Positions 1-64,000 of a DNA stretch of 64,000 bases are shown piece by piece; the stretch's first letter is position 1, and each line of letters begins with the position of its first letter. The notes under the pieces were generated by a model. The model did no database searches. It saw only the letters and a program-made list of their open reading frames with translations, and was not told the origin of the DNA. The stretch is from contig OZ237764.1 of the NCBI GenBank assembly GCA_965178125.1, positions 496,001 to 560,000 of the forward strand, written 5' to 3'. This DNA is from Bilabrum cf. latius. Its lineage: Eukaryota. Made by a program: the position numbers and the translations under genes.

Positions 1-1
1 C

Positions 2-3000
2 CGCGTGCGGCAGTGCAGTGCAGCTTTGGTGCTGGACGCAGCGGGGGACGTGGACGTGTCACGCCTGCAGCGGGGATCGAACCTGGGCGGGACGCAGGGG
101 TCTGAACCTGAACCGCTCCTGTTGGCCCGGTGGGGCGGCGGCGCTGCATTCCTGGTCGCAAGACCCGGAGCCGCAGGATCATCATCCTCATCGTCATCCT
201 CATCGTCATCGCTCGGGAGCTCTGCAGGAGAGAGAGAAGCAATCGATGGGTCGGCGAGCTCCGCCTGGTGCTCCCCTCGACGGGCGGGGGCCTGGGTGTG
301 GTGCAGGGAGGGACGGGCCAGTGTGACGAGTGGCGGACAGCGGGGAAGGCAGGACCAAGGTGAGGGAGCCGGGTCGGGTGGCAGCGGAACCTCGTCGGGC
401 GCCGCGCAATCGATCGGAGGCGGTGGACTTGAATCGGTCGCCCGCGGGCAGGCAGAGCTCGCCGGGTCTGGACCGTCGTGCCCGGTTGCAACCACGTTCC
501 TCATGCCCGAGCACGGCAGCAGCAGGAACACCACCCACGGGAAGGCAGAGAATGCACCCGGAGGCCACCGCGAACGTTCGCCAGGGTTCGCCCAGCGGCA
601 CGTGGTGTGCGTGCTGCGGGGAGGCAGGAGCAGGCAGACCGTGTTCGTGGCAGCCGACGGGGCCGGATACCCGGAGCCGAAAACATCCCAGCAGCCCGTG
701 GTGCTGTCTAGCCCCCTGCCCCTTTGCATGGTATGGGGAGCCGTGGCGATGGAGGCCTGGAGGTGCGGCGAGGCAGGGTTGGCACGGCGCGCGGCGATGC
801 GGGCGGCGGCGCCCTTCCTTCTGGTGGGTCCCCCGCGACCTTCACTCTCCGCAGTAACCGCCGGGGCGCAGCTCGCGCTGTCGGCGGGGCTGGTGCAGCG
901 CACTGCGGCGCAGATCGCCAGCTAGCTGCCCTGGTGGCTGATCGTGCTGTCTGCCACGGCGGAGGGCGGGGCCGCCATCGGCTCCGGGATCGGCGAGGCC
1001 GGCCTGGGTCTACCGGGCGGGGGGACAGCGGGCGCAGCGTGGGAGTCGCAGTCGGGCGCGAGGCATCGCCTGGAGGCGGAAGAGGACGTCAAGACCAAAT
1101 GGAGGTGGGACGCCTGGGACTCTGACCGGGCTGGCTGGGGAACAAGAGGGCCGGCGGTGCACCCGCAGCTGGGGTACCACTCCGGCGCCCTGGCGCAGCC
1201 CATTAATCGCACTCGTCACACCGTCGATCTCACCCGGGCCCAGGGACCCTACGTCGACCCGCCCATCGGCGGGTACCCCGGGCCTGCCCCGGCGGAGAGT
1301 GATGGTCGTCATGGTCAGTCGTCCCCCACGGACCGCAGGCGTGTGGGTCTGCCCGCCCACGCCCCGACGAACCACAGGGGATGGGCCGCCAGCGCGCGCA
1401 GGCTCCATCGGTGGTACACGGGGTCGTGGTCCCATGCCCAGCGGCCTGTGCGAGCAGACGGGGGTCCCGCCTCTGCGGCGGAGGCCTCCCGACTCGCTGG
1501 AATGTCGCCCGCGGCGCGATTCGCCGCCGCCGCCTGTCGGCGGTGCGCCACGGCGGCTGCCGCGCTCGAGGCGGCGGCTCTGGGCCTCGCACCCACCGCT
1601 GGGGAACAAGCCCTCGCCGCGCTGGTCACTGCAGCCACGCCGCTCCTCGCGATCGGGTCCTAGGAGAGTGTGACGAGTGCGCTGCTGCAGCCGTGCCTGC
1701 GGGCGTGGGCGGCGGTGGGCTCCCTGGCCCGGGACACGCTGCAGTTCAGTGCACGCGGGAGGTCGCAGGTGCTGCGCGCTATGGTCGCACGGCTTGGTCT
1801 GCTGGTGGCGCACGCGAGCGCTGGGTAGGGCCTGTCTGGCGCGTCTGGGGGCGGGGCGGGTGCAGCTCTCGCGCGTTGGCAGAGAGAGGTTGCGACCGGC
1901 GGTGCGGGTGCAGGCGTGGGATCGGATCAGCTGCCCCGCGGTGCCTCTGGCCCTGCTGGACTGAGCCTCGTCCGCGGCGGCGATGAGATCGGATCAGCAT
2001 CCCAATCCACCGGTGGATTGCTCGGCCTGCTGCCGCCTGCCATGCAGGTGGTGAGCTGCGCCCCGGCGCCGCGCACCTCCTGGGCGCTGGGCTGGGTGGC
2101 GGGAGAGGGCGGCTTCTCGGCGGGCGACGGGGTCTTTGGGAGGAGGACGGCTGCCGTGGGAGGGAGTGTAGGTCTCCAAGGCGGTGGCGGGCGTCACTCG
2201 AGCGGCGGTTACGCGCTTGGGCAGTCCGAGTCCTGGGCCACTGCGCTGGGGCTCGTGTGGGCCGCGGCCGTCCCCGGCGTGACGAGTGCGGCGACCGGGG
2301 CGGGCGCCGTGTCGCGGTCGGCGTCCTTGAGGGGCTGCGGGGCGCCGCTCCTTCTGGACGCCGCCGGGGAGGGTGTGACGAGTGTGGGCACGCTGACGGA
2401 GGCGGTGAATCTGATGGCGGATCGAACGGGTGTCGTGGAAGATCGGATCAAGCCTGCCTCCGAGGGTCAGGGCGACGGGGACGGCGAGGAGGCGGGTGCA
2501 GTAGCTGGGGGAGGGGGCACCCCTGGTTCCGCTGGGCCCTGGACCTTCGAGTCCGGCGCCGCACAGATGCTGCTGGCGGCTGCGTCGGTTGCCGGCGTGA
2601 CGACTCCCCACGGGGACGTGAGGCGAAGGGAGGGTTGGTCCAAGCTGAGGGAGCTGGCTGCCACCAGCATGCTTGCTGCAGCGGTGCGGCGATGCATAGG
2701 GGTGGGCGGTGCTCCAGATGCATCGCATGCGGGTGTGGAGGTGGCAGCGGGCGGCGCTTCTGCTGGTGCTGCTGGTGCTGCTGGTGCTGGTGCTGCTGGT
2801 GCTGGTGCTGCTGGTGCTGGTGGTGTATGTAGTCCAGGCGAGGCGTGGGGGGCCGTCAGGGCACTCCTGTGGACGGCGACTGGCCTATAGGCGCGGGCTG
2901 CGGAGGCGCTGACGAGTGCAAGGCCGGCCATGGAGGAGGATGCCAAGGGCGGTAAGAAAGGGGGCAAGGGGAAGCCGCCAAAGGGGAAAGACAAGGGGAA

Positions 3001-6000
3001 GGGCAAGAAGGGTGCCAAAGGGGCTGCATCCTCAGAGGGGGATGGCGACGATGCGTCGACTATGGGCACTCATCACATGCGCAAGCTGCCCGCACCCGCC
3101 GACTAGATCGACCTCGGGTCAGCCGCACTGGCCGCATCGAGGTTCATGGCAGCACTCGCGGCGGCGTGTGCCGGCCATGCACCCACGCGCACCTAGGCTC
3201 AGGAGGTGCTTCAGGGCATGGTCAAAGGCGGGGTGCCAGTGATGCCCCCTTCCTCCGTTGATGATGGCGGCGATGGAGAAAGAGAGGGGACGACGGGCGA
3301 GGATGGTGTGACGAGCGGAGCGGGGTCGCTGTCTGCTCACTTGCAGCAGCTCATCGCGCTTGCGACCAGCCTGGGCATGGCCGATGGCTCAAACTCAACG
3401 GACACGCCAGGGTCCATCGGGCTCGTCGTCGCGGTCCGCGAGGCCGCCCAGTCCGCAGCCAAGACCGCCACATCGCCAGAGACATCCGATGCCCTCGGAC
3501 CGGCAGTTGGCGCATTCTTGGCTCTATCGGCCGAGATTGACCTGCTGCTCGCGGCTCCCTCCAGCGGAATGGGGGGAATATCGGCTCCGAATGGGCCCGG
3601 TGCGAGGGAAGGAGGCGTGAGCGGCAGTGCCAGCCCCCGCGCGGATTCAGGCTCCGGGTCTGTTCCCCAGATCAGCGCGCTGCCGCTGGAATAGGCCGGG
3701 CTCGCTGGCACAGGCGTATCGCACGGTGGTGGGCGCGGGCCCGGTGCGGGTCCCCGCAGTGCGCTGCACCTGGTGCTGGCCCTGGAGGCGCAGTCAGAGC
3801 CCGATTATCGGGTGGGTGCTTCGAGCGACCTCGCGCTTCAATCCAGGGAACAATTCGGGGGAGTTTCCCTGGACCCCCTGGGGGTGGGGGGTGCCCCCGA
3901 TGTGGGGTCTCTGTCTGACGCGGTGCTCGACGAGGAGGAAGAGGCCGGCATGGCAGACCTCCGCGATGCTCTAGAGCCAGCGGAGGAGCAGCCTGGAGGT
4001 GCACTGCACGACGGTGTGCGGTGGCCCCAGGTCATGGCGGCGTGCGGGCCCGGGCGGATCGGTCACGAGCAGAGGCAGGTGCTGCTGGCCATGGCCGGGA
4101 CTGCGCTCGCCTGCACCGAGCTGGCTGCCGACCGGGCCTGCCAGCTTGCCGCGCCTTGGAGGCACACGTGGCACCGCAATGCCGTGCAGCTGGGAACACC
4201 GGAACACCCAGGTGACCTGGAGGCGGCCTCGCTCCTCCGGCTCGCCCCCGACCGCCCCTCCGAAGCACTCGTCATACGGCCCGCGGCCGGTACATCTGCG
4301 GCACTGTAGTCTGCTAACCATGTCGGCTTGGCAGGATCGATCCCCCCTTAGGGCGATGGGGAGGGCAAGGAGACTGAATAGGAGACGGCGGAGGGGGGGA
4401 ACAAGCAAGGAGATTCGTAGGACCGTGCAGGCGGGGCCGACCAGCCCCACCGTGCACTCGTCATCAAGGAGGCACGCAGGGCCAGGATCAGCACAGCGAT
4501 GGCGTGCAAGACAGCGCTGCGCGCAGCATCGTGCGCTGCAGTCAGAGCGTGTGCCGCTGCAGCCCCCGACACAGCCGTTGCCGCGCTCGAGTCGGCCTCG
4601 AGGGCCGTGGCGGCTGCCTGGCTCTCGCCCACGGACTTTGTGCAAACATCCCAGCCCACTGGTACCGGCTAGGACGGATCCGGATCCGATCCACCGATGG
4701 ATTGGCGGCCGGTGTGGCATCTTGGTGTCGTTGCGGCTCGGCTGCTGGCGGAATCCAACCGCGCCGTGTCTGCATCGCACGGTTGTGCGGAGCTGGGCGG
4801 GGCACCCAGGACGGAGACCGGTGCCACGGCCAGGGAGGGCGCGGGCCGCGTGTTCGGTGATGCCACTGCGGCTGTGCGTGAGGACCGTGCGGTGGGCGGG
4901 CACGGTGCCGGATTCTCGTCCTCTGGCGATCTGTCTGGTCTGCTTGGTGGTGTCGGCGTCGGCGATGTCGGTGAGCGAGGTGAGCTGGAGGAGGTGGAGG
5001 AGGACGAAGGGCTGGGGGACGGTGTCCAGGAAGACGACGCGCTTGAAGACGACCTGCTGGGCCCCGGCTGGGAGGACGGGGGGGAGGAGGCGAGTGCGAG
5101 GCTGGCCAGTGTGACGAGTGCGGAGGCGGTCGAGCGCGCGGTGGGCGACTCCAGGGGAGGGGGCATGGAGGCGGGGGCGCGGGCGTGGGAGGACGGGGGC
5201 ACCCCGGGCGACGGCTCCGTGGGGGTGCCCCCCTTCGGTTTGTTCCCCGGGTCCGGAGCCGGGGGCGGCCCTGCGGTGCGGCTGTCGGCTCAGTAGGCTC
5301 GCGCCTGCGGTGAGATGGCGCAGTTTGCTGCCGCGGCGCTGTCGGCGGCGGGCGCGCACAGGCACGCTGCGACTTTGGCCACCTTTTTGCTGTCGTCCTC
5401 GCCCTCTGCCTCGCTGGGCAGCGGGGCGTGGGGTCCGATGCCCGGCGGCGGTCCCTGGTCTGGAGCCGGCGCTCGTTCACCCGGGGATGGCGCGCTCGGG
5501 GCCGGACTCAAGCAGGCCTCCAGCGCGGTTGCAACCGCAGGAGGGGCGGACAAAGACGCCGCGCGGAACAGTCGGCTGGGCCCCACCCGCGCCCGCGATG
5601 CCGCCTCGCTGCACCGAGCAGCCGAGGAGGAGGCCAAGCTGGCCCAGGGAGCTCTCGCCCAGCGGGGCGCTTCGGCCGCCGCGAGGTCGGCTGTGGAGTC
5701 GCTTGCGGTTGCGCTGGTGCACGGGCGTGGGTCCGCGGAATTGCTCGCTCAGAGGGCGGAGAGGCGGCTCGCCGCTCGATTCAGGGCACTGCAGGAAGCG
5801 GTGCAAGAGTACAACCAGCGGCCCAGCGTGATGGAGAGGAGGCGGAGAGCGAGGGCCTCGATGCGTGCGGGGGGCAGGCCGGCGGGCATGGAGGCCAAGG
5901 AGGAGGTGGAGTGGAGGTTCCGCAGGAGATGGCTTGCGCGGCGCGTGGTGCGTGCCCGCGTGCTGGCACGGTCCGCGAGGTGGCGGGCCTCTGTGCTTTA

Positions 6001-9000
6001 GGCGGGCCTGCGGGCATCCAGCGGGGAGGGGGGTCCGGTGCCGGCGAGGGCAGCTGCTGCCAGGGGGCTGGGCCTGGCTTGGAGCCTGTGGAACGGTGGA
6101 GCCGCGAGGGATGTGACGAGGAGGCCGGGCGCAGGCACCCTCGGATCGGCAGGTGCTGATCTGTGGGGGCGTGCCGCCTGGGAGCTGGGGGAAGCGGCCC
6201 TTGAAGAGGAACACAAGGGGGCTAGGCTCCTGCTCGGTGACACAGGACACTCTTCTCTGTCGGCTCAGCTGCTGCCAGGGGGAGGGAAGGCAAAGGCCGT
6301 GGCAGGCCGCGGATCCACCGGTGGATTCGGTGCGATGGTGGACGGCGGGGGGGCGGGCTTGGATCAGGGGGCTGGGTCTGGCACAGCTGCCGTGAAACGC
6401 ATGCGGGCTGCGGCCGGTGCGGCAGTGCGATGGGGCGGGGGTGCTGGGGAACAAGAGCAAGGGCAGGCGGCTCTGGCGCTGGCGCTGCTGCCGAAAGGCC
6501 GTCTGGGTCGGCTGGCCGCAGCAGATCGCGCCGCGCTGGAGGAGGAGGAGAACGACATGGCCCTTGTTCCCTACAGTGGCGGCGGTGACGGGGAGTTGCC
6601 TGACGGTCTGGAGCTCACCCGGACAGCAGGGGCCGATAGAATGCGCGGCAGTGCGGTGCAGGCGGGCCCACCGCAGCTGTGGCGCGCCTTGCAGGCGCAC
6701 AAGCTCTGCATCGCCGCGCTGCGGGAGCAGAGGTCCCTGCCGCTGCTGGTGCGGACCGCTGCCGGTGCGGCTGTGCTGGCGCTGTCGAGGGGGGGCCTAA
6801 GGGGTGCGGACTGGGCGCGGTTTTTCTGGGCCGAGGCGTTCGAGGGCGGCATGGCGGCGGGTGGAGTGGCCGAGGGCGGGGACGCCCTGTGGCGGGGACT
6901 CAGAGGACTGGCGCAATCGGGTGACGCGTTCGTTGGGGCCGCGGCGGCGGCGGAGGAGGAGGAGGACGATCCCAGGGAGGATGCCAGGGGGGGGCTTAAA
7001 GTGGCGGCGAGGGGGCGTGGGGGGGTGGAGGACGGTGCCATGCAGCAGTCCAACGGTGTGACGAGTGCGGCTGCGGCGGCGAGGCCGGGGCACTTGGACC
7101 GTCGAGGACTGGCACTGCCTGGCGCGCTGGCGGCCGCTGGGGCGCGGCTGCGGGAGGCGCTGGGCCCCGCGGGTGCGCTTGCCTGTGCCGGTGCTGCCGC
7201 CGCCCTGGCTTCCATGGGCGCCTCCTCCTCGGAGCGGGAAGGGCTGGACCCGGAGTCGCTCGAAAGCGAACGTTCGCTCGAGGACAGCGAACCCGCGGAC
7301 TGCTTCCTGCCAGAGGCACCCAGGGCGGGTCCATCGGGTGAGGGGGGGAGGAGGGGCCTGCGACTTGCCGCCATGCAGCTGCTGGCGGCTGCCGCTGGGG
7401 CGGAGGACGCGGGTCCCTGCCCGGACCCGGTTGCGACCTTCCTGTTCCCGGCGCTGGCCCACCTCGGAGTCCACGTGCCTGGCGGCCTGCCAGGGACATC
7501 CGGGCCGCTGGCACTGTTTGGGGCGGTGGGGGCGGACCCGATCGCGGAGTCGGAGGACCTTGTTCCCTCGAGCACCCTCTGGCCCGCCCTGCGAGCCGCT
7601 GCAGTGCAGTGCATCGGGGAGGGCCCCGTGTCCTGCGCAAGGGCCGCCCCCGGGGCCGGTGCTCTCCTCGTGGCTGCCGCACGGAGCCGGTGCCCATGGC
7701 GGGTGGCCGACGCACTCGTCACATCGGCCGACTGCGCACGGACTCTGGGCAGCGTGTCCGGCGCCATCGCAGCGCTGCAGGCCGTGTGCGAAGGAAAAGG
7801 CGCATCTTTGGCAAGCGATGCCTTCGGCGGGTCAGCGGCTGTGGCCTTCCCGCCGCACGGTGTGACGAGTGCGATGCTAGCGTACGACGACAGCCGTTCC
7901 CCGCTGCTGCCTGCAAACCGCATGGCACTGGCTCGGATCGCGGCTCTTGGGCGAGCGCTTGAGGCACAGTGCATTGCGGCGTTCGGCGGGAGTGCGGCAG
8001 GGACTGGCAGTGGCGGTGCTTCCGCTGGGGCAGCTGGTGCTGCTGGTGCCGGAGAGGGCGATGATGCCGATGTGAATGAATCGGGGACTAAGGACGAAGG
8101 TTCCGGTTTTGAGCGCTGGGATGCTGCTGGTGCGCTGGCAGCCGAGGCTGTGAGGTGGCGGTGGTGCGATGGGGGGGTGCAGGCGGGGGAGGGCTAGGAG
8201 GGGGGGGAGGGGGAGGAGGAGGATGCCAAGGGCGGTAAGAAAGGGGGCAAGGGGAAGCAGCCAAAGGGGAAAGACAAGGGCAAGGGCAAGGGCAAGAAGG
8301 GTGCGAAAGGGGGTGCATCCTCAGAGGGCGGTGGCGATGCTGCCAGCGGCAGACGCCCCGATGACAGCACACCCGGCGGGTGGGCCGCAAACCGGTTGCA
8401 ACCGAATACCGCCATCCTCCTCGGCCCCGAACTGTGCGCCCGCTGGATGAGTTCCCTGGGTCAGCTACTGCTCGCCGCCTGCAGGGCCTGCAACTTCGGA
8501 GGGTGTGACGAGGGCTTGGACGCGTGGGTGTGGGGAGCAGCAGAGGGGCCAAGGGCAAGGGCCAGAGCCTCGGATGGGTCCTCGAACTCAACGGATCTAT
8601 CAGCACCGTCGTCGCATGCGGGAAATGAGAAGGACACAGTGAACGATCATGGCGATGCATCGCGGCCGGATTCTCCCGCGTCCTCTTCCTCCTCAGCCCC
8701 CTGCCAGTGGTTCGAGTGGAGGAGGCAGCTGGCCGACGGCGCGTGCAGGGCGGCCGTGGCGGCGACCCGGATCTGCGCCGCTTGCAAGGATCCGAAATCG
8801 AATATGTGGGGGTCGGGCACCGCCAGCCAGGAGGCCACCGGGCTGTGCCTCGTGCACGCGTGCCTGCTGGCCAGCGAGGTGCATCGCACGATGGCGCGCT
8901 TCGCCGCCGCGGCTGCCTGGGCCGCCAGGGCACAGGCGGAACTCGACGAGGCCGACTCTAGCCCCCGGGAGTTCAGCGGGGTGGCACATGTTCCGCAGCG

Positions 9001-12000
9001 CGCGGCGCCGCTGTACCAGCACCCGCTGCTCGCGCACTTCCTGTCGCCGCCGCGGCCGCGGGCACCCGCCGGCTCAGGTGCATCGCACGATGGTGCCGCA
9101 GACAGCGGCAGGAACGACGACGCACCCACGGACAAGTCGGTTGCAACCTCCCTGCTCGCCGGCATGCGACCTTAGTGGGTGCTTGTTCCCTGGAGGGGTC
9201 CCCAGCTGCGTATCGCGTGCGCCGAATCCAGCGCACTAGCGGCCGTGCAGGCCGGCTCGCTAGAGACTGCGTCACGAGCGGTCGATGCCGGGCTGCGAGC
9301 GGCGCGGCTGTCCGGGCTGCCGTCTGGGGGTAGGAGGCTTCTGCTGCTGCGGGCAGAGGTGTCTGCCAGGCAGGGATCTGGGTGTGACGAGTGCTACGCG
9401 GCGCTCGCGGCGGCGGGGGCGCAGGGGCAGGTGGACGGCAGCACGGATCCCTCGGTGCTCGCGTCTGCGTGCGCCGCCGTTTCCGGCTCCGAGTCGTTGG
9501 GCGCGCGCCTGCCGCCGCTGCCCGTGGCTTCGTCCTCCTCCGCGGGCGACTCTGAGGAGGAGGACGACGCGGGTGCAGTGCACGCAGGCGCTGCCCCCGC
9601 GGGGCAGCAGCATCAGCGCCCGTCCTCCCGGACGATCGCGAGGCAGGCAGCCGAGGAAGCCATCCTCAGGAGGCTGGCGTGCATCAGGCGGGGCGAGGCG
9701 GCCGCACGGGCGGGCTTGTGCGAGGTGTTTGGGGCCTCCGCGGTGGGAGCGGTAGAGGGCTGGGGCGGCCCGCTGGCACCGGCCCTGGAGCTGCCGGGGA
9801 ACACCGACGAGGCCGGGCGGGCGGTGCACTCGTCACACCTGCCGTCGGGTGCGGGGATGGTGGATCCGGAGCCGCCGCTGGATGACGAGCATCCGATGGG
9901 CTGGCAGCCCAGGCCGCTGGGTAGCGTCCGTGTCGCTGCCGGCGCACTGTCCGGCTCCTGCGCGGGCCCGGTGGGCGTGCTGGCTCAGTCCGCCGCGTGC
10001 AGGTGCAGGTTGCTTCTCTCTCTCGCGGCCGAAAGCGAAGACGGTGCTGCCGAACAGGCCGCTCTGGCTATCCGGAATCAGAATGAGGCCGTGGACGTGG
10101 CGGAGGCAAGGGCGAGGGCAGCTTCCAGGGGGGAAGGGCAAGCACTCCTGCCCGGGGAGGAACCGCCCGCGATCGTGCCAGACCCGGTGCTGGCTGCCAG
10201 GGCACAGGCCGCGGTACGGGCGAGGGATCGTCACACCAAGCGGGCGACTGAACTGCTGCAGGCCGCGGAGGGCGCCGCGCATCGCGCCGTGCGGTGGTTC
10301 CGCTGCGCGGGCGAGTGCGGCGGTGCCAGCCCCGCGGTTGCAACCGCCCTCTTGCTGCTGGGAACGACCCGGAGCCGGAGGATCCGGCTGGCGATGGGCT
10401 TGGCCAGGCAGAAGCAACAAGCCACCAAGGGCACCTCACTCGTCACACCGGTCCCCCACCCCGGGTCCGACCCCCTGCCGGCATGGCGCGCGTGCGTGGC
10501 CGTGTGCTCCAGGGCCGGGCCTGGGGCCCTTCCCGCGTGGAGGGCCGCCCTAGGTGAGGCATCGGCGCATCTGTGCCTCCGATCGGTTTCGGCTCCGGGT
10601 CCCGAGGCCGGCAAGCGGCTCCGGGTTGGGGCGGCCTGCGCCATTGCCGCCGCCTCGGCCGTTTCGCGCGCGTGCCGCCGCTGGTTTGGACCCGCTTCCG
10701 GGGGCAGGGAGGACTTGGCATCCGTGGGCACGGGCGAGCTTGGGGACAGCACTCAAGGGATCGGGCATGCGGCCAATCCCGGAGAGGAAGGTGGCCAAAC
10801 CGGCGGGTCCTGGATGCGGGACGGATCCAGCGCCCCTGCTCTGCCCGAGTCAGCACTGGCCGCCGCGGACATGATCCGATCATGGGCGCGGGAGGCCGGT
10901 GTCCGGGCCGAGTACTCGGGAGCCGGAGCCAAAGCCACGGCCATCGCCGCGGAGGCGACGGAGAAAGCTGCTCTGGAAGCCAGGAGGGATCCGGTGGCGG
11001 TGGGGGGGGGCGGTGGGCAGCACGGTGGTGTGACGAGTGATACGGACGGTGCTTTGTCTCCTGCTTGGCCTCCATCGGTTGGTGTTCTCCAGCTTGCGGC
11101 GCAGTGGAGGCGGCTGGTGCACCAGACCGGCGGTGGGCTGACTGCCTCGGCGGAGGGCTGCCTGAGCACAGGCACCGAGAGCGCGGCCATTTTGGCGGCG
11201 TCTGGCGCTAGCACCGCTCAGACTGGGGGTACTTCCGACGGGGATGTCGCGGGTGCGGCTGTCTGGAACGGCGTTGGGTTGCAGGGGTTCGGTGCAGTGC
11301 TCAACGGCTCTATGAGGGCCCAGCCGGCCCTGGTATCGAGTGATTCTGGTGATGGTGCGGCGGGTGCAGCAAGCGGTGACGGTGCCGGCGATTCGGCAAG
11401 TGAAACAGGCTCGGATGCGGGCAGCGAGCAGCTGGCGGGAATCGTGCGGTGGCACAAGGCTGCGCTCTGGTCGCTCCGTGCCAACGCTGCTGACGTCACC
11501 AGCACGAGTGACGTCAGTGCCGGGGTCCCCCCCGAGAACGCAATCATGGTGGTGTGGCGGGAGGCGTCGCTGGCGGGCGAGACGCGAAGGTTCGTGAAGC
11601 TGGGGCAGGACCCGAACGGCAAGCCCGTGGGGAGGTGGGAGACGGCCCGCCCTATGGTGCTTGCGGCCACCCGCCTGCGCCCAATCTTCACACCGGGGGA
11701 CTCGACACACCCGGGGGCCGGCGATGCAAGCACTCGTCACACCAGTCGCTCGTCGTCGCCCAGGAGCGCGAGAAGCGGCATGTCCGCAAGCAAGGCCAAG
11801 GCCAAGGCCAAGGGCAAGGGGAAGGGGAAGGCCAAGAAACTGAATTCTCCACGCGGCAAGGGCAAGGGCAAGGGCGACGAGCGCGACGAGCCGGCCAAAC
11901 CGGAAGTACCCATGGAGCTGGTGTGTGAGTGCGGCCCGGCGGTTCTGCCTCAGTCCGCCGTGCAGCAAGCGCGAGAACTGGCGGCGGCTGCCGGGCAGGA

Positions 12001-12574
12001 GGCCGCGGCGGATGCATCGCACGGTAGCGCGGTGAGGCTGCTGGGGCTGGGCGGGAGCGATGCACACGATGGAACTGCTTCAGGAGAGGTATAGGAGAGT
12101 GATGGTCGTTCGGTTGGCCCTGTGACGAGCGCGCTGCTGGAGCCGAGGACTCAGTCCGCTGTGTCGTCCGTGCGCGGGCCGCTGGGCCGGGTGCTGTGTG
12201 CCGTGGGTGCGCAGGGCGGCAGCGGTGTGACGAGCGTGCTGGCTGCTCTAGCAGCATCCTCCGGACCGAAGACGGAGAGTGTCGTCGGAGATGACGGTGT
12301 GACGAGTGCGGCCAGCCGGCAAGGCAGCGCCCCAGCAGCCCTCGCGATGCGGGAGATAGCCTTGTTCTTCAGCGGGCCGGGGGCGAGGACCGGCGGGGCG
12401 CACGTGATTGGGGCGGGAGATATCAGCGATGGGGCTGGTGCAGGCGGGCAGGAAGAGGAGGGGAAGACCAGTGGCAGTGCACCCGAAGCGGAGGGTAGTG
12501 TCGTGAACAGCAGTCAATCAATGGCGGAGGCGCAGCAGCTGGCTGCAGGCGTGCTACTGTCGGGGTCAGGCTGA
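2..12574 (+). CDS. Giant Ala/Gly-rich hypothetical protein, 5'-partial, >4,190 aa when TAG is read as sense
   Basis: ORF-track segments 5..925, 944..1663, 1916..2890, 3206..3694, 3773..4309, 4697..5296, 5315..6001, 6038..8197, 8396..9175, 9179..12094 and 12122..12574 all share one frame. They are separated only by TAG (17 in-frame TAGs: 923, 1661, 1826, 2888, 3104, 3194, 3692, 4307, 4349, 4379, 4418, 4670, 5294, 5999, 8195, 9173, 12092). The first non-TAG stop is TGA 12572-12574, followed by AT-rich intergenic DNA. Helical Ala/Leu blocks alternate with low-complexity linkers and K/G-rich patches. No family confidently recognised. Confidence 0.8.
2760..2822 (+). repeat. Coding (GCT/GGT)n microsatellite encoding AGAAGAAG
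   Basis: Directly visible tgctggtgctgctggtgct... tract. Confidence 0.9.
2934..8340 (+). repeat. Dispersed intragenic duplication (~120 bp, copies at ~2934-3054 and ~8216-8340) encoding EEDAKGGKKGGKGKxPKGKDKGKGKKGAKGxASSEG
   Basis: Near-identical nucleotide strings GAGGAGGATGCCAAGGGCGGTAAGAAAGGGGGCAAGGGGAAGC...GCATCCTCAGAGGG at both sites. Confidence 0.9.
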
Positions 12575-12813
12575 CCAGGAAGGTTTATAACTCGAGTTGG
12601 CGTGGTATAGTTCATTTGTAGCGCACGAAATAGGCTCATGTAGCCTCTCAACAATCAAAACCGGAATCCGTTTTGCGGCAAAATCATGATTTCGTGTCGC
12701 GTGAGCCCAATGTCAATGTGCTCAGAGTTAACCTTTAATATCGCTCAACAGCATCACCCACTTATAAGATTCAAATTATCTATCGATTGGGCTGACCAGC
12801 GCGTGTGTTGAAT

Positions 12814-15800
12814 ATGGCTTGGCGCTCTATCACCATGGTGCTTGCCACAGAACTGTTGAGTACTGCAGCTCAAGACATCGTGGTATAGCGAAAGGTATGA
12901 TGTTTTATGCCGTTATATGCCATATTTTATATTGAATGCAGTGTATGTTGTCCAAAGACCATCATATGGATGCTTGCCTTCGCAGATGAGCGCCGGAGAT
13001 GCTCACGCATGCGTTGTCTCCTCAGCTCTATCGGGAATTGACCGGATTGTCTGCTGGGGTGATGGGTCGGATTTGAAGACACTTAGCTAGTCTGGATCAT
13101 ACGCTGACGTGAGGGCGCCAGGAAACTGCATTCATTCACAAGGTCGTGAATACACTCGAACGCATGATGTCTATTGTGTAGCCGCTCGCCAGATTCTACT
13201 TTTCTTTCAGGTATCTTGCGGACGGGATTTTTGTTGTGCTGTATCCACAAGTGGTGCTCTAGACTGCTGGGGTAAGTCGGACATTCGCCCGCCTGGGGGT
13301 ACGACAGCCGATGATGTTGACCTCGGCCAAGACCGGCCTGGGGAATATTCGACAGTATCATGCGGCCAGAGTCATGGATGTGCGATAGAGAAGAATACAG
13401 GTAACTCAGTTTGCTGGGGACTACTAGAGGATCGTGCATAGGCCAATACGACGGGTAATTTCGTGCAGGTGAGCCATCGCAACATGCCATTCGAGGTCAA
13501 TTGAGTATAGTGCCGCTGGGGCCCGCCGCAACAGGACATCGCCTGTAGTACGCTTCAGATTACCGCACGAATGATACGCATGTGCCACATACCACTCGTG
13601 TATCGCAGGTGGCTGCTGGCCCCGAGTACACCCTCCTACTTGACGCCGACACGGGCGATTTGGATGCATCCGTGGGCCCCCAGGACTGGCTGGTACCACC
13701 GTACAAGGTGCATGCGGTGAGAAGGCGTTCGAGTCGCTGTGATTATCCTGCGCCCTGCTGCATTAAAGGGGATGGTGCATGCCGCCCAGCTGTTCTTTGG
13801 GTATGGTCCGCGATGCCTTGCTTGCTTGCGCAACCCGCCACACAATATATTATTTTTTACTATTCTCTACTTCCCAGGTAAGCGCATCCCATGCCGTGGC
13901 ATGCGGCATCGAACAGGGCACTCTGGATATCAGGTGCTGGGGAAACACGTCCGACCATCACCCGGCGCACATCGACGGCGACTTCTTCGACGTGAGATGC
14001 AGTGCAGTGCAGTGCAGTACAATGCAGTGCAAAACAATGCAGCCTAGCTAACCCCAATGGATTCTGAACCGACCAACTACAGTCAATGGTCGTGCTCGAC
14101 TGGACGCCTCCTCTGTTTGCCTCCTGCTGCCTACGCACCACAGCTCGATGCCAGCGGGAGCACCCACCTCTGTGCCCTCGAGGTTGCAACCGGCAACGCT
14201 CGGTGCTGGGGCACTGCCGCCGGCAAGGCAGTCCCGGAGCGGATCTACGGCAAGTACACCGAAGTTGCCTCCGGTCTTGATTTCTTCTGTCTCCTGGATG
14301 ACACGCCGGACCAGCTCATCGGCTGCTTCGGTGACGGCAGCGATCCCGCTGTGACCCCCGACACCCTGCACACCAACTTTGGCGCCTACAGCCTCGACGA
14401 TGCACTCGTCACACCCACGCCAGGTCCCGTGCAGATCAATCCGATCCCCGGCTCCGGATCCGCCCTGGGTGACGCATCGGGGCCCTCCTTCCTCGCAGGG
14501 CTGGTCGCAATACCCACCGACTCCGAGCAGGACGAGGACGAGCACATGCTGCTGGTGTCAAGCAGCCTCGGCGCAGAAGTCAGGAGGGTGACCCACGACA
14601 AGGAGCAGCACGCCCCCGACGGAGTGCTCCGGAATATCAGATCAGCTCCCAAAGTGCTCGCTACTTCCCCGTCCATCGGGCAGGGCAGCTGCTTTGCCCC
14701 AGTGGGCGACGTAGACGGAGACGGCGCATCCATCGAGGTGCTGGTGGGGGAGCAGGACAAGGGCTTGGACACCGGCGGTATCCGGATCGATTCCATCCGG
14801 GTGACGTCATAGGGCGCCTATGAGCAGATTGACTCGACGGATCTGCGACCAACCGGGCTAACGGAGTGGCCAGAGTCGTTCGGCGCATCGTGCGCCCACC
14901 TGGGTCCGGCGGGGGGCATGAACGCCCCGGTGGTGGCCGCGGTGGGTGCCCCGCAGGAGGATTTCTTCAACGGTAACGTGTACATCGTCAGCCTGCAGGT
15001 ACCTCACGCGGGTGTGACGAGTGTTTCAGGCAGTGTGACGAGTGCGAACGTCCTCGGCTGGATCGAGGATCCTGAGGGTGCCTCTGGCAGCATGTTCGGG
15101 GCCGCGGTGGTAAACCTTGGCTTGGTTCAAACCACGAGTGCGGGAGCTGCCGTGAGCATGCAGCCGGATGCTGCCGTTGAGGTGGAGCTGGCAGTTGGTG
15201 CGCCTCTCTGGGCCGATGAGGATGACCTGGGTGATACCAGCACAGCTGGCGGGCTGTACGTGCTGCGGGCCCACCTGCCCACCGCTGTACTGGGTGCTCC
15301 TTCGAAGCTTACGGTGTCCAGCTACGTGGCCATCTCGCCTTACAGGCAGCCGTCGGCGTTCAGCGCGCTACGAGGCTCGCAATTCTCGTCGGCCGAACTC
15401 GGCGCGTCGATCGCTTTGGTTGGATTCCAAGATGCCGCCCAGCAGACGGTGCTGCTGGTGGGTGCACCCAATGCTAACTTCGGGCAAGGTGCCGTCTTTG
15501 AGGTGGGAATCTCGTCTGATCATACCGCGGTTGCAATGAGACAGGTCATCGCAGGACCCACCGGTGCTCGGTTCAACGGGAGCACCTCGTTTCCGTTGGA
15601 CTGCCAGTTCGGCGCTTCCCTGCACACGGTCGCGTCAACCTCGCTGAGTCTGGGGGAACAATCCATGGCGGCAGTGGCGGGGTTCCGAGGCAGCGATGAA
15701 GAGACTCTGCAATGCCCTGCAGGCACGGCCGATCGCCTGTGGTTCTGGACCGTAAACTCAACGGATCTATCCTCCACGGCGGGCTGGGCCGACGGCGCTG

Positions 15801-18800
15801 CTGCGGAGCCAGATCCGAGGGACTGCATGACGACCGGCACTCGTCACACCTGTCACAACGCACTCATCACATCATCCGGCATGACGAACACGATCGCCGT
15901 CACGTCGGGCGCTGTTGCTTCGTGCCACGCTGCCTCGGAATTCCGGTCTGGCACTCTGCACCCCGACTCGCTGGTGTACTCTGTGGCGCGTGCGGGATGC
16001 GAGACAACGGGGGCGGGCATCGCGGACGTTGGCGGCGGCGGGTCAAATCCCGGCGCAGCCACGCGTGAGCACGGTGGCATCGCTTGGGTGGGACCTGCAC
16101 TGCCTTGCAGCGCAGCGGTAGCGCCCGGAGCGCGCGGTCAGGACGTGCTGCCCGAGGCGGGGTCGGAGCCGAGCTCCTGCGAGGCGGCAGCTGGCTCCGG
16201 GTCCTCGTCTGCCGGTGCCATCCGCGTGGTGCTGCGGAGGCAGTCGAGCACCGAGCACAGCAAGTGGAGCTCGGGAGCTCCAAGGCCGTCTGAGCTGCAC
16301 CGGGTGCAGGAAAAGGCGCGGGTGTGGGTGGGCGGCCTCCGCTGCCCCGTGGTGTCCTTCCAAAGTGGTGCCACGGAGGACCACATCACCTGCATCCCGT
16401 CCACATTATTGGCTCCGGGTCTCGCCCATGTGTCCGTTCAGTTGTCCTACGGGTACTTTAGCGGCAGCGACGCGAGCTAGACGTCGGCGGTAGCTGCGGC
16501 AGCCAGCGTGGGGCAAGGCATCCCACCATGCGAGGCGGCGCTTAGGAGCCTCGCCGGCGAGACGCTGGCTCCACCGGTGGACGCAGCCATACCATGCGTG
16601 GCGATTGGATTCGCGGGTCCCATGCAGCTGTCGCTTTCCGTGACGGCTGCAGCTGGGGATCGATTCACTCGCGTGCTGCCGTCTGGCCCCGGGCTGCAGC
16701 TGTACGGGCAGCTGGTCCAAGAAGAAGAGGAGCTAGCTGCCGCGGCCTCCTCTTCACCTGATCCGGAGGGCGCCATTCCAGGGAATGATGACCTGCCGTG
16801 GGCTGCGGGCGAGTCACTCGTCACACGGGAGCTGCGGTCCCAGCGCCAGATGTTGGGGCTGTCCATCGGGTATGGGGTTGCTGGCACGATCAGCATGCCC
16901 GATGGGATGGGGAGTGCGGTGGCCGAAAACCGTGCGGCGGGTGGTCCGTACAGCATGTACGCCGAGCTGCCCGGACTCGGGGGCCGGATCGCAGCTCGCG
17001 TGTACGCCACCACGGACGGCAATGCAACCGTGCAGTGGGTGTCGTATCCGGAGCCGGATCTGCAGGTGGCCATCCCCAGCCTGGTTGAGCTACCTGAGAT
17101 GCTATTGGGCCTGGATGACCCTTCCCTTGTGAAGCACTTTTCGTTCGAAGGCAACCACTTCGGGCCGTCTGGTTTGGTCACCACTATCCCAGACGCGCTG
17201 CCGCTGCCCTCTGTCACCGTGGGTGATGCTCCCTGCGGCAACCTCACCATCGTATCGCACACCAGGCTAACGTGCAGCTCCCGTCCCAACCTGGTTCGAA
17301 GCGGCGACGTCGTCCTGTCGATGCCAGTGGGCCGAGTGCCCGATTGGGAGGCAGTAGGGTGGGAGCTTGTTCTCCAGGACTGGAATGTGACGAGTGCGGC
17401 GGCGGCGCAGGCAGCGATGATCAGCGCGCTGGAGTGGCAGTACGGCGATGAGGCGGGGGAGGGCAAGCCCCTGCAGGTGACAGCCGCTCTCATAGACGCC
17501 TTTGAGCCCGTGGTGGTTGCCAGCCAGCCCCGGGTGATCAGCCCCACGGGCGGGGAGCAGGTGCAGATGCTCGGGATCGATATAGGCACCCGGATGTCGG
17601 ACTACCTGGTCGGTGTGACGATTGACGGGATCAACTGTACCGGTGTGACGAGAGAGTCGGACCTTTCCATCCTATGCGTCGCAGGGGGTGGGTCGGGCGG
17701 ACCGGGCTCTGTGGCTCTTGAGACCGTGTTCGGGTGGACTAGCCAGGGTCCGGATGCGGTGGTGCTGTACTCGCCTCCTGTCGTCACATCACTCGTCACA
17801 TCCCCCACGGCGGTGTTCAACGCACGGGATGTCGAGTACAACGTGACGGTGACGGGGCGGCACTTTGGAGTGCCCGTGGTGGGCCAGGCATCGGAGGGAA
17901 GCGAGGCCGTGGTGGGCGCGAGCATGGGTGGCGTGGCCTGCCCGCGCGTTGTGGTGGAGAGCGACACCCAGCTGCAGTGCATTGGGGTGCAGCCGCCCTG
18001 GACCACGGGCAACTTCGATGCTGTGGTCACTCTGGGCACCAACACCGGCAATGGAGCAGGCCTGTTCCAATACCAGCCGCCTGTTGTAGTCTCTGCAGCA
18101 AGCCCACCGACCGTGGTTGCCGGCGAGGTTCTCACGATCACGGGGGCCGGGCTGGGCAGCCAGGCCACCATCGAGTCTGTCACCGTGGGCCCCTACCCAT
18201 GCCTCCTTGTGGCAGTGTCAGCGGCTGGCGACGCGATCCAGTGCAGGGCAATGGGCGTCGGCTCCGGCCACAAGGTGTCGGTCACTGTGCAGCAGAATGG
18301 ATTCAATGATCCAGCGACGGCCCCAACGGTCGCATTTGCCGCGCCGTCCATAGCAAAGGCAAGCATTGTTCAGACTAGCTTGTCCTCTATTTCGTCGACT
18401 AGATCCTCAGCATCGGCGGGTGATGCAGGACTGCCCAGGCCGTTCCTGTTCATCGACGAGTCCAGTGCAGTGGTTTCTCTGGAAATAGCCAACGCGGGGT
18501 GGGACCTAAGCCAGTGGGACCCTGCGCACACACCCAGCGGTGCACTCGTCACACTTGACACGGGGAGTGCCAAGATCCCGTGCACGGGGCTTGTTCGAAC
18601 GGACAGCCGGCCTGCGCTTGCATTGGGCGCGCTTCCCGCCCAGAACAATTCCATCGTTCGGGTCAACTGCACCGTGGACTGGGCTGCTGCCAACCCGTCC
18701 ATCGGAGCGACAGAGCCGGGCGTGACGATTCCAGCCACAGTGCAACTGTCGGTGGGCGGGCAGGCAGGTACCGGGTCCCTGGCCCAAGCGGACATCGAGA

Positions 18801-21800
18801 CTGTTCAATCGTCACAGCAGGTGCCCCAGGGGGGCGGTCTCGTCCTCGTCGGGCGGCCCTCCGTTTTGCTGGCATTGCCCAACTCGTTTCCCACGTCTGG
18901 TTCTGCAGCCGCTGCCGTGTCAAATGCGGCTCGGCTCGCCCAGCTCAGGTCGAATGTCACGGCAACCCCCCTGCAGCAGCTGCGGGCACTGGCTGACCTG
19001 GCGGCCCAGGAAAACGCACAAGCACGAAGCGAAACGTCTCGGCTGTTAGAAGCTACCGTGGGTCTCGATAGGCAGTTGCAGACAGCAACCACCAGCAACA
19101 CCAGCAGCGTGTTGTCCGACTCAGACCCGCAGGTGCAGGCTGCCGCTCCCACGCTGTTGGCGGAGTCCTTCGATGCCGGCCTGCTCGTCATACAGGGGTC
19201 GAATTTCGGCTCCGGACCATGGGCGGTCAAGGCTGTCAAGCTGGGCGAGGTGGTGAGCAGGGTCGTGGTGTGGGTGTCACCGGGTGAGCTGCTCGCCTAC
19301 TGCGAGCCGGGAGTGGGCAGCGGCGTGGTGACGTCGGTGGAGACGTTCGGTGGGGTGTCGATTTCTGCGGGGACGAACGACGTTCGTGCGATTGCGGGCG
19401 CTTCCATCACGTATGACCGTCCATTGGTGGATTTTGTGACTCCTGCATCCGCCATCGTGGGTCCATTGCTTGTCGAATCATTCCGCCTCACCGGCCAGCA
19501 CTTTGGGTTCAAGCAGACCGACATCGAGAGCGTGAGCGTGGGAGGTCAGCCGTGCGACAGCTTTGCGTGGATATCGCCCAGCCAGATCAACTGCTTCAAC
19601 GCGTCGGGCGCCAGCTGGCCTGGAGGCAGGAACGTGGAGGTGACGGTGGCGGGGCAGACCAGCCGGTCCAACCGCGCCTTCGAGCCCTTGGGGGAGCCAC
19701 TCGTCACAGGGGTGTCGCCGTCCAGCGGCATCGCCGGGTCGAGGATTTTGGTCTCCGGTGAGAACTTCGGTGACTTCAGCGGTGATGTGACGAGTGTGCA
19801 GCTGGGCTCAGCCGAGTGCCTAAGCGTCACCCATATCAGCCGAACAGCGGTAGAGTGCGTCGTTCCCGACCTAGCCGGCGCCACGCAGGACGCGGAACTT
19901 GCGGTTACCGTCACCACCCGAGCCGGTGTGACGAGTGCGGAAACGATCGACACTCCCACCTTCCAGTTCGCCCAGGGCATCGACCCGCCCGCTCACGTGC
20001 CCGAGGGCCTCCTGGCGTGGCGGGATGCAGCCGACGCCATCGTCGTCCGGTGGGCGTACCCGGACCCCGTCTCGGTCGCGACTCAGTCTACGACGCAGAC
20101 AGGAGCGGCAGCGGAGGAGCTCGACGGTTTCTAGGTAGAGGTGGCGGTGGCGGAGTCGGACGCGGCTCCTGCCTCGGTCTCTTCAAACAGCACGTCGCTT
20201 TTCGTCGCTGGGATGACCGACCTTGTTTCCATCCAGACCGGGAGTATCAGCAACCTGACCATGTACCAGTTCACCATCCCGTCGACTTCCATCAAGCCGG
20301 TGCACCTACGTGTCGCTGCGAGAAACTAGGGCGGTGTTGGCTCGTCCTCCGCTTGGACCCCACCAGTCCACCAATGGTGCGGCGACAACCAGTACCTGTC
20401 TACTCAGTTGGGCACGATCGATTGGGCATGCAGGCCTTGCGATCCCCAGGTGGCCGTGTGCGATGGCGGGTCTAGCTTTGGCGTGGCCTCTCAGCCCGGC
20501 TTCTTCCGGCTGCCTTGGACCCCCGGCAGGCTGGGCTTCGTGGAGTGCCCGAGGCCCGAATCCTGCCTTAGCACCCAGACCGGGACAGGGTTACGGGCGC
20601 TCGTCATGCGGCTTGCAGGCGGTGTCGTGCAGGCGCCATCCCGCGGCACCGGCGGTCCTACGCTGGAGCAGGTGTATGGGCTCCAGCCCGCGCCTGCCTT
20701 CCTGGGAGAGCGAAGGAGCAGCCTCATCCGTAAGCTGGTGGCGCTCGGGGTAGTGCCTCCTGACTACGAAGATGAAGATCTAGAGGTACCCGAAGAGCTG
20801 TCGGATCTTGCCGAAGAGCCGTTCAGCCGACAGCTCAGGGTGTACTCTGGCCTGACTGCCGATCAGCTTGTGCAGCAAGGCATGCCTAGGTGGGTAGGAG
20901 AGACGTGTGCAGAGGGCTACGAGGGCCTGCTGTGCAAGCGGTGCTCGGCTGGATACACGCCGTTTGGGGCGCATGTGTGCAGGAAGTGTAGGACGGGAGG
21001 GCTCGTGATTGCCTATGCCGCTGCGATGATCCTCATCGTGATCGTTGCTACCATCTTCATCGGTTTGAACGCGCTCAAGAACGGCGGTCAGCAGCTGGCA
21101 AAGCTGACGATTGAGGCCCAGTACGAGCAGGACGTCGCCCGCATGGAAGTGTTCGGTGATTTATTCGGGGCAGGGGCCAAGGAGTTCCGTGCCAGGGAGT
21201 AGAAACACGATGACATGGCTGCGGTGCTCCACAGGCGAGCGGCGGCAGGCGGCTCGATGGGCCAGGGCCTGCCTCCGGAGTGGAGGGAGCAGCTCAAGGA
21301 GATCCTAAAGGTGAGGGAGAGCGAGGTGGACAAGCTGTCCAAGAAGAAATCGCTCGTCACCGCCATCAAGATCCTCTTCTCCCACATCCAGGTAGTGTCC
21401 ATCGCCAACTCATTCGACCTGCGCTGGCCGACTGCAGTCGTCAGGATGTTCGAGTCCATGGAGATCGCATCGAGCGCCGCTTCGGAGGTATTTAGCGTGA
21501 ACTGCCTGCTAACCGAGTCGGTGGACGACGAAGCGTACGCCCAGCTGATCGAACCGTACGACGGTAACGCCACGGCCGACTTGGTACCGTACGACCGCGG
21601 TGCCCAGGACTGGGTTGGCATGCGGGCCGCGGACGTGTCGAACCATTCGTAGCTGCTCACCAGGCACGAAGCCGCCATGCTTGACCCTGCCGCCACTGTA
21701 GGTGCGGGCCGGTACATGCCCCTAGGCTCGACCTACTTCCTGCGCACTCTGCTGGTGCAGCTCAGCCCGTTCTTCCTTGCGCTTGCGCTGGCCTTATTCT

Positions 21801-24169
21801 GGTTGACGATCGATGCGGTGGATGGCTGTCTGTATGAGCCCATCAGCGATGAAGATGACGAGGACGCGCTGAGGGATGCTGCGCAGAAAGCGCTGGGAAC
21901 TGAAGACTCTCACGAGGAAGAGGAAGAGAAGCTAGAGATTGATGGAAACGAGGAGGAAGCAGGCGATGATGTGGCTGTAACACAGCCTGGTCTTGCGAGA
22001 ACTAGACCTGCATCGGCCGATGCAAAAAAGACCCCCACAGATCCAGCATCTATGCCTGCCCGCAGCTTGCCGTCAGACACTGACCCAAAGGTGGCTGCCA
22101 GCCCTGGGGACAGCCGGGTGGCACGGCCCCCACCCGCGCGTCGGTTCTTCTCCGCCACAAGCCCGGGCGCAGCTGCGACATCCCCTGCCTCCCCCGGGCC
22201 GGCCACGACATCCGTCACGCCCATCGGCAAGCTCAGGGCAGCAGCCATTCTAATGCAAAAATACAAGAGGCTGTAGGCGAAGCAGCAGCAGAAGAGGGAC
22301 AAGGCCATGCAGGATGGTCTCGCAGCTGTGTCGGGCGCAAAACCTCCGCATGACTTGGCCCAGAACCACAGAGGTGATGTGGCAAGTGGCGAACATGCAA
22401 AGCGCACACAGAGCGGTGGCATCGCGGTGTCTCGGGCGGCATCCTTCGCGAGCACCCCAGAGGAAGCAGAGGCGGCCGCTGGGTCACGGCACGCAGAGGT
22501 ACAGGTGGAGCTTGCGAGCCACGGAGCCGCATCCGGAGGTATCGATCAGCTGCACGAGTCGCCTGTAGTGGCATGGCAACCGTCGCCCGGACACGCCGGT
22601 GACGACTCGCACGCGTCACACCCAGGCCTCGGAGCAGGAGCTGCAGGTGCAGGTGAAGGTGCAGGTGCAGGTGCAGGTGCAGGTGCAGGTGCAGGTGCAG
22701 GTGCAGGTGCAGGTGCAGGTGCCAGCGCGAATCAAAAGATCCCAACTGCAATAGAAGGCGTAGGATTTCCCCTTTCTTCTAGAGCAGCACTGGACGGTCC
22801 CAACAGTGGCGACGCTTCCAGTGCTGCTACATCGCCGCAGACGCAGAAGAGCAGGAGACTCAGGTCGAGCGTGTTTGTGGCGATTGCTAGGACCCTGGGC
22901 CTGCTGGCGGCAGCACCGTCTACAAGCAGAAACACCAGCTCACCGCCAAGCGGCTCAATCCCACGCGGATAGGCCGATAGTGACGGTATCTCCCCGATTG
23001 CTCAGCTTGCGGCCGGGCGGGTCAGTTCAGCTACGTCCAGCACCTCCAACGGGGCACAGGAGAACTACGGTGGTGAGGACGATGTGCAGCATGAGTGCTT
23101 CTGCCTGGCATCGCATAGGCGGACTGGAAGCGTCATGGAGTGCATTGGTATCCCCCTGATCGTGATGCGGCTGTCTCTCTTCACCAGGTTCATGTCAGGC
23201 GTCATCGTGGTTGCTTTCCTGATCCACCTGACGCTCACCAGCGCCGGCTTCGGGCTGCTAACATGCAGGGACATTGAGCCGTCGGCTGACTTGTCAGCTG
23301 GACTACCAGCCGGCGATCTGTCCAGCGACGTCTACAGCAGCGCTTCGGTCCCCGACACGTGCCCATCTGGGTTCGAGTCTCGGAGGCTTGTGCTGGACCT
23401 GGACGTGTGCTGCCACAACACCGAAGCCCTGACCTTCATGTATGGCCTTGGCATGCCGAGCATCTTCCTCTTTGCTCTGGGGATTCCAGGCTTCGCGGGG
23501 CTGTACATGTACGTTGTGCGGCAGCGTCTGGACGATGCAGATGTGGTTGCCACGCTCGGCTTTTTCATGTCTGGGTTCAAGCGCGAGACGTTCTACTGGG
23601 AGGTCATGATCATGCTGAGGAAGCTGGCCATAGTGGCCATCACTGTGGTGGTAGAGCCGTGGGGGGTGCAGGTCCAGACCTACTCGGCGCTGGCCGTCCT
23701 CTTCGCCTCTAGCATCATACATGCGCTGTACAAGCCGTACAAGCTCACCGAGCTCAACAATCTGGAGCTGGTGGCCCTGTGCGGCGAATTTATCACATTC
23801 GTGGCCGGTTTGTTCATCAACGACGATAACTCCGGGAACCTGGCTAAAGTGGTTGCAACCATGATCTTGTTCATCGCCAACGTGATGGTGTTCGCAGCAG
23901 TGATCTGGCTTGCTTGGCCGCTGCTGACTAGGTGCCTGGCACAGGTGCCCTTGTGCCAGAGGTTCTGCAGCTGCTGCCTGCCCCTGCCCACGTCTGTGCG
24001 AAGGACGCGCCTGAGGAAGGCAAAGGCCAGTCGCCGGCTGAAAATCGGTGAGATTCAGGATGAGGATGGTACTGACGAGGTTGAGGAGCAGAGCTAGCAG
24101 GATGGCAGTGCACAACAGCAGGAGGTGGGTGCGAGTAGGAATGGTGCCATCGAAGGGGCTCAAACCTAA
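12814..24169 (+). CDS. ~3,570-aa cell-surface receptor/adhesin-like protein: signal peptide, RCC1/crinkly-like repeats, FG-GAP (integrin-alpha) repeats, multiple IPT/TIG domains, FN3, Cys-rich region, C-terminal multi-pass TM domain
   Basis: Predicted exons 12814-12894, 12986-13108, 13211-13468, 13609-13716, 13878-13991, 14144-24169 (GT-AG introns, all phase 0). Motifs: C-x(~10)-CWG blades; FAPVGDVDGDG..VLVG; LGASIAL..LLVGAP; VTVGDAPC..SHTRLTC; VRWAYP..LRVAARN; CAEGYEGLLCKRCSAGY; FYWEVMIMLRK..KPYK. 12 in-frame TAGs; terminates at TAA 24167-24169. Confidence 0.8.
13997..14042 (+). repeat. Intronic (TGCAG)n pentanucleotide repeat
   Basis: atgcagtgcagtgcagtgcagtacaatgcagtgcaaaacaatgcag inside predicted intron 5. 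Confidence 0.8.
22643..22720 (+). repeat. Coding (GCAGGT)n microsatellite encoding (AG)n
   Basis: About 13 tandem hexamers directly visible. Confidence 0.95.
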
Positions 24170-24410
24170 CCCTAACCCTAACCCGAATCCAAATCAGATG
24201 ATCCAAATCCAAATCAGGATCGTAACCCTCAATGATAGACTGGCCATGCCTCCGAGGCCTAAATCCCAGATGGCGACGTAACGGGGACCAGGAGCGATCC
24301 GGAATCTGAATGACCCGCAGTGTGTCGGCTATCGAGGCTTGGGAAGCCCCATTCGGATGCACTTGATAATTGTACCCAAAGGTGCACGCACTGATGTTTC
24401 TTAAATTCAA

Positions 24411-27400
24411 TCAAATTCGTCGAAAATGGAATAGAAACTAATCGAACACCGCGTGCAGCACCACCACCGGCACAGACACGCTCAGCAGCTGCAGCCGCTG
24501 CATCCCCACCATCACCGGCTCCAGCGCGAACACGGCAGCATTTTCAGACTCCTGCAGGGCCGACCGAAGCAGGTCCGCGTCACTTTTTCCTGCTGCCAGC
24601 TGAGCCGCCATCAACGAACACTCCTGCCAACCGCACACCCCCACGATGCACAGTACCACCCACACCAGCGTACCCAACACCAGCATATGCTCAAGCCCAA
24701 GCAACCACCAGCTGTGCCTGCGTACCACACCCAGCCTCAGCTCCAGCGCTCGCCACGCTAGCTGCTCGGGAGACTTTTGTACGCCAGTTCCTGTCTCATG
24801 AGAAGTTCCCTGCAGCAGCGGCTGTCGGTGCACGTGCCTGGCTGCCTCTACGTCCTCCCTGAAGGCCATCCACGCCGCGATCGCCTGGGCGTCCCATGTA
24901 AGGACCGACAGACCCCTGATGGCAGAGAGTAGGGCGGGCTGCAGCGCCTGCATGCGGGTCAGACCAGCGACAGCCCGATCTTCGCTGGAGGCTGCAGAGC
25001 GCAGGCGCAACTGCAGCGACTCTGCCTGCTCCGCATCCGACTGAGCTTCGTGCAGGCGATTTTCACCAGCATTGCTTGTGAGTATATTGACAGCCTCTGC
25101 TTCAGCCCGTTCTACTGCGAGCTTCCTCTCCATCCAAGGCGCTAACAGCCCTTGAGGCTGGTCCTCGGCTGAGCTGGGGACTTGCTCCGAGTTGATGGAG
25201 CTGTGGGAAGCGTCAAGCGATGCCGCTGGGTCGTCAAATGCATGGCCTTCCCCCTGTGACTAGTTGGTGTCTCCGATAGACGACGTGATCGTGCCGTTGT
25301 GAGTGAAGCTCGACCGCTTAGCCAGCTTGGCTGCAGTGCATTGCAGCTTTAGCATTTTCACCCTGCGGTCCTGCGGGCAACCACGCGCAGCATCCCGCGT
25401 GGTTGAACTGCTTGCAGCTGAGGATAGCATGAAAGATCCGCCCCATCCCGTTCGTCGCTAGGTTGCGTGAGCTGAAGGCGCCAAGAATGAATCGGCCTGC
25501 TTGGGCCGTACCTCCTTCACCGGTGGGGCCCACGCGTCTTCAGTGCCATCCGTCCGTCGCCCAGACCTTCGAAGGTTGCTCCTGATGTTTTCGAACGTGC
25601 CGCTCAATGCGTCTGTCTCCCCTCCACCATCGGGTAGCACCAAATGTCGCACACAAGAGCACGCAAGGCATTCACAAACGCTACAAGGAGCTATGCAGGA
25701 CCAACAGCATGCACGAGCAGACTCGACACATGCCACCAAGTTCGGCGAGCCATTGGCCACATCGGATGATCGTAGGCGCAGCACATCTTGCGTACTGCCA
25801 TCTTGCGCCGTACGAATACTAGTGGCAGTTCCGAGCAGATCCACACCACATCCGAGTAGCATGCCCATCCTCACGAGGCAAAGCACGACCAGCCCTAGGC
25901 CAAGTACCAGGGCAGGCAGCGAGCACTCGACGTACACGAGGGTCACCACCAGAGCCCACAGCCAAGCTACTCTAGCGGTTGAGACGCTCACGCCGGACAG
26001 ATCGTGCCACAATGGAATCCTGCTCGATCCAACAGGCCCTGCATCTGTCGTGCTGCCGATGCTGTTGCTCCTTGCCCCATGCGCTCTTAATTGGTCATCC
26101 CAGGAAGGCTAGATATAGGTCTAGGTCTAGGTCTAGGTCTAGGTCTAGGTCTAGGTCTAGGTCTAGGTCTAGGTCCTGGTTCTAGCCAGATCGTCCAATT
26201 GAACACTTTGTGGGTCTCGTCCGCTTCCCCCACTGCTGATTTCGGCTGATCGCGGGGTGCGAGCATCCAACAAACCGCATAGGGTGGCTAGAAACGCCAC
26301 GACGCTCAGACCGACCAGCAGCAGCTGCGGCCACATCACTGACCGCCCCATCAGCACGCCCCAGTCTTCCTCGCAGTGCTCCGCCCTGGTGCGGCCCATC
26401 GCCCTCAGGCACGGCAGCTGCACGCTGTATGAGACAGACTGGGGATCGACGGCAAGCAGCCAGGTGCCCCCGGTGCTGCCCGGTCGCTGGCCCCGGAGAG
26501 TGGCAACTAGCCGTTGAGCCATGGCACCTGCGGATTGAGCCCGCTGTAAGCCAGAGCTACCTTCTCTCGTGTCAGAATCGAGCCGTCTCCTAGGCGGGAT
26601 CTGCGCGACAACCGAGACACGCATGAACATCTGCGCTATAGCAGGAAAACCTGGACGCGGCTCCACCTGAGCACCTGCGTGAGTCGTGACCCGCGTCACG
26701 CTTGCCTTCCATCCCCGTGTCTCCACCTCATCCCCGGCCAGGTCTCGTAGGTCATCCAACAGGTCATCCAACATCCAGTCGAGCTGTGACTCAACTGGGT
26801 GCGGATAGTCCAAGCCGGGCGGACCTGACCCAAGCTGGTACGTCTGCGTAAGTGCCGCCGGCCAACTATTGCGATCAAAGTAGAGATCAAAGCTCAACCG
26901 CGCAACGCTCGTTCGAGACCGCTACGCTTGGTCTGTTTGATATCCTTTCCAAAACATGCCAGGCGCGGACCTGTCTGCTCGGCATGCCATGCTGGGAGCA
27001 GTGCCGGTCACATATTGGGGCTGTGACCCAGGACCGAAGACACTGGCTTTTGGAACAAGAGGCGCGACAGCTGGTGTCCTGGCGAGTCGCTCAACTTGCA
27101 GCAGCTCGTCAGACTGGCGAAGGGTAGGATGGCCGAGCCACTCGCCGTACCACACGCGCACCACGCTCGCCAACTGCTGCCATTCGCCAGTTGATTGCTC
27201 CAGTCCCAGGTCCACAGGTAGCTGAGTTGGGTCGTCGCATGATGCCACGCACACGGGCCGGCCGGCGAAGTTGCCCTGGAGGCTGGATCGGTGGCAAGCC
27301 CACGAGCCCCCCTGGATGCGGGGCAAGGAGCTGTTCGGGTGCAGCGGGAAGATGCGGGTGGGCACAGCCCCTCGGTACACAGCAAGAGGACCTGCAATCC

Positions 27401-29230
27401 CAGGCATAAAAACTGGAGCGCCCTGATCTGGACTAGGGTATGTGCCCCCTGAGCCGAGCAAGCTGGCGGGATGCACGCCCCCCGTGTAGTTCTGTGTCAC
27501 ATTGGACGGTGTCCCTGGCGGCACAGGGTACCTGCCATTTCGAGCCAGTTGCACGCCCCCGTCTGCTGAAAACTACTCGCGGTAGGGCCGCTGCATACCA
27601 CCAACTGCAAACCCTTGCGTGTTCTGCTACGCTGGAAGATCATCCGGCATTACGTCCACGTTCCACTCAGCATGGTCGATATCGTAGGCTACCGCGCACC
27701 CAAGCCTCGCCCGGGGGAAAAGACCACCCGCATCGCTGGTCCTGCTGTACTGCTCCAGCACTTGACTTAGGCTGGGCATGGAGTTCCACGAGGCCATGCC
27801 CACGTCGGGGGTACAGTTGCGCCCTTGCACGCACCAGGGGTCGTCAAGCAAGACGCGGATGCCGGGCAGCTTCTATTGAGGAACTGCTGGTTTGTTTGGC
27901 ATTATCAAACTGCACACTGCGTCATTTCTGCCTGCACTACCATGCGTAGTAGATGCCGTGTGATTCACGGACCCGCCCAATATATCGCTTGCCGGCACGT
28001 CTACAGTGAACGCCACCACGTGCGCCCGGTTGACCCTCCACTGGTAGTCGGGGCTATCCCCCACGATGGGGGTCTCGGGTGTAATGGGCAGCACGGCCAC
28101 TGTCCCCGGCGGGTACATTGTCATAAGGGACTGGTGCCACCGAGTCGGGGCGTGCTGTGCGATCAGCTGGTCGCGCTGCCTGAGGTCAATCGTGCCGGTG
28201 GAGCACGCCTGTATTGCTCGTATCCTCAGAGGTTCCTATGCATGCTTCTCGTCCATGTAGCTGTCGATATTGCGGCCGTGCCAGCTTGGGCAGGCCTTGT
28301 CCAGGGGCTGCTCATCCACAGCAGACTGTCGCAACACCGGCCATTGCTGCTTGGGGGGCCACACGGTGAGCTGCCTGCATACGTCGTTGCCGTCGATGGT
28401 TGTATTCCAAGGGGTTTTGGCCGGGCTGTAGATGGACCGGGGACATATTGCCACAATGACCTGCACGCACACGTCAACGTACGATGTCCATGGCTGTATG
28501 TCGGCGCCGATGTGTCCAAGCCTTGCCTGGTAGTACTCGGACGTGACCGAGAAACCGTCCCTGTGCCCACCACTGGCTAGTGATGGTGTAGTGGCGTACA
28601 TCTGAGGCCCCTACGTAAATAGTGTCGCGGATATGCCTATGCTAGTTGGCACGAACCAGCTCTCTAGGCTCCAGGGCTCCGCTGCTCTGGTGGGAAGCCT
28701 CAGTGGGCTCTCGCTGTAACCCTGGTGCGCGGGCTTCAGCTGGGGTGTCGCGAGCGCGGCACCGAAAAAAGGGAGAGAAACAGATGCGATCACATCGTCT
28801 GCGAACTTGTTACGGGACGAGTGTGGCAATTAGTAGCATTGTGGCTGGTTGGATGCACTCAGGTGGGAGTGCCGCGTGTTGAGCAGCTTGTCGCTTCTCA
28901 CTTCTGCTGGCAGCATCGCTGCTGCTGTTCGCCGGAACTGCGTGCAACCCTGGACCACTAGACCAGTACCACACATATCGTGAGTTTGTCCACTCGTCAG
29001 TGAACTGGTTACCTCGATCGAACCACGGGAATTCACCCACGCTGCAGGACGAGGAGTGCTCGCCCATCGAAAATGCCGCTGAGCTGAAATTCAAAACACG
29101 GCGCCGGCGGCACGCAACGCCACCTACGCCTACATCCACAGCTGGAGGTACTTGAAAAAATGAATCTGCGTCAGAAATAGTTGGTGCCACTTTATTGACA
29201 TACTGTAGACTAATTGACATGGTGATCGAT
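24411..29230 (-). CDS. Large membrane protein with long extracellular-like N-terminal part and several C-terminal TM helices; 5' end uncertain (probably extends to ~29.9 kb via further introns)
   Basis: ORF segments 28611..28829, 28236..28601, 27873..28124, 27627..27851, 26922..27554, 26169..26897, 25458..26012 and 24438..25133 are in one frame joined only by TAG (about 19). The frame ends at TGA 24411-24413. A GTGAG...CTAAT...CAG intron at ~28800-28902 links to the 28810..29220 frame. Hydrophobic stretches include WPQLLLVGLSVVAFLATLCGLL and VAWLWALVVTLVYV. Confidence 0.65.
26116..26175 (-). repeat. (ACCTAG)n microsatellite inside the minus-strand CDS, giving nine in-frame TAG codons (Thr-Gln repeat)
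   Basis: The + strand reads (TCTAGG)n. CTA triplets at 26121, 26127 ... 26169 are in frame with the flanking ORFs. Confidence 0.9.
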
Positions 29231-29958
29231 CAATCAGCGTAGGTATAGCTGCTCACTGTTACAGTGTACTAGGCCAGAGCTCCCGGAGCTTATGATCCAA
29301 TCATGTCTGTATGAATGCGTCGAAGTAGCTTTCAAATTGAAGCACTGCGAAGCGACCCCATATCCAGTGCTGAGCTGAGGCAAAGCCTGGCTCATCCCTA
29401 CAAACGGAGAGTTAAGGCAACTTCGATCTCGGCTAGTAAGCTCGCCGGCGGCCATAATAGCAAACAGATTACACAATGATATACATTTCATCGGGAACTT
29501 CAGTAGCATGGGAGAGTAAGATGTTTGCTTGCGCATTGTAAGTTTCAATCTTCATCTTGAAAATGCATGATCGGATGGTCGCAACCTGCCTGGCCTTCTT
29601 TGGCAATTCTCAACACAACTACACGACGGATATGAGTACTGTAAGTATAATGAACATCCAGCCGACATCTTCCAGAGCTAGCATGCATCAAGAGAATACT
29701 TGATGTCTGGCGCGACCAACGACGGCAGGCACTACCTCTGCCTGTCTGATTATCCTTGAGGATGCAGACTGCAGAGCTCCACAGCTGCACCAGATTGATA
29801 ATGGGATGGATATCGGATTGCATGCGTGTTGTTGTAGTGCACGTTGTTCATGCTGGGGCCCGCCCCTGAAATAAATCATAGTTTGTACAGTGCAATTATG
29901 GGACGGGAAGGTGCACGTAGCATTCACGCAGAGTAGCTCATCTTCTGGCATTGCAAAT

Positions 29959-30929
29959 ATGCAGAGCCATGCTGCAGTTTTGTTTCTGATTTCAGCGCTA
30001 GCTATCGCGGAAAGGCCTACTCCGCCAGCCATGCCTCCGTGTAAGATCTCGGCGCCATTGCCGGCAACCAACGATAGTGAAGTTATGTTGCTCTGGCTCC
30101 CTGTAGCTTGCAGGCAAACTTGCATAGTATATCATGTGCCAGGTACGCACATTGCGAATCACTGTACCACTGTTTCAGCCTTAGTACTCTCTGCGCTACC
30201 TACCATCCGTTGCTCGCAGCCGCAAGCGGTGGCTGCTAGGCAGCCCAGGATGATCTGGACACGGCTATGGAGCGCCCGCACAGCAATTACAATCTATTAA
30301 ATACGCAATGTATGGAAAAGTGCAAGGTGCGGAGCGAGGAGACCTGCACCGCCGACTGCGAAGTTGGCGCCGCTGAGTACAAGGAGGCCTGCTCTTCCAA
30401 CGGGGGGTCCCTCCTCCGAATTACTCAGTCTGCTCACTACAACAACGACGAAAAGTACAATGTCGCATCCTTGTATTGCATCAGCGATACCTGCTCGCCG
30501 AAGAAGCCCAGCTCTGACGACGACGCCGGCCCCGGGGGCTACTCTCTGGACAGCGACGTGGGCGTGTGGCTCGAGGCGTGGGAGCAGGAGTTCTGCGAGC
30601 AGCTGGTCGTACCCGGCTTCTTCGGAACACAGTGTGACGTAGAGGCGGAGTACGTCGACAGGGGAGGTAGCCCCCACAAGACGCCTCCGGGCACGGCAGC
30701 CGGGATCGCGGTGGGAGTGCTGCTGTGCGCTGCTGCCGCCGGCACACTAGGCTTCATGTACTACCGCGTCCAGGCAGGGTACACCTCCTCGTTCTTCACC
30801 GCCCCTTGGGCAAGCAGTGCCACCGGCAGCGGCGTGTACAGCGCGGGCACCGGCACCGGCACGTCAGGTTCTGGCGGTGTGGGGTCCATGGGTGGCGGGG
30901 CCAGCGGCGGCTACAACGCGGTGCCGTGA
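29959..30929 (+). CDS. Type I membrane protein: signal peptide, Cys-rich ectodomain, one TM helix, Gly/Ser tail ending YNAVP
   Basis: Exon 1 29959-30076 (MQSHAAVLFLISALAIA...), probable intron 30077-30219, exon 2 with in-frame TAG 30237, TM GIAVGVLLCAAAAGTLGFMYY, TGA 30927-30929. Confidence 0.7.
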
Positions 30930-31553
30930 GATCTAGCGTTTAAGCACCGATTGCGGCGTCTGTGACCGCTACAAGAAAGAGGTGAAGATTTGGGATTTTA
31001 GATCGGGTGGATTGGATTGATTATGCGCGTGAAGCCATTGGTTACGGTGTGTTGGGGCGACGCTTGGGGTCGACACGCGGGCGAGCATGTTTTTGATGGA
31101 GAAGCGGGCCGCCGTTTGCGAAAACGAGCATCTGGCTGGGGAGCAAGATGGTTGCAGGATAAAGCCGACGCGCGCCATTTGGGGTGATTTTCGTCTGCTG
31201 TCCCCCCTCGGCCACGGCCTCTTGAGGGGGGCGCACGAATGGATCCATGGCGCGTGCTGGTTGCAACTTTGCTTCCTAGACAGGTGCCTGGCGCTGCTGC
31301 CTGTTTCTCTTACCGGCATTTTTTGAATTACGGCCCAGCAGTTGGTATGCTGGGCTGCTGCTGCTGGGTTCGTTGAGCTGTTGCAGCCATTGTGGTGCAT
31401 CTTCGCACGAGAATCCCCATGCATGTACAAACAAGTAGCTAGTCTAATAGAAATAGCTAGTCGCACTGCACTGCAATCGTTCGGTGCCAGCTCCTCGGCT
31501 CGCTCCCTCATCAGATCTGGCCCTTGTCTGGCAAACGGAATGGATCGAGTGAA

Positions 31554-34010
31554 TCACCACGCGTCCCTGGTCTTGACGCCCTCCTAGGCCTGCCTCCTCG
31601 TCTTCCGCTGAGCCTTTGCCTTGCCTGCATTGCGACCCCCGCCCTTTCTAGCAGCAGCCTCCCTCCTCTGGTGCTGCTTCAGCGCCCTCCTCTTGAGAGC
31701 CTCCTCGTCGACCGCGCCAGCCTTTGCGAAACGAGGCCCACCGCGACCGCCACCGCCGCTGCCCCTGCCCTTGCCTGCCCGCCGGCCACCTCCAGCTGCA
31801 GACCGTCTGCCCCTGCCACCCCCACCTATGATCAGACGCAAGTCGTCAGACACGCGCTGCTCTGCCAAAGCCTTCTCTGCCTCTGCCTCGGCCACTGCTT
31901 GCGCTGTTTCTTCATCTTCATCTTCATCTGCATCTTCCACTCCACTGCCCCTCTCTCTCCCCATGGACGCAGATGACGGCATCGATGATGACGATGATCC
32001 TCTACCCTCGGTACCGGCCCCCGCTCTTCCGCTCGCACCCGCCCCCGACGCCGGACCTGCCCCAGCCCCCGACGAAGCATCCAGCATTTCCAGAGGCTTC
32101 CACCACCCATATTCCTCCTCCTCCTCGTCAGCCCGCCTCTCGATCCCCCTCGCTTCTCGGTTGAGCCCGAGAGCACGCGCTCGCCCGATCCCTCCCAGCC
32201 TCCTTCGCCTGCCCTAGGCCGCGAACAGGCCGCCCGCACGGCGGACAGCGAAGCCCATTCCCTCCACCTCTTCTTCCTCGTCTTCATCTTCAAAGGTGAC
32301 GTCGCCGGGCACCGTTGCGCCAATACTCGTCACACCAGCACTCACCTCTTCGATCCTGCCCAGTGCCCTTAGGTCCTGCTCCTCGTCCTCTTCCACTCCG
32401 GCGCCCTCCCCGTCGCTGCCATCCCCGCCCGCACTCGTCACATCAGCGCCGCCCTCTGCCCTCGCCAGCATCATGGCTGCCAGCTCGTCCTTCTCCGTCG
32501 CACCCGCGTCCCCCCCGAAACCGGAAGCGCCCGAGGCCTCGTCCAGCCGCACGGGCGCATCGGCCCCCCACGTGGTGTCCTCCCCGCTGGTTGCGAGCTC
32601 GTGACCCGCCTCTCCTTCTTCCGATTCCGAATCCTTGTCAGTGGCAACCTCCTTGGCTGCTTTCTCTGCCTTCGATTCCCCTGCACCGGGGGCGGCTTGC
32701 GCGGCGCCGGTCTCGGCAGCGGAACCTGCCAATACGAGGCTGGGCCCGCAGGCGTCCTCGAACGTGGGCACCGGCAGCGAACCCAGGCCGAACCTTCGGC
32801 GAAAGAACTTCACGCAGCAGTCAACGTCTCTGTCGAAGATCTCCTTTGCGTTCACATGCTTCACGCTGACCATCTGGGGGAAATCGATGGCTGTCAGCAC
32901 GCAACGCACCCCGTCCGCCTCGCACACCCCCGGCCGGATCTCACGTGTGCGGCCCATCCGGCTGCCAAGGGAAACTTGCGCGGCGCCGCCGCTCGAAGTT
33001 CCGCTAAGCACTACCCCGTCTTCGTTGAACCAGTCCAGTTTGCCCACCCTGCGCGCCCTATCCCGATCGTGACGAGTGCCTGCCCACCCCTTCACGGACA
33101 TCGTCTCTTCATCTTCATCTTCGTCCTCCTCCAGTCCAGTTGTCGATGCAGCACCTGCCTGCGAGTCCAGCACTGGTACCTCGCCAGGAGTCGCGCTAGC
33201 CGCTGCAGCTGCGGCTGCACCGCCATCTGGTCCGCTCCCGGGACCGAGACCCGCCTCTACTAGCATCGCCCTCGCTTCCTCCTCCCCATACCGCGTCCTC
33301 TGCTCGTGCACCAAGATGTTGAATTCGTTGTAGTCACCGTGCACCAGTCCACTCCTCGCTATCCGGCAAAGGACCCGCATGGCCACAGTGTAGGCGAGCA
33401 TAGGGTGTCGCAGCTGCCTGATGCGGCTGACCACGCGCCCGGGGGCCCGGCCCATGAGGATGCAGTGGCGGGACCAGTCGATAGGGCGGGGGACAGGGAA
33501 CCCAGCATCATAAAGAACCTTCATGAAGGTGTACTCGCGCTCCGATGCCAGCCTGGACAGGTAAAGCCAGGAGCCGTGCTGCCTGTGCTGGAGGTAATCG
33601 CGCTTCTGCTTCACGTCGCGGAAGGAGGTGCGGCCTAGACGCTGTAGTTTCAGCACCACTTCCTCGTCTTCGAACGTTTTCGCCAGGTACACGTCAGATT
33701 CCTTTCCTACTCCGATCTGCCGGCCCACTCCAGATACTGTGGAGCGACGGACCATGGTCCACAGGGCCAAATAGTCGTACCCCGCATACGTCAGACGGTA
33801 TCCCTCGTACTTCTTTCGCTCCCGGTGAAGCAGTTTCAGCCTGGCAAGCTGGCTAATGGTTCTGTGCAACCCTCCATGGCGCAGCCCAGCAATGGAACCA
33901 ATCAGGTGCAGCGGCACATACTCGTGGTTTCGCTGTCCCAGTTCGATTGCAGTGAGGACTCGGAAATCTTCCTTTGTTAAATGCTTCAGGTACTAAACAT
34001 CTAGCTTCAT
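31554..34010 (-). CDS. RIO2: RIO2 atypical Ser/Thr kinase (40S biogenesis)
   Basis: N-terminus MKLDV*YLKHLTKEDFRVLTAIELGQRNHEYVP; GYRLTYAGYDYLAL, GVGKESD, RLGRTSFR, HGDYNEFN, IDFPQMVS. In-frame TAG at 33993, 32214 and 31584; ends ...KTRDAW-TGA at 31554-31556. Confidence 0.95.
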
Positions 34011-34133
34011 TCGGCCTGAATGGCTTGTACGGAAGCTCTAATTCTAGTTGCTGTTCCCGAGAGCAACTGGCGCTGCAGTGCCGTGATTTACAATATTGAC
34101 CAAGTTCTAGAATCAGCATAGAACTGGTCATTT
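34011..34133. promoter_or_regulatory. Probable compact bidirectional promoter between RIO2 and the DnaJ/thioredoxin gene
   Basis: 123-bp AT-rich gap between divergent ATGs at 34010 (-) and 34134 (+). Inferred from geometry only. Confidence 0.5.
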
Positions 34134-35639
34134 ATGGGACCTATGCGCTGCATAACAATATTAATTTTAGTCATAGGCGCCATATCGCAGCCGCCGGACT
34201 AGGAAACTATGTTTCCGAAGGGTTTTGATCCGTATCAAGTGATGGGAGTTAAAAAATCCGCAACAACCGGACAGATTAGACGAAAGTTTAGGAAGTTATC
34301 ACTTGAATTGCACCCCGATAAAGCTGAAAATGCAAGTGACGAGGCGAATAGAAAGAAACGATTCGAGGAGGTCAACCAGGGTAAGAGAGACTCACTCACC
34401 AGCTAGGGCCACGTGTGACGTTGGCAAGCTCACTTGTACCGAGCCTTCACTGAATATGCCAGTCCAAGCGCTTTACATCTTATCACATATATCGCAGCAT
34501 ACGAGATCCTCGGCGATGCCGAAAAGCGCCAGGCGTTTGACGGTTTCGGCGCGTCTGGTGGATTCCAGACGAGGGAGGAGTTCGAGGCAGCCGCTGCCAG
34601 CGGGGCTGGAACTGAAGCGGCCGCCGGGACCGGCGATCTTTACTCGGGATCTAAGCTTATCAGGTCGCTAAGCGCGTGGGATATCTCCCCCGCGGCGTAG
34701 CGGCGGTTGAAGCGTCCCCTGCTTGTGGAGTACTACGCCAGCTGGTGCGGGCACTGCCAGCATCTGGCACCAGCGATCCGGCGCCTGTCCATCCTCTTCG
34801 AAGACAAGATAGACTTTGGCGCGATCAACTGCGAGACAAAGGAGCGGATCTGCAGGCAGCAAGGCATCTCAGGGTACCCCACGCTCACGCTGCTCATGTC
34901 TGACGGGTCCAAAGACACCTATGCGGGGCCACTCGATGCCGGGCTGATCGAGACTTGGATGCGAGACGCCGCCGACTCCAAGCTGCGAACGTTCGACCGC
35001 ACGAGCGACTACCTGTAGGTGGCCAAAGACGGCAGCAAGCCGCTCCTTGTGTCCTTCTCACTCCCCCAGTGCGGGCCCTGCCAGCAGTTCAAGCCTTCCA
35101 TGCGGCGCGCCGCCAGGCAGCTCGAGGGCATCGTTGAGGTTGCAACCGGGGACTGCTCCAGCCCGGCCATGCGAGAGGCGTGTCAGGGCGTGCCGTACTT
35201 CCCCTACCTCGTGCTCATCCCGCCGGGCACGCCTGACCCAGACCGGCACTGGAAGGTGCTGACAGAGGACCGGCGCCGCATGAGCCCCGCGGATTAGGCC
35301 CTTAATATTGCCATGGCGGTGATTGAGGCCGTGGTGCCGGGCGCATAGGAGACTATGTCGGGGCAAGGGGGTGGGGAACAGGGGGGGTCAAGTGACGGAT
35401 ATGGGCACGGAGATGGGTTTGGCCACCCTGGACACGAAGATCCGTTCGGAGGGGGGCCACCTCCTGGCAGTTTCTCCGATGAGTGGGGTGAGCCAGGGGA
35501 TTACCCCCCGGGTGGGGGTGACCCCTACGGCGGGGGAGGGGGGCATTTCCAGCAAGGGGAATTTGGGCCGGACGGGGAGTGGCAGGGCGAGGGCGGAGGG
35601 TAGGATGAGGGGGGGTGGGAGGTGGGGGATGGTTGGTGA
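34134..35639 (+). CDS. Secretory-pathway DnaJ protein with two thioredoxin domains (ERdj5/DNAJC10-like, shortened)
   Basis: Signal-peptide-like MGPMRCITILILVIGAIS; J domain with LHPDK and AYEILGD (intron 34381-34497); WCGHC and QCGPC thioredoxin motifs. In-frame TAGs at 34200, 34698, 35016, 35295, 35346, 35601; TGA 35637-35639. Confidence 0.85.
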
Positions 35640-35765
35640 GATATCGGTGGGAACATGTTTCTGGACTAACATGTAGCAACATGTTCACCTGCACAACAGC
35701 AAACAGCAATCCATACAGGCATCAACATATACTCGTCACACCCGCAAATTCAAACGTAGCGCTCG

Positions 35766-35910
35766 TCACAGCTCTCTGTCACTGCCTTTCCATGTGCCGG
35801 ACCGCTGCTACTTGGTCTTGGCCTCCTGCGTTCTCCTCAGCCTCTCCTCCGCACCCTCGATCGCGCCACCTAGCCGGCCGGAGTGGTAGTCACGCATGGC
35901 CTGCACGATC

Positions 35911-35942
<32 letters not shown>

Positions 35943-37099
35943 CTTCACGATGGGCTCGCCGATTGGCTCCCCTGTGACGATTAGGACGGCCAGGCCCGCC
36001 TCGTCCAGCGGAACCTCCGCGCTGCGCGGCGCCGCTGTCCCGTCCGTGCCGGCATCCTCTTTGAGCTCCCCACTGGCAGGGACAAGGAGCTGAGCGGACA
36101 CGGGTGCGCCATCGTGCGATGCACCCGGGCAGGAGACTCGCACAACGCCCCCCTCCGACCCCAGCTGTGCCATCACTCCCTCCTCCACATCAGCTGCTTT
36201 GGCACCACCGTGCGATGCACCCACCACCCCGTTGCCCCGGAAGGCGTACACGAATCCTTCCTGCCCCTTGGGTATGTCCACGTCAATGGCACTGCCCGGC
36301 CGCAGCCTCAGATCGACGTAGGTCACGGCGGTCTCGAGCTTGATGGGCCCCGTGGCGCTGAGCGTGGAGCCGAGCACCACCTTGGCACTGCCCTGCTGCC
36401 GTGGCTGTGTTGACGAGAATTTCTCGGAGGAACCGGCCGCTGCTTCTGCTGGTGGCAGTGATGGGATGGCCCCATCCTCGGGGCCCGTCTTGGCTGCCTT
36501 GGTGAGGAGTAGGGGCACGACGGGCATGGCTGCGGCTGGCACGTCCTGGTACGACGCCTCCATCATTTTCTTCTTGCTCGGCAGGTTGATCCAGAGCTGG
36601 AAGCCTTCCACCGTCCCGCCTTCTCTCATGATCGTTTCGGATGGCATTTCTGCGTGGACGACGCCTCTGCCGGCGACCATGTACTGAGCGTCGCCGGGCC
36701 CGAGCTCTCCCTTTGCTCCTGAGGAATCCCTGTGCTGGAACGAGCCATCGATCACGTACGTGAACGTGATCTACCCGCGATGCGGATGATCTGGGGCTCC
36801 AACTGCTTCGCCGGGTTTGTATGAGACTGGGCCCATGTGGTCAAGCATCAAAAATGGATCGATGGTGTCGATCTCGTGTCCGACGGGGCGCCGAACCTGC
36901 GCGGCGGGGTGATTATTGGCTGGCATGGGCACTGTTACTAAAGTACGCACGACCTGAAATGCAACTGACGAGCTACACATGCGTTCCTCACTATAAAACC
37001 GCCCCCTTCCCTACGCTTGGAAGCTCGCAATGTTCGTTCGACCGATCGATGAGCAGCTCCACTTTTATCTGTCATGATAGAACCAGCAGCAGATGCCAT
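35766..37099 (-). CDS. Pirin family bicupin
   Basis: [10 protein letters not shown] (intron 36897-36991), [56 protein letters not shown] at 36771 and 35808; ends ...GSDREL-TGA at 35766-35768. Confidence 0.92.
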
Positions 37100-37335
37100 C
37101 GTAAATAGCAAGAAGCCAAATTTACAAGGAAAGGGAATCGTGTGAATGATTGTGTGCACTGGAAACAATGATGGTCATTGCGTCTGGAATACTGGATGTT
37201 GAAGCTTGCTTCTCTGACGTCACACTCCACTCGTCATCACGGACAGCAACACATCGGAGGATAGGAGTTCACACAAGGGGAGCCCGTACGTGAAATAACC
37301 AGTAAATCCCAATTAAGTCCAGAATTATCGACCGG

Positions 37336-38438
37336 TCAAGGCGGGCTGGCACCAGGCGCCGCTGCCGGCTGCCCATCACCACTGCCACTGCCACTGCCAC
37401 TGCCGCCTTCTGAATCACCCGAAGAAGGCTAGCTCTCCCCCTTTCCCTCCCCATTTCCCTTGTCTTCTCCTCCGGCGACTTCGCTCGTACTGGGACTGCC
37501 ACTTGCGCTGGCGCCCGCAGGCATTTCAATGACGCTCATGCTCGGCCCCGGTGCATCGGCCGCTTCCAGGAGCACCATGGCCGCCTCCTCATGCCCGTGC
37601 TCCAGTGCGATCTCAGCGGGGGATAGCTCGGCCCCGAGCAGGCGGGGGACGCCTTCTTCCGGTTTGGCGCAGCTCGTGCTCGCACCGACCCCGAGCAGCT
37701 GCCTGATAATGCCCGTGTGACCGAACATGGCGGCGATTCCCAGGGCTGTGAAGCCGTCCCTATCCCGCGCGTCAGCAAGCTCTCTCTTTGCTTGTAAATT
37801 ATCGTCACCAATCGCAGAGAGCATCGCTTCGATTGCCTTTGCGGCGCCCTCCCTGCAGGCGTGATGCAGCGCCGTGTGACCATTGCAGTCCACCTGCCGC
37901 AGCATTGCACCGGAGTCACCGCTTGGCGCCGATGACAGCAACAATGTTATCAATTCAAACGAATTCCCTAGGGCTGCATTCATGAGCGGCGTCCGCCCGA
38001 CCTAGTTCGCTGCCATGGGGTCTGCTCCGGCGCTGATCAGCGTAAGAGTTGCGCTCGCGGCTTTGTTGCCTCGGAATGCAACGGTATGAAGCAGGGTATC
38101 TCCAGCCTGCAGTAAGGAATGGTCATACTCGTGGGGCAAAGGGGATGCTTGGCACATGTGGCACCGTACCAGGTACGACGCAACCTTCTTACATCGTTCG
38201 TGTCTTTGGCGTGCTTGTTTGCATCCTTTTCAATGGATGCAAGGCTCCCCTGCGCACCATAGCAACCTTGGCTGAAATGTAAACGGTCTAAGCACGAGTA
38301 CTGGACAATATCGTCCCTGCGGCACCAATTACTTACAGTTGCTGCTTGCTCAAAGATACTCGTTCCACCGCCTCCGCGCTAGCCAGGCATGCGCCCTCCG
38401 GCCATCCCACCTCCCATCATCATAGAAAAGAAATCCAT
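37336..38438 (-). CDS. Ankyrin-repeat protein (5' exon structure uncertain)
   Basis: AGDTLLH, N*VGRTPLMNAA (TAG 38002), NGHTALHHAC, DGFTALGIAA, SPAEIALEHGH. TAG 37429 reads on to TGA 37336-37338. GTAAG donors near 38336 and 38191. Confidence 0.75.
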
Positions 38439-38554
38439 CCTACAAAATAAGCTTTGCTTGAGTGTACAAATGCGCTTCCGAAGCTCCGCATGGGAGTAGC
38501 GTGCAAATTGAAGTAGTAGGTCGGATCGCGTTCTCGCACATACTTGACCGCACA

Positions 38555-40223
38555 ATGGCCGCAACAGAATCGAAAGCCGCACCGTTGTCCCTTGGTGTCG
38601 AATCATCAAAGCCCTTGGAAGATCAGTATCGTTCGATCGAGAATTTGTTGCTTCGGCCGTCGCCTTTTGGCAATGAGACTGGCACTCTCCCAAACGGAGA
38701 GTACGAGCCGGGCAAAGAGGTGAGACATTTCGACCACAAAGGTACCATTAGATACTATTCATAATTACCTTTCTAATGTTTGCCACATTGCACCGGAAAT
38801 CCCCGCAGACGAAAGACAGGCTCCATGATGCCAAGGTTTTGGTAGTTGGTGCAGGTGGCCTTGGCTCAGAAGTGAGACAACTGCAAGCCACGCCTCGGAT
38901 GTATTACATGATGCACAGCTGACTCAAATCATCGCGCTCCTTGCCCCCGATCTGCCCCTGCAGTTGCTGAAGGACCTGGCTCTCATGGGATTCCGGAACA
39001 TCCATGTGACGGACCTGGATACGATCGACCTGACAAACCTAAACAGGCAGTTCCTCTTCCGAATGGACGACATTGGAAAGGACAAGAGCGAGGTGGCCGC
39101 CCGATTCGTCATGAAGCGAGTCCCGGGATGCACTGTCACGGCCTACCGAAGCTTCGTTCAGGACTTTGACGACGATTTCTTCCGTAGCTGCGCCGTGGTC
39201 ATCGGTGGCCTTGATAACCTGAAGGCCCGCACGTGGATCAACGAGAAACTGTGCTCGCTCGCGATGCTAGACGACGAGGGCTTCCCCGATCCGGACACGG
39301 TGGTGCCATACATTGACGGAGGCACCGAGGGATTCAAGGGGCACTGCTGGCTCATACTGCCGAAATTCACGGCCTGCTTCGGGTGCCACCTAGACATGTT
39401 CCCTCCCGCGGTCATGTTTCAGGAATGCACGATCGCCTCGACCCCCAGGTAGCCCCAGCACTGCGTCGCGTGGGTCAAGGAGAAGCTCTGGCCCAAGGAG
39501 CGACCCGGAGTCAAAATCGACACGGACAACATCGAGCACATGCAGTGGATCCACGCCAGGTCCCTGGAGCGGGCCGAGGAATTCGGAATCGAAGGGGTTA
39601 CGTACCAGTTCACGATGGGCGCGGTGAAGAACATCATCCCTGCGATCGCGTCGACCAACGCACTCGTCAGCGGGATCCAGGCCCTGGAGGTATTCAAGCT
39701 CGTCACTTTCTGCTCCCAGTCGCTTAATACGTATTTGAACGTTACTGGCGAGTACGGGGCTACCATGATGACCCAGCAGCTGGAGAGACAGGGGCCGGGG
39801 GACTGCTCCGCCTGCCAAACCAAGGTGCACAAGCTGGCCGTGCACCCGGAGTCCACACTCGCAGGGGCCATCCGGCAGCTGGTGGAGGACCCGGAGCTGA
39901 ATATTTTGGCTCCGAGTCTCGCGAGGGAGGGCAAGGCGCTCTACTACAGCGCCCCTGCATTCATGGAGGCTGACACCCACGGCAACCTGTGCATGCCGAT
40001 GAAGGAGCTGGTGCAGGACGGGGAGAACACGTACATCACCGCCACTTGGGGCAAGGGCCCCGCGGGGGAACCGGAGAAGCTGGCAGACGCTGTGTCGATG
40101 GAGCTTAGGTTCTAGCTCGATCCCAGCGCGGCAAAGAAGCAGGAGAAAGACGTGGAGGCACCCCCTAGCAAATCGGGGGGCGGGGGTGCGGCAGGGGCCG
40201 CGGGCGGCGGGGCGGGCAAATGA
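38555..40223 (+). CDS. UBA3: NEDD8-activating enzyme E1 catalytic subunit
   Basis: Exons 38555-38719, 38809-38871, 38964-40223. [51 protein letters not shown], catalytic [12 protein letters not shown] (TAG 39450), [14 protein letters not shown] second TAG at 40113; TGA 40221-40223. Confidence 0.93.
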
Positions 40224-40564
40224 CAGTGAGTCCATTGTTGCGGTAATTGTTCAGCAATGGCAACCATCTCAGTATGTACGTATCGCGGCAGCTCAATCGA
40301 TCGATCTCGATGAAGTGCTCCACAGCCACCCCAATGCAGTGGCTGTCACTGCCATGCATGCTTCCTTCCTTTCTCCACCGCACTAGAACCGTGTTGTTTT
40401 TGTTTCTGTTCAAGTCCATTGCGCTGGCAAAGGTTACCCCCCACCCACCTGCCGCTCTCACTTAGGCTCCCTGCCCCCTCTGCTGCCATCCATCCGCCTC
40501 GTCAGCCAACACGATGGCTGGCTGTGCTTCGCTAAAGCACCACTCTCGAAGAATTCAAAACCAC

Positions 40565-41098
40565 TCAGGCAAAGTCCGTGCATCGTCCTTTGCGTTCCCA
40601 GTCGCCGAATCGGGTCGGCTCCGGCATGCTGCCTCCCTTGGTCGGTCCGCCCCACTCGCCCGTCTTGTCATCGATCATCGGGACCATGTCCTCGTCGTCC
40701 GTGTCGATGTCGTCGGTGGGACCGCACTTGGCAGTATCAATAGGATCAGCAGTAGTGTTCTTCGAAGTGGTGCTTGCCGGCGCCGCGTCTGGCGAAGCAA
40801 CAGACGCGGCGCCGGCAACTAGGTTACCATCGTCTGAATTTGCGCTATTTAAGGTATCCTCGTCTCCCTCCTCCTGCTCGGTGAGGGAGGTTGCAGACCC
40901 AGATACTAATCTGATCGATGTGCCAGTGGAGGTTGTGGTTGTCGCTTCTACGGCAGGGGGCGGTACGCCAACTGCAGGTGCCCCGACTGGAATCTGCCAC
41001 GACGATGAAGTGCCCATGACACTAGCCATCACCCGCGAATTGCGCCCCATTCCTGATCCTAACGATCTCATTGCTCTCATTGACATGCGTAACGCCAT
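40565..41098 (-). CDS. SDHAF4: Succinate dehydrogenase assembly factor 4 (Sdh8/DUF1674), mitochondrial
   Basis: Presequence-like MALRMSMRAMRSL; C-terminal TGEWGGP...EPTRFGDWERKGRCTDF; TGA 40565-40567. Confidence 0.9.
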   Translation of the reverse strand: MALRMSMRAMRSLGSGMGRNSRVMASVMGTSSSWQIPVGAPAVGVPPPAVEATTTTSTGTSIRLVSGSATSLTEQEEGDEDTLNSANSDDGNLVAGAASVASPDAAPASTTSKNTTADPIDTAKCGPTDDIDTDDEDMVPMIDDKTGEWGGPTKGGSMPEPTRFGDWERKGRCTDFA

Positions 41099-41285
41099 CT
41101 TCGAAAGCCACACACGAGGTAGTGTGCCTCCGATAGAATTTCTGACTGGTGAAAATCAAGACTTCGTTTGGAACAGCACGTTACCATTTCTGGTCCTGGT
41201 GGCGTATGCATATTTATAACAAAATCACATTTTCGCCGCGCCCAAAGAACAACATTACGCTAGCCTTCGCGCCCGGCGCTGGAAT

Positions 41286-42715
41286 TCAATCCGTCAGACC
41301 CGCAAACTGCAGGTTGTCGCGCAGCACGATCTCCCGGCACGCATCGAACACCGTCCTAACATTGTCCTTGTCCGTGGCCTCAGTGACGTGGTAGAAGACG
41401 TCCCTCTTCCGGTTGTGGTTCCTCTTGAGGAACTGCCCCACGAGGTAGTGCACCCCCGCAGCGTAGTCGCACCCGCCCCTGTAATCGTCAAACATGTAGA
41501 TGCCGGGCTCCACCTCCTGCCTGATATCCTTGTGGACGATCTTCTCCTGGAAAATGTCCCTCTTGTTGAGGAACAAGATGAACGACTTCCTCTCGAACCA
41601 GCGGGAATTCACGATCTCCTCGAACAGCTCCAGGGCGTCCATGAGCCTGTTCTGGCTCCCGTCCTCGTACATCATCTGGTCATACTCGCTGATCGCTGCC
41701 ACAAATATGACCGCGGTGACTTCGTCGAAGCAGTGGATCCATTTCCTCCTCTCGTTCCGCTGCCCCCCTACATCGTACATCTCGAACCGCACCGCCTCCC
41801 CCTCCTCCCCCTTGATCTCGAACTCCTCCACGACGATCCCGCTCGTCTTGACCCGCATCTTGATGATATCTTTCTCGGAGGGAATGTAGTCCTCCTTGAT
41901 CACATCCCTCACCCGGCCTATGAAGTACTCGGCAGAGTCGGGTATCTGATACAAGTTCCGCTGCTCGTACGCGGCCTGGATACCCGGATCCGCCCACAGT
42001 CGCTCCACTACGCTGGCAAGCTCAGAATCTACCCTAGTTTCGTCCGAGATGAGCTCCAGAACCATGCTCGCCTCGTCCTTTGCCGCTATTTCCTGCTCCT
42101 CGTCCTCTGCCGCTTCCACGAGCGCCTGCAGGGCGTTCAGTATGTTCGCGTGGATCACTCCTATCTTTTCTCTTCGCTGCTCTCTGCTAAAGCCTTTGCC
42201 ATGCAATATTCGCATCTGTTTGAACACGGTTGACTTTCCCGATTCCCCAGCGCCCTGCGAAATAAGGTGATGCACCAGCAACCGCAGCAACCGTGTGCAA
42301 AGGCTCATAATCCGAGGCATTCCCACACGTCATGGTTTGCTTAACAGCAATGTTCTTAGTTTTGAACATAGTACTGGGATCAGCAGCAACCCGAACAGCA
42401 GTGACAGGGAGGAAGAGCGTCAGCACCACGCCCCTACGTGGTGTGCTGCTATGCACTGGCCTCCTCGACAACAGAGTGTGCACGTCGCGTGGAATACTAC
42501 TTTGGTGCAACACAATCAATAGGACGTCCAAGAACCATGCTATGCTGATCGTTAGACTAGCCAGAGAGCAGTGCAAAAATTCGCGAACTTACGAGCAACA
42601 AAAGCTTGATCTTGGAGCTTTCAACCTCCTAATCGTGCCTGTTTTTCTATTCTATTTCAGCATCTTGCTATTCAATCGCAATCTGCTCTGCCGATTTCGC
42701 AACACATAGTCCCAT
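41286..42715 (-). CDS. Heterotrimeric G-protein alpha subunit
   Basis: Exon 1 42593-42715 reads MGLCVAKSAEQIAIE*QDAEIE*KNRHD*EVESSKIKLLLL (TAG 42668, 42647, 42629); intron 42255-42592 (GTAAGT...CAG). Exon 2 has GAGESGKS, RVKTSG, DVGGQRNERRKWIHCF, FLNKRD, TEATD; TGA 41286-41288. Confidence 0.96.
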
Positions 42716-42799
42716 CGAACACCTTGCCGCGTACACTGCCGACGCGACCCAAAATGCAGAACGGATTCGTTGTGAATCTGCACGCAACAAATAGCGAAA

Positions 42800-43720
42800 A
42801 TGAGCAATAATCTCCTGGTGGGGGAGATGGACCCTTTATGGGCCCTAGCCTTAGCACATAGTGCTTTGGCTATATTCTTCCTTCCTATGGGATGGGAGAA
42901 GCCGACGCCTGGATTGGCATTGTCGGCTGCACCGGGTTCGGTGCCTGTGCTGGTTGAGCAGCACAGCCCTGTTCAGGCGTCCTGGAGTGTCGTCTGCGCA
43001 GCGGAAGAAGAGCTAAATAGCTCTCGATTCCACTCGAGATCCCTGTGGGGGCTGCGAAGTGGTTATGGCCCGTTCGCCGATGTGCGCGGGAAGGTCTACG
43101 ACCAAACGGTCGGGAAGGTGTTTACCGCCTCCGACGCCCGTACTGTCATTTCAGCACGGGATTTCTTCCCTTGTGGAGAAAATGGGTTCTTTGAAGCCCT
43201 AGTCTTAGCATCTAATGCTTTGGCGCCGGTCTACCTGCCGGAGAGCAGGGCGATTGGTTTCTGCACCGTTGGTGCCACCTATTCCGACGCCCGTACTGTC
43301 ATTTCAGCACGGGATTTCTCCCCTTGTGGAGAAAATGGGTTCTTTGAAGCCCTAGTCTTAGCATCTAATGCTTTGGCGCCGGTCTACCTGCCGGAGAGCA
43401 GGGCGATTGGTTTCTGCACCGTTGGTGCCACCTATATCAGCCGGGCCCGGGGACACCGAGCTCGGGAAGACTCCCAGGAGGGGGAGCCTCGGAACTATTC
43501 ACATATTTACGCTGACAGTTCCAGAGACGAGCATGATTGTGTGCGTGCTCGACCCTCAGAGGGATCGCGAGTCCGGACGATCCTGGAAGTGACGTCGGAG
43601 GCTGGAGGGGCACTCCGTGGTGGGTCTGGACCGCGCATAATGCCGGGTCCACGCAGTATGCCTGTGTGTCTACGGATATCCGAAATAAAGGCTCCGGGAC
43701 TGCTGCGAAGGAGGGCTTGA
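42800..43720 (+). other. Doubtful 306-codon ORF spanning a tandem duplication; no recognisable domain
   Basis: The open frame exists, but codon usage is unlike neighbouring genes and about one sixth of its length is the extra repeat unit. Confidence 0.2.
43130..43435. repeat. 153-bp tandem duplication (43130-43282, 43283-43435)
   Basis: The two units are identical except for one substitution I could find (ttcttccc vs ttctcccc). Confidence 0.95.
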
Positions 43721-43940
43721 AGGCGACAAAGGGAGGTCCCAACATCAGGGCCGGTACATGGGGGGCCTTTGGTCTGAAAGGGTCGGGGGTCTTGTAGTCC
43801 TCTTATGAGGGCTCCTACCGCTGCAGGTGATCACCTGAGATATGGTGCATCCGTGGCGGGTTCGGTAACTTAACCCAACAATGTATTTCTGTATTTCTGT
43901 ATTTCTGAGCAAAGTGCAACTCGTCAATTGCTGCCATCAA

Positions 43941-46544
43941 ATGAAAACTAGGCATCTAGCAGCCTGCATACCAGCGCTATTGCAAGTGTGTATGGCCTAT
44001 GAATTTAAGTGGGTCGGACTCGATGCGGGAGGCTGGGTGACAGGCATGGCAGTGCACGATGCATCAAAGACGGTGTACGCGCGCACAGATGGTGAGTAGT
44101 AGCCATGTGCTAGCTGATATCGTATGATCCGGCCCGTGTGGCATACATCATTATATTTGAATGCACTTCCTGCGTTGATTGCAGTCGGTGGGGCGTACAC
44201 GTCCAGCGACGGCGGCCGCAGCTGGGACTGGATATCCGGCAGCATGCCAGGGACGACCACCTGGAACACGCAGTGCCTGGCCCCCGATCCATCGGATCCC
44301 ACAGGCCAGACAATCATTATTGGTCATGGCAGTCCCAGCGACAACAGCACCACCCGCCCATGGGACCAGCAGGGCATCTCCCGCACCACGGACGGAGGCA
44401 AGACCTGGGAGCTGGTTCTGCCCGGAGTCATTTTCGATGGGAACGCCGACTGGAGGCAGGGAGGAGAATGCATCGCATTTGACCCTTCCAACCCCAGCAC
44501 AGTGTGGGCAGGCACGATGTTCGGCCTATGGAAGTCGGACAAGGCCGGCGCGCCGGGCAGCTGGACCTCGGTGGATTCCTTCAACAACAACCCATCAGTG
44601 TTCAACCGGACCACAGGAGGGCTGGCCGGCATCTCCTTCCGGGGTACCCTGGAGCAGCCCCACCTGGGAGCGCTCTCGTCACACGAGGCAGAGCAGAAGC
44701 TCCTGAGCCGGGGCGGTGTCCCCTTTGGATCGCCCTCACAGGAGGTTTGGGTGGTGGGGCCCGGCACGGTGGCGATCTCGCTCAACGGAGGCAGCACCTG
44801 GAAATCAGCCTCGGAATTCGGCAACGCGTCTGCGTTGAACATCGTGGGCGGGCTAAGGTCCCGGCGCTGTCTCAACGGCACCACTTTCGTCTCGGTGGAA
44901 GTATCTTCGTCCGAGTCTGTATCTGATTTAGCGGGCAGCACGGGAGGCATCAAGGGCAGGAGCCTTCCTGACGTGCTTGTGCGGGTGGATGCGACCGACT
45001 GGCAAGACCCCGGCACGTACACCTGGACGCAGATCAGCGACATACCCAACACCAAGAGGGACGGGAGCCGAGGCCTGCCCAAAGGGGCGGGCAGCGTGGA
45101 CCTAGTCGAGGTAATGTACGGGGAAAGCACGCTCGTATCTGCGTACGCCGACGGGTCGTTCGGGGTGTCGCTGGATGGCGGTCGAACGTTCGCCATGAAG
45201 AATCGAACCCAGCTGATGGGCCCGGGACAGGCGCCCCGTTGGTTCCCCACAGACCCCTCCGTCAGAGACACGATCGCCTTTGGTAACGGACGGCTGGTGA
45301 TCGATCCCACCGATTCGAGCGGGAAGCGATGGGTGATGGGGACGGGGTTCTATCCCGCAAGCACGACCGACCAGGGCGACAACTGGGTGGCCAATGTGGA
45401 GGGCTTCGGGGAAGTGGTGACCTACCGCGCCCAGCAGCACCCGTACGCCGAGGGAAGAACGTTCGTGGGTGTGATGGACCTCGCCGCATTCGTGATCGAT
45501 GGTAGGCAGGGCAAGGACGAGGTCGAGTGGGCCATGATGGCGCATGAACCCAAGGTGACGCCCTACAACCAGTCGTGGTTCGTGATCGACTACTGCCACC
45601 AGGCGGCCTTCTTCCCACCGGCCGCGCACTCGTCACACAATCTCTCCGACGCCCCATTGGGTGTGATGAAGATGGCCTGCAACAAGCAGGGCGCGGGAGA
45701 AGGCCAGTGGATGGAGTCCACGGACGGGGGCATGACTTGGACGCTGACTCTATCCGCTGACATGAGGGGCATCGGCCAGGACGTGCCTCTTGTTGACTTG
45801 CTGCAGTCCCCCGATGACCCCAACGACATCCTGCTGGCCACCGGCTGGGGCTGGTACAACAACGCCAGCAAGTCAGAGGGCATATGGCGGTCGCTGGATG
45901 GTGGCCTATCATGGATCAAGGCCAAGAAGGAGCCAAAAACCGGGTTCATCGGAAGCTTTTATAAGCCCCAAGGGCACATCAAGGCAGACACTGTCAACAA
46001 CGACACCCGCTATTGGCAGCTGGACAATGCTGGCATCTTCAAGAGTCTGGACCGTGGTGACACGTGGGACGAGTGCAAGTCCCAGCCGTTCAACGATGGT
46101 GTGCTCAACAACGGGCTCGCCGTGGTGAAAGATTCCACCGGTGGATACGGGGGCAAGCCGGGCCAGTCGGTGGTGCTGTCGGCAGGGCAATCGAGGGTGC
46201 TGGGCGAGGGCTTGCAGGTGTCATACGACGGCTGCGACACCTGGCATGCACTGCCGGGGAGCGGGAATTTCACCTGGAAGTACCCCATGGGGAGCAGCGA
46301 TGGGCCCCTGCTTGACGCGCACGAAAGCGGCGTGATCGTGACGACTATGGGGCGGGGTGCAAACTACCCTGACACATTCTCCGTGTGGGCCAGCAGCGAC
46401 TTCGGGCAGACCTGGACGGATGTGGCAGACGTAACGAAAGGACAAAGCGTGCGCGCTTCGGGCCTGTACATCGACAGGTGGGACCCGAAGCGCATCTTCA
46501 TCTCAACGGGCGGTCGGAGTCTTGCCATTGTCACGCTAGAGTGA
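43941..46544 (+). CDS. Secreted GH74 (xyloglucanase-like) double beta-propeller / BNR-repeat glycoside hydrolase
   Basis: Signal peptide, then GGWVTG...VYARTD|VGGAY (intron 44092-44184), matching the GH74 YARTDIGGAY catalytic motif. Second Asp candidate in FVGVMDLAAF. Repeated S/T-x-D-x-G-x-T/S-W Asp-boxes; TGA 46542-46544. Confidence 0.8.
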
Positions 46545-46585
46545 TTCAAAGCATGCGGAGACAACGGTGGGAGCAGTGTCCCCAT

Positions 46586-48240
46586 CAGGGCTGCGCGTTA
46601 TTAAGGGCTCCTTAATGACGTGGATTTTCACCCGCGGAGGCCTTAATAACGGAAGTCACTTTGTCGCCTCAACACCCCATAACAATGGGCAAAAATACTA
46701 AATATAGTTTAAATACTTAATATTTTATTCGTATGGGCAGATTTATTATCGATGTTGGTATTATTGAGCCAGTATGAGCGTGCTACAATTCAATCCTTCA
46801 ACGTCCAACCCACGCAGGTCGGCATTAGGCCAAGAAAAGGCAGACAACGCCGCCAAAGTCTAGCACGCATAGCATGGTCGAATAATGCCTACTCAGAATA
46901 GCCTGCTGGTATTCGTAAATTTCACCAGGCTAAGAGTGCAGCTGAGCTACTGCTGAAGCTAGGTGCAGGGCTCCTTTTGGGTGCAAGACTGTGTGGCCCG
47001 ACCGGACATTACTCTAATGTACTCCACATTGTTACTGGTATTGATACAATATCCGGTGCGAAGGAGCTTGAGGCGCGATTAATGCGTCTGCTGGTGCAGC
47101 ACGACGATCCGGGATCTGCACACCCTTGTACCTGGGCTCCCTAACACCTTCTCAGAGAGCCCGAAGCAAAGGCTATGGCGTCTTGCTGGCGGACTCAGCG
47201 TGCTAGAACTATACAGGCGTAGGAAACGAAGGGAAAGCACGCCATATCCGCGATACTGAAGATGAATTTGGATGCATTATCGTTGGCTGTTCGGGCTCCT
47301 CGGGTCTTGGGCAAGGCATGGCTCGAGAAGAACAAGTGGTGGATGCTGCCAAGCACCGCCGTTGGCTTTGCGTTCATCACTGCTGAGGATGGGCTGGTGC
47401 TGATGGATTCGTACGAAGCTTAGGCATACCACAAGCGTGAGCTTCTCCGACCGAAGCAGACGCAATAGCATCTGTTGGGTAGGCAGGCCGCAATGACGCC
47501 CTTAACAAGGATCTCGCACCAGGAATAACCATCGGACAGGCTGCAGATGACGGTAAATGTTTGTTCAACTCGCTTGTGCAGCTGCTTCCTAAGGGCCCGA
47601 CCACCTCATAGCCTTGTAGGTTGCGCAAGGCCATCGTTGACGAGGTCGAAAAGGGCATGGGCGACTTCGTCAGGGGAGGCTCGACAGTTCTTGAGAAGAT
47701 GATGCAGACACCTGACGGCACGGAAAAGATGCTGATCTTGTAGTAGTACGTGAACATGCGCAAGGACGGTGTGAGGGGTGGTCAAATCGAAGAAATGGCT
47801 GCAGCGAGGGCGCTATCGTGGTCTGTACCCTTGGGCCTGATGCGTACTTCTACTCGGTGCATGTCCCCTCCTCATCCCGTCAAGTGGTCGCCATACACTT
47901 GATGGGCTCCCACTACAGCCCGTGCCATGCAAGCCATGTGGTTCTGCGAGCCTTGGTCGTCGAGCACGAGTGAAGGGTGTCATGGCTTCTTGTGGCTATC
48001 CGGCAAGCGTCACAGCCTGGATAACTACCAGAATGTATTGCTTTGTAGTATACTAAGATGTTGTTTATAGTATGTGGCATATATATCATGCATAACTCCC
48101 AATGTAAGGACTAAATGAAGAAGATCCAATGACCCGATCTTAATAACGTGGATTATTTTGAAAATCCTGTTAATCACCGGCTTAATCACGGATCTTGGGT
48201 CCCGGTATTAAGGTTTTGGCCTTAATAACGCACAGCCCTG
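46586..48240. mobile_element. Non-autonomous hAT-like DNA transposon (1,655 bp) with decayed OTU-like coding remnant
   Basis: 21-bp TIRs CAGGGCTG(C/T)GCGTTATTAAGG (46586-46606, 48220-48240). Perfect 8-bp TSD GTCCCCAT (46578-46585, 48241-48248). Subterminal CTTAAT(A/G/C)ACG repeats. A single GTCCCCAT marks the empty paralogous site at 53280-53287. Confidence 0.92.
47500..47925 (+). pseudogene. Degenerate OTU-like cysteine protease domain inside the transposon
   Basis: ADDGKCLFNSL (Cys codon 47558), **YVNMRKDGVRGGQIEEMAAA, then after a frameshift near 47812 IVVC...IHLMGSHYSP (His codon 47911). These match the OTU DGNCLF / WGG-E / HY motifs. Confidence 0.65.
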
Positions 48241-48315
48241 GTCCCCATCCGTGGATCTTGGATGCTTGCAGGGATGTGACGTGAATCCATGACTTATTGT
48301 GCCATCCAAAATCTT

Positions 48316-49409
48316 CAGACCTGTCGAAAGTTGCGGCTCAAAAAGGTAAGTAAGGCCCAAATAAGTACCTCTGCCAAAAATAAGTACCCCCACCAAGAAA
48401 AAGCCGATTGGATTATATGCTGTAAAAATGGTAAAATAGCCTCTAGAAGCGTGCGGGATGCCGCAGCACCGCAGTCCGGTCACCTGAGCACCACAGCACG
48501 GCCTACAGCGTACCAGGGCTGACCCACACAGGCAACCCCTTTCGCGCTGGCCTTCGCTAAGACATGCGCCCAACTTGAACTACGACGCTTGCTAGCATTC
48601 TACCGTTGGGACGAAGGCGCCTGCAAGCACGAGATCACCGCAAAGCGACCTCATTTGACTCGCTGGAAATCAGAGACAGGGTCACTCCTCGCCCCCACCT
48701 CCCCCACTAGGCGCCTCCGTACCATCTACTGCAGCCCCAGCAGCTTGCTGACCATCGACTCCGCCTCCAGCATGGGCAGCATCCAACAGGTCGTTATCGC
48801 CCTCCTCCTCGTACTCGATGTCCTTGAGTCCGAGATGGGTGCAGTTCTCGGTGGTGTCGTCCAAGACCGCTCTGACCGAAGCTTGCACCTCCTTCACCCT
48901 CTCATCAGGGAAAAGGCCACCGCACCGGCCCAGCCACGCAGGAAGCCACTGGTCGAGGTACGTCTGATGGTTGTCTCGGATCAGAAGGACCAACTGCACG
49001 GTGTCGATCGTCCTGCTGCTCTGCCGACGGTCGCTACAGGCGGCAGCGGTTGCGGAGGACCTCGGCCATGTCCAGGAGGAGGCACTATTCGGCGGTCACC
49101 TTGAGTTTTTTACTCGACTTGTTTGCCTTCAAATAGCGGGTGATCTTCTTTTTCCCGTCGCGCTAGGCCGCGGGAGGGCGCCTCTCTCGGTTGATCGCCT
49201 CTGCGCCGGAAAATGAAAGCGCGGTCGTCCTCTCATGAATCTATAAAATAAAGAGGAAACACCACCAATCGACTAAGTTACTTATTTTCTATCTTACTGC
49301 GGCTTTTGGTACTCCCCGGCATGCGTTTTATGCAAGATATGTGGCTTGCCTGGACTTACTTTCGCCCCGAAAAAGCAAGTCATGAAGATAAGTACCTTCG
49401 ACAGGTCTG
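48316..49409. mobile_element. Second TIR element (~1.1 kb), probably an older hAT derivative
   Basis: Inverted ends CAGACCTGTCGAA (48316-48328) and TTCGACAGGTCTG (49397-49409); subterminal TAAGTACC-like repeats. Absent from the paralogous site ~53317-53332 (tgtgcca|cttgactgga). No clean TSD. Minus-strand remnants VLRNRCRL / TIDTVQLVLLIRDN resemble a hAT dimerisation-domain end. Confidence 0.7.
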
Positions 49410-50229
49410 ATCCAGATTGACTGGATTGTAGGATTATATCTGGATCTCTACATTGAAACCTGTATCCCTTACACAAACATCAAGTATCCCCGGATTAAGT
49501 CGGCTAGTTTTGGACGGCAGCTGCAGCGATCCGTGTCCGCTGGTCGCGGGCTGGCGCCAGATCCCGCACATCTTCACGCGCTTCAAGGGTCAGGTTCGGG
49601 GCTGCAACCGTCGGTAGCGGTTACTTAATTGAATCGCCGGTGGCCCCGGGGTTAGGTGCTTCTGGCTCGCATCCGGATCAGATCTCAGCCCCGCTATGGT
49701 AATAAAAAATTGATGGTAATAAATAATTTATTTATTCCAATGCGGGGGGGAGATCCGGAAGGAAGCAGCCACGGTGTGTCACTGGCATGCTGCCTCAGGC
49801 TCGGGCCTGCATCAAGCTCCGGTGGCCATCCTGCTGCTTTTACTCCTAGCAAAGCCTTACACATGTCTCACGGACTGGCATCAAGCTACGTGGTACCTTG
49901 CAGCCCATGGCATGAGTGGCTGGCACTCGAGAGTCGAGACTCTCAGCCTGCTAGGCTAATGCTCGATGAGGCCCCGAGGGGATAAGTCTCCCCTTCCAAA
50001 AACAGTCGGAATGTCTCAGCAGGTTGTTTGATGTGACACCTAGCGCGTGCGCTTCAGATTATAACTTATATTCGGTGACTTTTGCAGTCGATTCAACTCG
50101 CGCCCTTGTTCGGTGTGAAAGCATTTCGCATACATGCGCCAACAAGGCGAAAGCAGGTCCCGTCATGCATCGTAGGGATCGCACGCACGCCACTCGTACA
50201 TCTGCGCGACCGCCGTACAAAGACCCTCC

Positions 50230-51873
50230 TCACATAGTCTGGTACCCGTCCCAGTAAGCAAAAGCGTTCTCGAAACTGTGTCCCGGCTCTCCCTCAGGCC
50301 AGCCGTGACACGACCGCCAGGCTATTGAGAGCGTAGCCTGCTGGCGCAGGTAAACGATGTTTTTATCAATCTTCAGCGCCATTACCGTGGGCCGCATGTA
50401 GGACGTGTCGACGCTCCACAGGTACGCCCCGCTGTCCATGTCCACCAGAGCGAGATCTCCCGTGCGGTCGCACTCCTCCCCCGTGATGACGAGTGCGCAC
50501 TCCTGGGCCTTGCCCTGGGTTTCTGTCGCCCAGTTCTTGTCTCCGACATCAAATGTCCCCACCAGGTTGCAGTCGTCCTTTACTGTCAGAGAGGCTTTGC
50601 TGTTGCCCCCCTTCCGGAGCGACTGCCCCATGGCCAGCACCTGAGTGTCCCACAGAGTATGCCCCTGGGCGGCAGGTCGCTTAGCAAGCGCCTGGGGGTC
50701 GCAGCGAGGTACTATCCCGATGATGGCCTTCTACAGCGCCTTCGACTTGCGACCGTTGCCGTAGGTGTCGTCTTGGTCAGGACTTTCCAGATCCTTCGAC
50801 CCCGATGACCACACGATAGCACCTCCCTGCTAGTGCAGGACTGCATTCCCAGCCCCCTGCATACGAAGGGTGTCTGCACCCGGGTCCATCAGCGAGGCAG
50901 GCACCCGCCAGACGTACTGCCCGGAGGCGCTGTCCACGATGGCCAGGTCGCCCTTGGTGTCGCACCCGTCCCCTGTGATGACGAGTGCGCACTTTCCCTC
51001 AGTACCCTTGCCCCTCGTGTTAGTCGCAAATCGCGCTTCGTCCTCTCGGTACACCACCAGGTTGCAGTCTCCCTGCATGCGTAGCTCGAACCCCTCCCCC
51101 GCCCTCAAGGAGGCCCCGGGTCGCAGCGCCTGCCCCGGAGACAGCAAGTTGCCGCCGGTCACTTGTTGGTATGACGATTCCAGGACGCCTGCATCGCACT
51201 GCAGATTGTGCACGTCCTCCCGCACCTCCAGATCGAAGTGGAGGTACCCCGTACCGCTCACCACGTTATAATCATCTTTGGTGCTCCACAGCAGCTGCGC
51301 GCCTTCCTGAAGGAGGACGACATTGCCGTCCCCCTAGACCAGAAGCGTATCCACCTCTGGTGTGAAGATAGAAGATTGCACTCGCCAGAGGTACTTGCCC
51401 GTAACCGTGTCGATGATGGCCAGGTCTCCCTGCGTGCTGCACGATGCATCCGTCATGAGCAGCGCGCAGTGGTTGGCCTGTTCTGGTCGGTGCACGGCTA
51501 TCATTTCCTTGTCCGAGTCGCCAGTTATCTACAGGTAGCAGTCATACCGGAGCCACATTCTCGTCGAATCCTTGGTCAATGCATCATCGTATGAGTACTC
51601 GGCAGAATGCAGAATCTCGCCTCTCCGGAGCCTGTCGCCCTTTGCCGGCTTCCTCGCGGCCAAGGCGCTCACATCACAGGAGTACATGTCAATGTTGTCC
51701 TCGTTCAGGCGTGTAGTCCATACTTGGCCAAGATTGTTGCTGCTGCTGGTGTGGACCGAGACCGACGAAGAAGAGCCAGCACGAAGGTGCTGCTGGCCTG
51801 CTGCTCGACGCCCATGCACGCAGAGCGCCGAACAGGCGGCGAGAGCTACCAACACAGAAACGATTGATCGCAT
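50230..51873 (-). CDS. Secreted protein with three bulb-type (B/GNA) lectin-like domains, copy A (547 aa)
   Basis: Signal peptide MRSIVSVLVALAACSALCVHG; three repeats of L-x-x-G-x-x-L ... DC(N/Y)L ... C-A-L ... GDLA ... YxW; MQGDCNLVVY matches the QxDxNxVxY mannose-site consensus. TAG at 51529, 51334, 50830, 50731; TGA 50230-50232. Confidence 0.82.
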
Positions 51874-52024
51874 TATTGCAGATCTGAGGTTGACACGACC
51901 GTTGTATCGCTTAACGATGACGCAGTCGGCGGCCATGAGGTGTGCGACGAGTCGCGCGCACGAGCAAATATGCTTCGTCACCCGCCGGCGCCGCAGCGGA
52001 ACTTTGGGCTGTGGCGGAGGGCGG

Positions 52025-52241
52025 CCATGCCCGAGCCAAACTTTCGGCTCGGGCAAAAGGCAACTTTGCCCGAGGCTTATTATTTTATATTTAAACTGGG
52101 TTTGCCGCGATTTCAGCGATCGCGCCCGAGCGGAAAGTTAGGCTCGGGCGCCGAGCACCTGCGCCCGAGCCTAGCATTGGGCTCGGGCAGGGGCGCCCTC
52201 CGCCCGAGCCTAGGGTTTTCTTTTTTTCGGCTCGGGCACGG
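52025..52241. mobile_element. MITE-like / foldback element rich in GCCCGAG(CC) inverted repeats
   Basis: Ends CCATGCCCGAGCCAAA and TTCGGCTCGGGCACGG (14/16 inverted match); about 9 GCCCGAG/CTCGGGC copies in mostly alternating orientation. No TSD found. Confidence 0.55.
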
Positions 52242-52604
52242 GTATTTTGCTGATAAATCGGTCAGTAACTGCGAAATATGAAGAGTCTCAGCACCTACAT
52301 CGCGCAAACGTGCAAATGCATTGGCAGCACTCGTCGCGAACGTCGGGGACTCTGCCGAACGATAACCACTATCAACCTAGCCAACTAGCAATACCAATCA
52401 TGCTCCAATCAAGCGCTTGCCAGGGCATTTATTTTTGGGAACGGGTGGGACAGTAACTGAATTTACTTATTTTGTGTAATGGTTGTTGTTGGATACCATT
52501 AGATGGTACCATAGGATGTTAAAAACCGCAGGTTTTAACATCCCAAGTTGGGGGAGACTGGAAGAGAAATTTATTTCTCGCACCGGTCTACCCGTCGGGG
52601 GGGT

Positions 52605-53246
52605 TCGCTGGATGGTGGACTATCCTGGACCAAGGCCAAGAAGGAGCCAAAGACCGGGTTCATCGGAAGCCCAAGGGCATATCAAGGCAGACACCGTCAA
52701 CAACGACACCCGCTATGGCAGCTGGACAATTCTGGCATCTTCAATAGCCTGGACCGCGGTGACACGTGGGACGAGTGCAAGTTACAGCCTTTCAACAATG
52801 GTGTGCTCAACAACGGGCTCGCCGTGGTGAAAGACTCCACCGGTGGATACGGGGGCAAGCCGGGCCAGTCGGTGGTGCTGTCGGCAGGGCAATCGAGGGT
52901 GCTGGGCGAGGGCTTGCAGGTGTCATACGACGGCTGCAACACATGGCATGCACTGCCGGGGAGCGGGAATTTCACCTGGAAGTACCCCATGGGGAGCAGC
53001 GATGGGCCCATGCTTGACGCGCACGAAAGCGGCGGGATCGTGACGACAATGGGGCGGGGTGCAAACTACCCTGACACATTCTCCGTGTGGGCCAGCAGCG
53101 ACTTCGGGCAGACCTGGACGGACGTGGCAGACGTAACGAAAGGACAAAGCGTGCGCGCTTCGGGCCTGTACATTGACAAGTGGGACCCGAAGCGCATCTT
53201 CATCTCAACAGGCGGTCGGAGTCTTGCCATTGTCACGCTGGAGTGA
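52605..53246 (+). pseudogene. 5'-truncated duplicate of the GH74-like gene 3' end
   Basis: Highly similar to 45890-46544. An 11-bp deletion at ~52670 (between AAGC microhomologies) and a 1-bp deletion at ~52716 give a compensated frameshift. No upstream domains or signal peptide. Confidence 0.88.
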
Positions 53247-53687
53247 TTCAAAGCATGTGAAGGCAACGGTTGGAGCAGTGTCCCCATCTTGGATGCTTCC
53301 AGTGATGTGACATGACTGTGCCACTTGACTGGACTACAGGATCACATGTGGTTCTCTAAATTGAAACCTACACCCGTGCATTTGCGTGAACATTATGCAT
53401 TCCCGGATTAAGCCGTCACCTGTTCAGCCACGCCCATCACCATCCGGTTTACTTGCTCCTGGCTCGCAAGCGGAATCTGGAATCCGGATCGGATCCAGAG
53501 GGAAGCAGCCGCGGCATGCCAGGGGCCTGCGTCAGGCTCTGGTGGCCATCTTGCTGCTCTTGCTCCAAGCACAGCCTTGCATAAGTTTCGCAGACTGGCA
53601 TCAAGCTATGCAGTACACTGCAGCCTTCTACACGAGTGGCTGGTAGACCCGCACCCATATCTGCAAGACCGCCGCACAAAGATCCCC

Positions 53688-55358
53688 TCACTTATCTTGG
53701 AACTTGCCCCAGTAAGCAAACGCCTCCGTGAAACTGGATTCGGGCTTTCCCTCAGGGCTGTGGGATCCCTTGCCGGCATCCGACCGCCAGATTCGTGAGA
53801 GTGTAGCCTGCTGGCGCAGGGACAGTGTGTTGTCATATAGCTTCATCATCCTGGCCGTGGGCCGCATGTAGGACGTGTCGACGCTCCACAGGTACGCCCC
53901 GCTGTCCATGTCCACGAGAGCGAGATCTCCCACGCGGTCGCACTCCTCCCCTGTGATGACGAGTGCGCACTTCTGGGCCTTGCCCTGGGTATCCGACTTC
54001 CAGTTGATGTATCCGTCCCCGGCAGTCTCTACTAGGTTGCAGTCGTCCTTTACTGTCAGAGAGGCCTTGCTGTTGCCCCCCTTCCAGAGCGACTGCCCCA
54101 TGACCAGCACCCCGGAGTCCCACAGAGCTTGGCCCCGGGCGGCAGGTCGCTTGGCAAGCGCCTGGGGGTCGCAGCGAGGAGCCGTCCCTTCGATGGCTGC
54201 CTACAACGCCGCTGTCTTACGACCATTACCGAAGGTGTAGTCGAAGTCAGGACTAACCAGGTCCGCCGACCCAGATGACCACGCGATAGCACCTCCCTGC
54301 TGGAACAGGACTGCATTCCCCGCCCCCTACAGACGAAGGGTGTCTGCGCCCGGGTCCATCAGCGAGGTAGGAACCCGCCAGATGTACTGCCCGGAGGCGC
54401 TGTCCACGATGGCCAGGTCGCCCTTGGTATCGCACCCGTCCCCCGTGATGACGAGAGCGCACTTCCCCTCGGTACCCTTGCCCCTCGTGTAAGTCGAAAA
54501 TCGCGCTTTGCGCCCTAGGTGCACCACCAGGTTGCAGTCTCCCTACATGCGCAGCTCGACGCCATTCGCCCCCCCCACCCTCAAGGCGGCCCCGGCTCGC
54601 AGTACCTGCCCCGGAGACAGTACGTCACCGCCGGTCACTTGTTGGTACGACGATTGCAGGACCCTTGCATCGCATTGCAGACTGTGTATGTCCTCCCGCA
54701 CCTCCAGATTGAAGTGGAAGTACCCCTAACTGCTCGGCAAGTCCTTTTTTTGTTTGGTGCTCCACAGCAGCTGCGCGCCTTCCTGGAGGAGAACGGCATT
54801 ACCGTCCCCCTGGGCCAGAAATGTGTCCACCTCGGGTGTAAAGGCAGAGGATTGCACCCGCCAGAGGTACTTGCCCGTATCCGTGTCGATGATGGCCAGG
54901 TCTCCCTGCGTGCTGCACGACGCATCCGTCAAGAGCAGCGCGCAGTTGTGAGCATGCTCCTCACGGTTGCCCGAGGCGAACAATTCCGTCTGGCCCTTCC
55001 TATCGACGACCAAATTGCAGTCAGCCCGGAGCCACACCATCGTCGAATCTTTCGACAACGCATTACCGAGTGCGCCCACGGCGGAATGCAGAATCTCGCC
55101 TCTGCGGAGCCTGTCGCCCACTGCCGGCTTCTTTCTCGCGGCCAAGGCGCTGACGTCGCAGGAATATGTGTCAAGTTTGTCAAGGTCGAGGTGTGCCGAC
55201 TGGATACCGCGGCTCTGATGCCTGCTGCTGGCGTGGACCGAGGCCGACGACGTAGAGCCAGCGCTGCGAAGGTGCTGCTACCCTCTTCTTCGTCGCCCGT
55301 GCACACTGACCGCCGAAAAGGTGGCAAGAACCACTAAAATAGTAACGATAGATCGCAT
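53688..55358 (-). CDS. Secreted protein with three bulb-type lectin-like domains, copy B (556 aa)
   Basis: Signal peptide MRSIVTILVVLATFSAVSVHG; colinear with copy A. TAG at 55278, 54726, 54543, 54327, 54201; TGA 53688-53690. Confidence 0.82.
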
Positions 55359-56340
55359 TCGTGCAGATCCGAGGTCGAGGAGACCGTTGTATCCCTTCCC
55401 GCTAGGAAGTGCGTGATTCGGCGAGAAGACACGCGCACGAGCAAATGTATGCTTAGAGTTGCAACTGCAGAGGCTGGATTGTTCGCCGATCGAGCCCCTA
55501 TTTGCACTGGATTCGACAATACTCTGCAGGTAGAGAGGCTGCAGCAGTCCGTGAATAGTTCGTGGTTCGTGATTTAAAGGTGCACGTTATCACGACTCCG
55601 CATCTGTAGATCTACTCAGTTTGACGGGGGCAGCATGCATTGCTGCCTCTCGACACGTAGCTGGCCCTGCCTGCCTGTGTCGTCCCGACGACTTCTGAGC
55701 TTCCAGACCCTTTTCGGTGTCTGCCTTCTTCGATACACTCCCATAGATCTAGCTCCCCCACGGCTCCGGGTGGATGAGGATGCGGGGCTTTGCAGCTGGC
55801 CAGCAGGCCACTGCCGGCATGGCTGCTGTCGGAGGACGGACGAGATGGGGCAGCGGCCTGCGGATCCGATGCAGTTTGTGAGTGCATGGTATTGGAGTCA
55901 CGCTGTTGCGTATGAGATGCCTCAATTTCATACTTAACCGCCACAGAAATGAAGGCAGAGACACAGACGGGGCAGTCGGTGAGGCCAGCAAGGTCTCTGA
56001 GATTGAGGTCGCGCGGTGGGCGCAGGACCCGCTCGAGGTGCACGCACAGAGACGTAGCGACGCGTAGGAGAACGAGAGTGCGGTCAATGAGGCCAGGTGA
56101 GTGATGAAGGGTGAGGACAGAGGAGAGTGGGTGATTGGGATCGGCCCTGCTGCTACCTATCAGATCATAGCAGCTTGCAGCTATTCGGGGGCATGCTTGC
56201 TGCTGCTCTCCCACCTGACAGCAACTAGCAGGACACAAGCATCAAGCTTCGGCCAAACCACGCGCCACTGCCGCCAGCGGCCTCTAAACCAGAATTGCGA
56301 CTCGTTGATCCAGCCCTTGCCCTCGCCTCTTGGCCTTCAT

Positions 56341-58985
56341 TTACTTGCCCAGCTTCGGAGCTGGCTTCTCCCATTGGCTCTTGCCGGTTTCCGTGTTGTA
56401 GTAGTACGCATAGCCCTCAGGTGTGTGAGCCGTCACCCATTGCTCGTCAAAGCCACCCTGCTACTCCTCCGAGGCATGCTTCTTCGTTGCCTAATGGCTC
56501 CGAGTTGAGACCCATCCTCTCTGCTCCACTTCCAGCACCTCGTGGCACAACAAGCGCAGTCGCGTATCGAGCTCCCCTGTTCTCTGAAGCTACTCCATAA
56601 CCTCGAGTACCCTAGGCATGAACGGCTTGTACTTGTAGTTCTTCTCCACTGCTATACTTTCGAATCTCGAGAAAGCTCCACCCACCCGGAGCGCCAGCGT
56701 GCATAGGCACTCGACGCTCAGCGTATTTGGAGACTCATCTGCCTGCTTGGCAGCATCAAGCGAGGCATTCGACAGTGGACCCAGCAAGAGGTGCTTGAGG
56801 CATACCATGATGATGGTTGGCGGCAGCACTCTCTGCAGGAAGATGTGTCCGATAAACGATGTACTGCTCAGCACACTCTTCTTGATCTCAGCTAGCTCAG
56901 CTGCCCGCTCTGTCCTCCTCTGCTCGAGCCGGTCTCTCAGCTGCCTGGTCAGCGTGCCATCCCTTAGGGCGTCATGCAGCTCTGTATCGTCCTCGCGCCG
57001 AGCCTTCAAAAGTGCAGCAATCGAATCCTGTCGCTTGAACCCCTTCATCGTGCGGGCGCCAAGCACGTTTTGCAGTTGGCTCCGACGGATGCCCTCTGCC
57101 AGTGCGGATGCCTCGTCTGTGGCCCTGCTGCATTTGACTGGTGGTGGAGTCAGCTTATCTCCAGACTGGTCAAAGTACCACCCTGGCTCCACTGGCATGC
57201 CCTTGAGCTGCTCCAGCTCCTCCTGTAGCAGCTCGATGGTACCTTCGTACGTGGTCTTGCCGTTGACGAGGTCAGCCACCTGCTTGTATGGGGACATGCC
57301 CTTCACAGTCGTTTCAATTGCGCCGCTGCTTGTGCTCGCACCAGCGCCAGTACCTGCACCTGGCCCTGCACCTGCTCCCAAGGCCGCTCCAGTGTCAGTA
57401 CCTACACCTGGCCCTGCAACTGCTCCCAAGGCCGCTCCAGTGTCAGTACCTCCCATATGAGTCGTGGCTAGGGCACCAGTCTGCTCCTAGATGGCGGCCT
57501 GGATTTTGCTGGCATGTCTTGCAGCCATCACAGCGAGCTCCATCTTGTCCTTCCTCGCCTCTAGGGCCTCCATCAGGGTCTAGACGGCCGACATTCGGGT
57601 CTGCTACAAGGCTTTACTAATCTTTGCCTCCTCTTCAGATACAAAAAGGGGCTTGACAAACCCCTTGGCCCAATTCATGGCCATAGGTTTGATGTTACGG
57701 AGAAGAACAGCGATGGCTTCCTGACGGTGCTCATCCAATAGGGCCTTCTTGATGATGAGGTCCACGATCGTCAACAACACACTGTAGGACTTGACCTCAA
57801 GTCCCTTCATCTCCTTCACCATTTCGTGCCGGTTGCTGGCAGTAAGCCGATCGAGTAGGCTGGTGACTGTCGTGGCCGCCCGCTCGTGCTCATCCCCAGC
57901 ATGCTCGTCCTCACCCGGCACTTGGTCTACGCCGGCGTCTTGCCTGTTCTGCACGCGCTTGAGGCGGGCCACCAGCTGCACGCGATCTGCCTCCGAGAAT
58001 CGGTCGCGGTCATGCCGCCTGCCCTTGCCTCCCTTTCGTCCCTTCTTGTTCTCCTTGACCTGCTCGCGAGGAGCCAGTGAGTAGCCCAGAACGCCCGCGA
58101 CCAGCATGCCATCTGGCCCAAAGGAGGACCTGCTTGGAATACTAGTCATGGCCTTCCTAATTCCGAGCATCTGGGCAACTGTGAACTTGCCTGGCACGGA
58201 TGTCTCTTCCAGCAGCGGGTCAAAGCCGTCGAGGGCTGCCTCGCCCGTAGCTGTGCCTGGGTGCGCTCGGTGGATCGGACGAGGGGGGGAGGCGAAGTCG
58301 GTGCAACTTGAATAGCCTGCAGTGTAGCCTGGTGCGAAATGCTCCCGTGCCTCAGCCCCGGGCTGGGCGGAGGGAAAGAGAGCAGGTGCTGCCGGGGCAT
58401 CCGGATGTATTTGCTCCTTCTGCTGCGCGAAGCTTGGCGGGGCTGACGCTTGTGAATCAGTTGCATCTAGCAAACCATCCCTTTCTTGCTGCTTCTTTAT
58501 GGCCTCTGCAGCCCACTCCACCTCCTATCCGCTGCTGTACTGGATCTTGAAAACGCGACGTGGGCGCTGTGTTCTCGGAACGGGTCCCGCCCCTGCTTGC
58601 GACGTGGTCGATGCTACAGACAGCTATGGTCCGGGTACTATGCCTTGCGCCTACCACTACTAGTACGCGGGAGGCGCCTGGTGCCTGAACATGTAGTGGT
58701 GCTGTGGCACGGCACTGGCTGCGGTGATAAGCGACTAACGAAAGTGGTTAGATCCAATCCGGATATACCGCAGGTGTACGAATATCTCAGTAAACAAACA
58801 AATTCGGTCTTGCCTTGAGACAAGGGTCCCGCGAATCCTCCTAGACCAGGACTGCGAAAAGGAAGAGACAGGCAGCAATCTGAGCCAAATCTAGGTATCG
58901 TGGGAGAGTTAGGTAATTCAATCATCCATCCACATGGAAACACTAACAATTGTTGTTGAGAATGTTGGCGATTCGGGTTCATGTT
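56341..58985 (-). CDS. eIF4G-like MIF4G-domain protein with C-terminal WW domain (5' exons uncertain)
   Basis: VTSLLDRLT...IVDLIIKKALLD; FIGHIFLQRVLPPTIIMVCLKHLL; VECLCTL; LDTRLRLLCHEVLEVEQRGW; then QWVTAHTPEGYAYYYNTETGKSQWEKP. One frame runs from at least 58740 to TAA 56341-56343 with 10 or more TAGs. Confidence 0.75.
57355..57450 (-). repeat. 48-bp coding tandem repeat (GTDTGAALGAxAGPG x2)
   Basis: cacctggccctgca(c/a)ctgctcccaaggccgctccagtgtcagtacct repeated twice. Confidence 0.85.
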
Positions 58986-59542
58986 ATTGAATTCTCGGCA
59001 CCAAACAGAATATGTCCAGCATCCAGATGGCCCTAGGTGGGAGTCTGGTATACAATTTTGAATCACACGCTACTACTAATATCAGTCCACATCTCAAAAC
59101 CATGGGCTTTGAGCCATCACGGTTCATGAAAATCCCTTCAACAAAGCAAGCAGATCCACGACCTGCTCCATAGCCCTGGGCCCCGCAGGCCCTGGCAAAG
59201 CAACCAGCCTGCCAAGCGCACTCGCAGCCTCGCCTCCCAGAGCGCCAGCACCCTCACAATCACCCTGGTTCCGAACGCCACAGGGAACACGAAGTCCTCA
59301 CGCACAACCCCAGCGATGCCATCAAGGAACAACGCCTGGGCCTCAGGGTCATCCCCCAGCATGCTCCTGATAGCACCTGCGATGCCTCGCACCGCCACAG
59401 CCATGCCCGCCTCGTTTTTCCTGTTCTTGTTGCCGCACGCGCTACGGCCAAGAAGGAGCTGCCGGGTATCGTGCCCTGAATGCTACGAGCCATCCAAGAG
59501 GCCTGGCTGAAGTTGATCTTCTGTTGGTGTCGCGATGCACGC

Positions 59543-61550
59543 TCACGCCATCTCGCCCTCGACCTCCGCCGCGAAGAGCCTCCACTCCTCCTCCCGGGCC
59601 CTCTCCACTACTTCCGGTTTGAGCACCCCCAGCCAGCCCAGCATCCTCACGGCCCGCGACTGCAGGAATTCCACGTAATCTTCGTCCATGAAAAAGCTCT
59701 AGAAGTCGTGCCCGGGATCGACCCTGGGCCACCGGGGCAGGCCGGGGGTAAGCAGCCCCTTGCCTGCCGGTGCCGCACCCCCCTGCAATGCACCTCCAAC
59801 GGCAGCCGTGGCCCCCTTCGGTGCGCCCGCTGCAGAGCCCCCCTTCGGTGCACCCGCTGCAGAGCCCCGCAAGCTGCCCGTTGCAGGAGATGGCGGCTTT
59901 TCCTCGCCTGCGCCACTCGTCACACCAGCCTCCTCGAACAGCTCCAGCACCACGTTGCGCCAGGCCGGCGAATCCTCATCACCACCTTCCTTGTCGCCAT
60001 CACTCGTCACACCACTACCCTCCTGCAGCCCTCTAGCCCACGCCTCAAACGCCTCTTCGTCCTCCTTCCTCATCGCCTCAAAGCACACCTACAGTGCGCT
60101 CTGCCGCCCCTCTGAGCTCATCAGCATCAGCACCAGCTTCTCGGGCAGCCACTCCTCGGAGAAGTACGAGGCGAAATGGTGCAAGTAAACAGCCACCTGG
60201 GCCTGCTACTTGGTCTTAGAGGGGTGCATCAGCCGCTCCACGATGGACTGTGGGCTCGGGCCTGCGACAACGAACGAGTGCCGGTGACGCAGGTCGCGAA
60301 CGTACCTTTGCGAACTTTCACGAACCTTCCTGATCCCCGACCACGGTTTGCCGAAATTGCCCTTGGCCTCCACCGCGTCAGTGACCTCCTTGGTCGCAAA
60401 CCCGCTGCTCCTCCAGGGAACACAGCCCTTGGCTTCATCTCCCAGGAACGGCTGCCTGGCGCACCGCACTCCCATGCACCCAGCGAGCAGACTGAGGCTG
60501 ACGTTGGCACCATGCACGTCCGCATCTCCCGCAAGTTCGTGATCCCTTGCCCCCGTGTAGTACGCCTTGCTGGGCTCGGTAAAGGAGGATGCGAGGGCTT
60601 TTTCCTTCCACTCGTCCATCTTGCCGAGCAGGAAGTCCAGGACGGTCGCGCGGGCCCTCGTGACGGGGTCCTCGGCGCTATCGTGCGATGCACCCGCCCC
60701 GCTGCTGGCTGCAGAGGCGGCAGTACCTGCCGCACCCTTCGATGCCGATGCACTGCCGCTGCCGCTGCCGCCGCTGCTCGGCTTGGCTGCCGGGGGGTGG
60801 GTGTGGTGGGCTCCCTGGAGATTGGAGGCGCATTCGAGCACCGTCATGAATACCGCCACTTTGCGCGCGTGGCACTATTGCGCGCCCCTGCACATGAGGG
60901 CAAGCATGGACTCGGCCGTGATCGGATCGCCGGTTCTGCTCGCTCCATCGCCCTCGGTGCTCTCCGCAATGGCGAGCAGAGCAGCGTGGAGAATCGGCCG
61001 CTGCCACGCGCGCAGCTGCCTCTGCAGCTAGGGAACTTCTCTCTCTGGATAACCGCTTGCTATGCCAGGTACGCTCACCCTGTAGCGGATAGCAGGGGTT
61101 TCTGTTCCTGTGGCCTGAATCAGACGATTAACGGTTGTCGAGAACGGCTCCGATATTGGGTCCTCTGCAACCATGCGCTCGTACCGGGTAACGAGAGCCT
61201 GCACGCGGGAACTGCCTAATATTGCTTCGGAAATCTGCGACAAATTTTACGCGACAAGACTTGGAGATTGTGGTTTCATCTATCCAATTTCATTCTTCGC
61301 GATCTGGGCACCTCGAGACAGGCGACCACTCTGAAGCTGCCGATACCATAGACATTGCCAGTAGATACAATTGATCTTACGCAAATTTTATCCATTGCAG
61401 ATTTGAATGCCGGGATAGCCGCGCCTGGGGGCGCATCGATCCAAGACTCGAACAAATCGACGGATGCAGATCGAGCCAGCTTGGGTGGAGCAAGAGCGCT
61501 ACTAGCAGGTTTCTCAACTGATGCACACATACCCATAAACAGTACCACTG
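59543..61550 (-). CDS. Hypothetical protein (5' end uncertain)
   Basis: ORFs 61028..61243, 60206..60859 and 59699..60088 share a frame linked by TAG only and end ...EVEGEMA-TGA at 59543-59545. A probable intron ~61235-61380 joins the 61276..61548 frame. Confidence 0.6.
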
Positions 61551-61717
61551 GTTAGGTTATACAATAGGGGTGACAGTTGTGAGCGAGAACTGGTCCGCAG
61601 AACGCATCTAGTATCTTCATCTTTTGTCCGTGTGCAGTCTGCACAATATATCCTCCAACGCCGGTTCGTGAGTAAAAAAACCATGAATTTGCGACATTTC
61701 ATTTCATACTGTGAGCA

Positions 61718-64000
61718 TTAGTGCGATCCGCCCATGCCGCCTAGCGAGTCGAGAATCTCGCCCAGGCCATCCCAGCCTCGCTTGGCTTCCTTCCTGCCAG
61801 CCGCACTGGCAAGCCCGCCATCGTCATGACGGCCACCACCAACCCCGCTCTCCCTGCATGCATAGCTACCCATCAACACGTCAGATGCATCGGATGCAAC
61901 ATGTCCTCTGTAGGGACTGGCCGCCTCGCCCTCGCCAGCCGCTGCTCGTTGATACTGCCCAGCGGCTGCATCGCTCCCAGTCCTCCTCCGCTTCTTCCAG
62001 CGAGAGGATCCGTCCGAGTGGCGAGCGGCAGCCGTTCCAAGCTAGGCGAGCTCTAGGGGCAGGCTCCCCCCTAGAGCCCGGCCCCGAAATCCCCGGGCAA
62101 AACCAGAAGACAAGGAAGAGGCGGCGGATTCGTTCGAAGTAGACCGGTCCGGCGCGATGGATCCAGAGGCGGTGGCGGAGACGTCTGGTCTGGACCGCTT
62201 CTGGCCCAGCCCATTGGCACCCTTGGCTGCATTCACTTCCTTCTGGATGTAGTCGATCGACAGGAAGGTGCTTTCCAGTGACCTGGACACACTTGGTGTC
62301 GGCTTGGAGCTTGCGCCTGCTCTAGATCTAGATCCAGAGGTAGGCTTTGCATCTTTGCGGCTGGTCTTGGAAGACCGAGCCTTGACAGGCTCTCTCGTGG
62401 ACTTGACACTCGGGCCGACCTCTGCTTTGCTGCTAGCGAAACCGGCAGACTTGAGGCTGTCATCGGTAGACGACACATGAACACCGCCTGCTGCTGTCCC
62501 GTGACCGGCGACAGCCAGGCTGGCAGTTGCTGAGGAGGCGGCCGCTAGCTCGTCGTCAGCGCCGCGCCTGCTTCCCGACGTGCTACCACTATCCGATGTG
62601 ACGCACGTGTTTGCGCCATCGCCGAGACGGGCAATGCCTGTCGCTGCCGACAAGGCCGGTACCACTGCAGTCTAGGTTGCTGGAGCGCTCTTCTTTCGGT
62701 CGGAAGGTGCGCGCGAAACAGAGTGGCCTGCTTGTGTATCGTTCCTCCCCGTCTTTTTTTGCTTCCCACTCGTTTTCTGCCCTCCAATCAGCGGTGCAAA
62801 TGGAATCTCCGCCGCCTGGCGGTCTGGCTGCAACGGCTGGAACTCGGGGGTGGTGGCGGCGATGGCCGCAGCTGCCACCGCGACGGCTTCATTGGCCTTC
62901 TTGGCCGAATCGCTCGCGCTAGAACCGCTGGCAGAGGAACCATCGCTTCGTTCGCGCATGGCCCTCTGCAGGATCAAAGAGGCAGACAGCGGACCGCTGG
63001 CATTCGAGCTCGAGGCGGATGCACGAGCCGACCCCCCGCTGTCCCGCTTTCGACTGCTTGCAGCCATTCCACTAGACCTAGCACCCGCACCTACTCTGCT
63101 TCGTGTTGGACTGCCTCTGAGCTCAGAGTGCTTCGAAGGTCTGGCTCTAGGAGTGGCGGAGGCTGGCGTAGCGCGGGCTGTTCCCGGGGAGGACGGTGGC
63201 ACCGGTCGTGACGCAGCCGAGGCGGGGGTACGAGGCCCAGCGACGACCGGCACCGCCCTTGCTCTGGTCATGAGTCCTAGCTACAACTGAGCCTCAAGCC
63301 GTGTCAGCTTGCACTGCCTTGCAGCGTTCAGTGCCATCTGGGAGTGGAGCCCGATCTCGAGTGCGCTTGGCCTGTGCCCGGCTGTGAGGACGATCAGCTC
63401 CTTGAAGTGGAAGATGTAGCTCGATTCGAAGCTGACCGAGTCATTCACGGGACAAGGCTATACGGACTCAGTAGCGGTGGGCAAATCTGCCGAACTTGGC
63501 CGTTCGGCTGCGCTGGAACTCGCCATCGAACCAGCACAAGACGCTCGTCGGTCCCCTTTCCGAGTCCCATTTCTGGCCTTCTGTCTGACCGGACTGCCAG
63601 GAGAACTAGTGTCATCCTCCATGGGCGCCTATCCAGTGCTTTTCCCCAACGTCACTTGACCCTGATTGGTCCGAGTGTACGGGCGGGAAGGGCTTGCTTG
63701 ACTATTTGCGGACTGATCAGATGAGCCTGACTCGTTGGCATGAGCCTGCATCCGCCAGTGCCGGTGCCTAAACAGACCCAAAATCCACCTAATTCCCACC
63801 TCTGACACACCCTACTACCGCAGCCCTCGGGGCTCAAGGAACACGCGACACGGTGCCTCTGGGAGAGACGCTTCAATCCACAGCGCGGTGCCAAACCGAC
63901 CCTTGCTGCCCTCCAGCAGGAACTCGCGCAAGCGATCCCGGGCGGTAGCTGATACCCCAGGCAACGGCTGGATCGCATCGGCTTGACCTGCAGCACGAGA
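61718..64000 (-). CDS. Ser/Ala/Arg-rich hypothetical protein, 5'-partial
   Basis: A single frame is open from the window edge through 62672..63271 and 62042..62665 with only TAG interruptions; it ends ...GMGGSH-TAA at 61718-61720. Confidence 0.65.

Follow-up and report, generated by a model that had tools for sequence, protein, structure and literature searches.

The window, a stretch of 64,000 nucleotides from Bilabrum cf. latius (GenBank assembly GCA_965178125.1, contig OZ237764.1, positions 496,001–560,000 of the forward strand), has a GC content of 56–72% and carries the genes and open reading frames (ORFs) listed in Table 1. Contigs assembled from three sequencing runs of two studies (X6, X7 and X8) were compared with it. 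These runs were classed as RNA-like on the evidence of their spliced contigs; none of them is on record as RNA. The contigs of all three skip eight GT..AG introns and the contig studied here is therefore nuclear. The GT–AG introns measure about 72–338 nt and those found do not coincide with the in-frame TAGs.

Table 1. Genes and ORFs of the window, with in-frame TAG codons and terminators.
Feature	Coordinates	Strand	Codons	In-frame TAG	Introns and remarks	Terminator
Giant ORF, 5' end open	2–12574	+	4190	17	No Pfam family	TGA
Giant IPT/TIG-domain membrane protein gene	14057–24169	+	3370	9		TAA
Gene of unknown family	24411–28829	-	1472	19		TGA
Small membrane-protein gene	29936–31427	+		30237–30239	Intron 30041–30219; covered by a spliced RNA contig	TGA (30927–30929)
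RIO2 kinase gene	31554–34010	-		33993–33995 (codon 6), 32214–32216, 31584–31586		TGA
Thioredoxin-domain gene, last exon	34497–35639	+		Starts 34698, 35016, 35295, 35346, 35601	Intron 34380–34496	TGA
Pirin gene, last exon	35766–36893	-		36771–36773 (HPHRG-TAG), 35808–35810	Intron 36895–36989	TGA
Ankyrin-repeat gene, last exon	37336–38104	-		38002–38004, 37429–37431	Introns 38106–38191, 38249–38335	TGA
UBA3 (NEDD8 E1 catalytic subunit) gene, last exon	38964–40223	+		39450–39452, 40113–40115	Introns 38718–38806, 38872–38963	TGA
G-alpha gene	41286–42715	-		Three in exon 1, none in exon 2	Exon 1 42593–42715; exon 2 41289–42253; intron GTAAGT..CAG, about 42254–42592	TGA
BNR/sortilin-like gene	44124–46544	+	806	0	30 CAG/CAA codons	TGA
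B-lectin gene A, paralogue of lectin gene B	50230–51873	-		4; starts 51529, 51334, 50830, 50731		
B-lectin gene B	53688–55358	-		5; starts 55278, 54726, 54543, 54327, 54201		
MIF4G and WW domain gene	56341–58689	-	782	11		TAA
ORF of unknown family	59543–61246	-	567	5		TGA
ORF of unknown family, continues past window edge	61718–64000	-	760	7		TAA

In-frame TAG codons are present in the Pfam-supported RIO2, thioredoxin, pirin, ankyrin, UBA3, G-alpha, B-lectin, MIF4G/WW and TIG genes, and the Pfam-supported genes together contain 46 in 8,670 codons. Four placements claimed in the first-pass annotation, which was made from the sequence alone, were recovered as described. The RIO2 gene opens with MKLDV-TAG on the minus strand, so that its sixth codon is TAG. 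The UBA3 codon at 39450–39452 is the eighth residue past the catalytic Cys. Three TAGs of the G-alpha gene (42668–42670, 42647–42649 and 42629–42631) fall between the MGxC and KLLLL motifs, with MGLC...KLLLL located in exon 1, and the pirin gene carries a TAG directly after HPHRG. A perfect (TAGGTC)10 microsatellite at 26116–26175, within the 1472-codon gene, is read as (Thr-TAG)n and contributes nine of the 95 in-frame TAGs counted in the window. The palindrome TGACGTCA was rejected as the source of a recurrent GVTS peptide, having only four copies; the peptide derives from a different 12-mer, for which a literature search returned primers only.

Stop triplets were tallied over 17 coding segments comprising 15,894 codons. 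The tally was 95 TAG, 0 TAA and 0 TGA in frame, in line with the earlier statement that genes are interrupted by TAG (more than 80 times) and never by TAA or TGA. Off frame, in the two remaining frames of these segments, the rates per 1000 codons were 6.5 and 5.1 for TAG, 16.2 for TGA and about 2.1 for TAA. Applied to 15,894 codons, the off-frame rates predict approximately 257 TGA and 33 TAA, none of which were observed, whereas TAG is about as frequent in frame as out of frame. TAG accounts for 95 of the 694 TAG, CAG and CAA codons (14%). Genes terminate with TGA in 13 cases out of 16 and with TAA in three; together with their absence from the reading frames, this identifies both UGA and UAA as terminators and not sense codons. 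The first-pass annotation had traced 14 gene ends with TGA and 3 with TAA. The base context around TAG resembles that around CAG, and a read-through signal is absent.

ORF lengths were compared before and after TAG was freed as a sense codon. Under the standard code the longest ORFs of the window encode 1217, 972 and 808 residues; with TAG freed these values become 4190, 3482 and 1472, and with TAA freed instead the longest ORFs are unchanged. A metagenome scan with the protein P0121 did not recover the contig that encodes it but retrieved two standard-code contigs (L001 and L002), which served as negative controls, and freeing TAG was without effect in both. In one of these, a eukaryotic contig of 58% GC, the top ORFs (2043, 864 and 682) were the same after TAG had been freed. 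Because of this ORF-length control, a chance origin of the long TAG-open ORFs is excluded.

The residue encoded by TAG was assessed from paralogues, solved structures and homologous proteins. Lectin genes A and B are 72% identical, and eight of their aligned columns contain TAG; the pairing is TAG/CAG in five, TAG/TAG in one, and TAG with GTC or ACG in one each, so that the partner is CAG in five of the seven informative columns. In lectin B, the TAGs at 54543 and 54327 (residues 272 and 344) occupy the Gln position of the sugar-binding motif, and alignment with the solved lectin chains 1xd6 and 3a0c gave the motif Gln in all four cells. In proteins of relatives, Gln stands opposite TAG in six of 15 cells, its general frequency being about 4%. 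These include the UBA3 codon at 39450, which is Gln in both of the closest UBA3 relatives (P0001, 98%, and P0002, 57%), both MIF4G TAGs covered by P0127, and positions of the 1472-codon gene at which P0124 and P0126 have Gln. The nine remaining cells (Leu and Trp twice each; Lys, Val, Ala, Asn and Thr once each) lie mostly in poorly conserved stretches. Taken together, the aligned columns show a preference for Gln at TAG, with two contrary cases: in a wide UBA3 alignment the TAG column has Leu most often (56 of 120 homologues, against 14 with Gln), and solved pirins have Phe or Ile at the pirin TAG.

It could be argued from these contrary columns, and from the non-Gln majority among the relatives' cells, that UAG is a sense codon for another residue (Leu, Trp, Lys, Glu, Tyr or Ser) or for several. 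We consider this very improbable, since no single residue other than Gln occurs more than twice among the relatives, the paralogue and lectin-motif columns favour Gln, and six of eight predicted protein fragments of relatives end exactly opposite a CAG codon of the query. A reading in which the ribosome never meets UAG at these sites, the TAGs being spliced out, edited from U to C, or the product of pseudogenes or assembly errors, can scarcely be entertained. At least 14 of the 18 exonic TAGs in the compared stretch lie inside the RNA pieces listed, with no differences, and no letters differing from the window were reported across that stretch. The RNA contigs thus show neither CAG in place of TAG nor removal of TAG with an intron, and editing and splicing are therefore excluded for the covered TAGs. 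An independent DNA contig (X5) is colinear and identical over 10,434 bases (32405–42838), which speaks against assembly error, and pseudogenes would have acquired TGA and TAA as well, of which about 290 were expected.

An ambiguous or transitional code deserves more weight, although we regard it as unlikely. UAG would here mean Gln inside genes and still act as a stop near some mRNA 3' ends, as in Condylostoma and the karyorelicts and as UAA does in Blastocrithidia; alternatively, TAGs near gene ends would be fossil stops of genes that were extended after the reassignment. In seven of the 14 TAG-bearing genes the last TAG is found only 8, 9, 11, 13, 23, 30 or 35 codons before the end of the ORF. 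When the closeness of TAG to the gene end was evaluated against the TAG density of each gene, however, the combined Fisher p value was 0.066, which is only suggestive. The eight-codon tail of the 1472-codon gene is AT-rich and has a non-coding score (-0.43), yet the pooled post-TAG tails, 129 codons in all, score 0.20 for in-frame coding, within the range of coding samples (0.14–0.50) and above five non-coding controls (-0.18 to -0.52), and in the MIF4G gene the last TAG is followed by the WW domain. Given the gene-wise p value and the coding-like pooled tails, the TAGs near gene ends were no longer taken to prove an ambiguous code. Of six UBA3 homologues inspected, two (Tribonema and Phaeomonas) end at the second UBA3 TAG, and the UBA3 RNA contigs among those listed, which come from three runs, stop at 40121, 40163 and 40182, short of the TGA at 40221; contig ends are not, however, transcript ends. 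Known codes in which a codon is stop or sense according to position go with very short 3' UTRs, whereas the 3' UTR of the small membrane-protein gene near 30 kb is at least 498 nt long. UAG may nevertheless also terminate in some contexts and so not be purely a sense codon.

The reading of UAG as Gln with UAA and UGA as stops, already made in the first-pass annotation, is supported by the ORF statistics, the TAG-keeping RNA contigs, the paralogues, the alignments with solved structures and the proteins of relatives. Very probably, UAG has changed its meaning from stop to Gln in the nuclear DNA of this GC-rich, intron-poor protist, and termination relies on UGA (mainly) and UAA. In the mechanism that we propose, UAG would be decoded by a tRNA-Gln with the anticodon CUA that probably descends from tRNA-Gln(CUG), and eRF1 would no longer recognise UAG efficiently, as in other lineages in which UAG encodes Gln. 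A C-to-T change at CAG would then be synonymous, and TAG could spread through genes. Within the window, no tRNA genes were detected (ARAGORN; no matches in Rfam), no rRNA was detected (Rfam) and eRF1 is not encoded.

The codon meanings are those of NCBI table 15 (UAG as Gln; UAA and UGA as stops). Reassignment of UAG alone to Gln is listed, in the part of the source covered, for the fornicate Iotanema spirale, the ciliate Protocruzia tuzeti and two phyllopharyngean ciliate lineages (PMC11687900). These codes are alike in reading UAG as Gln, in retaining UAA and UGA as stops and in uncoupling the two UAR codons. In contrast to Iotanema and the UAG-only ciliates, the genome studied here combines its high GC content with long multi-gene contigs, GT–AG introns and best named homologues among stramenopiles; judged by composition and UBA3 placement, the organism belongs with neither the ciliates nor the metamonads. 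Many ciliates, ulvophycean green algae, Hexamita, Streblomastix and Amoeboaphelidium protococcarum are listed in the same part as reading both UAA and UAG as Gln (PMC11687900). The change from stop to Gln, for which an anticodon mutation in a tRNA-Gln is the probable route, and the exchange of TAG and CAG by single transitions are common to these codes and the present one, but UAA is not a sense codon here: if the ratio of TAA to TAG equalled that of CAA to CAG, about 22 in-frame TAA codons would be expected, and none was found. UAG alone has been reassigned to Leu in an uncultured rhizarian and to Ser in the green alga Scotinosphaera, again as listed there (PMC11687900). In both, as here, a nuclear genome outside the ciliates treats UAG separately from UAA; the residue is what differs. 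Ambiguous stop/sense codes are described for Condylostoma magnum and karyorelict ciliates in the portion consulted of 10.1101/2022.04.12.488043. A likeness to these is possible in that UAG may still end some genes here, but what speaks for such termination is weak, the change is confined to a single codon, both UGA and UAA act as clean stops, and the 3' UTR is long.

The best named matches of UBA3 are the stramenopiles Tribonema, Phaeomonas and Chrysophaeum (49–51% identity). In a tree of this one gene, the query falls in a clade of eight unnamed sequences with 99% SH-aLRT support, and this clade adjoins named stramenopiles with weak support (81–89). The earlier suggestion of a bicosoecid-like stramenopile agrees with the best named matches, but the query's unnamed clade lies away from the only bicosoecid sequence that the tree contains. 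We infer that the in-frame stops of the relatives are TAG. Because their protein fragments break at Gln positions, the UAG-sense trait appears to be common to a clade and to extend beyond one strain. No change of the nuclear code in a stramenopile is described in the literature covered, which included parts of PMC11687900 and PMC11412368 and lay outside subscription journals. Tentatively, and with some doubt, we suggest that a UAG-only-to-Gln code arose independently, and has so far gone undescribed, in a GC-rich lineage that is deep and unnamed and stands either next to the stramenopiles or among them; it would be the first nuclear code change in that supergroup. It would be clade-wide and have arisen under GC pressure, and the reassignment could still be in transition, the gene-end TAGs being possible fossil stops or UAG possibly still terminating. 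Under such pressure UAG is not a rare codon, which would speak against codon capture in its simple form.

The UAR reassignments known so far come mostly from AT-rich genomes. At 56–72% GC, the present case puts theories of how codes change to the test: at such a composition TAG would be expected to serve often as a stop, and the case therefore bears on the choice between codon capture, an ambiguous intermediate and a change in tRNA or release factor. It is rare for a nuclear genome to reassign a stop codon, and cases that uncouple UAG from UAA are rarer still, with only a handful listed in the part covered of PMC11687900. Gene callers using the standard code split the genes of Bilabrum cf. latius into fragments, so the metagenomic and genomic annotation of the clade will be systematically wrong until the code is set. 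Database proteins of the relatives are visibly truncated at Gln positions.

Open reading frames were searched with TAA and TGA as the sole stops. Each stop was then freed in turn: freeing TAG extended the three longest ORFs of the window from 1217, 972 and 808 to 4190, 3482 and 1472 aa, freeing TAA left the top ORFs unchanged, and freeing TGA, the stop triplet that GC-rich DNA contains most often, did no more than multiply ORFs of middle size. Freeing TAG had no effect in two standard-code eukaryotic control contigs (L001, 31% GC; L002, 58% GC). The first-pass annotation had counted by hand more than 80 in-frame TAGs, and never TAA or TGA; in 17 coding segments (15,894 codons) the in-frame counts were 95 TAG, 0 TAA and 0 TGA, and all of the TAG examples that it had named were found in the sequence. 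Pfam-supported genes alone gave 46 TAGs in 8,670 codons. TAG occurred at 5.8–6.0 per 1000 in frame versus 6.5 and 5.1 in the other two frames of the same segments, where TGA stood at 16.2 and TAA at about 2.1 per 1000; TAG is therefore not counter-selected, whereas the reading frames are entirely free of TGA and TAA. Pseudogenes were ruled out by this total absence of in-frame TGA and TAA. The earlier tally of gene ends (14 TGA and 3 TAA) held for TAA and was revised to 13 for TGA, in 16 genes. TAG makes up 14% of TAG, CAG and CAA combined, its nucleotide context is like that of CAG and shows no read-through motif.

A perfect (TAGGTC)10 microsatellite in the 1472-codon ORF is read as (Thr-TAG)n and supplies nine of the 95 in-frame TAGs; the gene around this stop-containing repeat is conserved in relatives on both flanks. 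The BNR/sortilin-like gene has TAG at none of its 30 Gln codons (chance about 1% at a 14% share, non-significant given 16 genes), which may stem from biased codon usage under high expression or from the gene having been acquired recently.

Features of the window (positions in nt)
Feature	Position	Strand	Remark
ORF	2–12574		4190 codons, 17 TAG
ORF	13721–24169		3482 codons, 10 TAG
ORF	24411–28829	−	1472 codons, 19 TAG
(TAGGTC)10 microsatellite	26116–26175	−	
RIO2	31554–34010	−	Pfam: RIO1, Rio2_N
Thioredoxin-domain protein			Pfam
Pirin	35766–36893	−	Pfam
Ankyrin-repeat protein			Pfam
UBA3	38964–40223	+	Pfam: ThiF, E2_bind
G-alpha subunit	41286–42715	−	Pfam, E = 2e-106
BNR/sortilin-like protein	44124–46544		Pfam
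B-lectin protein A	50230–51873	−	Pfam
B-lectin protein B	53688–55358	−	Pfam
MIF4G + WW protein	56341–58689	−	Pfam
Giant IPT/TIG membrane protein			Pfam
Skipped segment	30040>30220		X6/X7/X8 contigs
Skipped segment	34379>34497		X6/X7/X8 contigs
Skipped segment	36894>36990		X6/X7/X8 contigs
Skipped segment	38105>38192		X6/X7/X8 contigs
Skipped segment	38248>38336		X6/X7/X8 contigs
Skipped segment	38717>38807		X6/X7/X8 contigs
Skipped segment	38871>38964		X6/X7/X8 contigs
Skipped segment	42253>42592		X6/X7/X8 contigs; exact match to DNA-read G-alpha intron
Last TAG near gene end	24438		
Last TAG near gene end	31584		
Last TAG near gene end	35601		
Last TAG near gene end	35808		
Last TAG near gene end	37429		
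Last TAG near gene end	40113		
Last TAG near gene end	24095		

Typical eukaryotic housekeeping and signalling proteins were identified with Pfam in the 64 kb, where GC ranges from 56 to 72%. The G-alpha gene reads MGLCVAKSAEQIAIE-TAG-QDAEIE-TAG-KNRHD-TAG-EVESSKIKLLLL (minus strand, 42715–42593), followed by GTAAGT...CAG and then GAGESGKST, and so contains a canonical spliceosomal intron. Near 12.6 kb the GC content drops from about 0.70–0.72 (1–12 kb, the giant low-complexity ORF) to 0.56–0.65 in the remainder, with similar TAG usage on either side. A segmental duplication (44124–46544, 50230–51873, 52539–53243 and 53688–55358) comprises the two B-lectin paralogues, which are 72% identical, with an incomplete copy of the BNR/sortilin-like gene's C-terminal part lying in between. 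At 42776–43717 lies a 314-codon ORF without a Pfam family, with an internal 153 bp tandem duplication (43130–43435, 99% match); many contigs from several runs have loose ends at 42809–42811, a pattern such as the border of a dispersed repeat or mobile element would give.

A search of sequencing runs gave eight holders from four studies, and four runs were compared over 29001–43000. Contigs of X6, X7 and X8 (two studies) skip eight GT..AG segments (CT..AC in minus-strand genes), so these runs contain spliced RNA of Bilabrum cf. latius, although their assigned run type is a guess. The X5 contig (10,434 bases, 32405–42838) is colinear, with 0 differences and no joints, and no letters differing from the window were reported for X5–X8 over 29001–43000. 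At least 14 of the 18 exonic in-frame TAGs of this interval lie inside the RNA pieces listed, with 0 other letters. Removal by splicing or RNA editing was ruled out for the covered TAGs, which spliced contigs retain. At 36127–36222, in pirin, contigs of very high depth (up to 905) in the RNA-like runs match only some 75–95 bases of the conserved core before diverging; they probably derive from pirin transcripts of other organisms in the same runs, which thus seem to come from mixed communities or cultures.

The amino acid read at UAG was assessed from paralogues, solved structures and database proteins of relatives. The two lectins share 392 of 547 aligned residues, and their eight TAG columns pair TAG with CAG (five), TAG (one), GTC (one) and ACG (one), the last two in diverged stretches. 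The sugar-binding motif of bulb-type lectins is QxDxNxVxY. The TAGs of lectin B (residues 272 and 344) fall on the Gln opening this motif in 1xd6 and 3a0c (four of four cells). In UBA3, the TAG that follows the catalytic Cys corresponds to Q in the relatives' proteins P0001 (98% identical) and P0002 (57%); across the wider family (n = 120) the column holds L 56, K 15 and Q 14. The two MIF4G-gene TAGs that P0127 covers both align to Q, and the 1472-codon gene has Q opposite TAG in P0124 and P0126, with L, K, W, V, A and others at less conserved places. Overall, Q stands opposite TAG in six of 15 cells of relatives. Their proteins are fragments, as a standard-code gene caller meeting in-frame stops would give, and of eight fragment ends six coincide exactly with a CAG codon of the query, the other two falling at GAG and AAA, while Gln codons occupy about 4% of positions. 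Counter to Gln, the pirin TAG (HPHRG-TAG) is F or I in solved pirins. Taken together, the lectin columns and motif, the Q cells and the breaks at CAG uphold the proposed reading, and UAG is assigned as a sense codon for Gln with high confidence.

The distance from the last TAG to TGA or TAA is only 8–35 codons in seven genes. Such TAGs may be fossil stops with short C-terminal extensions, or may reflect residual termination at UAG, for which UBA3 (40113), the 1472-codon gene (24438), pirin (35808) and RIO2 (31584) are candidates: the second UBA3 TAG is the end of two of six inspected homologues, the UBA3 RNA contigs among the pieces listed end at 40121–40182, ahead of the TGA at 40221, and in the 1472-codon gene the tail that follows the final TAG resembles non-coding sequence. 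However, the closeness to gene ends is only suggestive given each gene's own TAG density (Fisher p = 0.066), and the pooled tails (129 codons) have a codon-usage score of 0.20, compared with 0.14–0.50 for random coding samples and −0.18 to −0.52 for five non-coding controls. Moreover, the MIF4G gene encodes a WW domain downstream of its final TAG, and one 3′ UTR extends over at least 498 nt. UAG is mainly, perhaps wholly, sense. It is kept in mRNA, lies at Gln positions and swaps with CAG; by analogy with other lineages, a tRNA-Gln(CUA) would decode it and eRF1 would no longer recognise it efficiently. No tRNA and no Rfam family was found in the 64 kb window.

The suggested bicosoecid-like stramenopile affinity was partly sustained. 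The best named UBA3 matches are stramenopiles (Tribonema 51%, Phaeomonas 50%, Chrysophaeum 49%, a bicosoecid 49%, oomycetes 46–47%), followed by fungi (about 46–47%). A quick maximum-likelihood tree of this single gene, built from 55 sequences, groups the query and P0001 with P0002/P0121 and P0010/12/17/22 (99% SH-aLRT); this clade adjoins named stramenopiles with weak support. The start of P0121 resembles read-through of an intron at the position of window intron 38871>38964. P0001 and the relatives' fragments of two other searched genes break at Gln positions, but the full-length UBA3 proteins P0010/12/17/22 show no interruption, so the standard code is probable in those relatives.

In PMC11687900, UAG alone is listed as Gln in Iotanema spirale, Protocruzia tuzeti and two phyllopharyngean lineages, as Leu in a rhizarian and as Ser in Scotinosphaera; elsewhere UAA and UAG nearly always have the same meaning. 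The code itself is thus known, and it is the lineage and the GC-rich setting, which differ from those of the listed UAG-only Gln users, that appear new. No report of a stramenopile nuclear code change was found in full-text searches of mainly open-access articles, and a prior description is possible. The finding is of high interest for code evolution and bears on annotation of the clade.

The 12-mer GTGTGACGAGTG (wider consensus approximately RGTGTGACGAGTGC) is strongly over-represented between 321 and 60012, with 42 matches (at most one mismatch, both strands) versus 0.34 expected from shuffles; 33 of these lie in 1–23 kb. Its 10-mer core has 31 exact copies, all in ORFs (about 18 sense, 13 antisense), and the flanks are not conserved. 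Sense copies are nearly always read as (G)VTS because the other frame would give TGA. An RNA contig covers two one-mismatch copies in RIO2, and the motif was not found in control contigs L001 and L002. It resembles motifs iterated at the DNA level such as HIP1, Chi or uptake sequences, here in a eukaryote.

What the first reader, a model, noticed from the sequence alone, without database searches (positions are those of the whole stretch)
321..21360. Strongly over-represented, frame- and strand-independent motif (G)GTGTGACGAGTG(C) embedded in exons
I counted at least 43 copies of the core GTGACGAG/CTCGTCAC in the window, versus about 2-3 expected from base composition. 33 lie in the two giant genes (e.g. 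323, 1212, 1670, 2279, 2375, 5111, 7058, 7715, 7862, 9384, 9829, 10439, 11030, 11733, 12299, 14405, 15014, 15035, 17387, 18545, 19928). The motif occurs in both orientations and several frames (GVTSA, CDEC, ALVT, HSSH, TRHT), so the constraint or mutational drive is at the DNA level. It also occurs outside CDS (35732) and was not seen in the TEs or lectin genes. Inference: a dispersed protein-binding or chromatin signal in long exons, loosely analogous to HIP1/DUS-type over-represented words, with unknown function.
Basis: partly seen in the sequence, partly recalled or inferred. Interest (0 to 1): 0.8.

Follow-up and report, generated by a model that had tools for sequence, protein, structure and literature searches.

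The report
Hyper-repeated DNA word inside protist genes
A single-celled eukaryote carries one 11-14-base DNA word dozens of times inside its genes, on either strand and written in by point changes, much like the still unexplained HIP1 word of cyanobacteria; what reads the word is unknown.

Summary
The core GTGACGAG occurs 44 times in 64 kb against 2.7 expected, and 33 copies lie in 1-21360. The real unit is (G)GTGTGACGAGTGC, the top 8-, 10- and 12-mer of the window.

The excess survives synonymous, codon and dicodon nulls. It is a DNA word, not a peptide. Four of five open frame and strand classes are enriched 14-57 fold. VTS is spelled GTGACGAGT in 9 of 16 cases, using the rarest Ser codon.

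Copies arose by substitution, not insertion. Three copies align without gaps inside an IPT domain.

The trait is lineage-specific. Five eukaryotic contigs of one metagenome repeat it, and 272 control loci (2 Mb) do not.

Three palindromic words (GGTTGCAACC, CGAACGTTCG, TCCACCGGTGGA) are also over-represented, in the same GC-rich ORFs.

Best reading: a HIP1-like family of iterated words, each the recognition site of a sequence-specific DNA-acting protein. Copies are fixed by selection or biased repair and filtered by coding constraint. The function is unproven.

In passing: the genome reads TAG as a sense codon, probably Gln.

The parts
2..12574 (+). Giant ORF 1 (at least 4190 codons, 5' end open, ends TGA). 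It is continuous only if TAG is read as sense. It carries 20 core copies and 14 exact 11-mers.
13721..24169 (+). Giant ORF 2 (3482 codons, ends TAA), with IPT/TIG domains and a C-terminal membrane part. It carries 13 core copies, 12 of them in the 5' 6.4 kb.
323..330 (+). word copy, sense, S-V-T-S-G
   Evidence: 2 mismatches to the 14-mer
1212..1219 (-). word copy, antisense, R-T-R-H-T
   Evidence: 0 mismatches
1670..1677 (+). word copy, sense, S-V-T-S-A
   Evidence: 1 mismatch
2279..2286 (+). word copy, sense, G-V-T-S-A
   Evidence: 1 mismatch
2375..2382 (+). word copy, sense, G-V-T-S-V
   Evidence: 1 mismatch
3308..3315 (+). word copy, sense, G-V-T-S-G
   Evidence: 2 mismatches
5111..5118 (+). 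word copy, sense, S-V-T-S-A
   Evidence: 1 mismatch
6113..6120 (+). core only, flanks absent (chance-like)
   Evidence: 4 mismatches
7058..7065 (+). word copy, sense, G-V-T-S-A
   Evidence: 0 mismatches
7715..7722 (-). word copy, antisense, A-L-V-T-S
   Evidence: 1 mismatch
7862..7869 (+). word copy, sense, G-V-T-S-A
   Evidence: 0 mismatches
8505..8512 (+). word copy, sense, G-C-D-E-G
   Evidence: 1 mismatch
9384..9391 (+). word copy, sense, G-C-D-E-C
   Evidence: 0 mismatches
9829..9836 (-). word copy, antisense, V-H-S-S-H
   Evidence: 0 mismatches
10439..10446 (-). word copy, antisense, S-L-V-T-P
   Evidence: 1 mismatch
11030..11037 (+). word copy, sense, G-V-T-S-D
   Evidence: 1 mismatch
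11733..11740 (-). word copy, antisense, S-T-R-H-T
   Evidence: 0 mismatches
12122..12129 (+). word copy, sense, P-V-T-S-A
   Evidence: 3 mismatches
12227..12234 (+). word copy, sense, G-V-T-S-V
   Evidence: 2 mismatches
12299..12306 (+). word copy, sense, G-V-T-S-A
   Evidence: 0 mismatches
14405..14412 (-). word copy, antisense, A-L-V-T-P
   Evidence: 0 mismatches
15014..15021 (+). word copy, sense, G-V-T-S-V; the tripeptide is kept in relative P0289
   Evidence: 1 mismatch
15035..15042 (+). word copy, sense, S-V-T-S-A; kept in relative P0289
   Evidence: 1 mismatch
15840..15847 (-). word copy, antisense, G-T-R-H-T; kept in relative P0289
   Evidence: 0 mismatches
15863..15870 (-). Degenerate copy with core GTGAtGAG (A-L-I-T-S). 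Relative P0289 has A-L-V-T-S at this site, so this is a CpG-type loss here or a gain there.
16817..16824 (-). word copy, antisense, S-L-V-T-R
   Evidence: 2 mismatches
17387..17394 (+). word copy, sense, N-V-T-S-A; kept in relative P0256
   Evidence: 2 mismatches
17645..17652 (+). word copy, sense, G-V-T-R-E; kept in relative P0254
   Evidence: 2 mismatches
17792..17799 (-). word copy, antisense, S-L-V-T-S; kept in relative P0254
   Evidence: 2 mismatches
18545..18552 (-). word copy, antisense, A-L-V-T-L
   Evidence: 1 mismatch
19700..19707 (-). word copy, antisense, P-L-V-T-G; aligns without a gap to PLVTG of the Sec5 IPT domain
   Evidence: 3 mismatches
19787..19794 (+). word copy, sense, D-V-T-S-V; ungapped inside the IPT domain; kept in relative P0264
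19928..19935 (+). word copy, sense, G-V-T-S-A; ungapped inside the IPT domain; kept in relative P0264
   Evidence: 0 mismatches
21353..21360 (-). core only, flanks absent (chance-like)
   Evidence: 4 mismatches
32326..32333 (-). word copy, sense in the tail of the Rio2 ORF, G-V-T-S-I
   Evidence: 2 mismatches
32434..32441 (-). word copy, sense in the tail of the Rio2 ORF, D-V-T-S-A
   Evidence: 1 mismatch
33069..33076 (+). partial copy, antisense in the Rio2 ORF
   Evidence: 3 mismatches
34336..34343 (+). core only, no ORF (chance-like)
   Evidence: 6 mismatches
35732..35739 (-). word copy outside an ORF, just downstream of the pirin ORF and on the same strand as that gene
   Evidence: 2 mismatches
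35762..35769 (-). word copy at the end of the pirin ORF, 30 bp from the previous copy
   Evidence: 2 mismatches
39699..39706 (-). core only, in the UBA3 ORF (chance-like)
   Evidence: 6 mismatches
44675..44682 (-). word copy, antisense in the sortilin-like ORF
   Evidence: 2 mismatches
45629..45636 (-). word copy, antisense in the sortilin-like ORF
   Evidence: 1 mismatch
59916..59923 (-). word copy, sense in ORF 59543-61246 (-), G-V-T-S-G
   Evidence: 1 mismatch
60003..60010 (-). word copy, sense in ORF 59543-61246 (-), G-V-T-S-D
   Evidence: 1 mismatch
484..493 (.). Second word, the palindrome GGTTGCAACC. This is 1 of 8 copies; the others start at 5527, 8394, 9139, 10336, 14182, 23851 and 35138.
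   Evidence: 8 observed vs 0.047 in codon shuffles
571..580 (.). Third word, the palindrome CGAACGTTCG. This is 1 of 4 copies; the others start at 7267, 34986 and 45183. A fifth core copy is at 45457.
   Evidence: 4 observed vs 0.03
2006..2017 (.). Fourth word, the palindrome TCCACCGGTGGA. This is 1 of 5 copies; the others start at 6314, 16570, 46134 and 52836. The last two lie in duplicated sortilin-like sequence.
   Evidence: CCACCGGTGG 5 observed vs 0.157

Best explanation
The word (G)GTGTGACGAGTGC is the commonest of at least four hyper-iterated DNA words in the nuclear genome of an unidentified protist that reads TAG as sense. It behaves like HIP1 of cyanobacteria.

Shown:
- The excess is at the DNA level.
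- It holds on both strands and in every reading frame that stays open.
- Where this can be checked, copies were made by point substitution inside existing codons rather than by insertion.
- Coding constraint decides which copies survive: none in the TGA frame, few in the Cys-Asp-Glu frame, none in conserved proteins.
- The trait recurs in independent environmental contigs that also read TAG as sense.
- Density differs sharply between ORFs and rises with their G+C content.

Inferred: each word is the recognition sequence of a sequence-specific protein acting on double-stranded DNA (a binding, modifying or nicking protein). New copies reach fixation more often than chance, through a bias that is strongest in G+C-rich regions.

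On the source of that bias, I put selection for a chromosome-level role of site arrays slightly ahead of function-free biased repair or gene conversion, at about 0.35 against 0.30.
For: DNA level:
- 44 core copies vs 2.7 expected. In coding blocks, 23 cores vs 2.15, 0.62 and 6.6 under the synonymous, codon and dicodon nulls.
- VTS is seen 16 times vs 1.65 expected, and 9 of the 16 are spelled GTGACGAGT although AGT is the rarest Ser codon (31 of 441). LVT is seen 8 times vs 1.5, and 7 of the 8 are spelled CTCGTCACA.
- The same extended consensus is found in both orientations.
- Four of five open frame/strand classes are enriched 14-57 fold.

Substitution, not insertion: 3 of 3 copies inside an IPT domain align without gaps to Sec5 (1uad_C), and one of them falls on PLVTG = PLVTG.

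Maintenance:
- The core is rarely mutated; mismatches sit mostly at the outer positions.
- Relatives of giant ORF 2 at 84-94% protein identity keep the encoded tripeptide at 8 of 8 covered sites. Relatives at about 53-58% keep it at 1 of 7.
- One site shows turnover by a CpG transition.

Lineage signature:
- 5 of the 94 metagenome hits to an 18-mer version come from one metagenome. They are eukaryotic (GT41, GOST_TM, kinase, RNase HII) and also read TAG as sense.
- These five loci hold 5 extra 11-mer copies in 23.6 kb. The controls hold 0 in 503 kb, 0 in 471 kb and 1 in 1.04 Mb.

Common cause: three unrelated palindromic words are enriched 30-170 fold in largely the same ORFs. The density of all words per ORF correlates with ORF G+C (Spearman 0.68, P = 0.0035, n = 16).

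Parallel with HIP1: 15-300 fold over-representation and sites conserved between genomes (abstract of PMC5861425).
Against: - No protein, modification or footprint was observed. Recognition by a protein is pure inference.
- The word is nearly absent from non-ORF DNA: 0 exact 11-mers in 15.5 kb. It is also absent from 18.7 kb of other ORFs, from the 3' 4 kb of giant ORF 2 and from a 4.4-kb ORF, although composition predicts similar chance rates everywhere. A uniform genome-wide drive or a general chromosomal role would not predict this.
- Four different words piling up in the same ORF could simply reflect how tolerant its low-complexity protein is.
- Conservation in relatives is seen only at the peptide level. 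With about 88% background identity it is weakly significant (about 0.05 by my arithmetic).
- All statistics rest on 64 kb plus 23.6 kb.
- The main word is not a palindrome, unlike HIP1.
Confidence: 0.5

Rival explanations
1. A function-free molecular drive. A sequence-specific step in mismatch repair or gene conversion (very-short-patch style) turns near-matches into the word wherever heteroduplex DNA forms, so the words pile up in recombination-active, G+C-rich regions without doing anything.
For: - Copies arise by substitution.
- Four unrelated words co-accumulate in the same ORFs, and density tracks ORF G+C, as expected if both follow the local conversion rate.
- The sharp regional contrast, including within giant ORF 2, fits hot and cold regions better than a per-gene function does.
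- One-off core variants are few.
Against: - No sequence-specific conversion bias of this length is known to me in eukaryotes (recalled, not searched beyond).
- In cyanobacteria the comparable word was judged to be kept by selection rather than by biased repair (abstract of PMC5861425).
- The 1.1-kb spacer between the two giant ORFs has no copy, although at about 1.5 copies per kb only 1-2 would be expected there.
Confidence: 0.3
2. An RNA-level element. This could be a binding site for an RNA-binding protein. It could also be a module for RNA-RNA pairing, with sense and antisense copies, or copies of a palindromic word, pairing within or between long mRNAs.
For: - Nearly all copies lie in transcribed sequence: 41 of 44 in ORFs and 2 at or just past the end of the pirin ORF on the gene's strand.
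- Sense copies outnumber antisense 25 to 16, although one sense frame is closed.
- Palindromic words and mixed orientations in the two giant ORFs would allow 10-14-bp duplexes.
Against: - Sixteen antisense copies carry the same extended consensus, whereas a single-stranded reader would see only one orientation.
- Pairs in the Rio2 ORF, ORF 59543-61246 and the pirin tail are all same-sense and have no partner in the same transcript.
- Local folding around 29 copies does not differ from 150 control sites (-37.5 vs -36.5 kcal/mol; the 11-mer is paired 0.62 vs 0.61).
- No Rfam family matched.
Confidence: 0.1
3. Scars or ends of a mobile or eliminated element: short insertions left by transposon excision or by programmed DNA elimination.
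For: Fixed length, both orientations, and flanks that share nothing.
Against: - 3 of 3 copies in a domain with solved homologues occupy ordinary, ungapped domain positions.
- In aligned relatives the sites are substitutions, not indels.
- There are no target-site duplications in the flanks.
Confidence: 0.03
4. A protein motif (G-V-T-S-A), for instance a modification or cleavage site, with identical codons by chance or through recent duplication.
For: 23 of 25 sense copies encode V-T-S.
Against: - Five different peptides are encoded.
- Codon choice is fixed and uses rare codons.
- The flanks are unrelated.
- Copies also lie outside ORFs.
- In the metagenome loci the C-D-E-C frame is the commonest.
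Confidence: 0.02

Closest known systems
HIP1 (Highly Iterated Palindrome 1, GCGATCGC) and HIP-like words of cyanobacteria
   Same: - A short fixed word over-represented tens to hundreds of fold.
- It lies inside ORFs in several frames.
- Sites are kept between related genomes.
- The function is unresolved.
Three of the four words here are palindromes of similar kind. The figures for HIP1 come from the abstract of PMC5861425. The link to orphan methyltransferases comes from the listing and abstract of PMC4390886.
   Different: - This is a eukaryotic nuclear genome.
- The main word is longer (11-14 nt) and not palindromic.
[quoted passage not shown]
- It is very unevenly spread among genes.
- Cognate methyltransferases are unknown.
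DNA uptake sequences of Neisseria (DUS) and Pasteurellaceae (USS)
   Same: A non-palindromic 9-12-mer core with a weaker extended consensus, found in either orientation and thousands of times above chance. It is tolerated in coding DNA in the frames that give acceptable peptides. It spreads by substitution plus a fixation bias. (Recalled knowledge, not checked in a paper here.)
   Different: The bias in those bacteria comes from preferential uptake of DNA during natural transformation, which has no known counterpart in a eukaryote. DUS is also frequent as inverted pairs in terminators, and no such arrangement is seen here.
Chi and other strand-skewed bacterial words (KOPS)
   Same: An asymmetric 8-mer-class DNA word, over-represented and read by a DNA-processing machine (recalled).
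   Different: Those words are skewed with respect to the direction of replication. Here the orientation follows the G-rich coding strand (25 sense, 16 antisense). Replication direction cannot be assessed in 64 kb.
Clustered recognition motifs on eukaryotic chromosomes (for example the 12-bp MEX motif of C. elegans X-chromosome rex sites)
   Same: An asymmetric motif of about 12 bp, enriched in particular chromosomal regions and read by a DNA-binding complex (recalled, not checked here).
   Different: Those motifs are far less dense and are not written into coding sequence at about 1.5 per kb.

Membership tests
HIP1-type iterated words | One fixed short word over-represented at least 15-fold against composition-aware nulls | tested here: met
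   44 vs 2.7. 11-mer: 20 vs 0.15, 0.007 and 0.45 under the synonymous, codon and dicodon nulls.
HIP1-type iterated words | The word is a palindrome | tested here: not met
   The main word is asymmetric. The three accessory words are perfect palindromes.
HIP1-type iterated words | Abundant both within and between ORFs | tested here: not met
   41 of 44 cores lie in ORFs. There are 0 exact 11-mers in 15.5 kb of non-ORF DNA.
HIP1-type iterated words | Copies arise by nucleotide substitution, not by insertion | tested here: met
   3 of 3 copies are ungapped in the IPT alignment. Aligned relatives show substitutions only.
HIP1-type iterated words | Sites conserved between related genomes beyond the background | tested here: inconclusive
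   8 of 8 encoded tripeptides are kept at 84-94% protein identity and 1 of 7 at about 53-58%. This is at the peptide level only, because the relatives' DNA could not be fetched.
HIP1-type iterated words | Cognate DNA methyltransferases recognise the word | not testable with these tools
   No whole genome is held and there are no native-DNA reads.
DNA uptake sequences (DUS/USS) | Asymmetric core with extended consensus, in both orientations, hugely over-represented | tested here: met
DNA uptake sequences (DUS/USS) | The host is a naturally competent bacterium with a sequence-specific uptake receptor | tested here: not met
   The window is eukaryotic: Rio2, UBA3, G-alpha, sortilin and MIF4G+WW genes, with best homologues all eukaryotic.
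Insertion scars / miniature mobile elements | Each copy is an insertion relative to homologous sequence, often with a target-site duplication | tested here: not met
Peptide repeat | The constraint acts on the amino-acid sequence, with synonymous codons varying | tested here: not met
   Synonymous shuffle gives 2.15 vs 23 observed. Five peptides are encoded.
Structured RNA family | Match to a curated covariance model, or local structure beyond controls | tested here: not met
   0 Rfam matches. Folding is equal to controls.

The most novel reading that the evidence does not exclude
A eukaryote has a HIP1/DUS-like system. It would be a small set of hyper-iterated 10-14-base words (one asymmetric, three palindromic), written into gene bodies by a sequence-specific DNA modification, repair or recombination machinery. 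This occurs in a lineage that has also turned TAG into a sense codon. The words would then mark or shape particular chromosome regions, or reveal a sequence-specific conversion drive not described in eukaryotes.
Probability: 0.35. Interest if true: 0.85.

Novelty: new variant of a known kind. Interest (0 to 1): 0.74.

Why it matters
Hyper-iterated words are a long-standing puzzle in bacteria: HIP1 has gone unexplained for three decades, and uptake sequences and Chi are solved cases. My text searches found no report of a comparable word in eukaryotic coding DNA, nor of these four strings as genomic motifs.

A eukaryotic case with one asymmetric and three palindromic words gives a fresh system for an old question: are such words kept by selection or by biased repair? 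It offers sharp regional contrasts and a close relative at 84-94% protein identity to compare with. It also points to an undiscovered sequence-specific DNA-acting protein.

Practically, the word is a cheap signature for recruiting contigs of this lineage from metagenomes. It pulled out five contigs that turned out to share the rare TAG-sense code.

Tried and rejected
Tools that were closed or empty:
- No whole genome is held for the window.
- The look-up of encoding contigs is announced as closed and was not called, so the DNA of the relatives P0254, P0256, P0264 and P0289 could not be read.

Sequencing runs:
- 9 runs from 4 studies hold the stretch, and no RNA holder is listed.
- Laying four runs gave contigs identical to the window. 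One spans 14144-21400 without a gap. Nothing emerged on splicing, expression or variants.

Searches for more loci:
- The search for related loci with the giant ORF 2 protein in metagenomes matched 310 stretches by pattern, and none was confirmed.
- The word-index protein search for the same protein gave 1 weak hit.
The 18-mer gave 3 single hits there and 63 single hits in prokaryote genomes. These served as controls.

Structure and spacing:
- No Rfam family, no tRNA and no local folding signal.
- Spacing in 1-21.4 kb is only slightly more even than random (CV 0.74 vs 0.96, P = 0.055). A cluster of 8 spacings at 570-710 bp was picked post hoc, so I do not rely on it.
- CpG is not depleted (observed/expected 0.83-0.91), so no sign of heavy CpG methylation.

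Ideas considered and dropped:
- 8-10-nt mini-introns (the core starts GT and ends AG). The frame and the IPT domain alignment run straight through the copies.
- Off-frame TGA 'ambush' stops. This cannot explain the antisense copies or the 14-nt consensus.
- Resemblance to the hammerhead core, C/D boxes, the T-box half-site GGTGTGA, and restriction sites (CACCGGTG is an SgrAI site, seen in the listing). These are recalled look-alikes with no supporting test.
- Assembly or adapter artefact. The copies are in frame, occur in contigs of four studies and recur in an unrelated metagenome.

Literature: the word and its reverse complement occur only as parts of oligonucleotides in the 30 papers listed of the 989 that matched (listing only). 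Supplementary files were not consulted.

Failed calls: one search timed out and was rerun with fewer shuffles. One search failed on an ORF that contained stops and was resent without it.

Full report
**The observation**

The core GTGACGAG/CTCGTCAC occurs 44 times in the 64-kb window (23 on +, 21 on -). Dinucleotide-preserving shuffles gave 2.70 +/- 1.76 copies, with a largest value of 7, and 0 of 100 shuffles reached 44.

An unbiased k-mer count ranks the word and its overlapping neighbours as the commonest 8-, 10- and 12-mers of the window. A position matrix over the 44 copies shows information from -3 to +10 and none beyond, giving G G T [GTGACGAG] T G C.

- The 11-mer TGTGACGAGTG occurs 29 times.
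- The 14-mer has 10 exact copies, 16 with one mismatch and 18 with two, where a local Markov null gives 0, 0.05 and 0.9.
- Four core copies lack the flanks, about what chance predicts.

**What the surrounding DNA is**

The window is eukaryotic. It holds Rio2, pirin, the NEDD8-activating enzyme UBA3, a G-alpha subunit, two sortilin/BNR genes, two B-lectin genes, a thioredoxin-domain gene, a MIF4G+WW gene and an ankyrin ORF. All the best homologues are eukaryotic, and none is close except unnamed environmental fragments. The taxon stays open: the best named G-alpha relatives are stramenopiles at 45-55% identity, and the best Rio2 hit is an amoebozoan transcript at 60%.

The two 'giant genes' are continuous for an unexpected reason. 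Every in-frame stop of the + frame between 2 and 12571 is TAG (17 of 17). In the other two frames of the same stretch TGA outnumbers TAG 90 to 21. Read with TAG as sense:

- Giant ORF 1 is 2-12574 (at least 4190 codons, ends TGA).
- Giant ORF 2 is 13721-24169 (3482 codons, ends TAA).

Third-position G+C confirms the frame.

**It is a DNA word, not a peptide and not a by-product of codon usage**

In 14,508 nt of coding blocks the core occurs 23 times and the 11-mer 20 times. The nulls give:

| Null | Core | 11-mer |
|---|---|---|
| Shuffling synonymous codons | 2.15 (max 6) | 0.15 |
| Shuffling codons | 0.62 | 0.007 |

The dicodon null learns from the word itself, so it is the most generous of the three.

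The tripeptide VTS is seen 16 times against 1.65 expected. Nine of the 16 are spelled GTGACGAGT, although AGT is the rarest serine codon (31 of 441). LVT is seen 8 times against 1.5, and 7 of the 8 are spelled CTCGTCACA. So the DNA drives the peptide, not the reverse.

**Strand and frame**

Of 41 copies inside ORFs, 25 are sense and 16 antisense. Against codon shuffles within each ORF (two pairs of labels in that printout were swapped and are corrected here):

| Class | Observed | Expected |
|---|---|---|
| V-T-S (sense) | 23 | 0.61 |
| L-V-T (antisense) | 9 | 0.26 |
| T-R-H (antisense) | 4 | 0.07 |
| S-S-H (antisense) | 3 | 0.215 |
| C-D-E (sense) | 2 | 0.75 |
| Sense frame reading TGA | 0 | 0.011 |

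Four of the five open classes are therefore enriched 14-57 fold. The strong raw bias to one frame reflects what the proteins can bear. The extended consensus is the same in both orientations.

**How copies arise**

The IPT/TIG region of giant ORF 2 aligns to the Sec5 IPT domain (1uad_C) without gaps across three copies (19700 -, 19787 +, 19928 +). One of them falls on PLVTG, identical in Sec5. Copies are thus ordinary codons rewritten by substitution. They are not insertions, scars or mini-introns.

A full HMMER search of 1.84 billion representative proteins found fragments of a close relative (P0254, P0256, P0264, P0289; 84-94% identity) and of more distant ones (about 53-58%).

- The close relative keeps the word-encoded tripeptide at 8 of 8 covered sites.
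- The distant relatives keep it at 1 of 7.
- At 15863 the window has a core with one CpG-type change (A-L-I-T-S) where the relative has A-L-V-T-S, so there is turnover.

With about 88% background identity, the 8 of 8 is only weakly above expectation (about 0.05 by my arithmetic). It is also evidence from peptides, not from DNA.

**Independent occurrence**

An 18-letter version of the word was scanned through 241 million metagenome records and gave 94 stretches. Five of these come from one metagenome (L138, L152, L178, L205, L209).

- These five have no nucleotide similarity to the window.
- They encode eukaryotic proteins: GT41, GOST_TM, a protein kinase and RNase HII.
- They carry 5 further 11-mer copies in 23.6 kb. 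The controls carry 0 in the other 89 loci (503 kb), 0 in 63 prokaryote loci (471 kb) and 1 in 120 viral loci (1.04 Mb).
- They also read TAG as sense. Their longest ORFs grow to 939, 1130, 1096, 798 and 613 codons with TAG read through, against 423-678 when TGA is read through as a control. One ORF has 25 TAG and no TAA or TGA in 1130 codons.
- In these loci the word sits in the G-V-T-S-A, C-D-E-C, H-S-S-H and A-L-V-T frames.

The word is therefore a signature of a lineage, not of this locus.

**More words**

Three perfect palindromes with unrelated flanks are also far above chance in the window's ORFs:

| Word | Observed | Codon-shuffle mean |
|---|---|---|
| GGTTGCAACC | 8 | 0.047 |
| CGAACGTTCG | 4 | 0.03 |
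| CCACCGGTGG (usually within TCCACCGGTGGA) | 5 | 0.157 |

Two of the five CCACCGGTGG copies lie in duplicated sequence. Unrelated control loci hold 0-2 copies per Mb of each word. One extended copy of the third palindrome occurs in L138.

**Distribution**

The exact 11-mer density is 1.11 per kb in giant ORF 1 and 0.09 per kb in the rest of the window. There are 11 copies in the first 6.4 kb of giant ORF 2 (about 1.7 per kb). There are none in its last 4 kb, none in a 4.4-kb ORF and none in 15.5 kb of non-ORF DNA. Composition predicts below 0.01 everywhere.

Outside the giants, copies come in same-strand pairs 30-108 bp apart (32326/32434, 35732/35762, 59916/60003). All four words favour the same ORFs, and their joint density correlates with ORF G+C (Spearman 0.68, P = 0.0035, n = 16) but not significantly with third-position G+C. 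Spacing is at most slightly regular.

**Interpretation**

Shown:
- A DNA-level, lineage-specific, substitution-propagated word, filtered by coding constraint.
- It is one of several such words.
- It is very unevenly spread.

Inferred:
- Each word is read by a sequence-specific protein acting on duplex DNA.
- New copies enjoy a fixation bias.

I cannot separate selection for a chromosome-level role from function-free biased repair or conversion. Patchiness, co-accumulation of unrelated words and the G+C link lean towards a regional conversion process. The intact cores, the retention in the close relative and the precedent of HIP1, judged to be under selection (abstract of PMC5861425), lean towards function.

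An RNA-level reading is disfavoured by the 16 antisense copies with full consensus and by the absence of any folding signal. Peptide, scar and artefact readings are contradicted.

**Comparison and novelty**

The closest known things are HIP1 and the bacterial uptake sequences. Full membership fails on palindromy (for the main word), on abundance between ORFs and on host. Text searches found neither these strings as genomic motifs nor a eukaryotic HIP-like case. These searches cover open-access papers and preprints only, and I saw listings and abstracts, not supplements. I rate it a new variant of a known kind.

**Limits**

- All numbers come from 64 kb plus 23.6 kb.
- No expression, modification or binding data could be obtained.

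Noticed in passing
window 2-12574, 13721-24169, 38829-40223, 35766-37064, 50230-52137, 53688-55586; loci L138, L152, L178, L205, L209: TAG is a sense codon in this nuclear genome, while TGA and TAA terminate.
- Giant ORF 1 has 17 in-frame TAG and no TAA or TGA before its terminal TGA. Its other frames hold 90 TGA, 8 TAA and 21 TAG.
- All 13 ORFs examined end in TGA (10) or TAA (3).

The meaning is most likely Gln.
- Between the two B-lectin paralogues, TAG faces Q at 5 sites, three of them the Q of QxDxNxVxY-type motifs. It faces V once and T once (read by eye).
- The close relative P0289 has Q and E at two window TAGs.
- Distant homologues show L (UBA3) and F/I (pirin), so Leu is not excluded.

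Known TAG-only reassignments are Leu in a rhizarian and Gln in Iotanema (PMC5304391, passages read). There is no tRNA gene in the window.
   Followed up: partly
window 484, 5527, 8394, 9139, 10336, 14182, 23851, 35138; 571, 7267, 34986, 45183; 2006, 6314, 16570, 46134, 52836: Three dispersed palindromic words (GGTTGCAACC, CGAACGTTCG, TCCACCGGTGGA) are 30-170 fold above codon-shuffle expectation. They lie mostly in the same ORFs as the main word.
   Followed up: partly
window 26116-26175: A perfect tandem array (TAGGTC) x10 lies inside the 1472-codon ORF 24411-28829 (-). There it reads as ten Thr-TAG dipeptides. This ORF has 19 TAG codons and none of the iterated words.
   Followed up: no
window 44118-46544 vs 52539-53243, and 50230-52137 vs 53688-55586: A local duplication. 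There are two sortilin/BNR-like pieces that share identical flanks around the palindrome at 46134/52836, and two B-lectin paralogues with many differences, including TAG/CAG-type changes.
   Followed up: no
window about 2990, 8260-8300, 11790-11860: Lys/Gly-rich low-complexity segments of giant ORF 1 attract very high contig depth and many false joints when public runs are laid on the window. This shows that the same simple repeat occurs in many other places of the organism's DNA.
   Followed up: no
window 43130-43475: A tandem duplication of a 153-bp unit (2.0-2.2 copies, 90-99% matches) in a stretch without a recognised gene.
   Followed up: no
window 41286-42329 (-): The G-alpha gene has unnamed environmental relatives at 99, 86, 85 and 82% protein identity in Logan, ENA and JGI contigs. 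The next best hits drop to about 55%. The lineage is therefore present in several public environmental data sets but has no named close relative.
   Followed up: partly

Follow-up and report, generated by a model that had tools for sequence, protein, structure and literature searches.

In-frame TAG codons in tandem lectin genes and neighbouring genes very probably encode glutamine in the nuclear DNA of a GC-rich eukaryote

The window, a stretch of 64,000 nucleotides analysed here as a whole, carries two lectin-like genes on the minus strand, lecA (50230..51873, 547 aa) and lecB (53688..55358, 556 aa). They contain four and five in-frame TAG codons, respectively, and both end in TGA. LecA begins with a hydrophobic leader at the N-terminus, followed by three B-lectin-like domains. 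Both proteins exceeded the gathering score of the Pfam B_lectin profile (PF01453, 32.4 bits) by a narrow margin, lecB with 38.0 bits and lecA with 32.8, and the sequence matches in the PDB, to neoculin, gastrodianin and the Polygonatum lectin, were weak (E = 6e-4 to 6e-3). The motif QxDxNxVxY, which we take to be the carbohydrate-binding motif of B_lectin sub-sites, is completely matched by MQGDCNLVVY in lecA, and the other sub-sites are degenerate. The two proteins thus resemble bulb-type (GNA-like) mannose-binding lectins in profile match and QxDxNxVxY-type motifs, but differ from them by three tandem domains, extra Cys-rich inserts (CALVITGDGCD) and several degenerate sub-sites. A large protein search restricted to near lengths found no relative outside this lineage at E <= 1e-3, and when metagenomes were scanned with an alignment of the lectins, 84 patterns matched, none of which encodes a relative. 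When lecB was modelled with AlphaFold2 for the beta-prism II fold, from an alignment of only 4 sequences, the mean pLDDT was 33.5, too low for a usable model.

The two genes are tandem paralogs with 73% amino-acid and 80% nucleotide identity. In their codon alignment, the same amino acid was found at 397 of 547 codons, and neither CDS contained an in-frame TAA, an in-frame TGA or a frameshift, in agreement with the initial annotation, according to which both copies keep full reading frames. On the plus strand between them lies a copy of the 3′ end of a BNR-repeat gene (52548..53246), whose parent is located at 44124-46544; positions 52605-53296 are 93.75% identical to 45891-46594. The presence of this copy beside the lectins indicates that they belong to a segmental duplication consisting of the BNR 3′ end, a spacer and a lectin.

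The initial annotation had listed five TAG codons paired reciprocally with CAG and one TAG shared by both genes, and all of them were found in the codon alignment. Two of the pairs have TAG in lecA. Codon 180 (51334..51336), which had been placed in a QGDGN motif and indeed lies within the VQGDGN of VQGDGNVV, corresponds to CAG at 54810 in lecB and to Q in the further lectin copy P0274, and codon 348 (50830..50832) corresponds to CAG at 54300 and to Q in P0274 and P0275. The other three have TAG in lecB. Codon 27 (55278..55280), which is covered by exact contigs of the sequencing runs X1 and X5, corresponds to CAG at 51793 in lecA and to Q in P0276. Codon 272 (54543..54545) is the Q of MQGDCNLVVH, and corresponds to CAG at 51073 and to Q in P0274 and P0278; codon 344 (54327..54329) occupies the Q position of LQGAGNAVLF and corresponds to CAG at 50857 and to Q in P0274 and P0275. 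Both of these last codons fall on the Q of QxDxNxVxY when aligned with the solved monocot lectins 1xd6 and 3a0c, which for 54543 bears out its earlier assignment to the lectin consensus. The common TAG (codon 381 of lecA, 50731..50733, and codon 386 of lecB, 54201..54203) corresponds to Q in P0274 and P0275. All these codons are on the minus strand, as are two unshared TAGs that the list had missed. One is lecA codon 115 (51529..51531), facing GTC (Val) at 55008 of lecB and V in the copy P0276, and the other is lecB codon 211 (54726..54728) in a variable stretch, facing ACG (Thr) at 51250 of lecA and I in P0274. Therefore, the partner of an unshared lectin TAG is CAG in 5/7 cases and not in 5/5.

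To express this count against chance, each TAG was given a random partner among the codons one step away, in proportion to how often those codons occur in both lectin genes. The probability of at least 5/7 CAG partners was 0.004 to 0.097 for transition/transversion weights of 1 to 4. Because CAG is the transition neighbour of TAG, the lectin pair alone is suggestive of glutamine but not decisive, and the assignment rests more on evidence from outside the five pairs. Four additional copies of the lectin (P0274 to P0278) are part of this evidence, since they have Q in 10/12 residues across the 8 TAG columns; the non-Q residues are the V and I at the columns that pair with Val and Thr.

TAG is used as a sense codon across the window. 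Once it was treated as sense, the longest ORFs increased from 1217, 972 and 808 aa to 4190, 3482 and 1472 aa, and no comparable gain was obtained in the window by freeing TGA or TAA, the latter barely lengthening the ORFs. The 15,615 codons of 15 ORFs included 89 in-frame TAG and neither TAA nor TGA, and the TAG-bearing genes include those for RIO2, pirin, UBA3 and a thioredoxin-domain protein, all of which are conserved. The GC content of the window is 53 to 72%, and TAG accounts for ~13% of the glutamine codons. TGA terminates 14 of the 17 ORFs and TAA the remaining 3, one of these TAA stops being backed by further TAA at codons +1 and +3. Since the ORFs were delimited by TAA and TGA, a terminal TAG would escape notice, and UAG might be ambiguous, read as glutamine within genes and as terminator in some contexts, as in the context-dependent codes of some ciliates mentioned in PMC11687900. 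We consider this improbable, because TAG lies inside 14/17 ORFs and because translation runs past TAG391 of the pirin gene into 13 residues that are conserved in a relative of 87% identity, after which both genes end in TGA at the same place.

The amino acid was then read from the syntenic metagenome contig L001, which comes from a relative and also uses in-frame TAG. Over 1695 aligned codons the amino-acid identity with the window was 65%, and all of the L001 ORFs compared (7/7) end in TGA with none containing it in frame. In 25 codon pairs only one member was TAG, and its partner was CAG in 9, CAA in 2, GAA in 2, AAG in 2 and a different codon in each of the other ten, so that the TTG, TGG, GAG or TAC codons named beforehand as pointing away from glutamine did not dominate. 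Glutamine was the partner in 11/25 and no other residue occurred more than twice; where at least 6/10 of the neighbouring residues were identical, the proportion rose to 11/16. The 14/25 pairs with a non-Gln partner indicate a lower conservation at TAG sites than at canonical Gln sites, with 44% Gln-class partners at the former and 62% at the latter. Among the 39 sites that are glutamine in both window and L001, 11 were Q/TAG pairs, compared with ~9 expected at 13% TAG usage, and the rate of TAG/Gln exchange thus looks synonymous. The synonymous-like rate anticipated in the initial annotation is only roughly right, since the constraint between the two lectins is weak, though significant (dN/dS = 0.63; dN < dS, Fisher p = 5e-4).

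The UBA3 gene (NEDD8 E1 catalytic subunit; main exon 38985..40223, plus strand; TAGs at 39450-39452 and 40113-40115) and the pirin gene (35766..36980, minus strand; TAGs at 36771-36773 and 35808-35810) provided an independent check on what TAG encodes. Near relatives have Q at all three of the TAGs that they cover, namely at UBA3 TAG156 in relatives of 98% and 57% identity, at pirin TAG70 in a relative of 72%, and at pirin TAG391 in the 87% relative. Distant homologs have mostly L, R or K at UBA3 TAG156 and Q in only 5/120, human UBA3 has L there, and at TAG70 the solved pirin structures show F or I. These residues, together with the Val position of a degenerate motif at lecA TAG 51529, speak for another amino acid, chiefly Leu, or else Glu, Lys, Tyr, Ser or Trp. 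Leucine was considered on account of the human UBA3 and pirin residues and was dropped on the near relatives and the L001 orthologs, where none of the 25 TAG partners was a Leu codon. L001 and the related L002 moreover carry TAG at UBA3 residue 22, which is Q in 118/118 distant homologs, and at residue 245, which is Q in 100/118. Together with the Q of the nearest relatives at the very same UBA3 and pirin sites, the predominance of Q in the lectin copies and the count of at most two for any non-Gln partner against 11 for Gln, this makes a different amino acid very improbable. The reading of TAG as glutamine in the initial annotation is accordingly supported, chiefly by the additional lectin copies, the L001 orthologs and the relatives of UBA3 and pirin.

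Two runs, X6 and X7, are RNA-like, a nature that we infer from gene-shaped cover and from a single spliced contig. This contig, an exact match from X6, splices out 61235-61380 (GT..AG, minus strand), and the 5 TAGs in the gene at 59543-61174 are all kept both in it and in an X7 contig. In three neighbouring genes, exact X6 contigs carry unchanged TAGs at 11/11, 5/5 and 5/5 positions, and exact X7 contigs at 7/11, 5/5 and 1/5 positions of the same genes. None of the listed exact X6 and X7 pieces covers a lectin TAG. For a conversion of TAG to CAG in the mRNA by U-to-C editing, with the standard code kept, it might be argued that among the matches listed a contig of X6 reads CAG at lecA 51334-51336. 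However, the same variant is present in the DNA-like run X1 with further clustered differences, and it is therefore a paralog and not an edit. At the genes neighbouring the lectins there is no RNA editing of TAG, given the inferred RNA nature of the runs, and we regard editing as very improbable.

Exact X6 contigs also sit on the 3′ ends of both the lecA and lecB loci, against the untranscribed and neutrally evolving state that the initial annotation named as a refutation, and with dN/dS below 1 the lectins are live genes. That they are decaying pseudogenes, with TAGs arisen from CAG along the common C-to-T nonsense path, might seem in keeping with their weak constraint and with the pseudogene-like BNR fragment between them, but is scarcely credible when all 9/9 internal stops are TAG (~6e-3 under neutral single-step nonsense decay, from the lectins alone), no frameshift has accumulated, dN is below dS, both loci have RNA-like contigs, and conserved genes such as RIO2, pirin and UBA3 share the same excess of TAG over TAA and TGA.

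Taken together, with a probability of roughly 93%, the window is nuclear DNA from an intron-poor eukaryote of high GC content that uses UAG as an ordinary glutamine codon and ends translation at UGA, the main terminator, and at UAA. TAG and CAG would then interchange freely by a single C/T transition, and such free interchange would give rise to the reciprocal pairs in the secreted lectin paralogs, where several fall on the Gln of the QxDxNxVxY motif for sugar binding. Scanning for tRNA genes gave none in the window, L001 or L002, a scan of Rfam at gathering thresholds gave no match, and the window has no eRF1 gene. UAG would presumably be decoded by a dedicated tRNA-Gln with the anticodon CUA, and eRF1 may no longer recognise UAG. 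The code in which only UAG is changed to Gln corresponds to NCBI table 15. Standard-code gene callers shatter the genes of this organism, and public protein sets do hold fragments that start or end at TAG positions (P0003, P0124 and P0274 to P0278); as a result, without table 15 its genes will be annotated wrongly or mistaken for pseudogenes.

The best named matches of the window are all to ochrophyte stramenopiles, at 44 to 51% identity, a weak placement, and its G-alpha protein led in a protein atlas only to generic G-alpha clusters. On these matches the organism appears to be neither a ciliate nor a fornicate, and it is possibly a stramenopile. Tentatively, at a little under even odds, we suggest that intron-poor protists of high GC content, possibly stramenopiles, form an undescribed clade with at least three related genomes (window, L001 and L002), which would have reassigned UAG alone to Gln independently of ciliates and fornicates and would have UGA as main terminator. 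If this is true, the AT pressure of 'codon capture' could not have been the driver, as UAG would have been captured in a high-GC genome. Nuclear code changes are rare, and even fewer of them separate UAG from UAA. Another lineage, with UGA as the main stop and 53 to 72% GC, would speak independently against codon capture driven purely by AT pressure, and would once more demonstrate that UAG and UAA can be distinguished by the translation apparatus.

The code change itself is already known in type, and the window organism adds another lineage. Codes that split UAG from UAA are given in PMC11687900 for one fornicate, a few ciliates, one rhizarian and one green alga. UAG is read as Gln with UAA kept as a stop in the fornicate Iotanema spirale, as described in PMC5304391, and in the ciliates Hartmannula sinica, Trochilia petrani and Protocruzia tuzeti, as listed in PMC11687900. 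As in the window, UAG alone is changed to Gln in these organisms, UAA and UGA are the stops and UAG occurs in most genes. In contrast, Iotanema and the UAG-Gln ciliates are described as preferring UAA as stop, whereas TGA predominates here, and the genomes of these ciliates have 27 to 54% GC according to PMC11687900, compared with 53 to 72% in the window. In many ciliates, hexamitid diplomonads, Streblomastix, ulvophycean algae and Amoeboaphelidium, named in PMC11687900, UAR as a whole is Gln. These codes resemble that of the window in that a stop was captured for Gln, one transition from CAG or CAA, and differ from it because TAA is not reassigned here, being absent in frame from the 15,615 codons and ending three ORFs. 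UAG is read as Leu in the rhizarian exLh (PMC5304391) and in phyllopharyngean ciliates of the TARA data (PMC11687900); the reassignment of UAG only is common to them and the window, but the amino acid differs, with 0/25 Leu partners. Finally, the 'code 15' phages, for example the crAss-like phages treated in PMC9523058, agree with the window in both codon and amino acid. The phage genomes are recoded against their host, while the window, with its spliceosomal intron and its genes for RIO2, G-alpha and UBA3, is cellular nuclear DNA.

The window is eukaryotic nuclear DNA with a GC content of 53 to 72%, and its genes include RIO2, pirin, an ankyrin protein, UBA3, G-alpha, a thioredoxin-domain protein and a MIF4G+WW protein. 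When TAG was read as a sense codon, the longest ORFs grew from 1217, 972 and 808 aa to 4190, 3482 and 1472 aa, and freeing TAA instead gave almost no gain in length. In 15 ORFs (15,615 codons) we counted 482 CAG, 111 CAA and 89 TAG codons, with no TAA or TGA. TAG was present in 14 of 17 ORFs; the terminator was TGA in 14 of the 17 and TAA in 3, one of the latter with further TAAs at codons +1 and +3. From ORF lengths, in-frame counts and ORF ends, the reassignment is therefore limited to TAG, and UAA and UGA function as terminators.

Two of the ORFs are giant and intron-less. The ORF at 2-12574 (4190 aa, 5′ end open, Ala/Gly-rich, 17 TAGs) had no match in Pfam, and that at 13772-24169 (3465 aa, 10 TAGs) has IPT/TIG domains and C-terminal transmembrane-like segments. 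A 1396-aa minus-strand ORF (24411-28601) includes a perfect hexanucleotide microsatellite, (TAGGTC)10, at 26116-26175, which in the ORF frame is (ACC TAG)n, or (Thr-Gln)n, with about nine consecutive in-frame TAGs. The 12-mer GTGTGACGAGTG occurs 42 times on both strands with at most one mismatch (0.34 expected from shuffles), for example at 321-332, 1668-1679, 15012-15023 and 59914-59925, most densely in 1-20 kb; flanking similarity between the copies is absent, and most of them fall within ORFs, often encoding the peptide GVTS. A 153-bp tandem duplication (99.3% identical) is found at 43130-43435 within ORF 42800-43720. In X1, a DNA-like sequencing run, 46669-48669 has about 5 times the depth of its neighbours and is therefore probably a repeated element; within it, the plus-strand ORF 47441-47902 includes the stretch DDGKCLFNSL, which may resemble an OTU-type cysteine peptidase motif.

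The tandem minus-strand lectin paralogs lecA (50230-51873, 547 aa) and lecB (53688-55358, 556 aa) both begin with MRSIV followed by a hydrophobic leader, a putative signal peptide. The Pfam B_lectin matches of the two proteins, at 38.0 bits (lecB) and 32.8 bits (lecA), barely pass the gathering score of 32.4, and both have QxDxNxVxY-like motifs that align with solved monocot lectins. The genes are 80% identical in DNA across approximately 1.8 kb and are part of a segmental duplication in which the 3′ end of a BNR-repeat gene was copied as well (45891-46594 versus 52605-53296, 93.75% identical). The identity of the BNR-repeat fragment between the lectins (52548-53246), 93.75%, is far above that of lecA and lecB, and with a depth of about 0.9 in X6, an RNA-like run, the fragment is probably unexpressed. 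For the lectins, dS was 0.30, dN 0.19 and dN/dS 0.63, significantly below 1 (Fisher p = 5e-4), yet the constraint is weak. Short palindromic repeats, GCCCGAGCC / GGCTCGGGC, with 4 to 5 copies per arm, are clustered upstream of lecA at 52020-52240; one contig in three runs lacks 52010-52091.

The codon alignment of lecA and lecB comprised 547 codons with identical residues at 397, and both frames are full, as initially described, with no interrupting TAA, TGA or frameshift. The initial annotation had read TAG as Gln from five reciprocal TAG/CAG pairs, all of which were recovered: lecA TAG at 50830 and 51334 with lecB CAG at 54300 and 54810, and lecA CAG at 50857, 51073 and 51793 with lecB TAG at 54327, 54543 and 55278, together with a shared TAG (50731/54201). 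Its list was incomplete, however, in that two TAGs had been missed, lecA 51529 opposite GTC (Val) and lecB 54726 opposite ACG (Thr), so that CAG is the partner of five of the seven unshared TAGs. Because TAG and CAG differ by one transition, we tested a mutational null in which TAG partners were sampled from single-step neighbour codons weighted by codon frequency, and obtained a probability of 0.004 to 0.097 for at least 5 of 7 CAG. Taken alone, the lecA/lecB pair is thus suggestive but not decisive for Gln. As a control, we took the pairs in which lecA, lecB or both have a canonical Gln codon; 23 of these 34 (68%) were Gln-class on both sides, as were 6 of 8 pairs with TAG (75%), indicating that lectin TAG sites behave as Gln sites do. 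In protein fragments of further lectin copies (P0274 to P0278, from two contigs), 10 of the 12 residues over eight lectin TAG columns are Q, and both residues available at the TAG common to lecA and lecB are Q; the others are V and I, at the two columns absent from the initial list.

The stretch is present in four runs, from four studies. X6 and X7 each had one contig lacking 61235-61380, through which X1 is contiguous. The ends of this segment, CT..AC on the plus strand, are GT..AG on the minus strand of the gene, indicating a spliceosomal intron of 146 nt upstream of the ATG of ORF 59543-61174. From these spliced contigs and the gene-shaped cover of X6 (intergenic bins at depth < 2), our guess is that X6 and X7 are RNA-derived. 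U-to-C editing of TAG in the mRNA is argued against by the exact pieces of these two runs, in which TAGs of three genes are unchanged: 56341-58692 (11/11 in X6, 7/11 in X7), 59543-61174 (5/5 in X6, on the spliced contig, and 5/5 in X7) and 61718-63751 (5/5 and 1/5). Exact X6 pieces were found at both lectin 3′ ends (50053-50414 and 53330-53879), and none of the exact pieces listed for X6 and X7 covers a lectin TAG; exact contigs from X1 and X5 span the lecB TAG at 55278. The depth of the lectin loci, 5 to 8 times that of their neighbours in X1 and far higher in X6, together with many contigs 90 to 99% alike, points to a multi-copy lectin family. One paralogous contig, in X1 and X6, has CAG at the lecA TAG 51334-51336.

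Leu was weighed seriously as the amino acid at TAG, because 120 distant homologs have mostly L (36), R (33) or K (24) at UBA3 TAG156, with I in 12, M in 6 and Q in 5, and human UBA3 has L, and the position of pirin TAG70 is F or I in solved pirins. This candidate was rejected, since near relatives have Q: at TAG156 in two relatives (98%- and 57%-identical proteins), at TAG70 in a 72% relative and at pirin TAG391 in an 87% relative.

A metagenome scan with UBA3 yielded two contigs of relatives, L001 (10.2 kb) and L002. L001 is syntenic with 34.0-41.2 kb of the window, with BLAST pieces at 66 to 80% DNA identity, and keeps over 1-10223 the order J-domain/thioredoxin protein, pirin, ankyrin, UBA3 and next gene; an apparent upstream exon of UBA3 (about 38462-38761) is also conserved. 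L001 too has in-frame TAGs, and the code is therefore common to a related organism. In 1695 aligned ortholog codons (65% of residues identical), TAG was one-sided in 25 pairs, with the partners CAG 9, CAA 2, GAA 2, AAG 2 and one each of AAT, AAC, ATT, ATC, AGC, AGT, GCC, TGC, GTC and GTA; no partner among the 25 was a Leu codon. Gln was the partner in 11 of 16 pairs with ≥6/10 identical neighbouring residues and in 6 of 8 with ≥8/10. TAG stands in both L001 and L002 at UBA3 residue 22 (NLNRQFLFR), which is Q in 118 of 118 distant homologs, and at residue 245 (Q in 100 of 118). Of the 39 sites with Gln in the window as well as in L001, 11 were Q/TAG and none TAG/TAG, which fits free synonymous exchange (approximately 9 and 0.7 expected by arithmetic at 13% TAG usage). 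With no TAG/TAG against 25 unshared, TAG/CAG turnover appears saturated at such distance. The Gln reading of the initial annotation is thus supported by near-relative residues, further lectin copies, L001 orthologs and the invariant Q column. A clade that comprises at least three related genomes decodes UAG as sense, consistent with Gln, which bears on gene annotation in the Bilabrum cf. latius lineage.

UAG would be read by a tRNA-Gln with anticodon CUA, and eRF1 would no longer respond to UAG, in line with proposals on other UAG-only codes (PMC11687900); the 64-kb window contains neither gene. Every named best match of UBA3 (44 to 51% identity) is to an ochrophyte stramenopile, a weak indication of stramenopile placement, and literature of incomplete coverage gave no nuclear code variant for stramenopiles or a comparable GC-rich protist. 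The code change is of an already known kind, UAG-only to Gln, of which this organism is a further member. Such a code is reported in Iotanema spirale (PMC5304391) and in the ciliates Hartmannula sinica, Trochilia petrani and Protocruzia tuzeti (PMC11687900). In contrast to the window, where TGA is the main stop and GC is high, these ciliates prefer UAA and have 27 to 54% GC (PMC11687900), and the primary stop of I. spirale is likewise UAA (PMC5304391).
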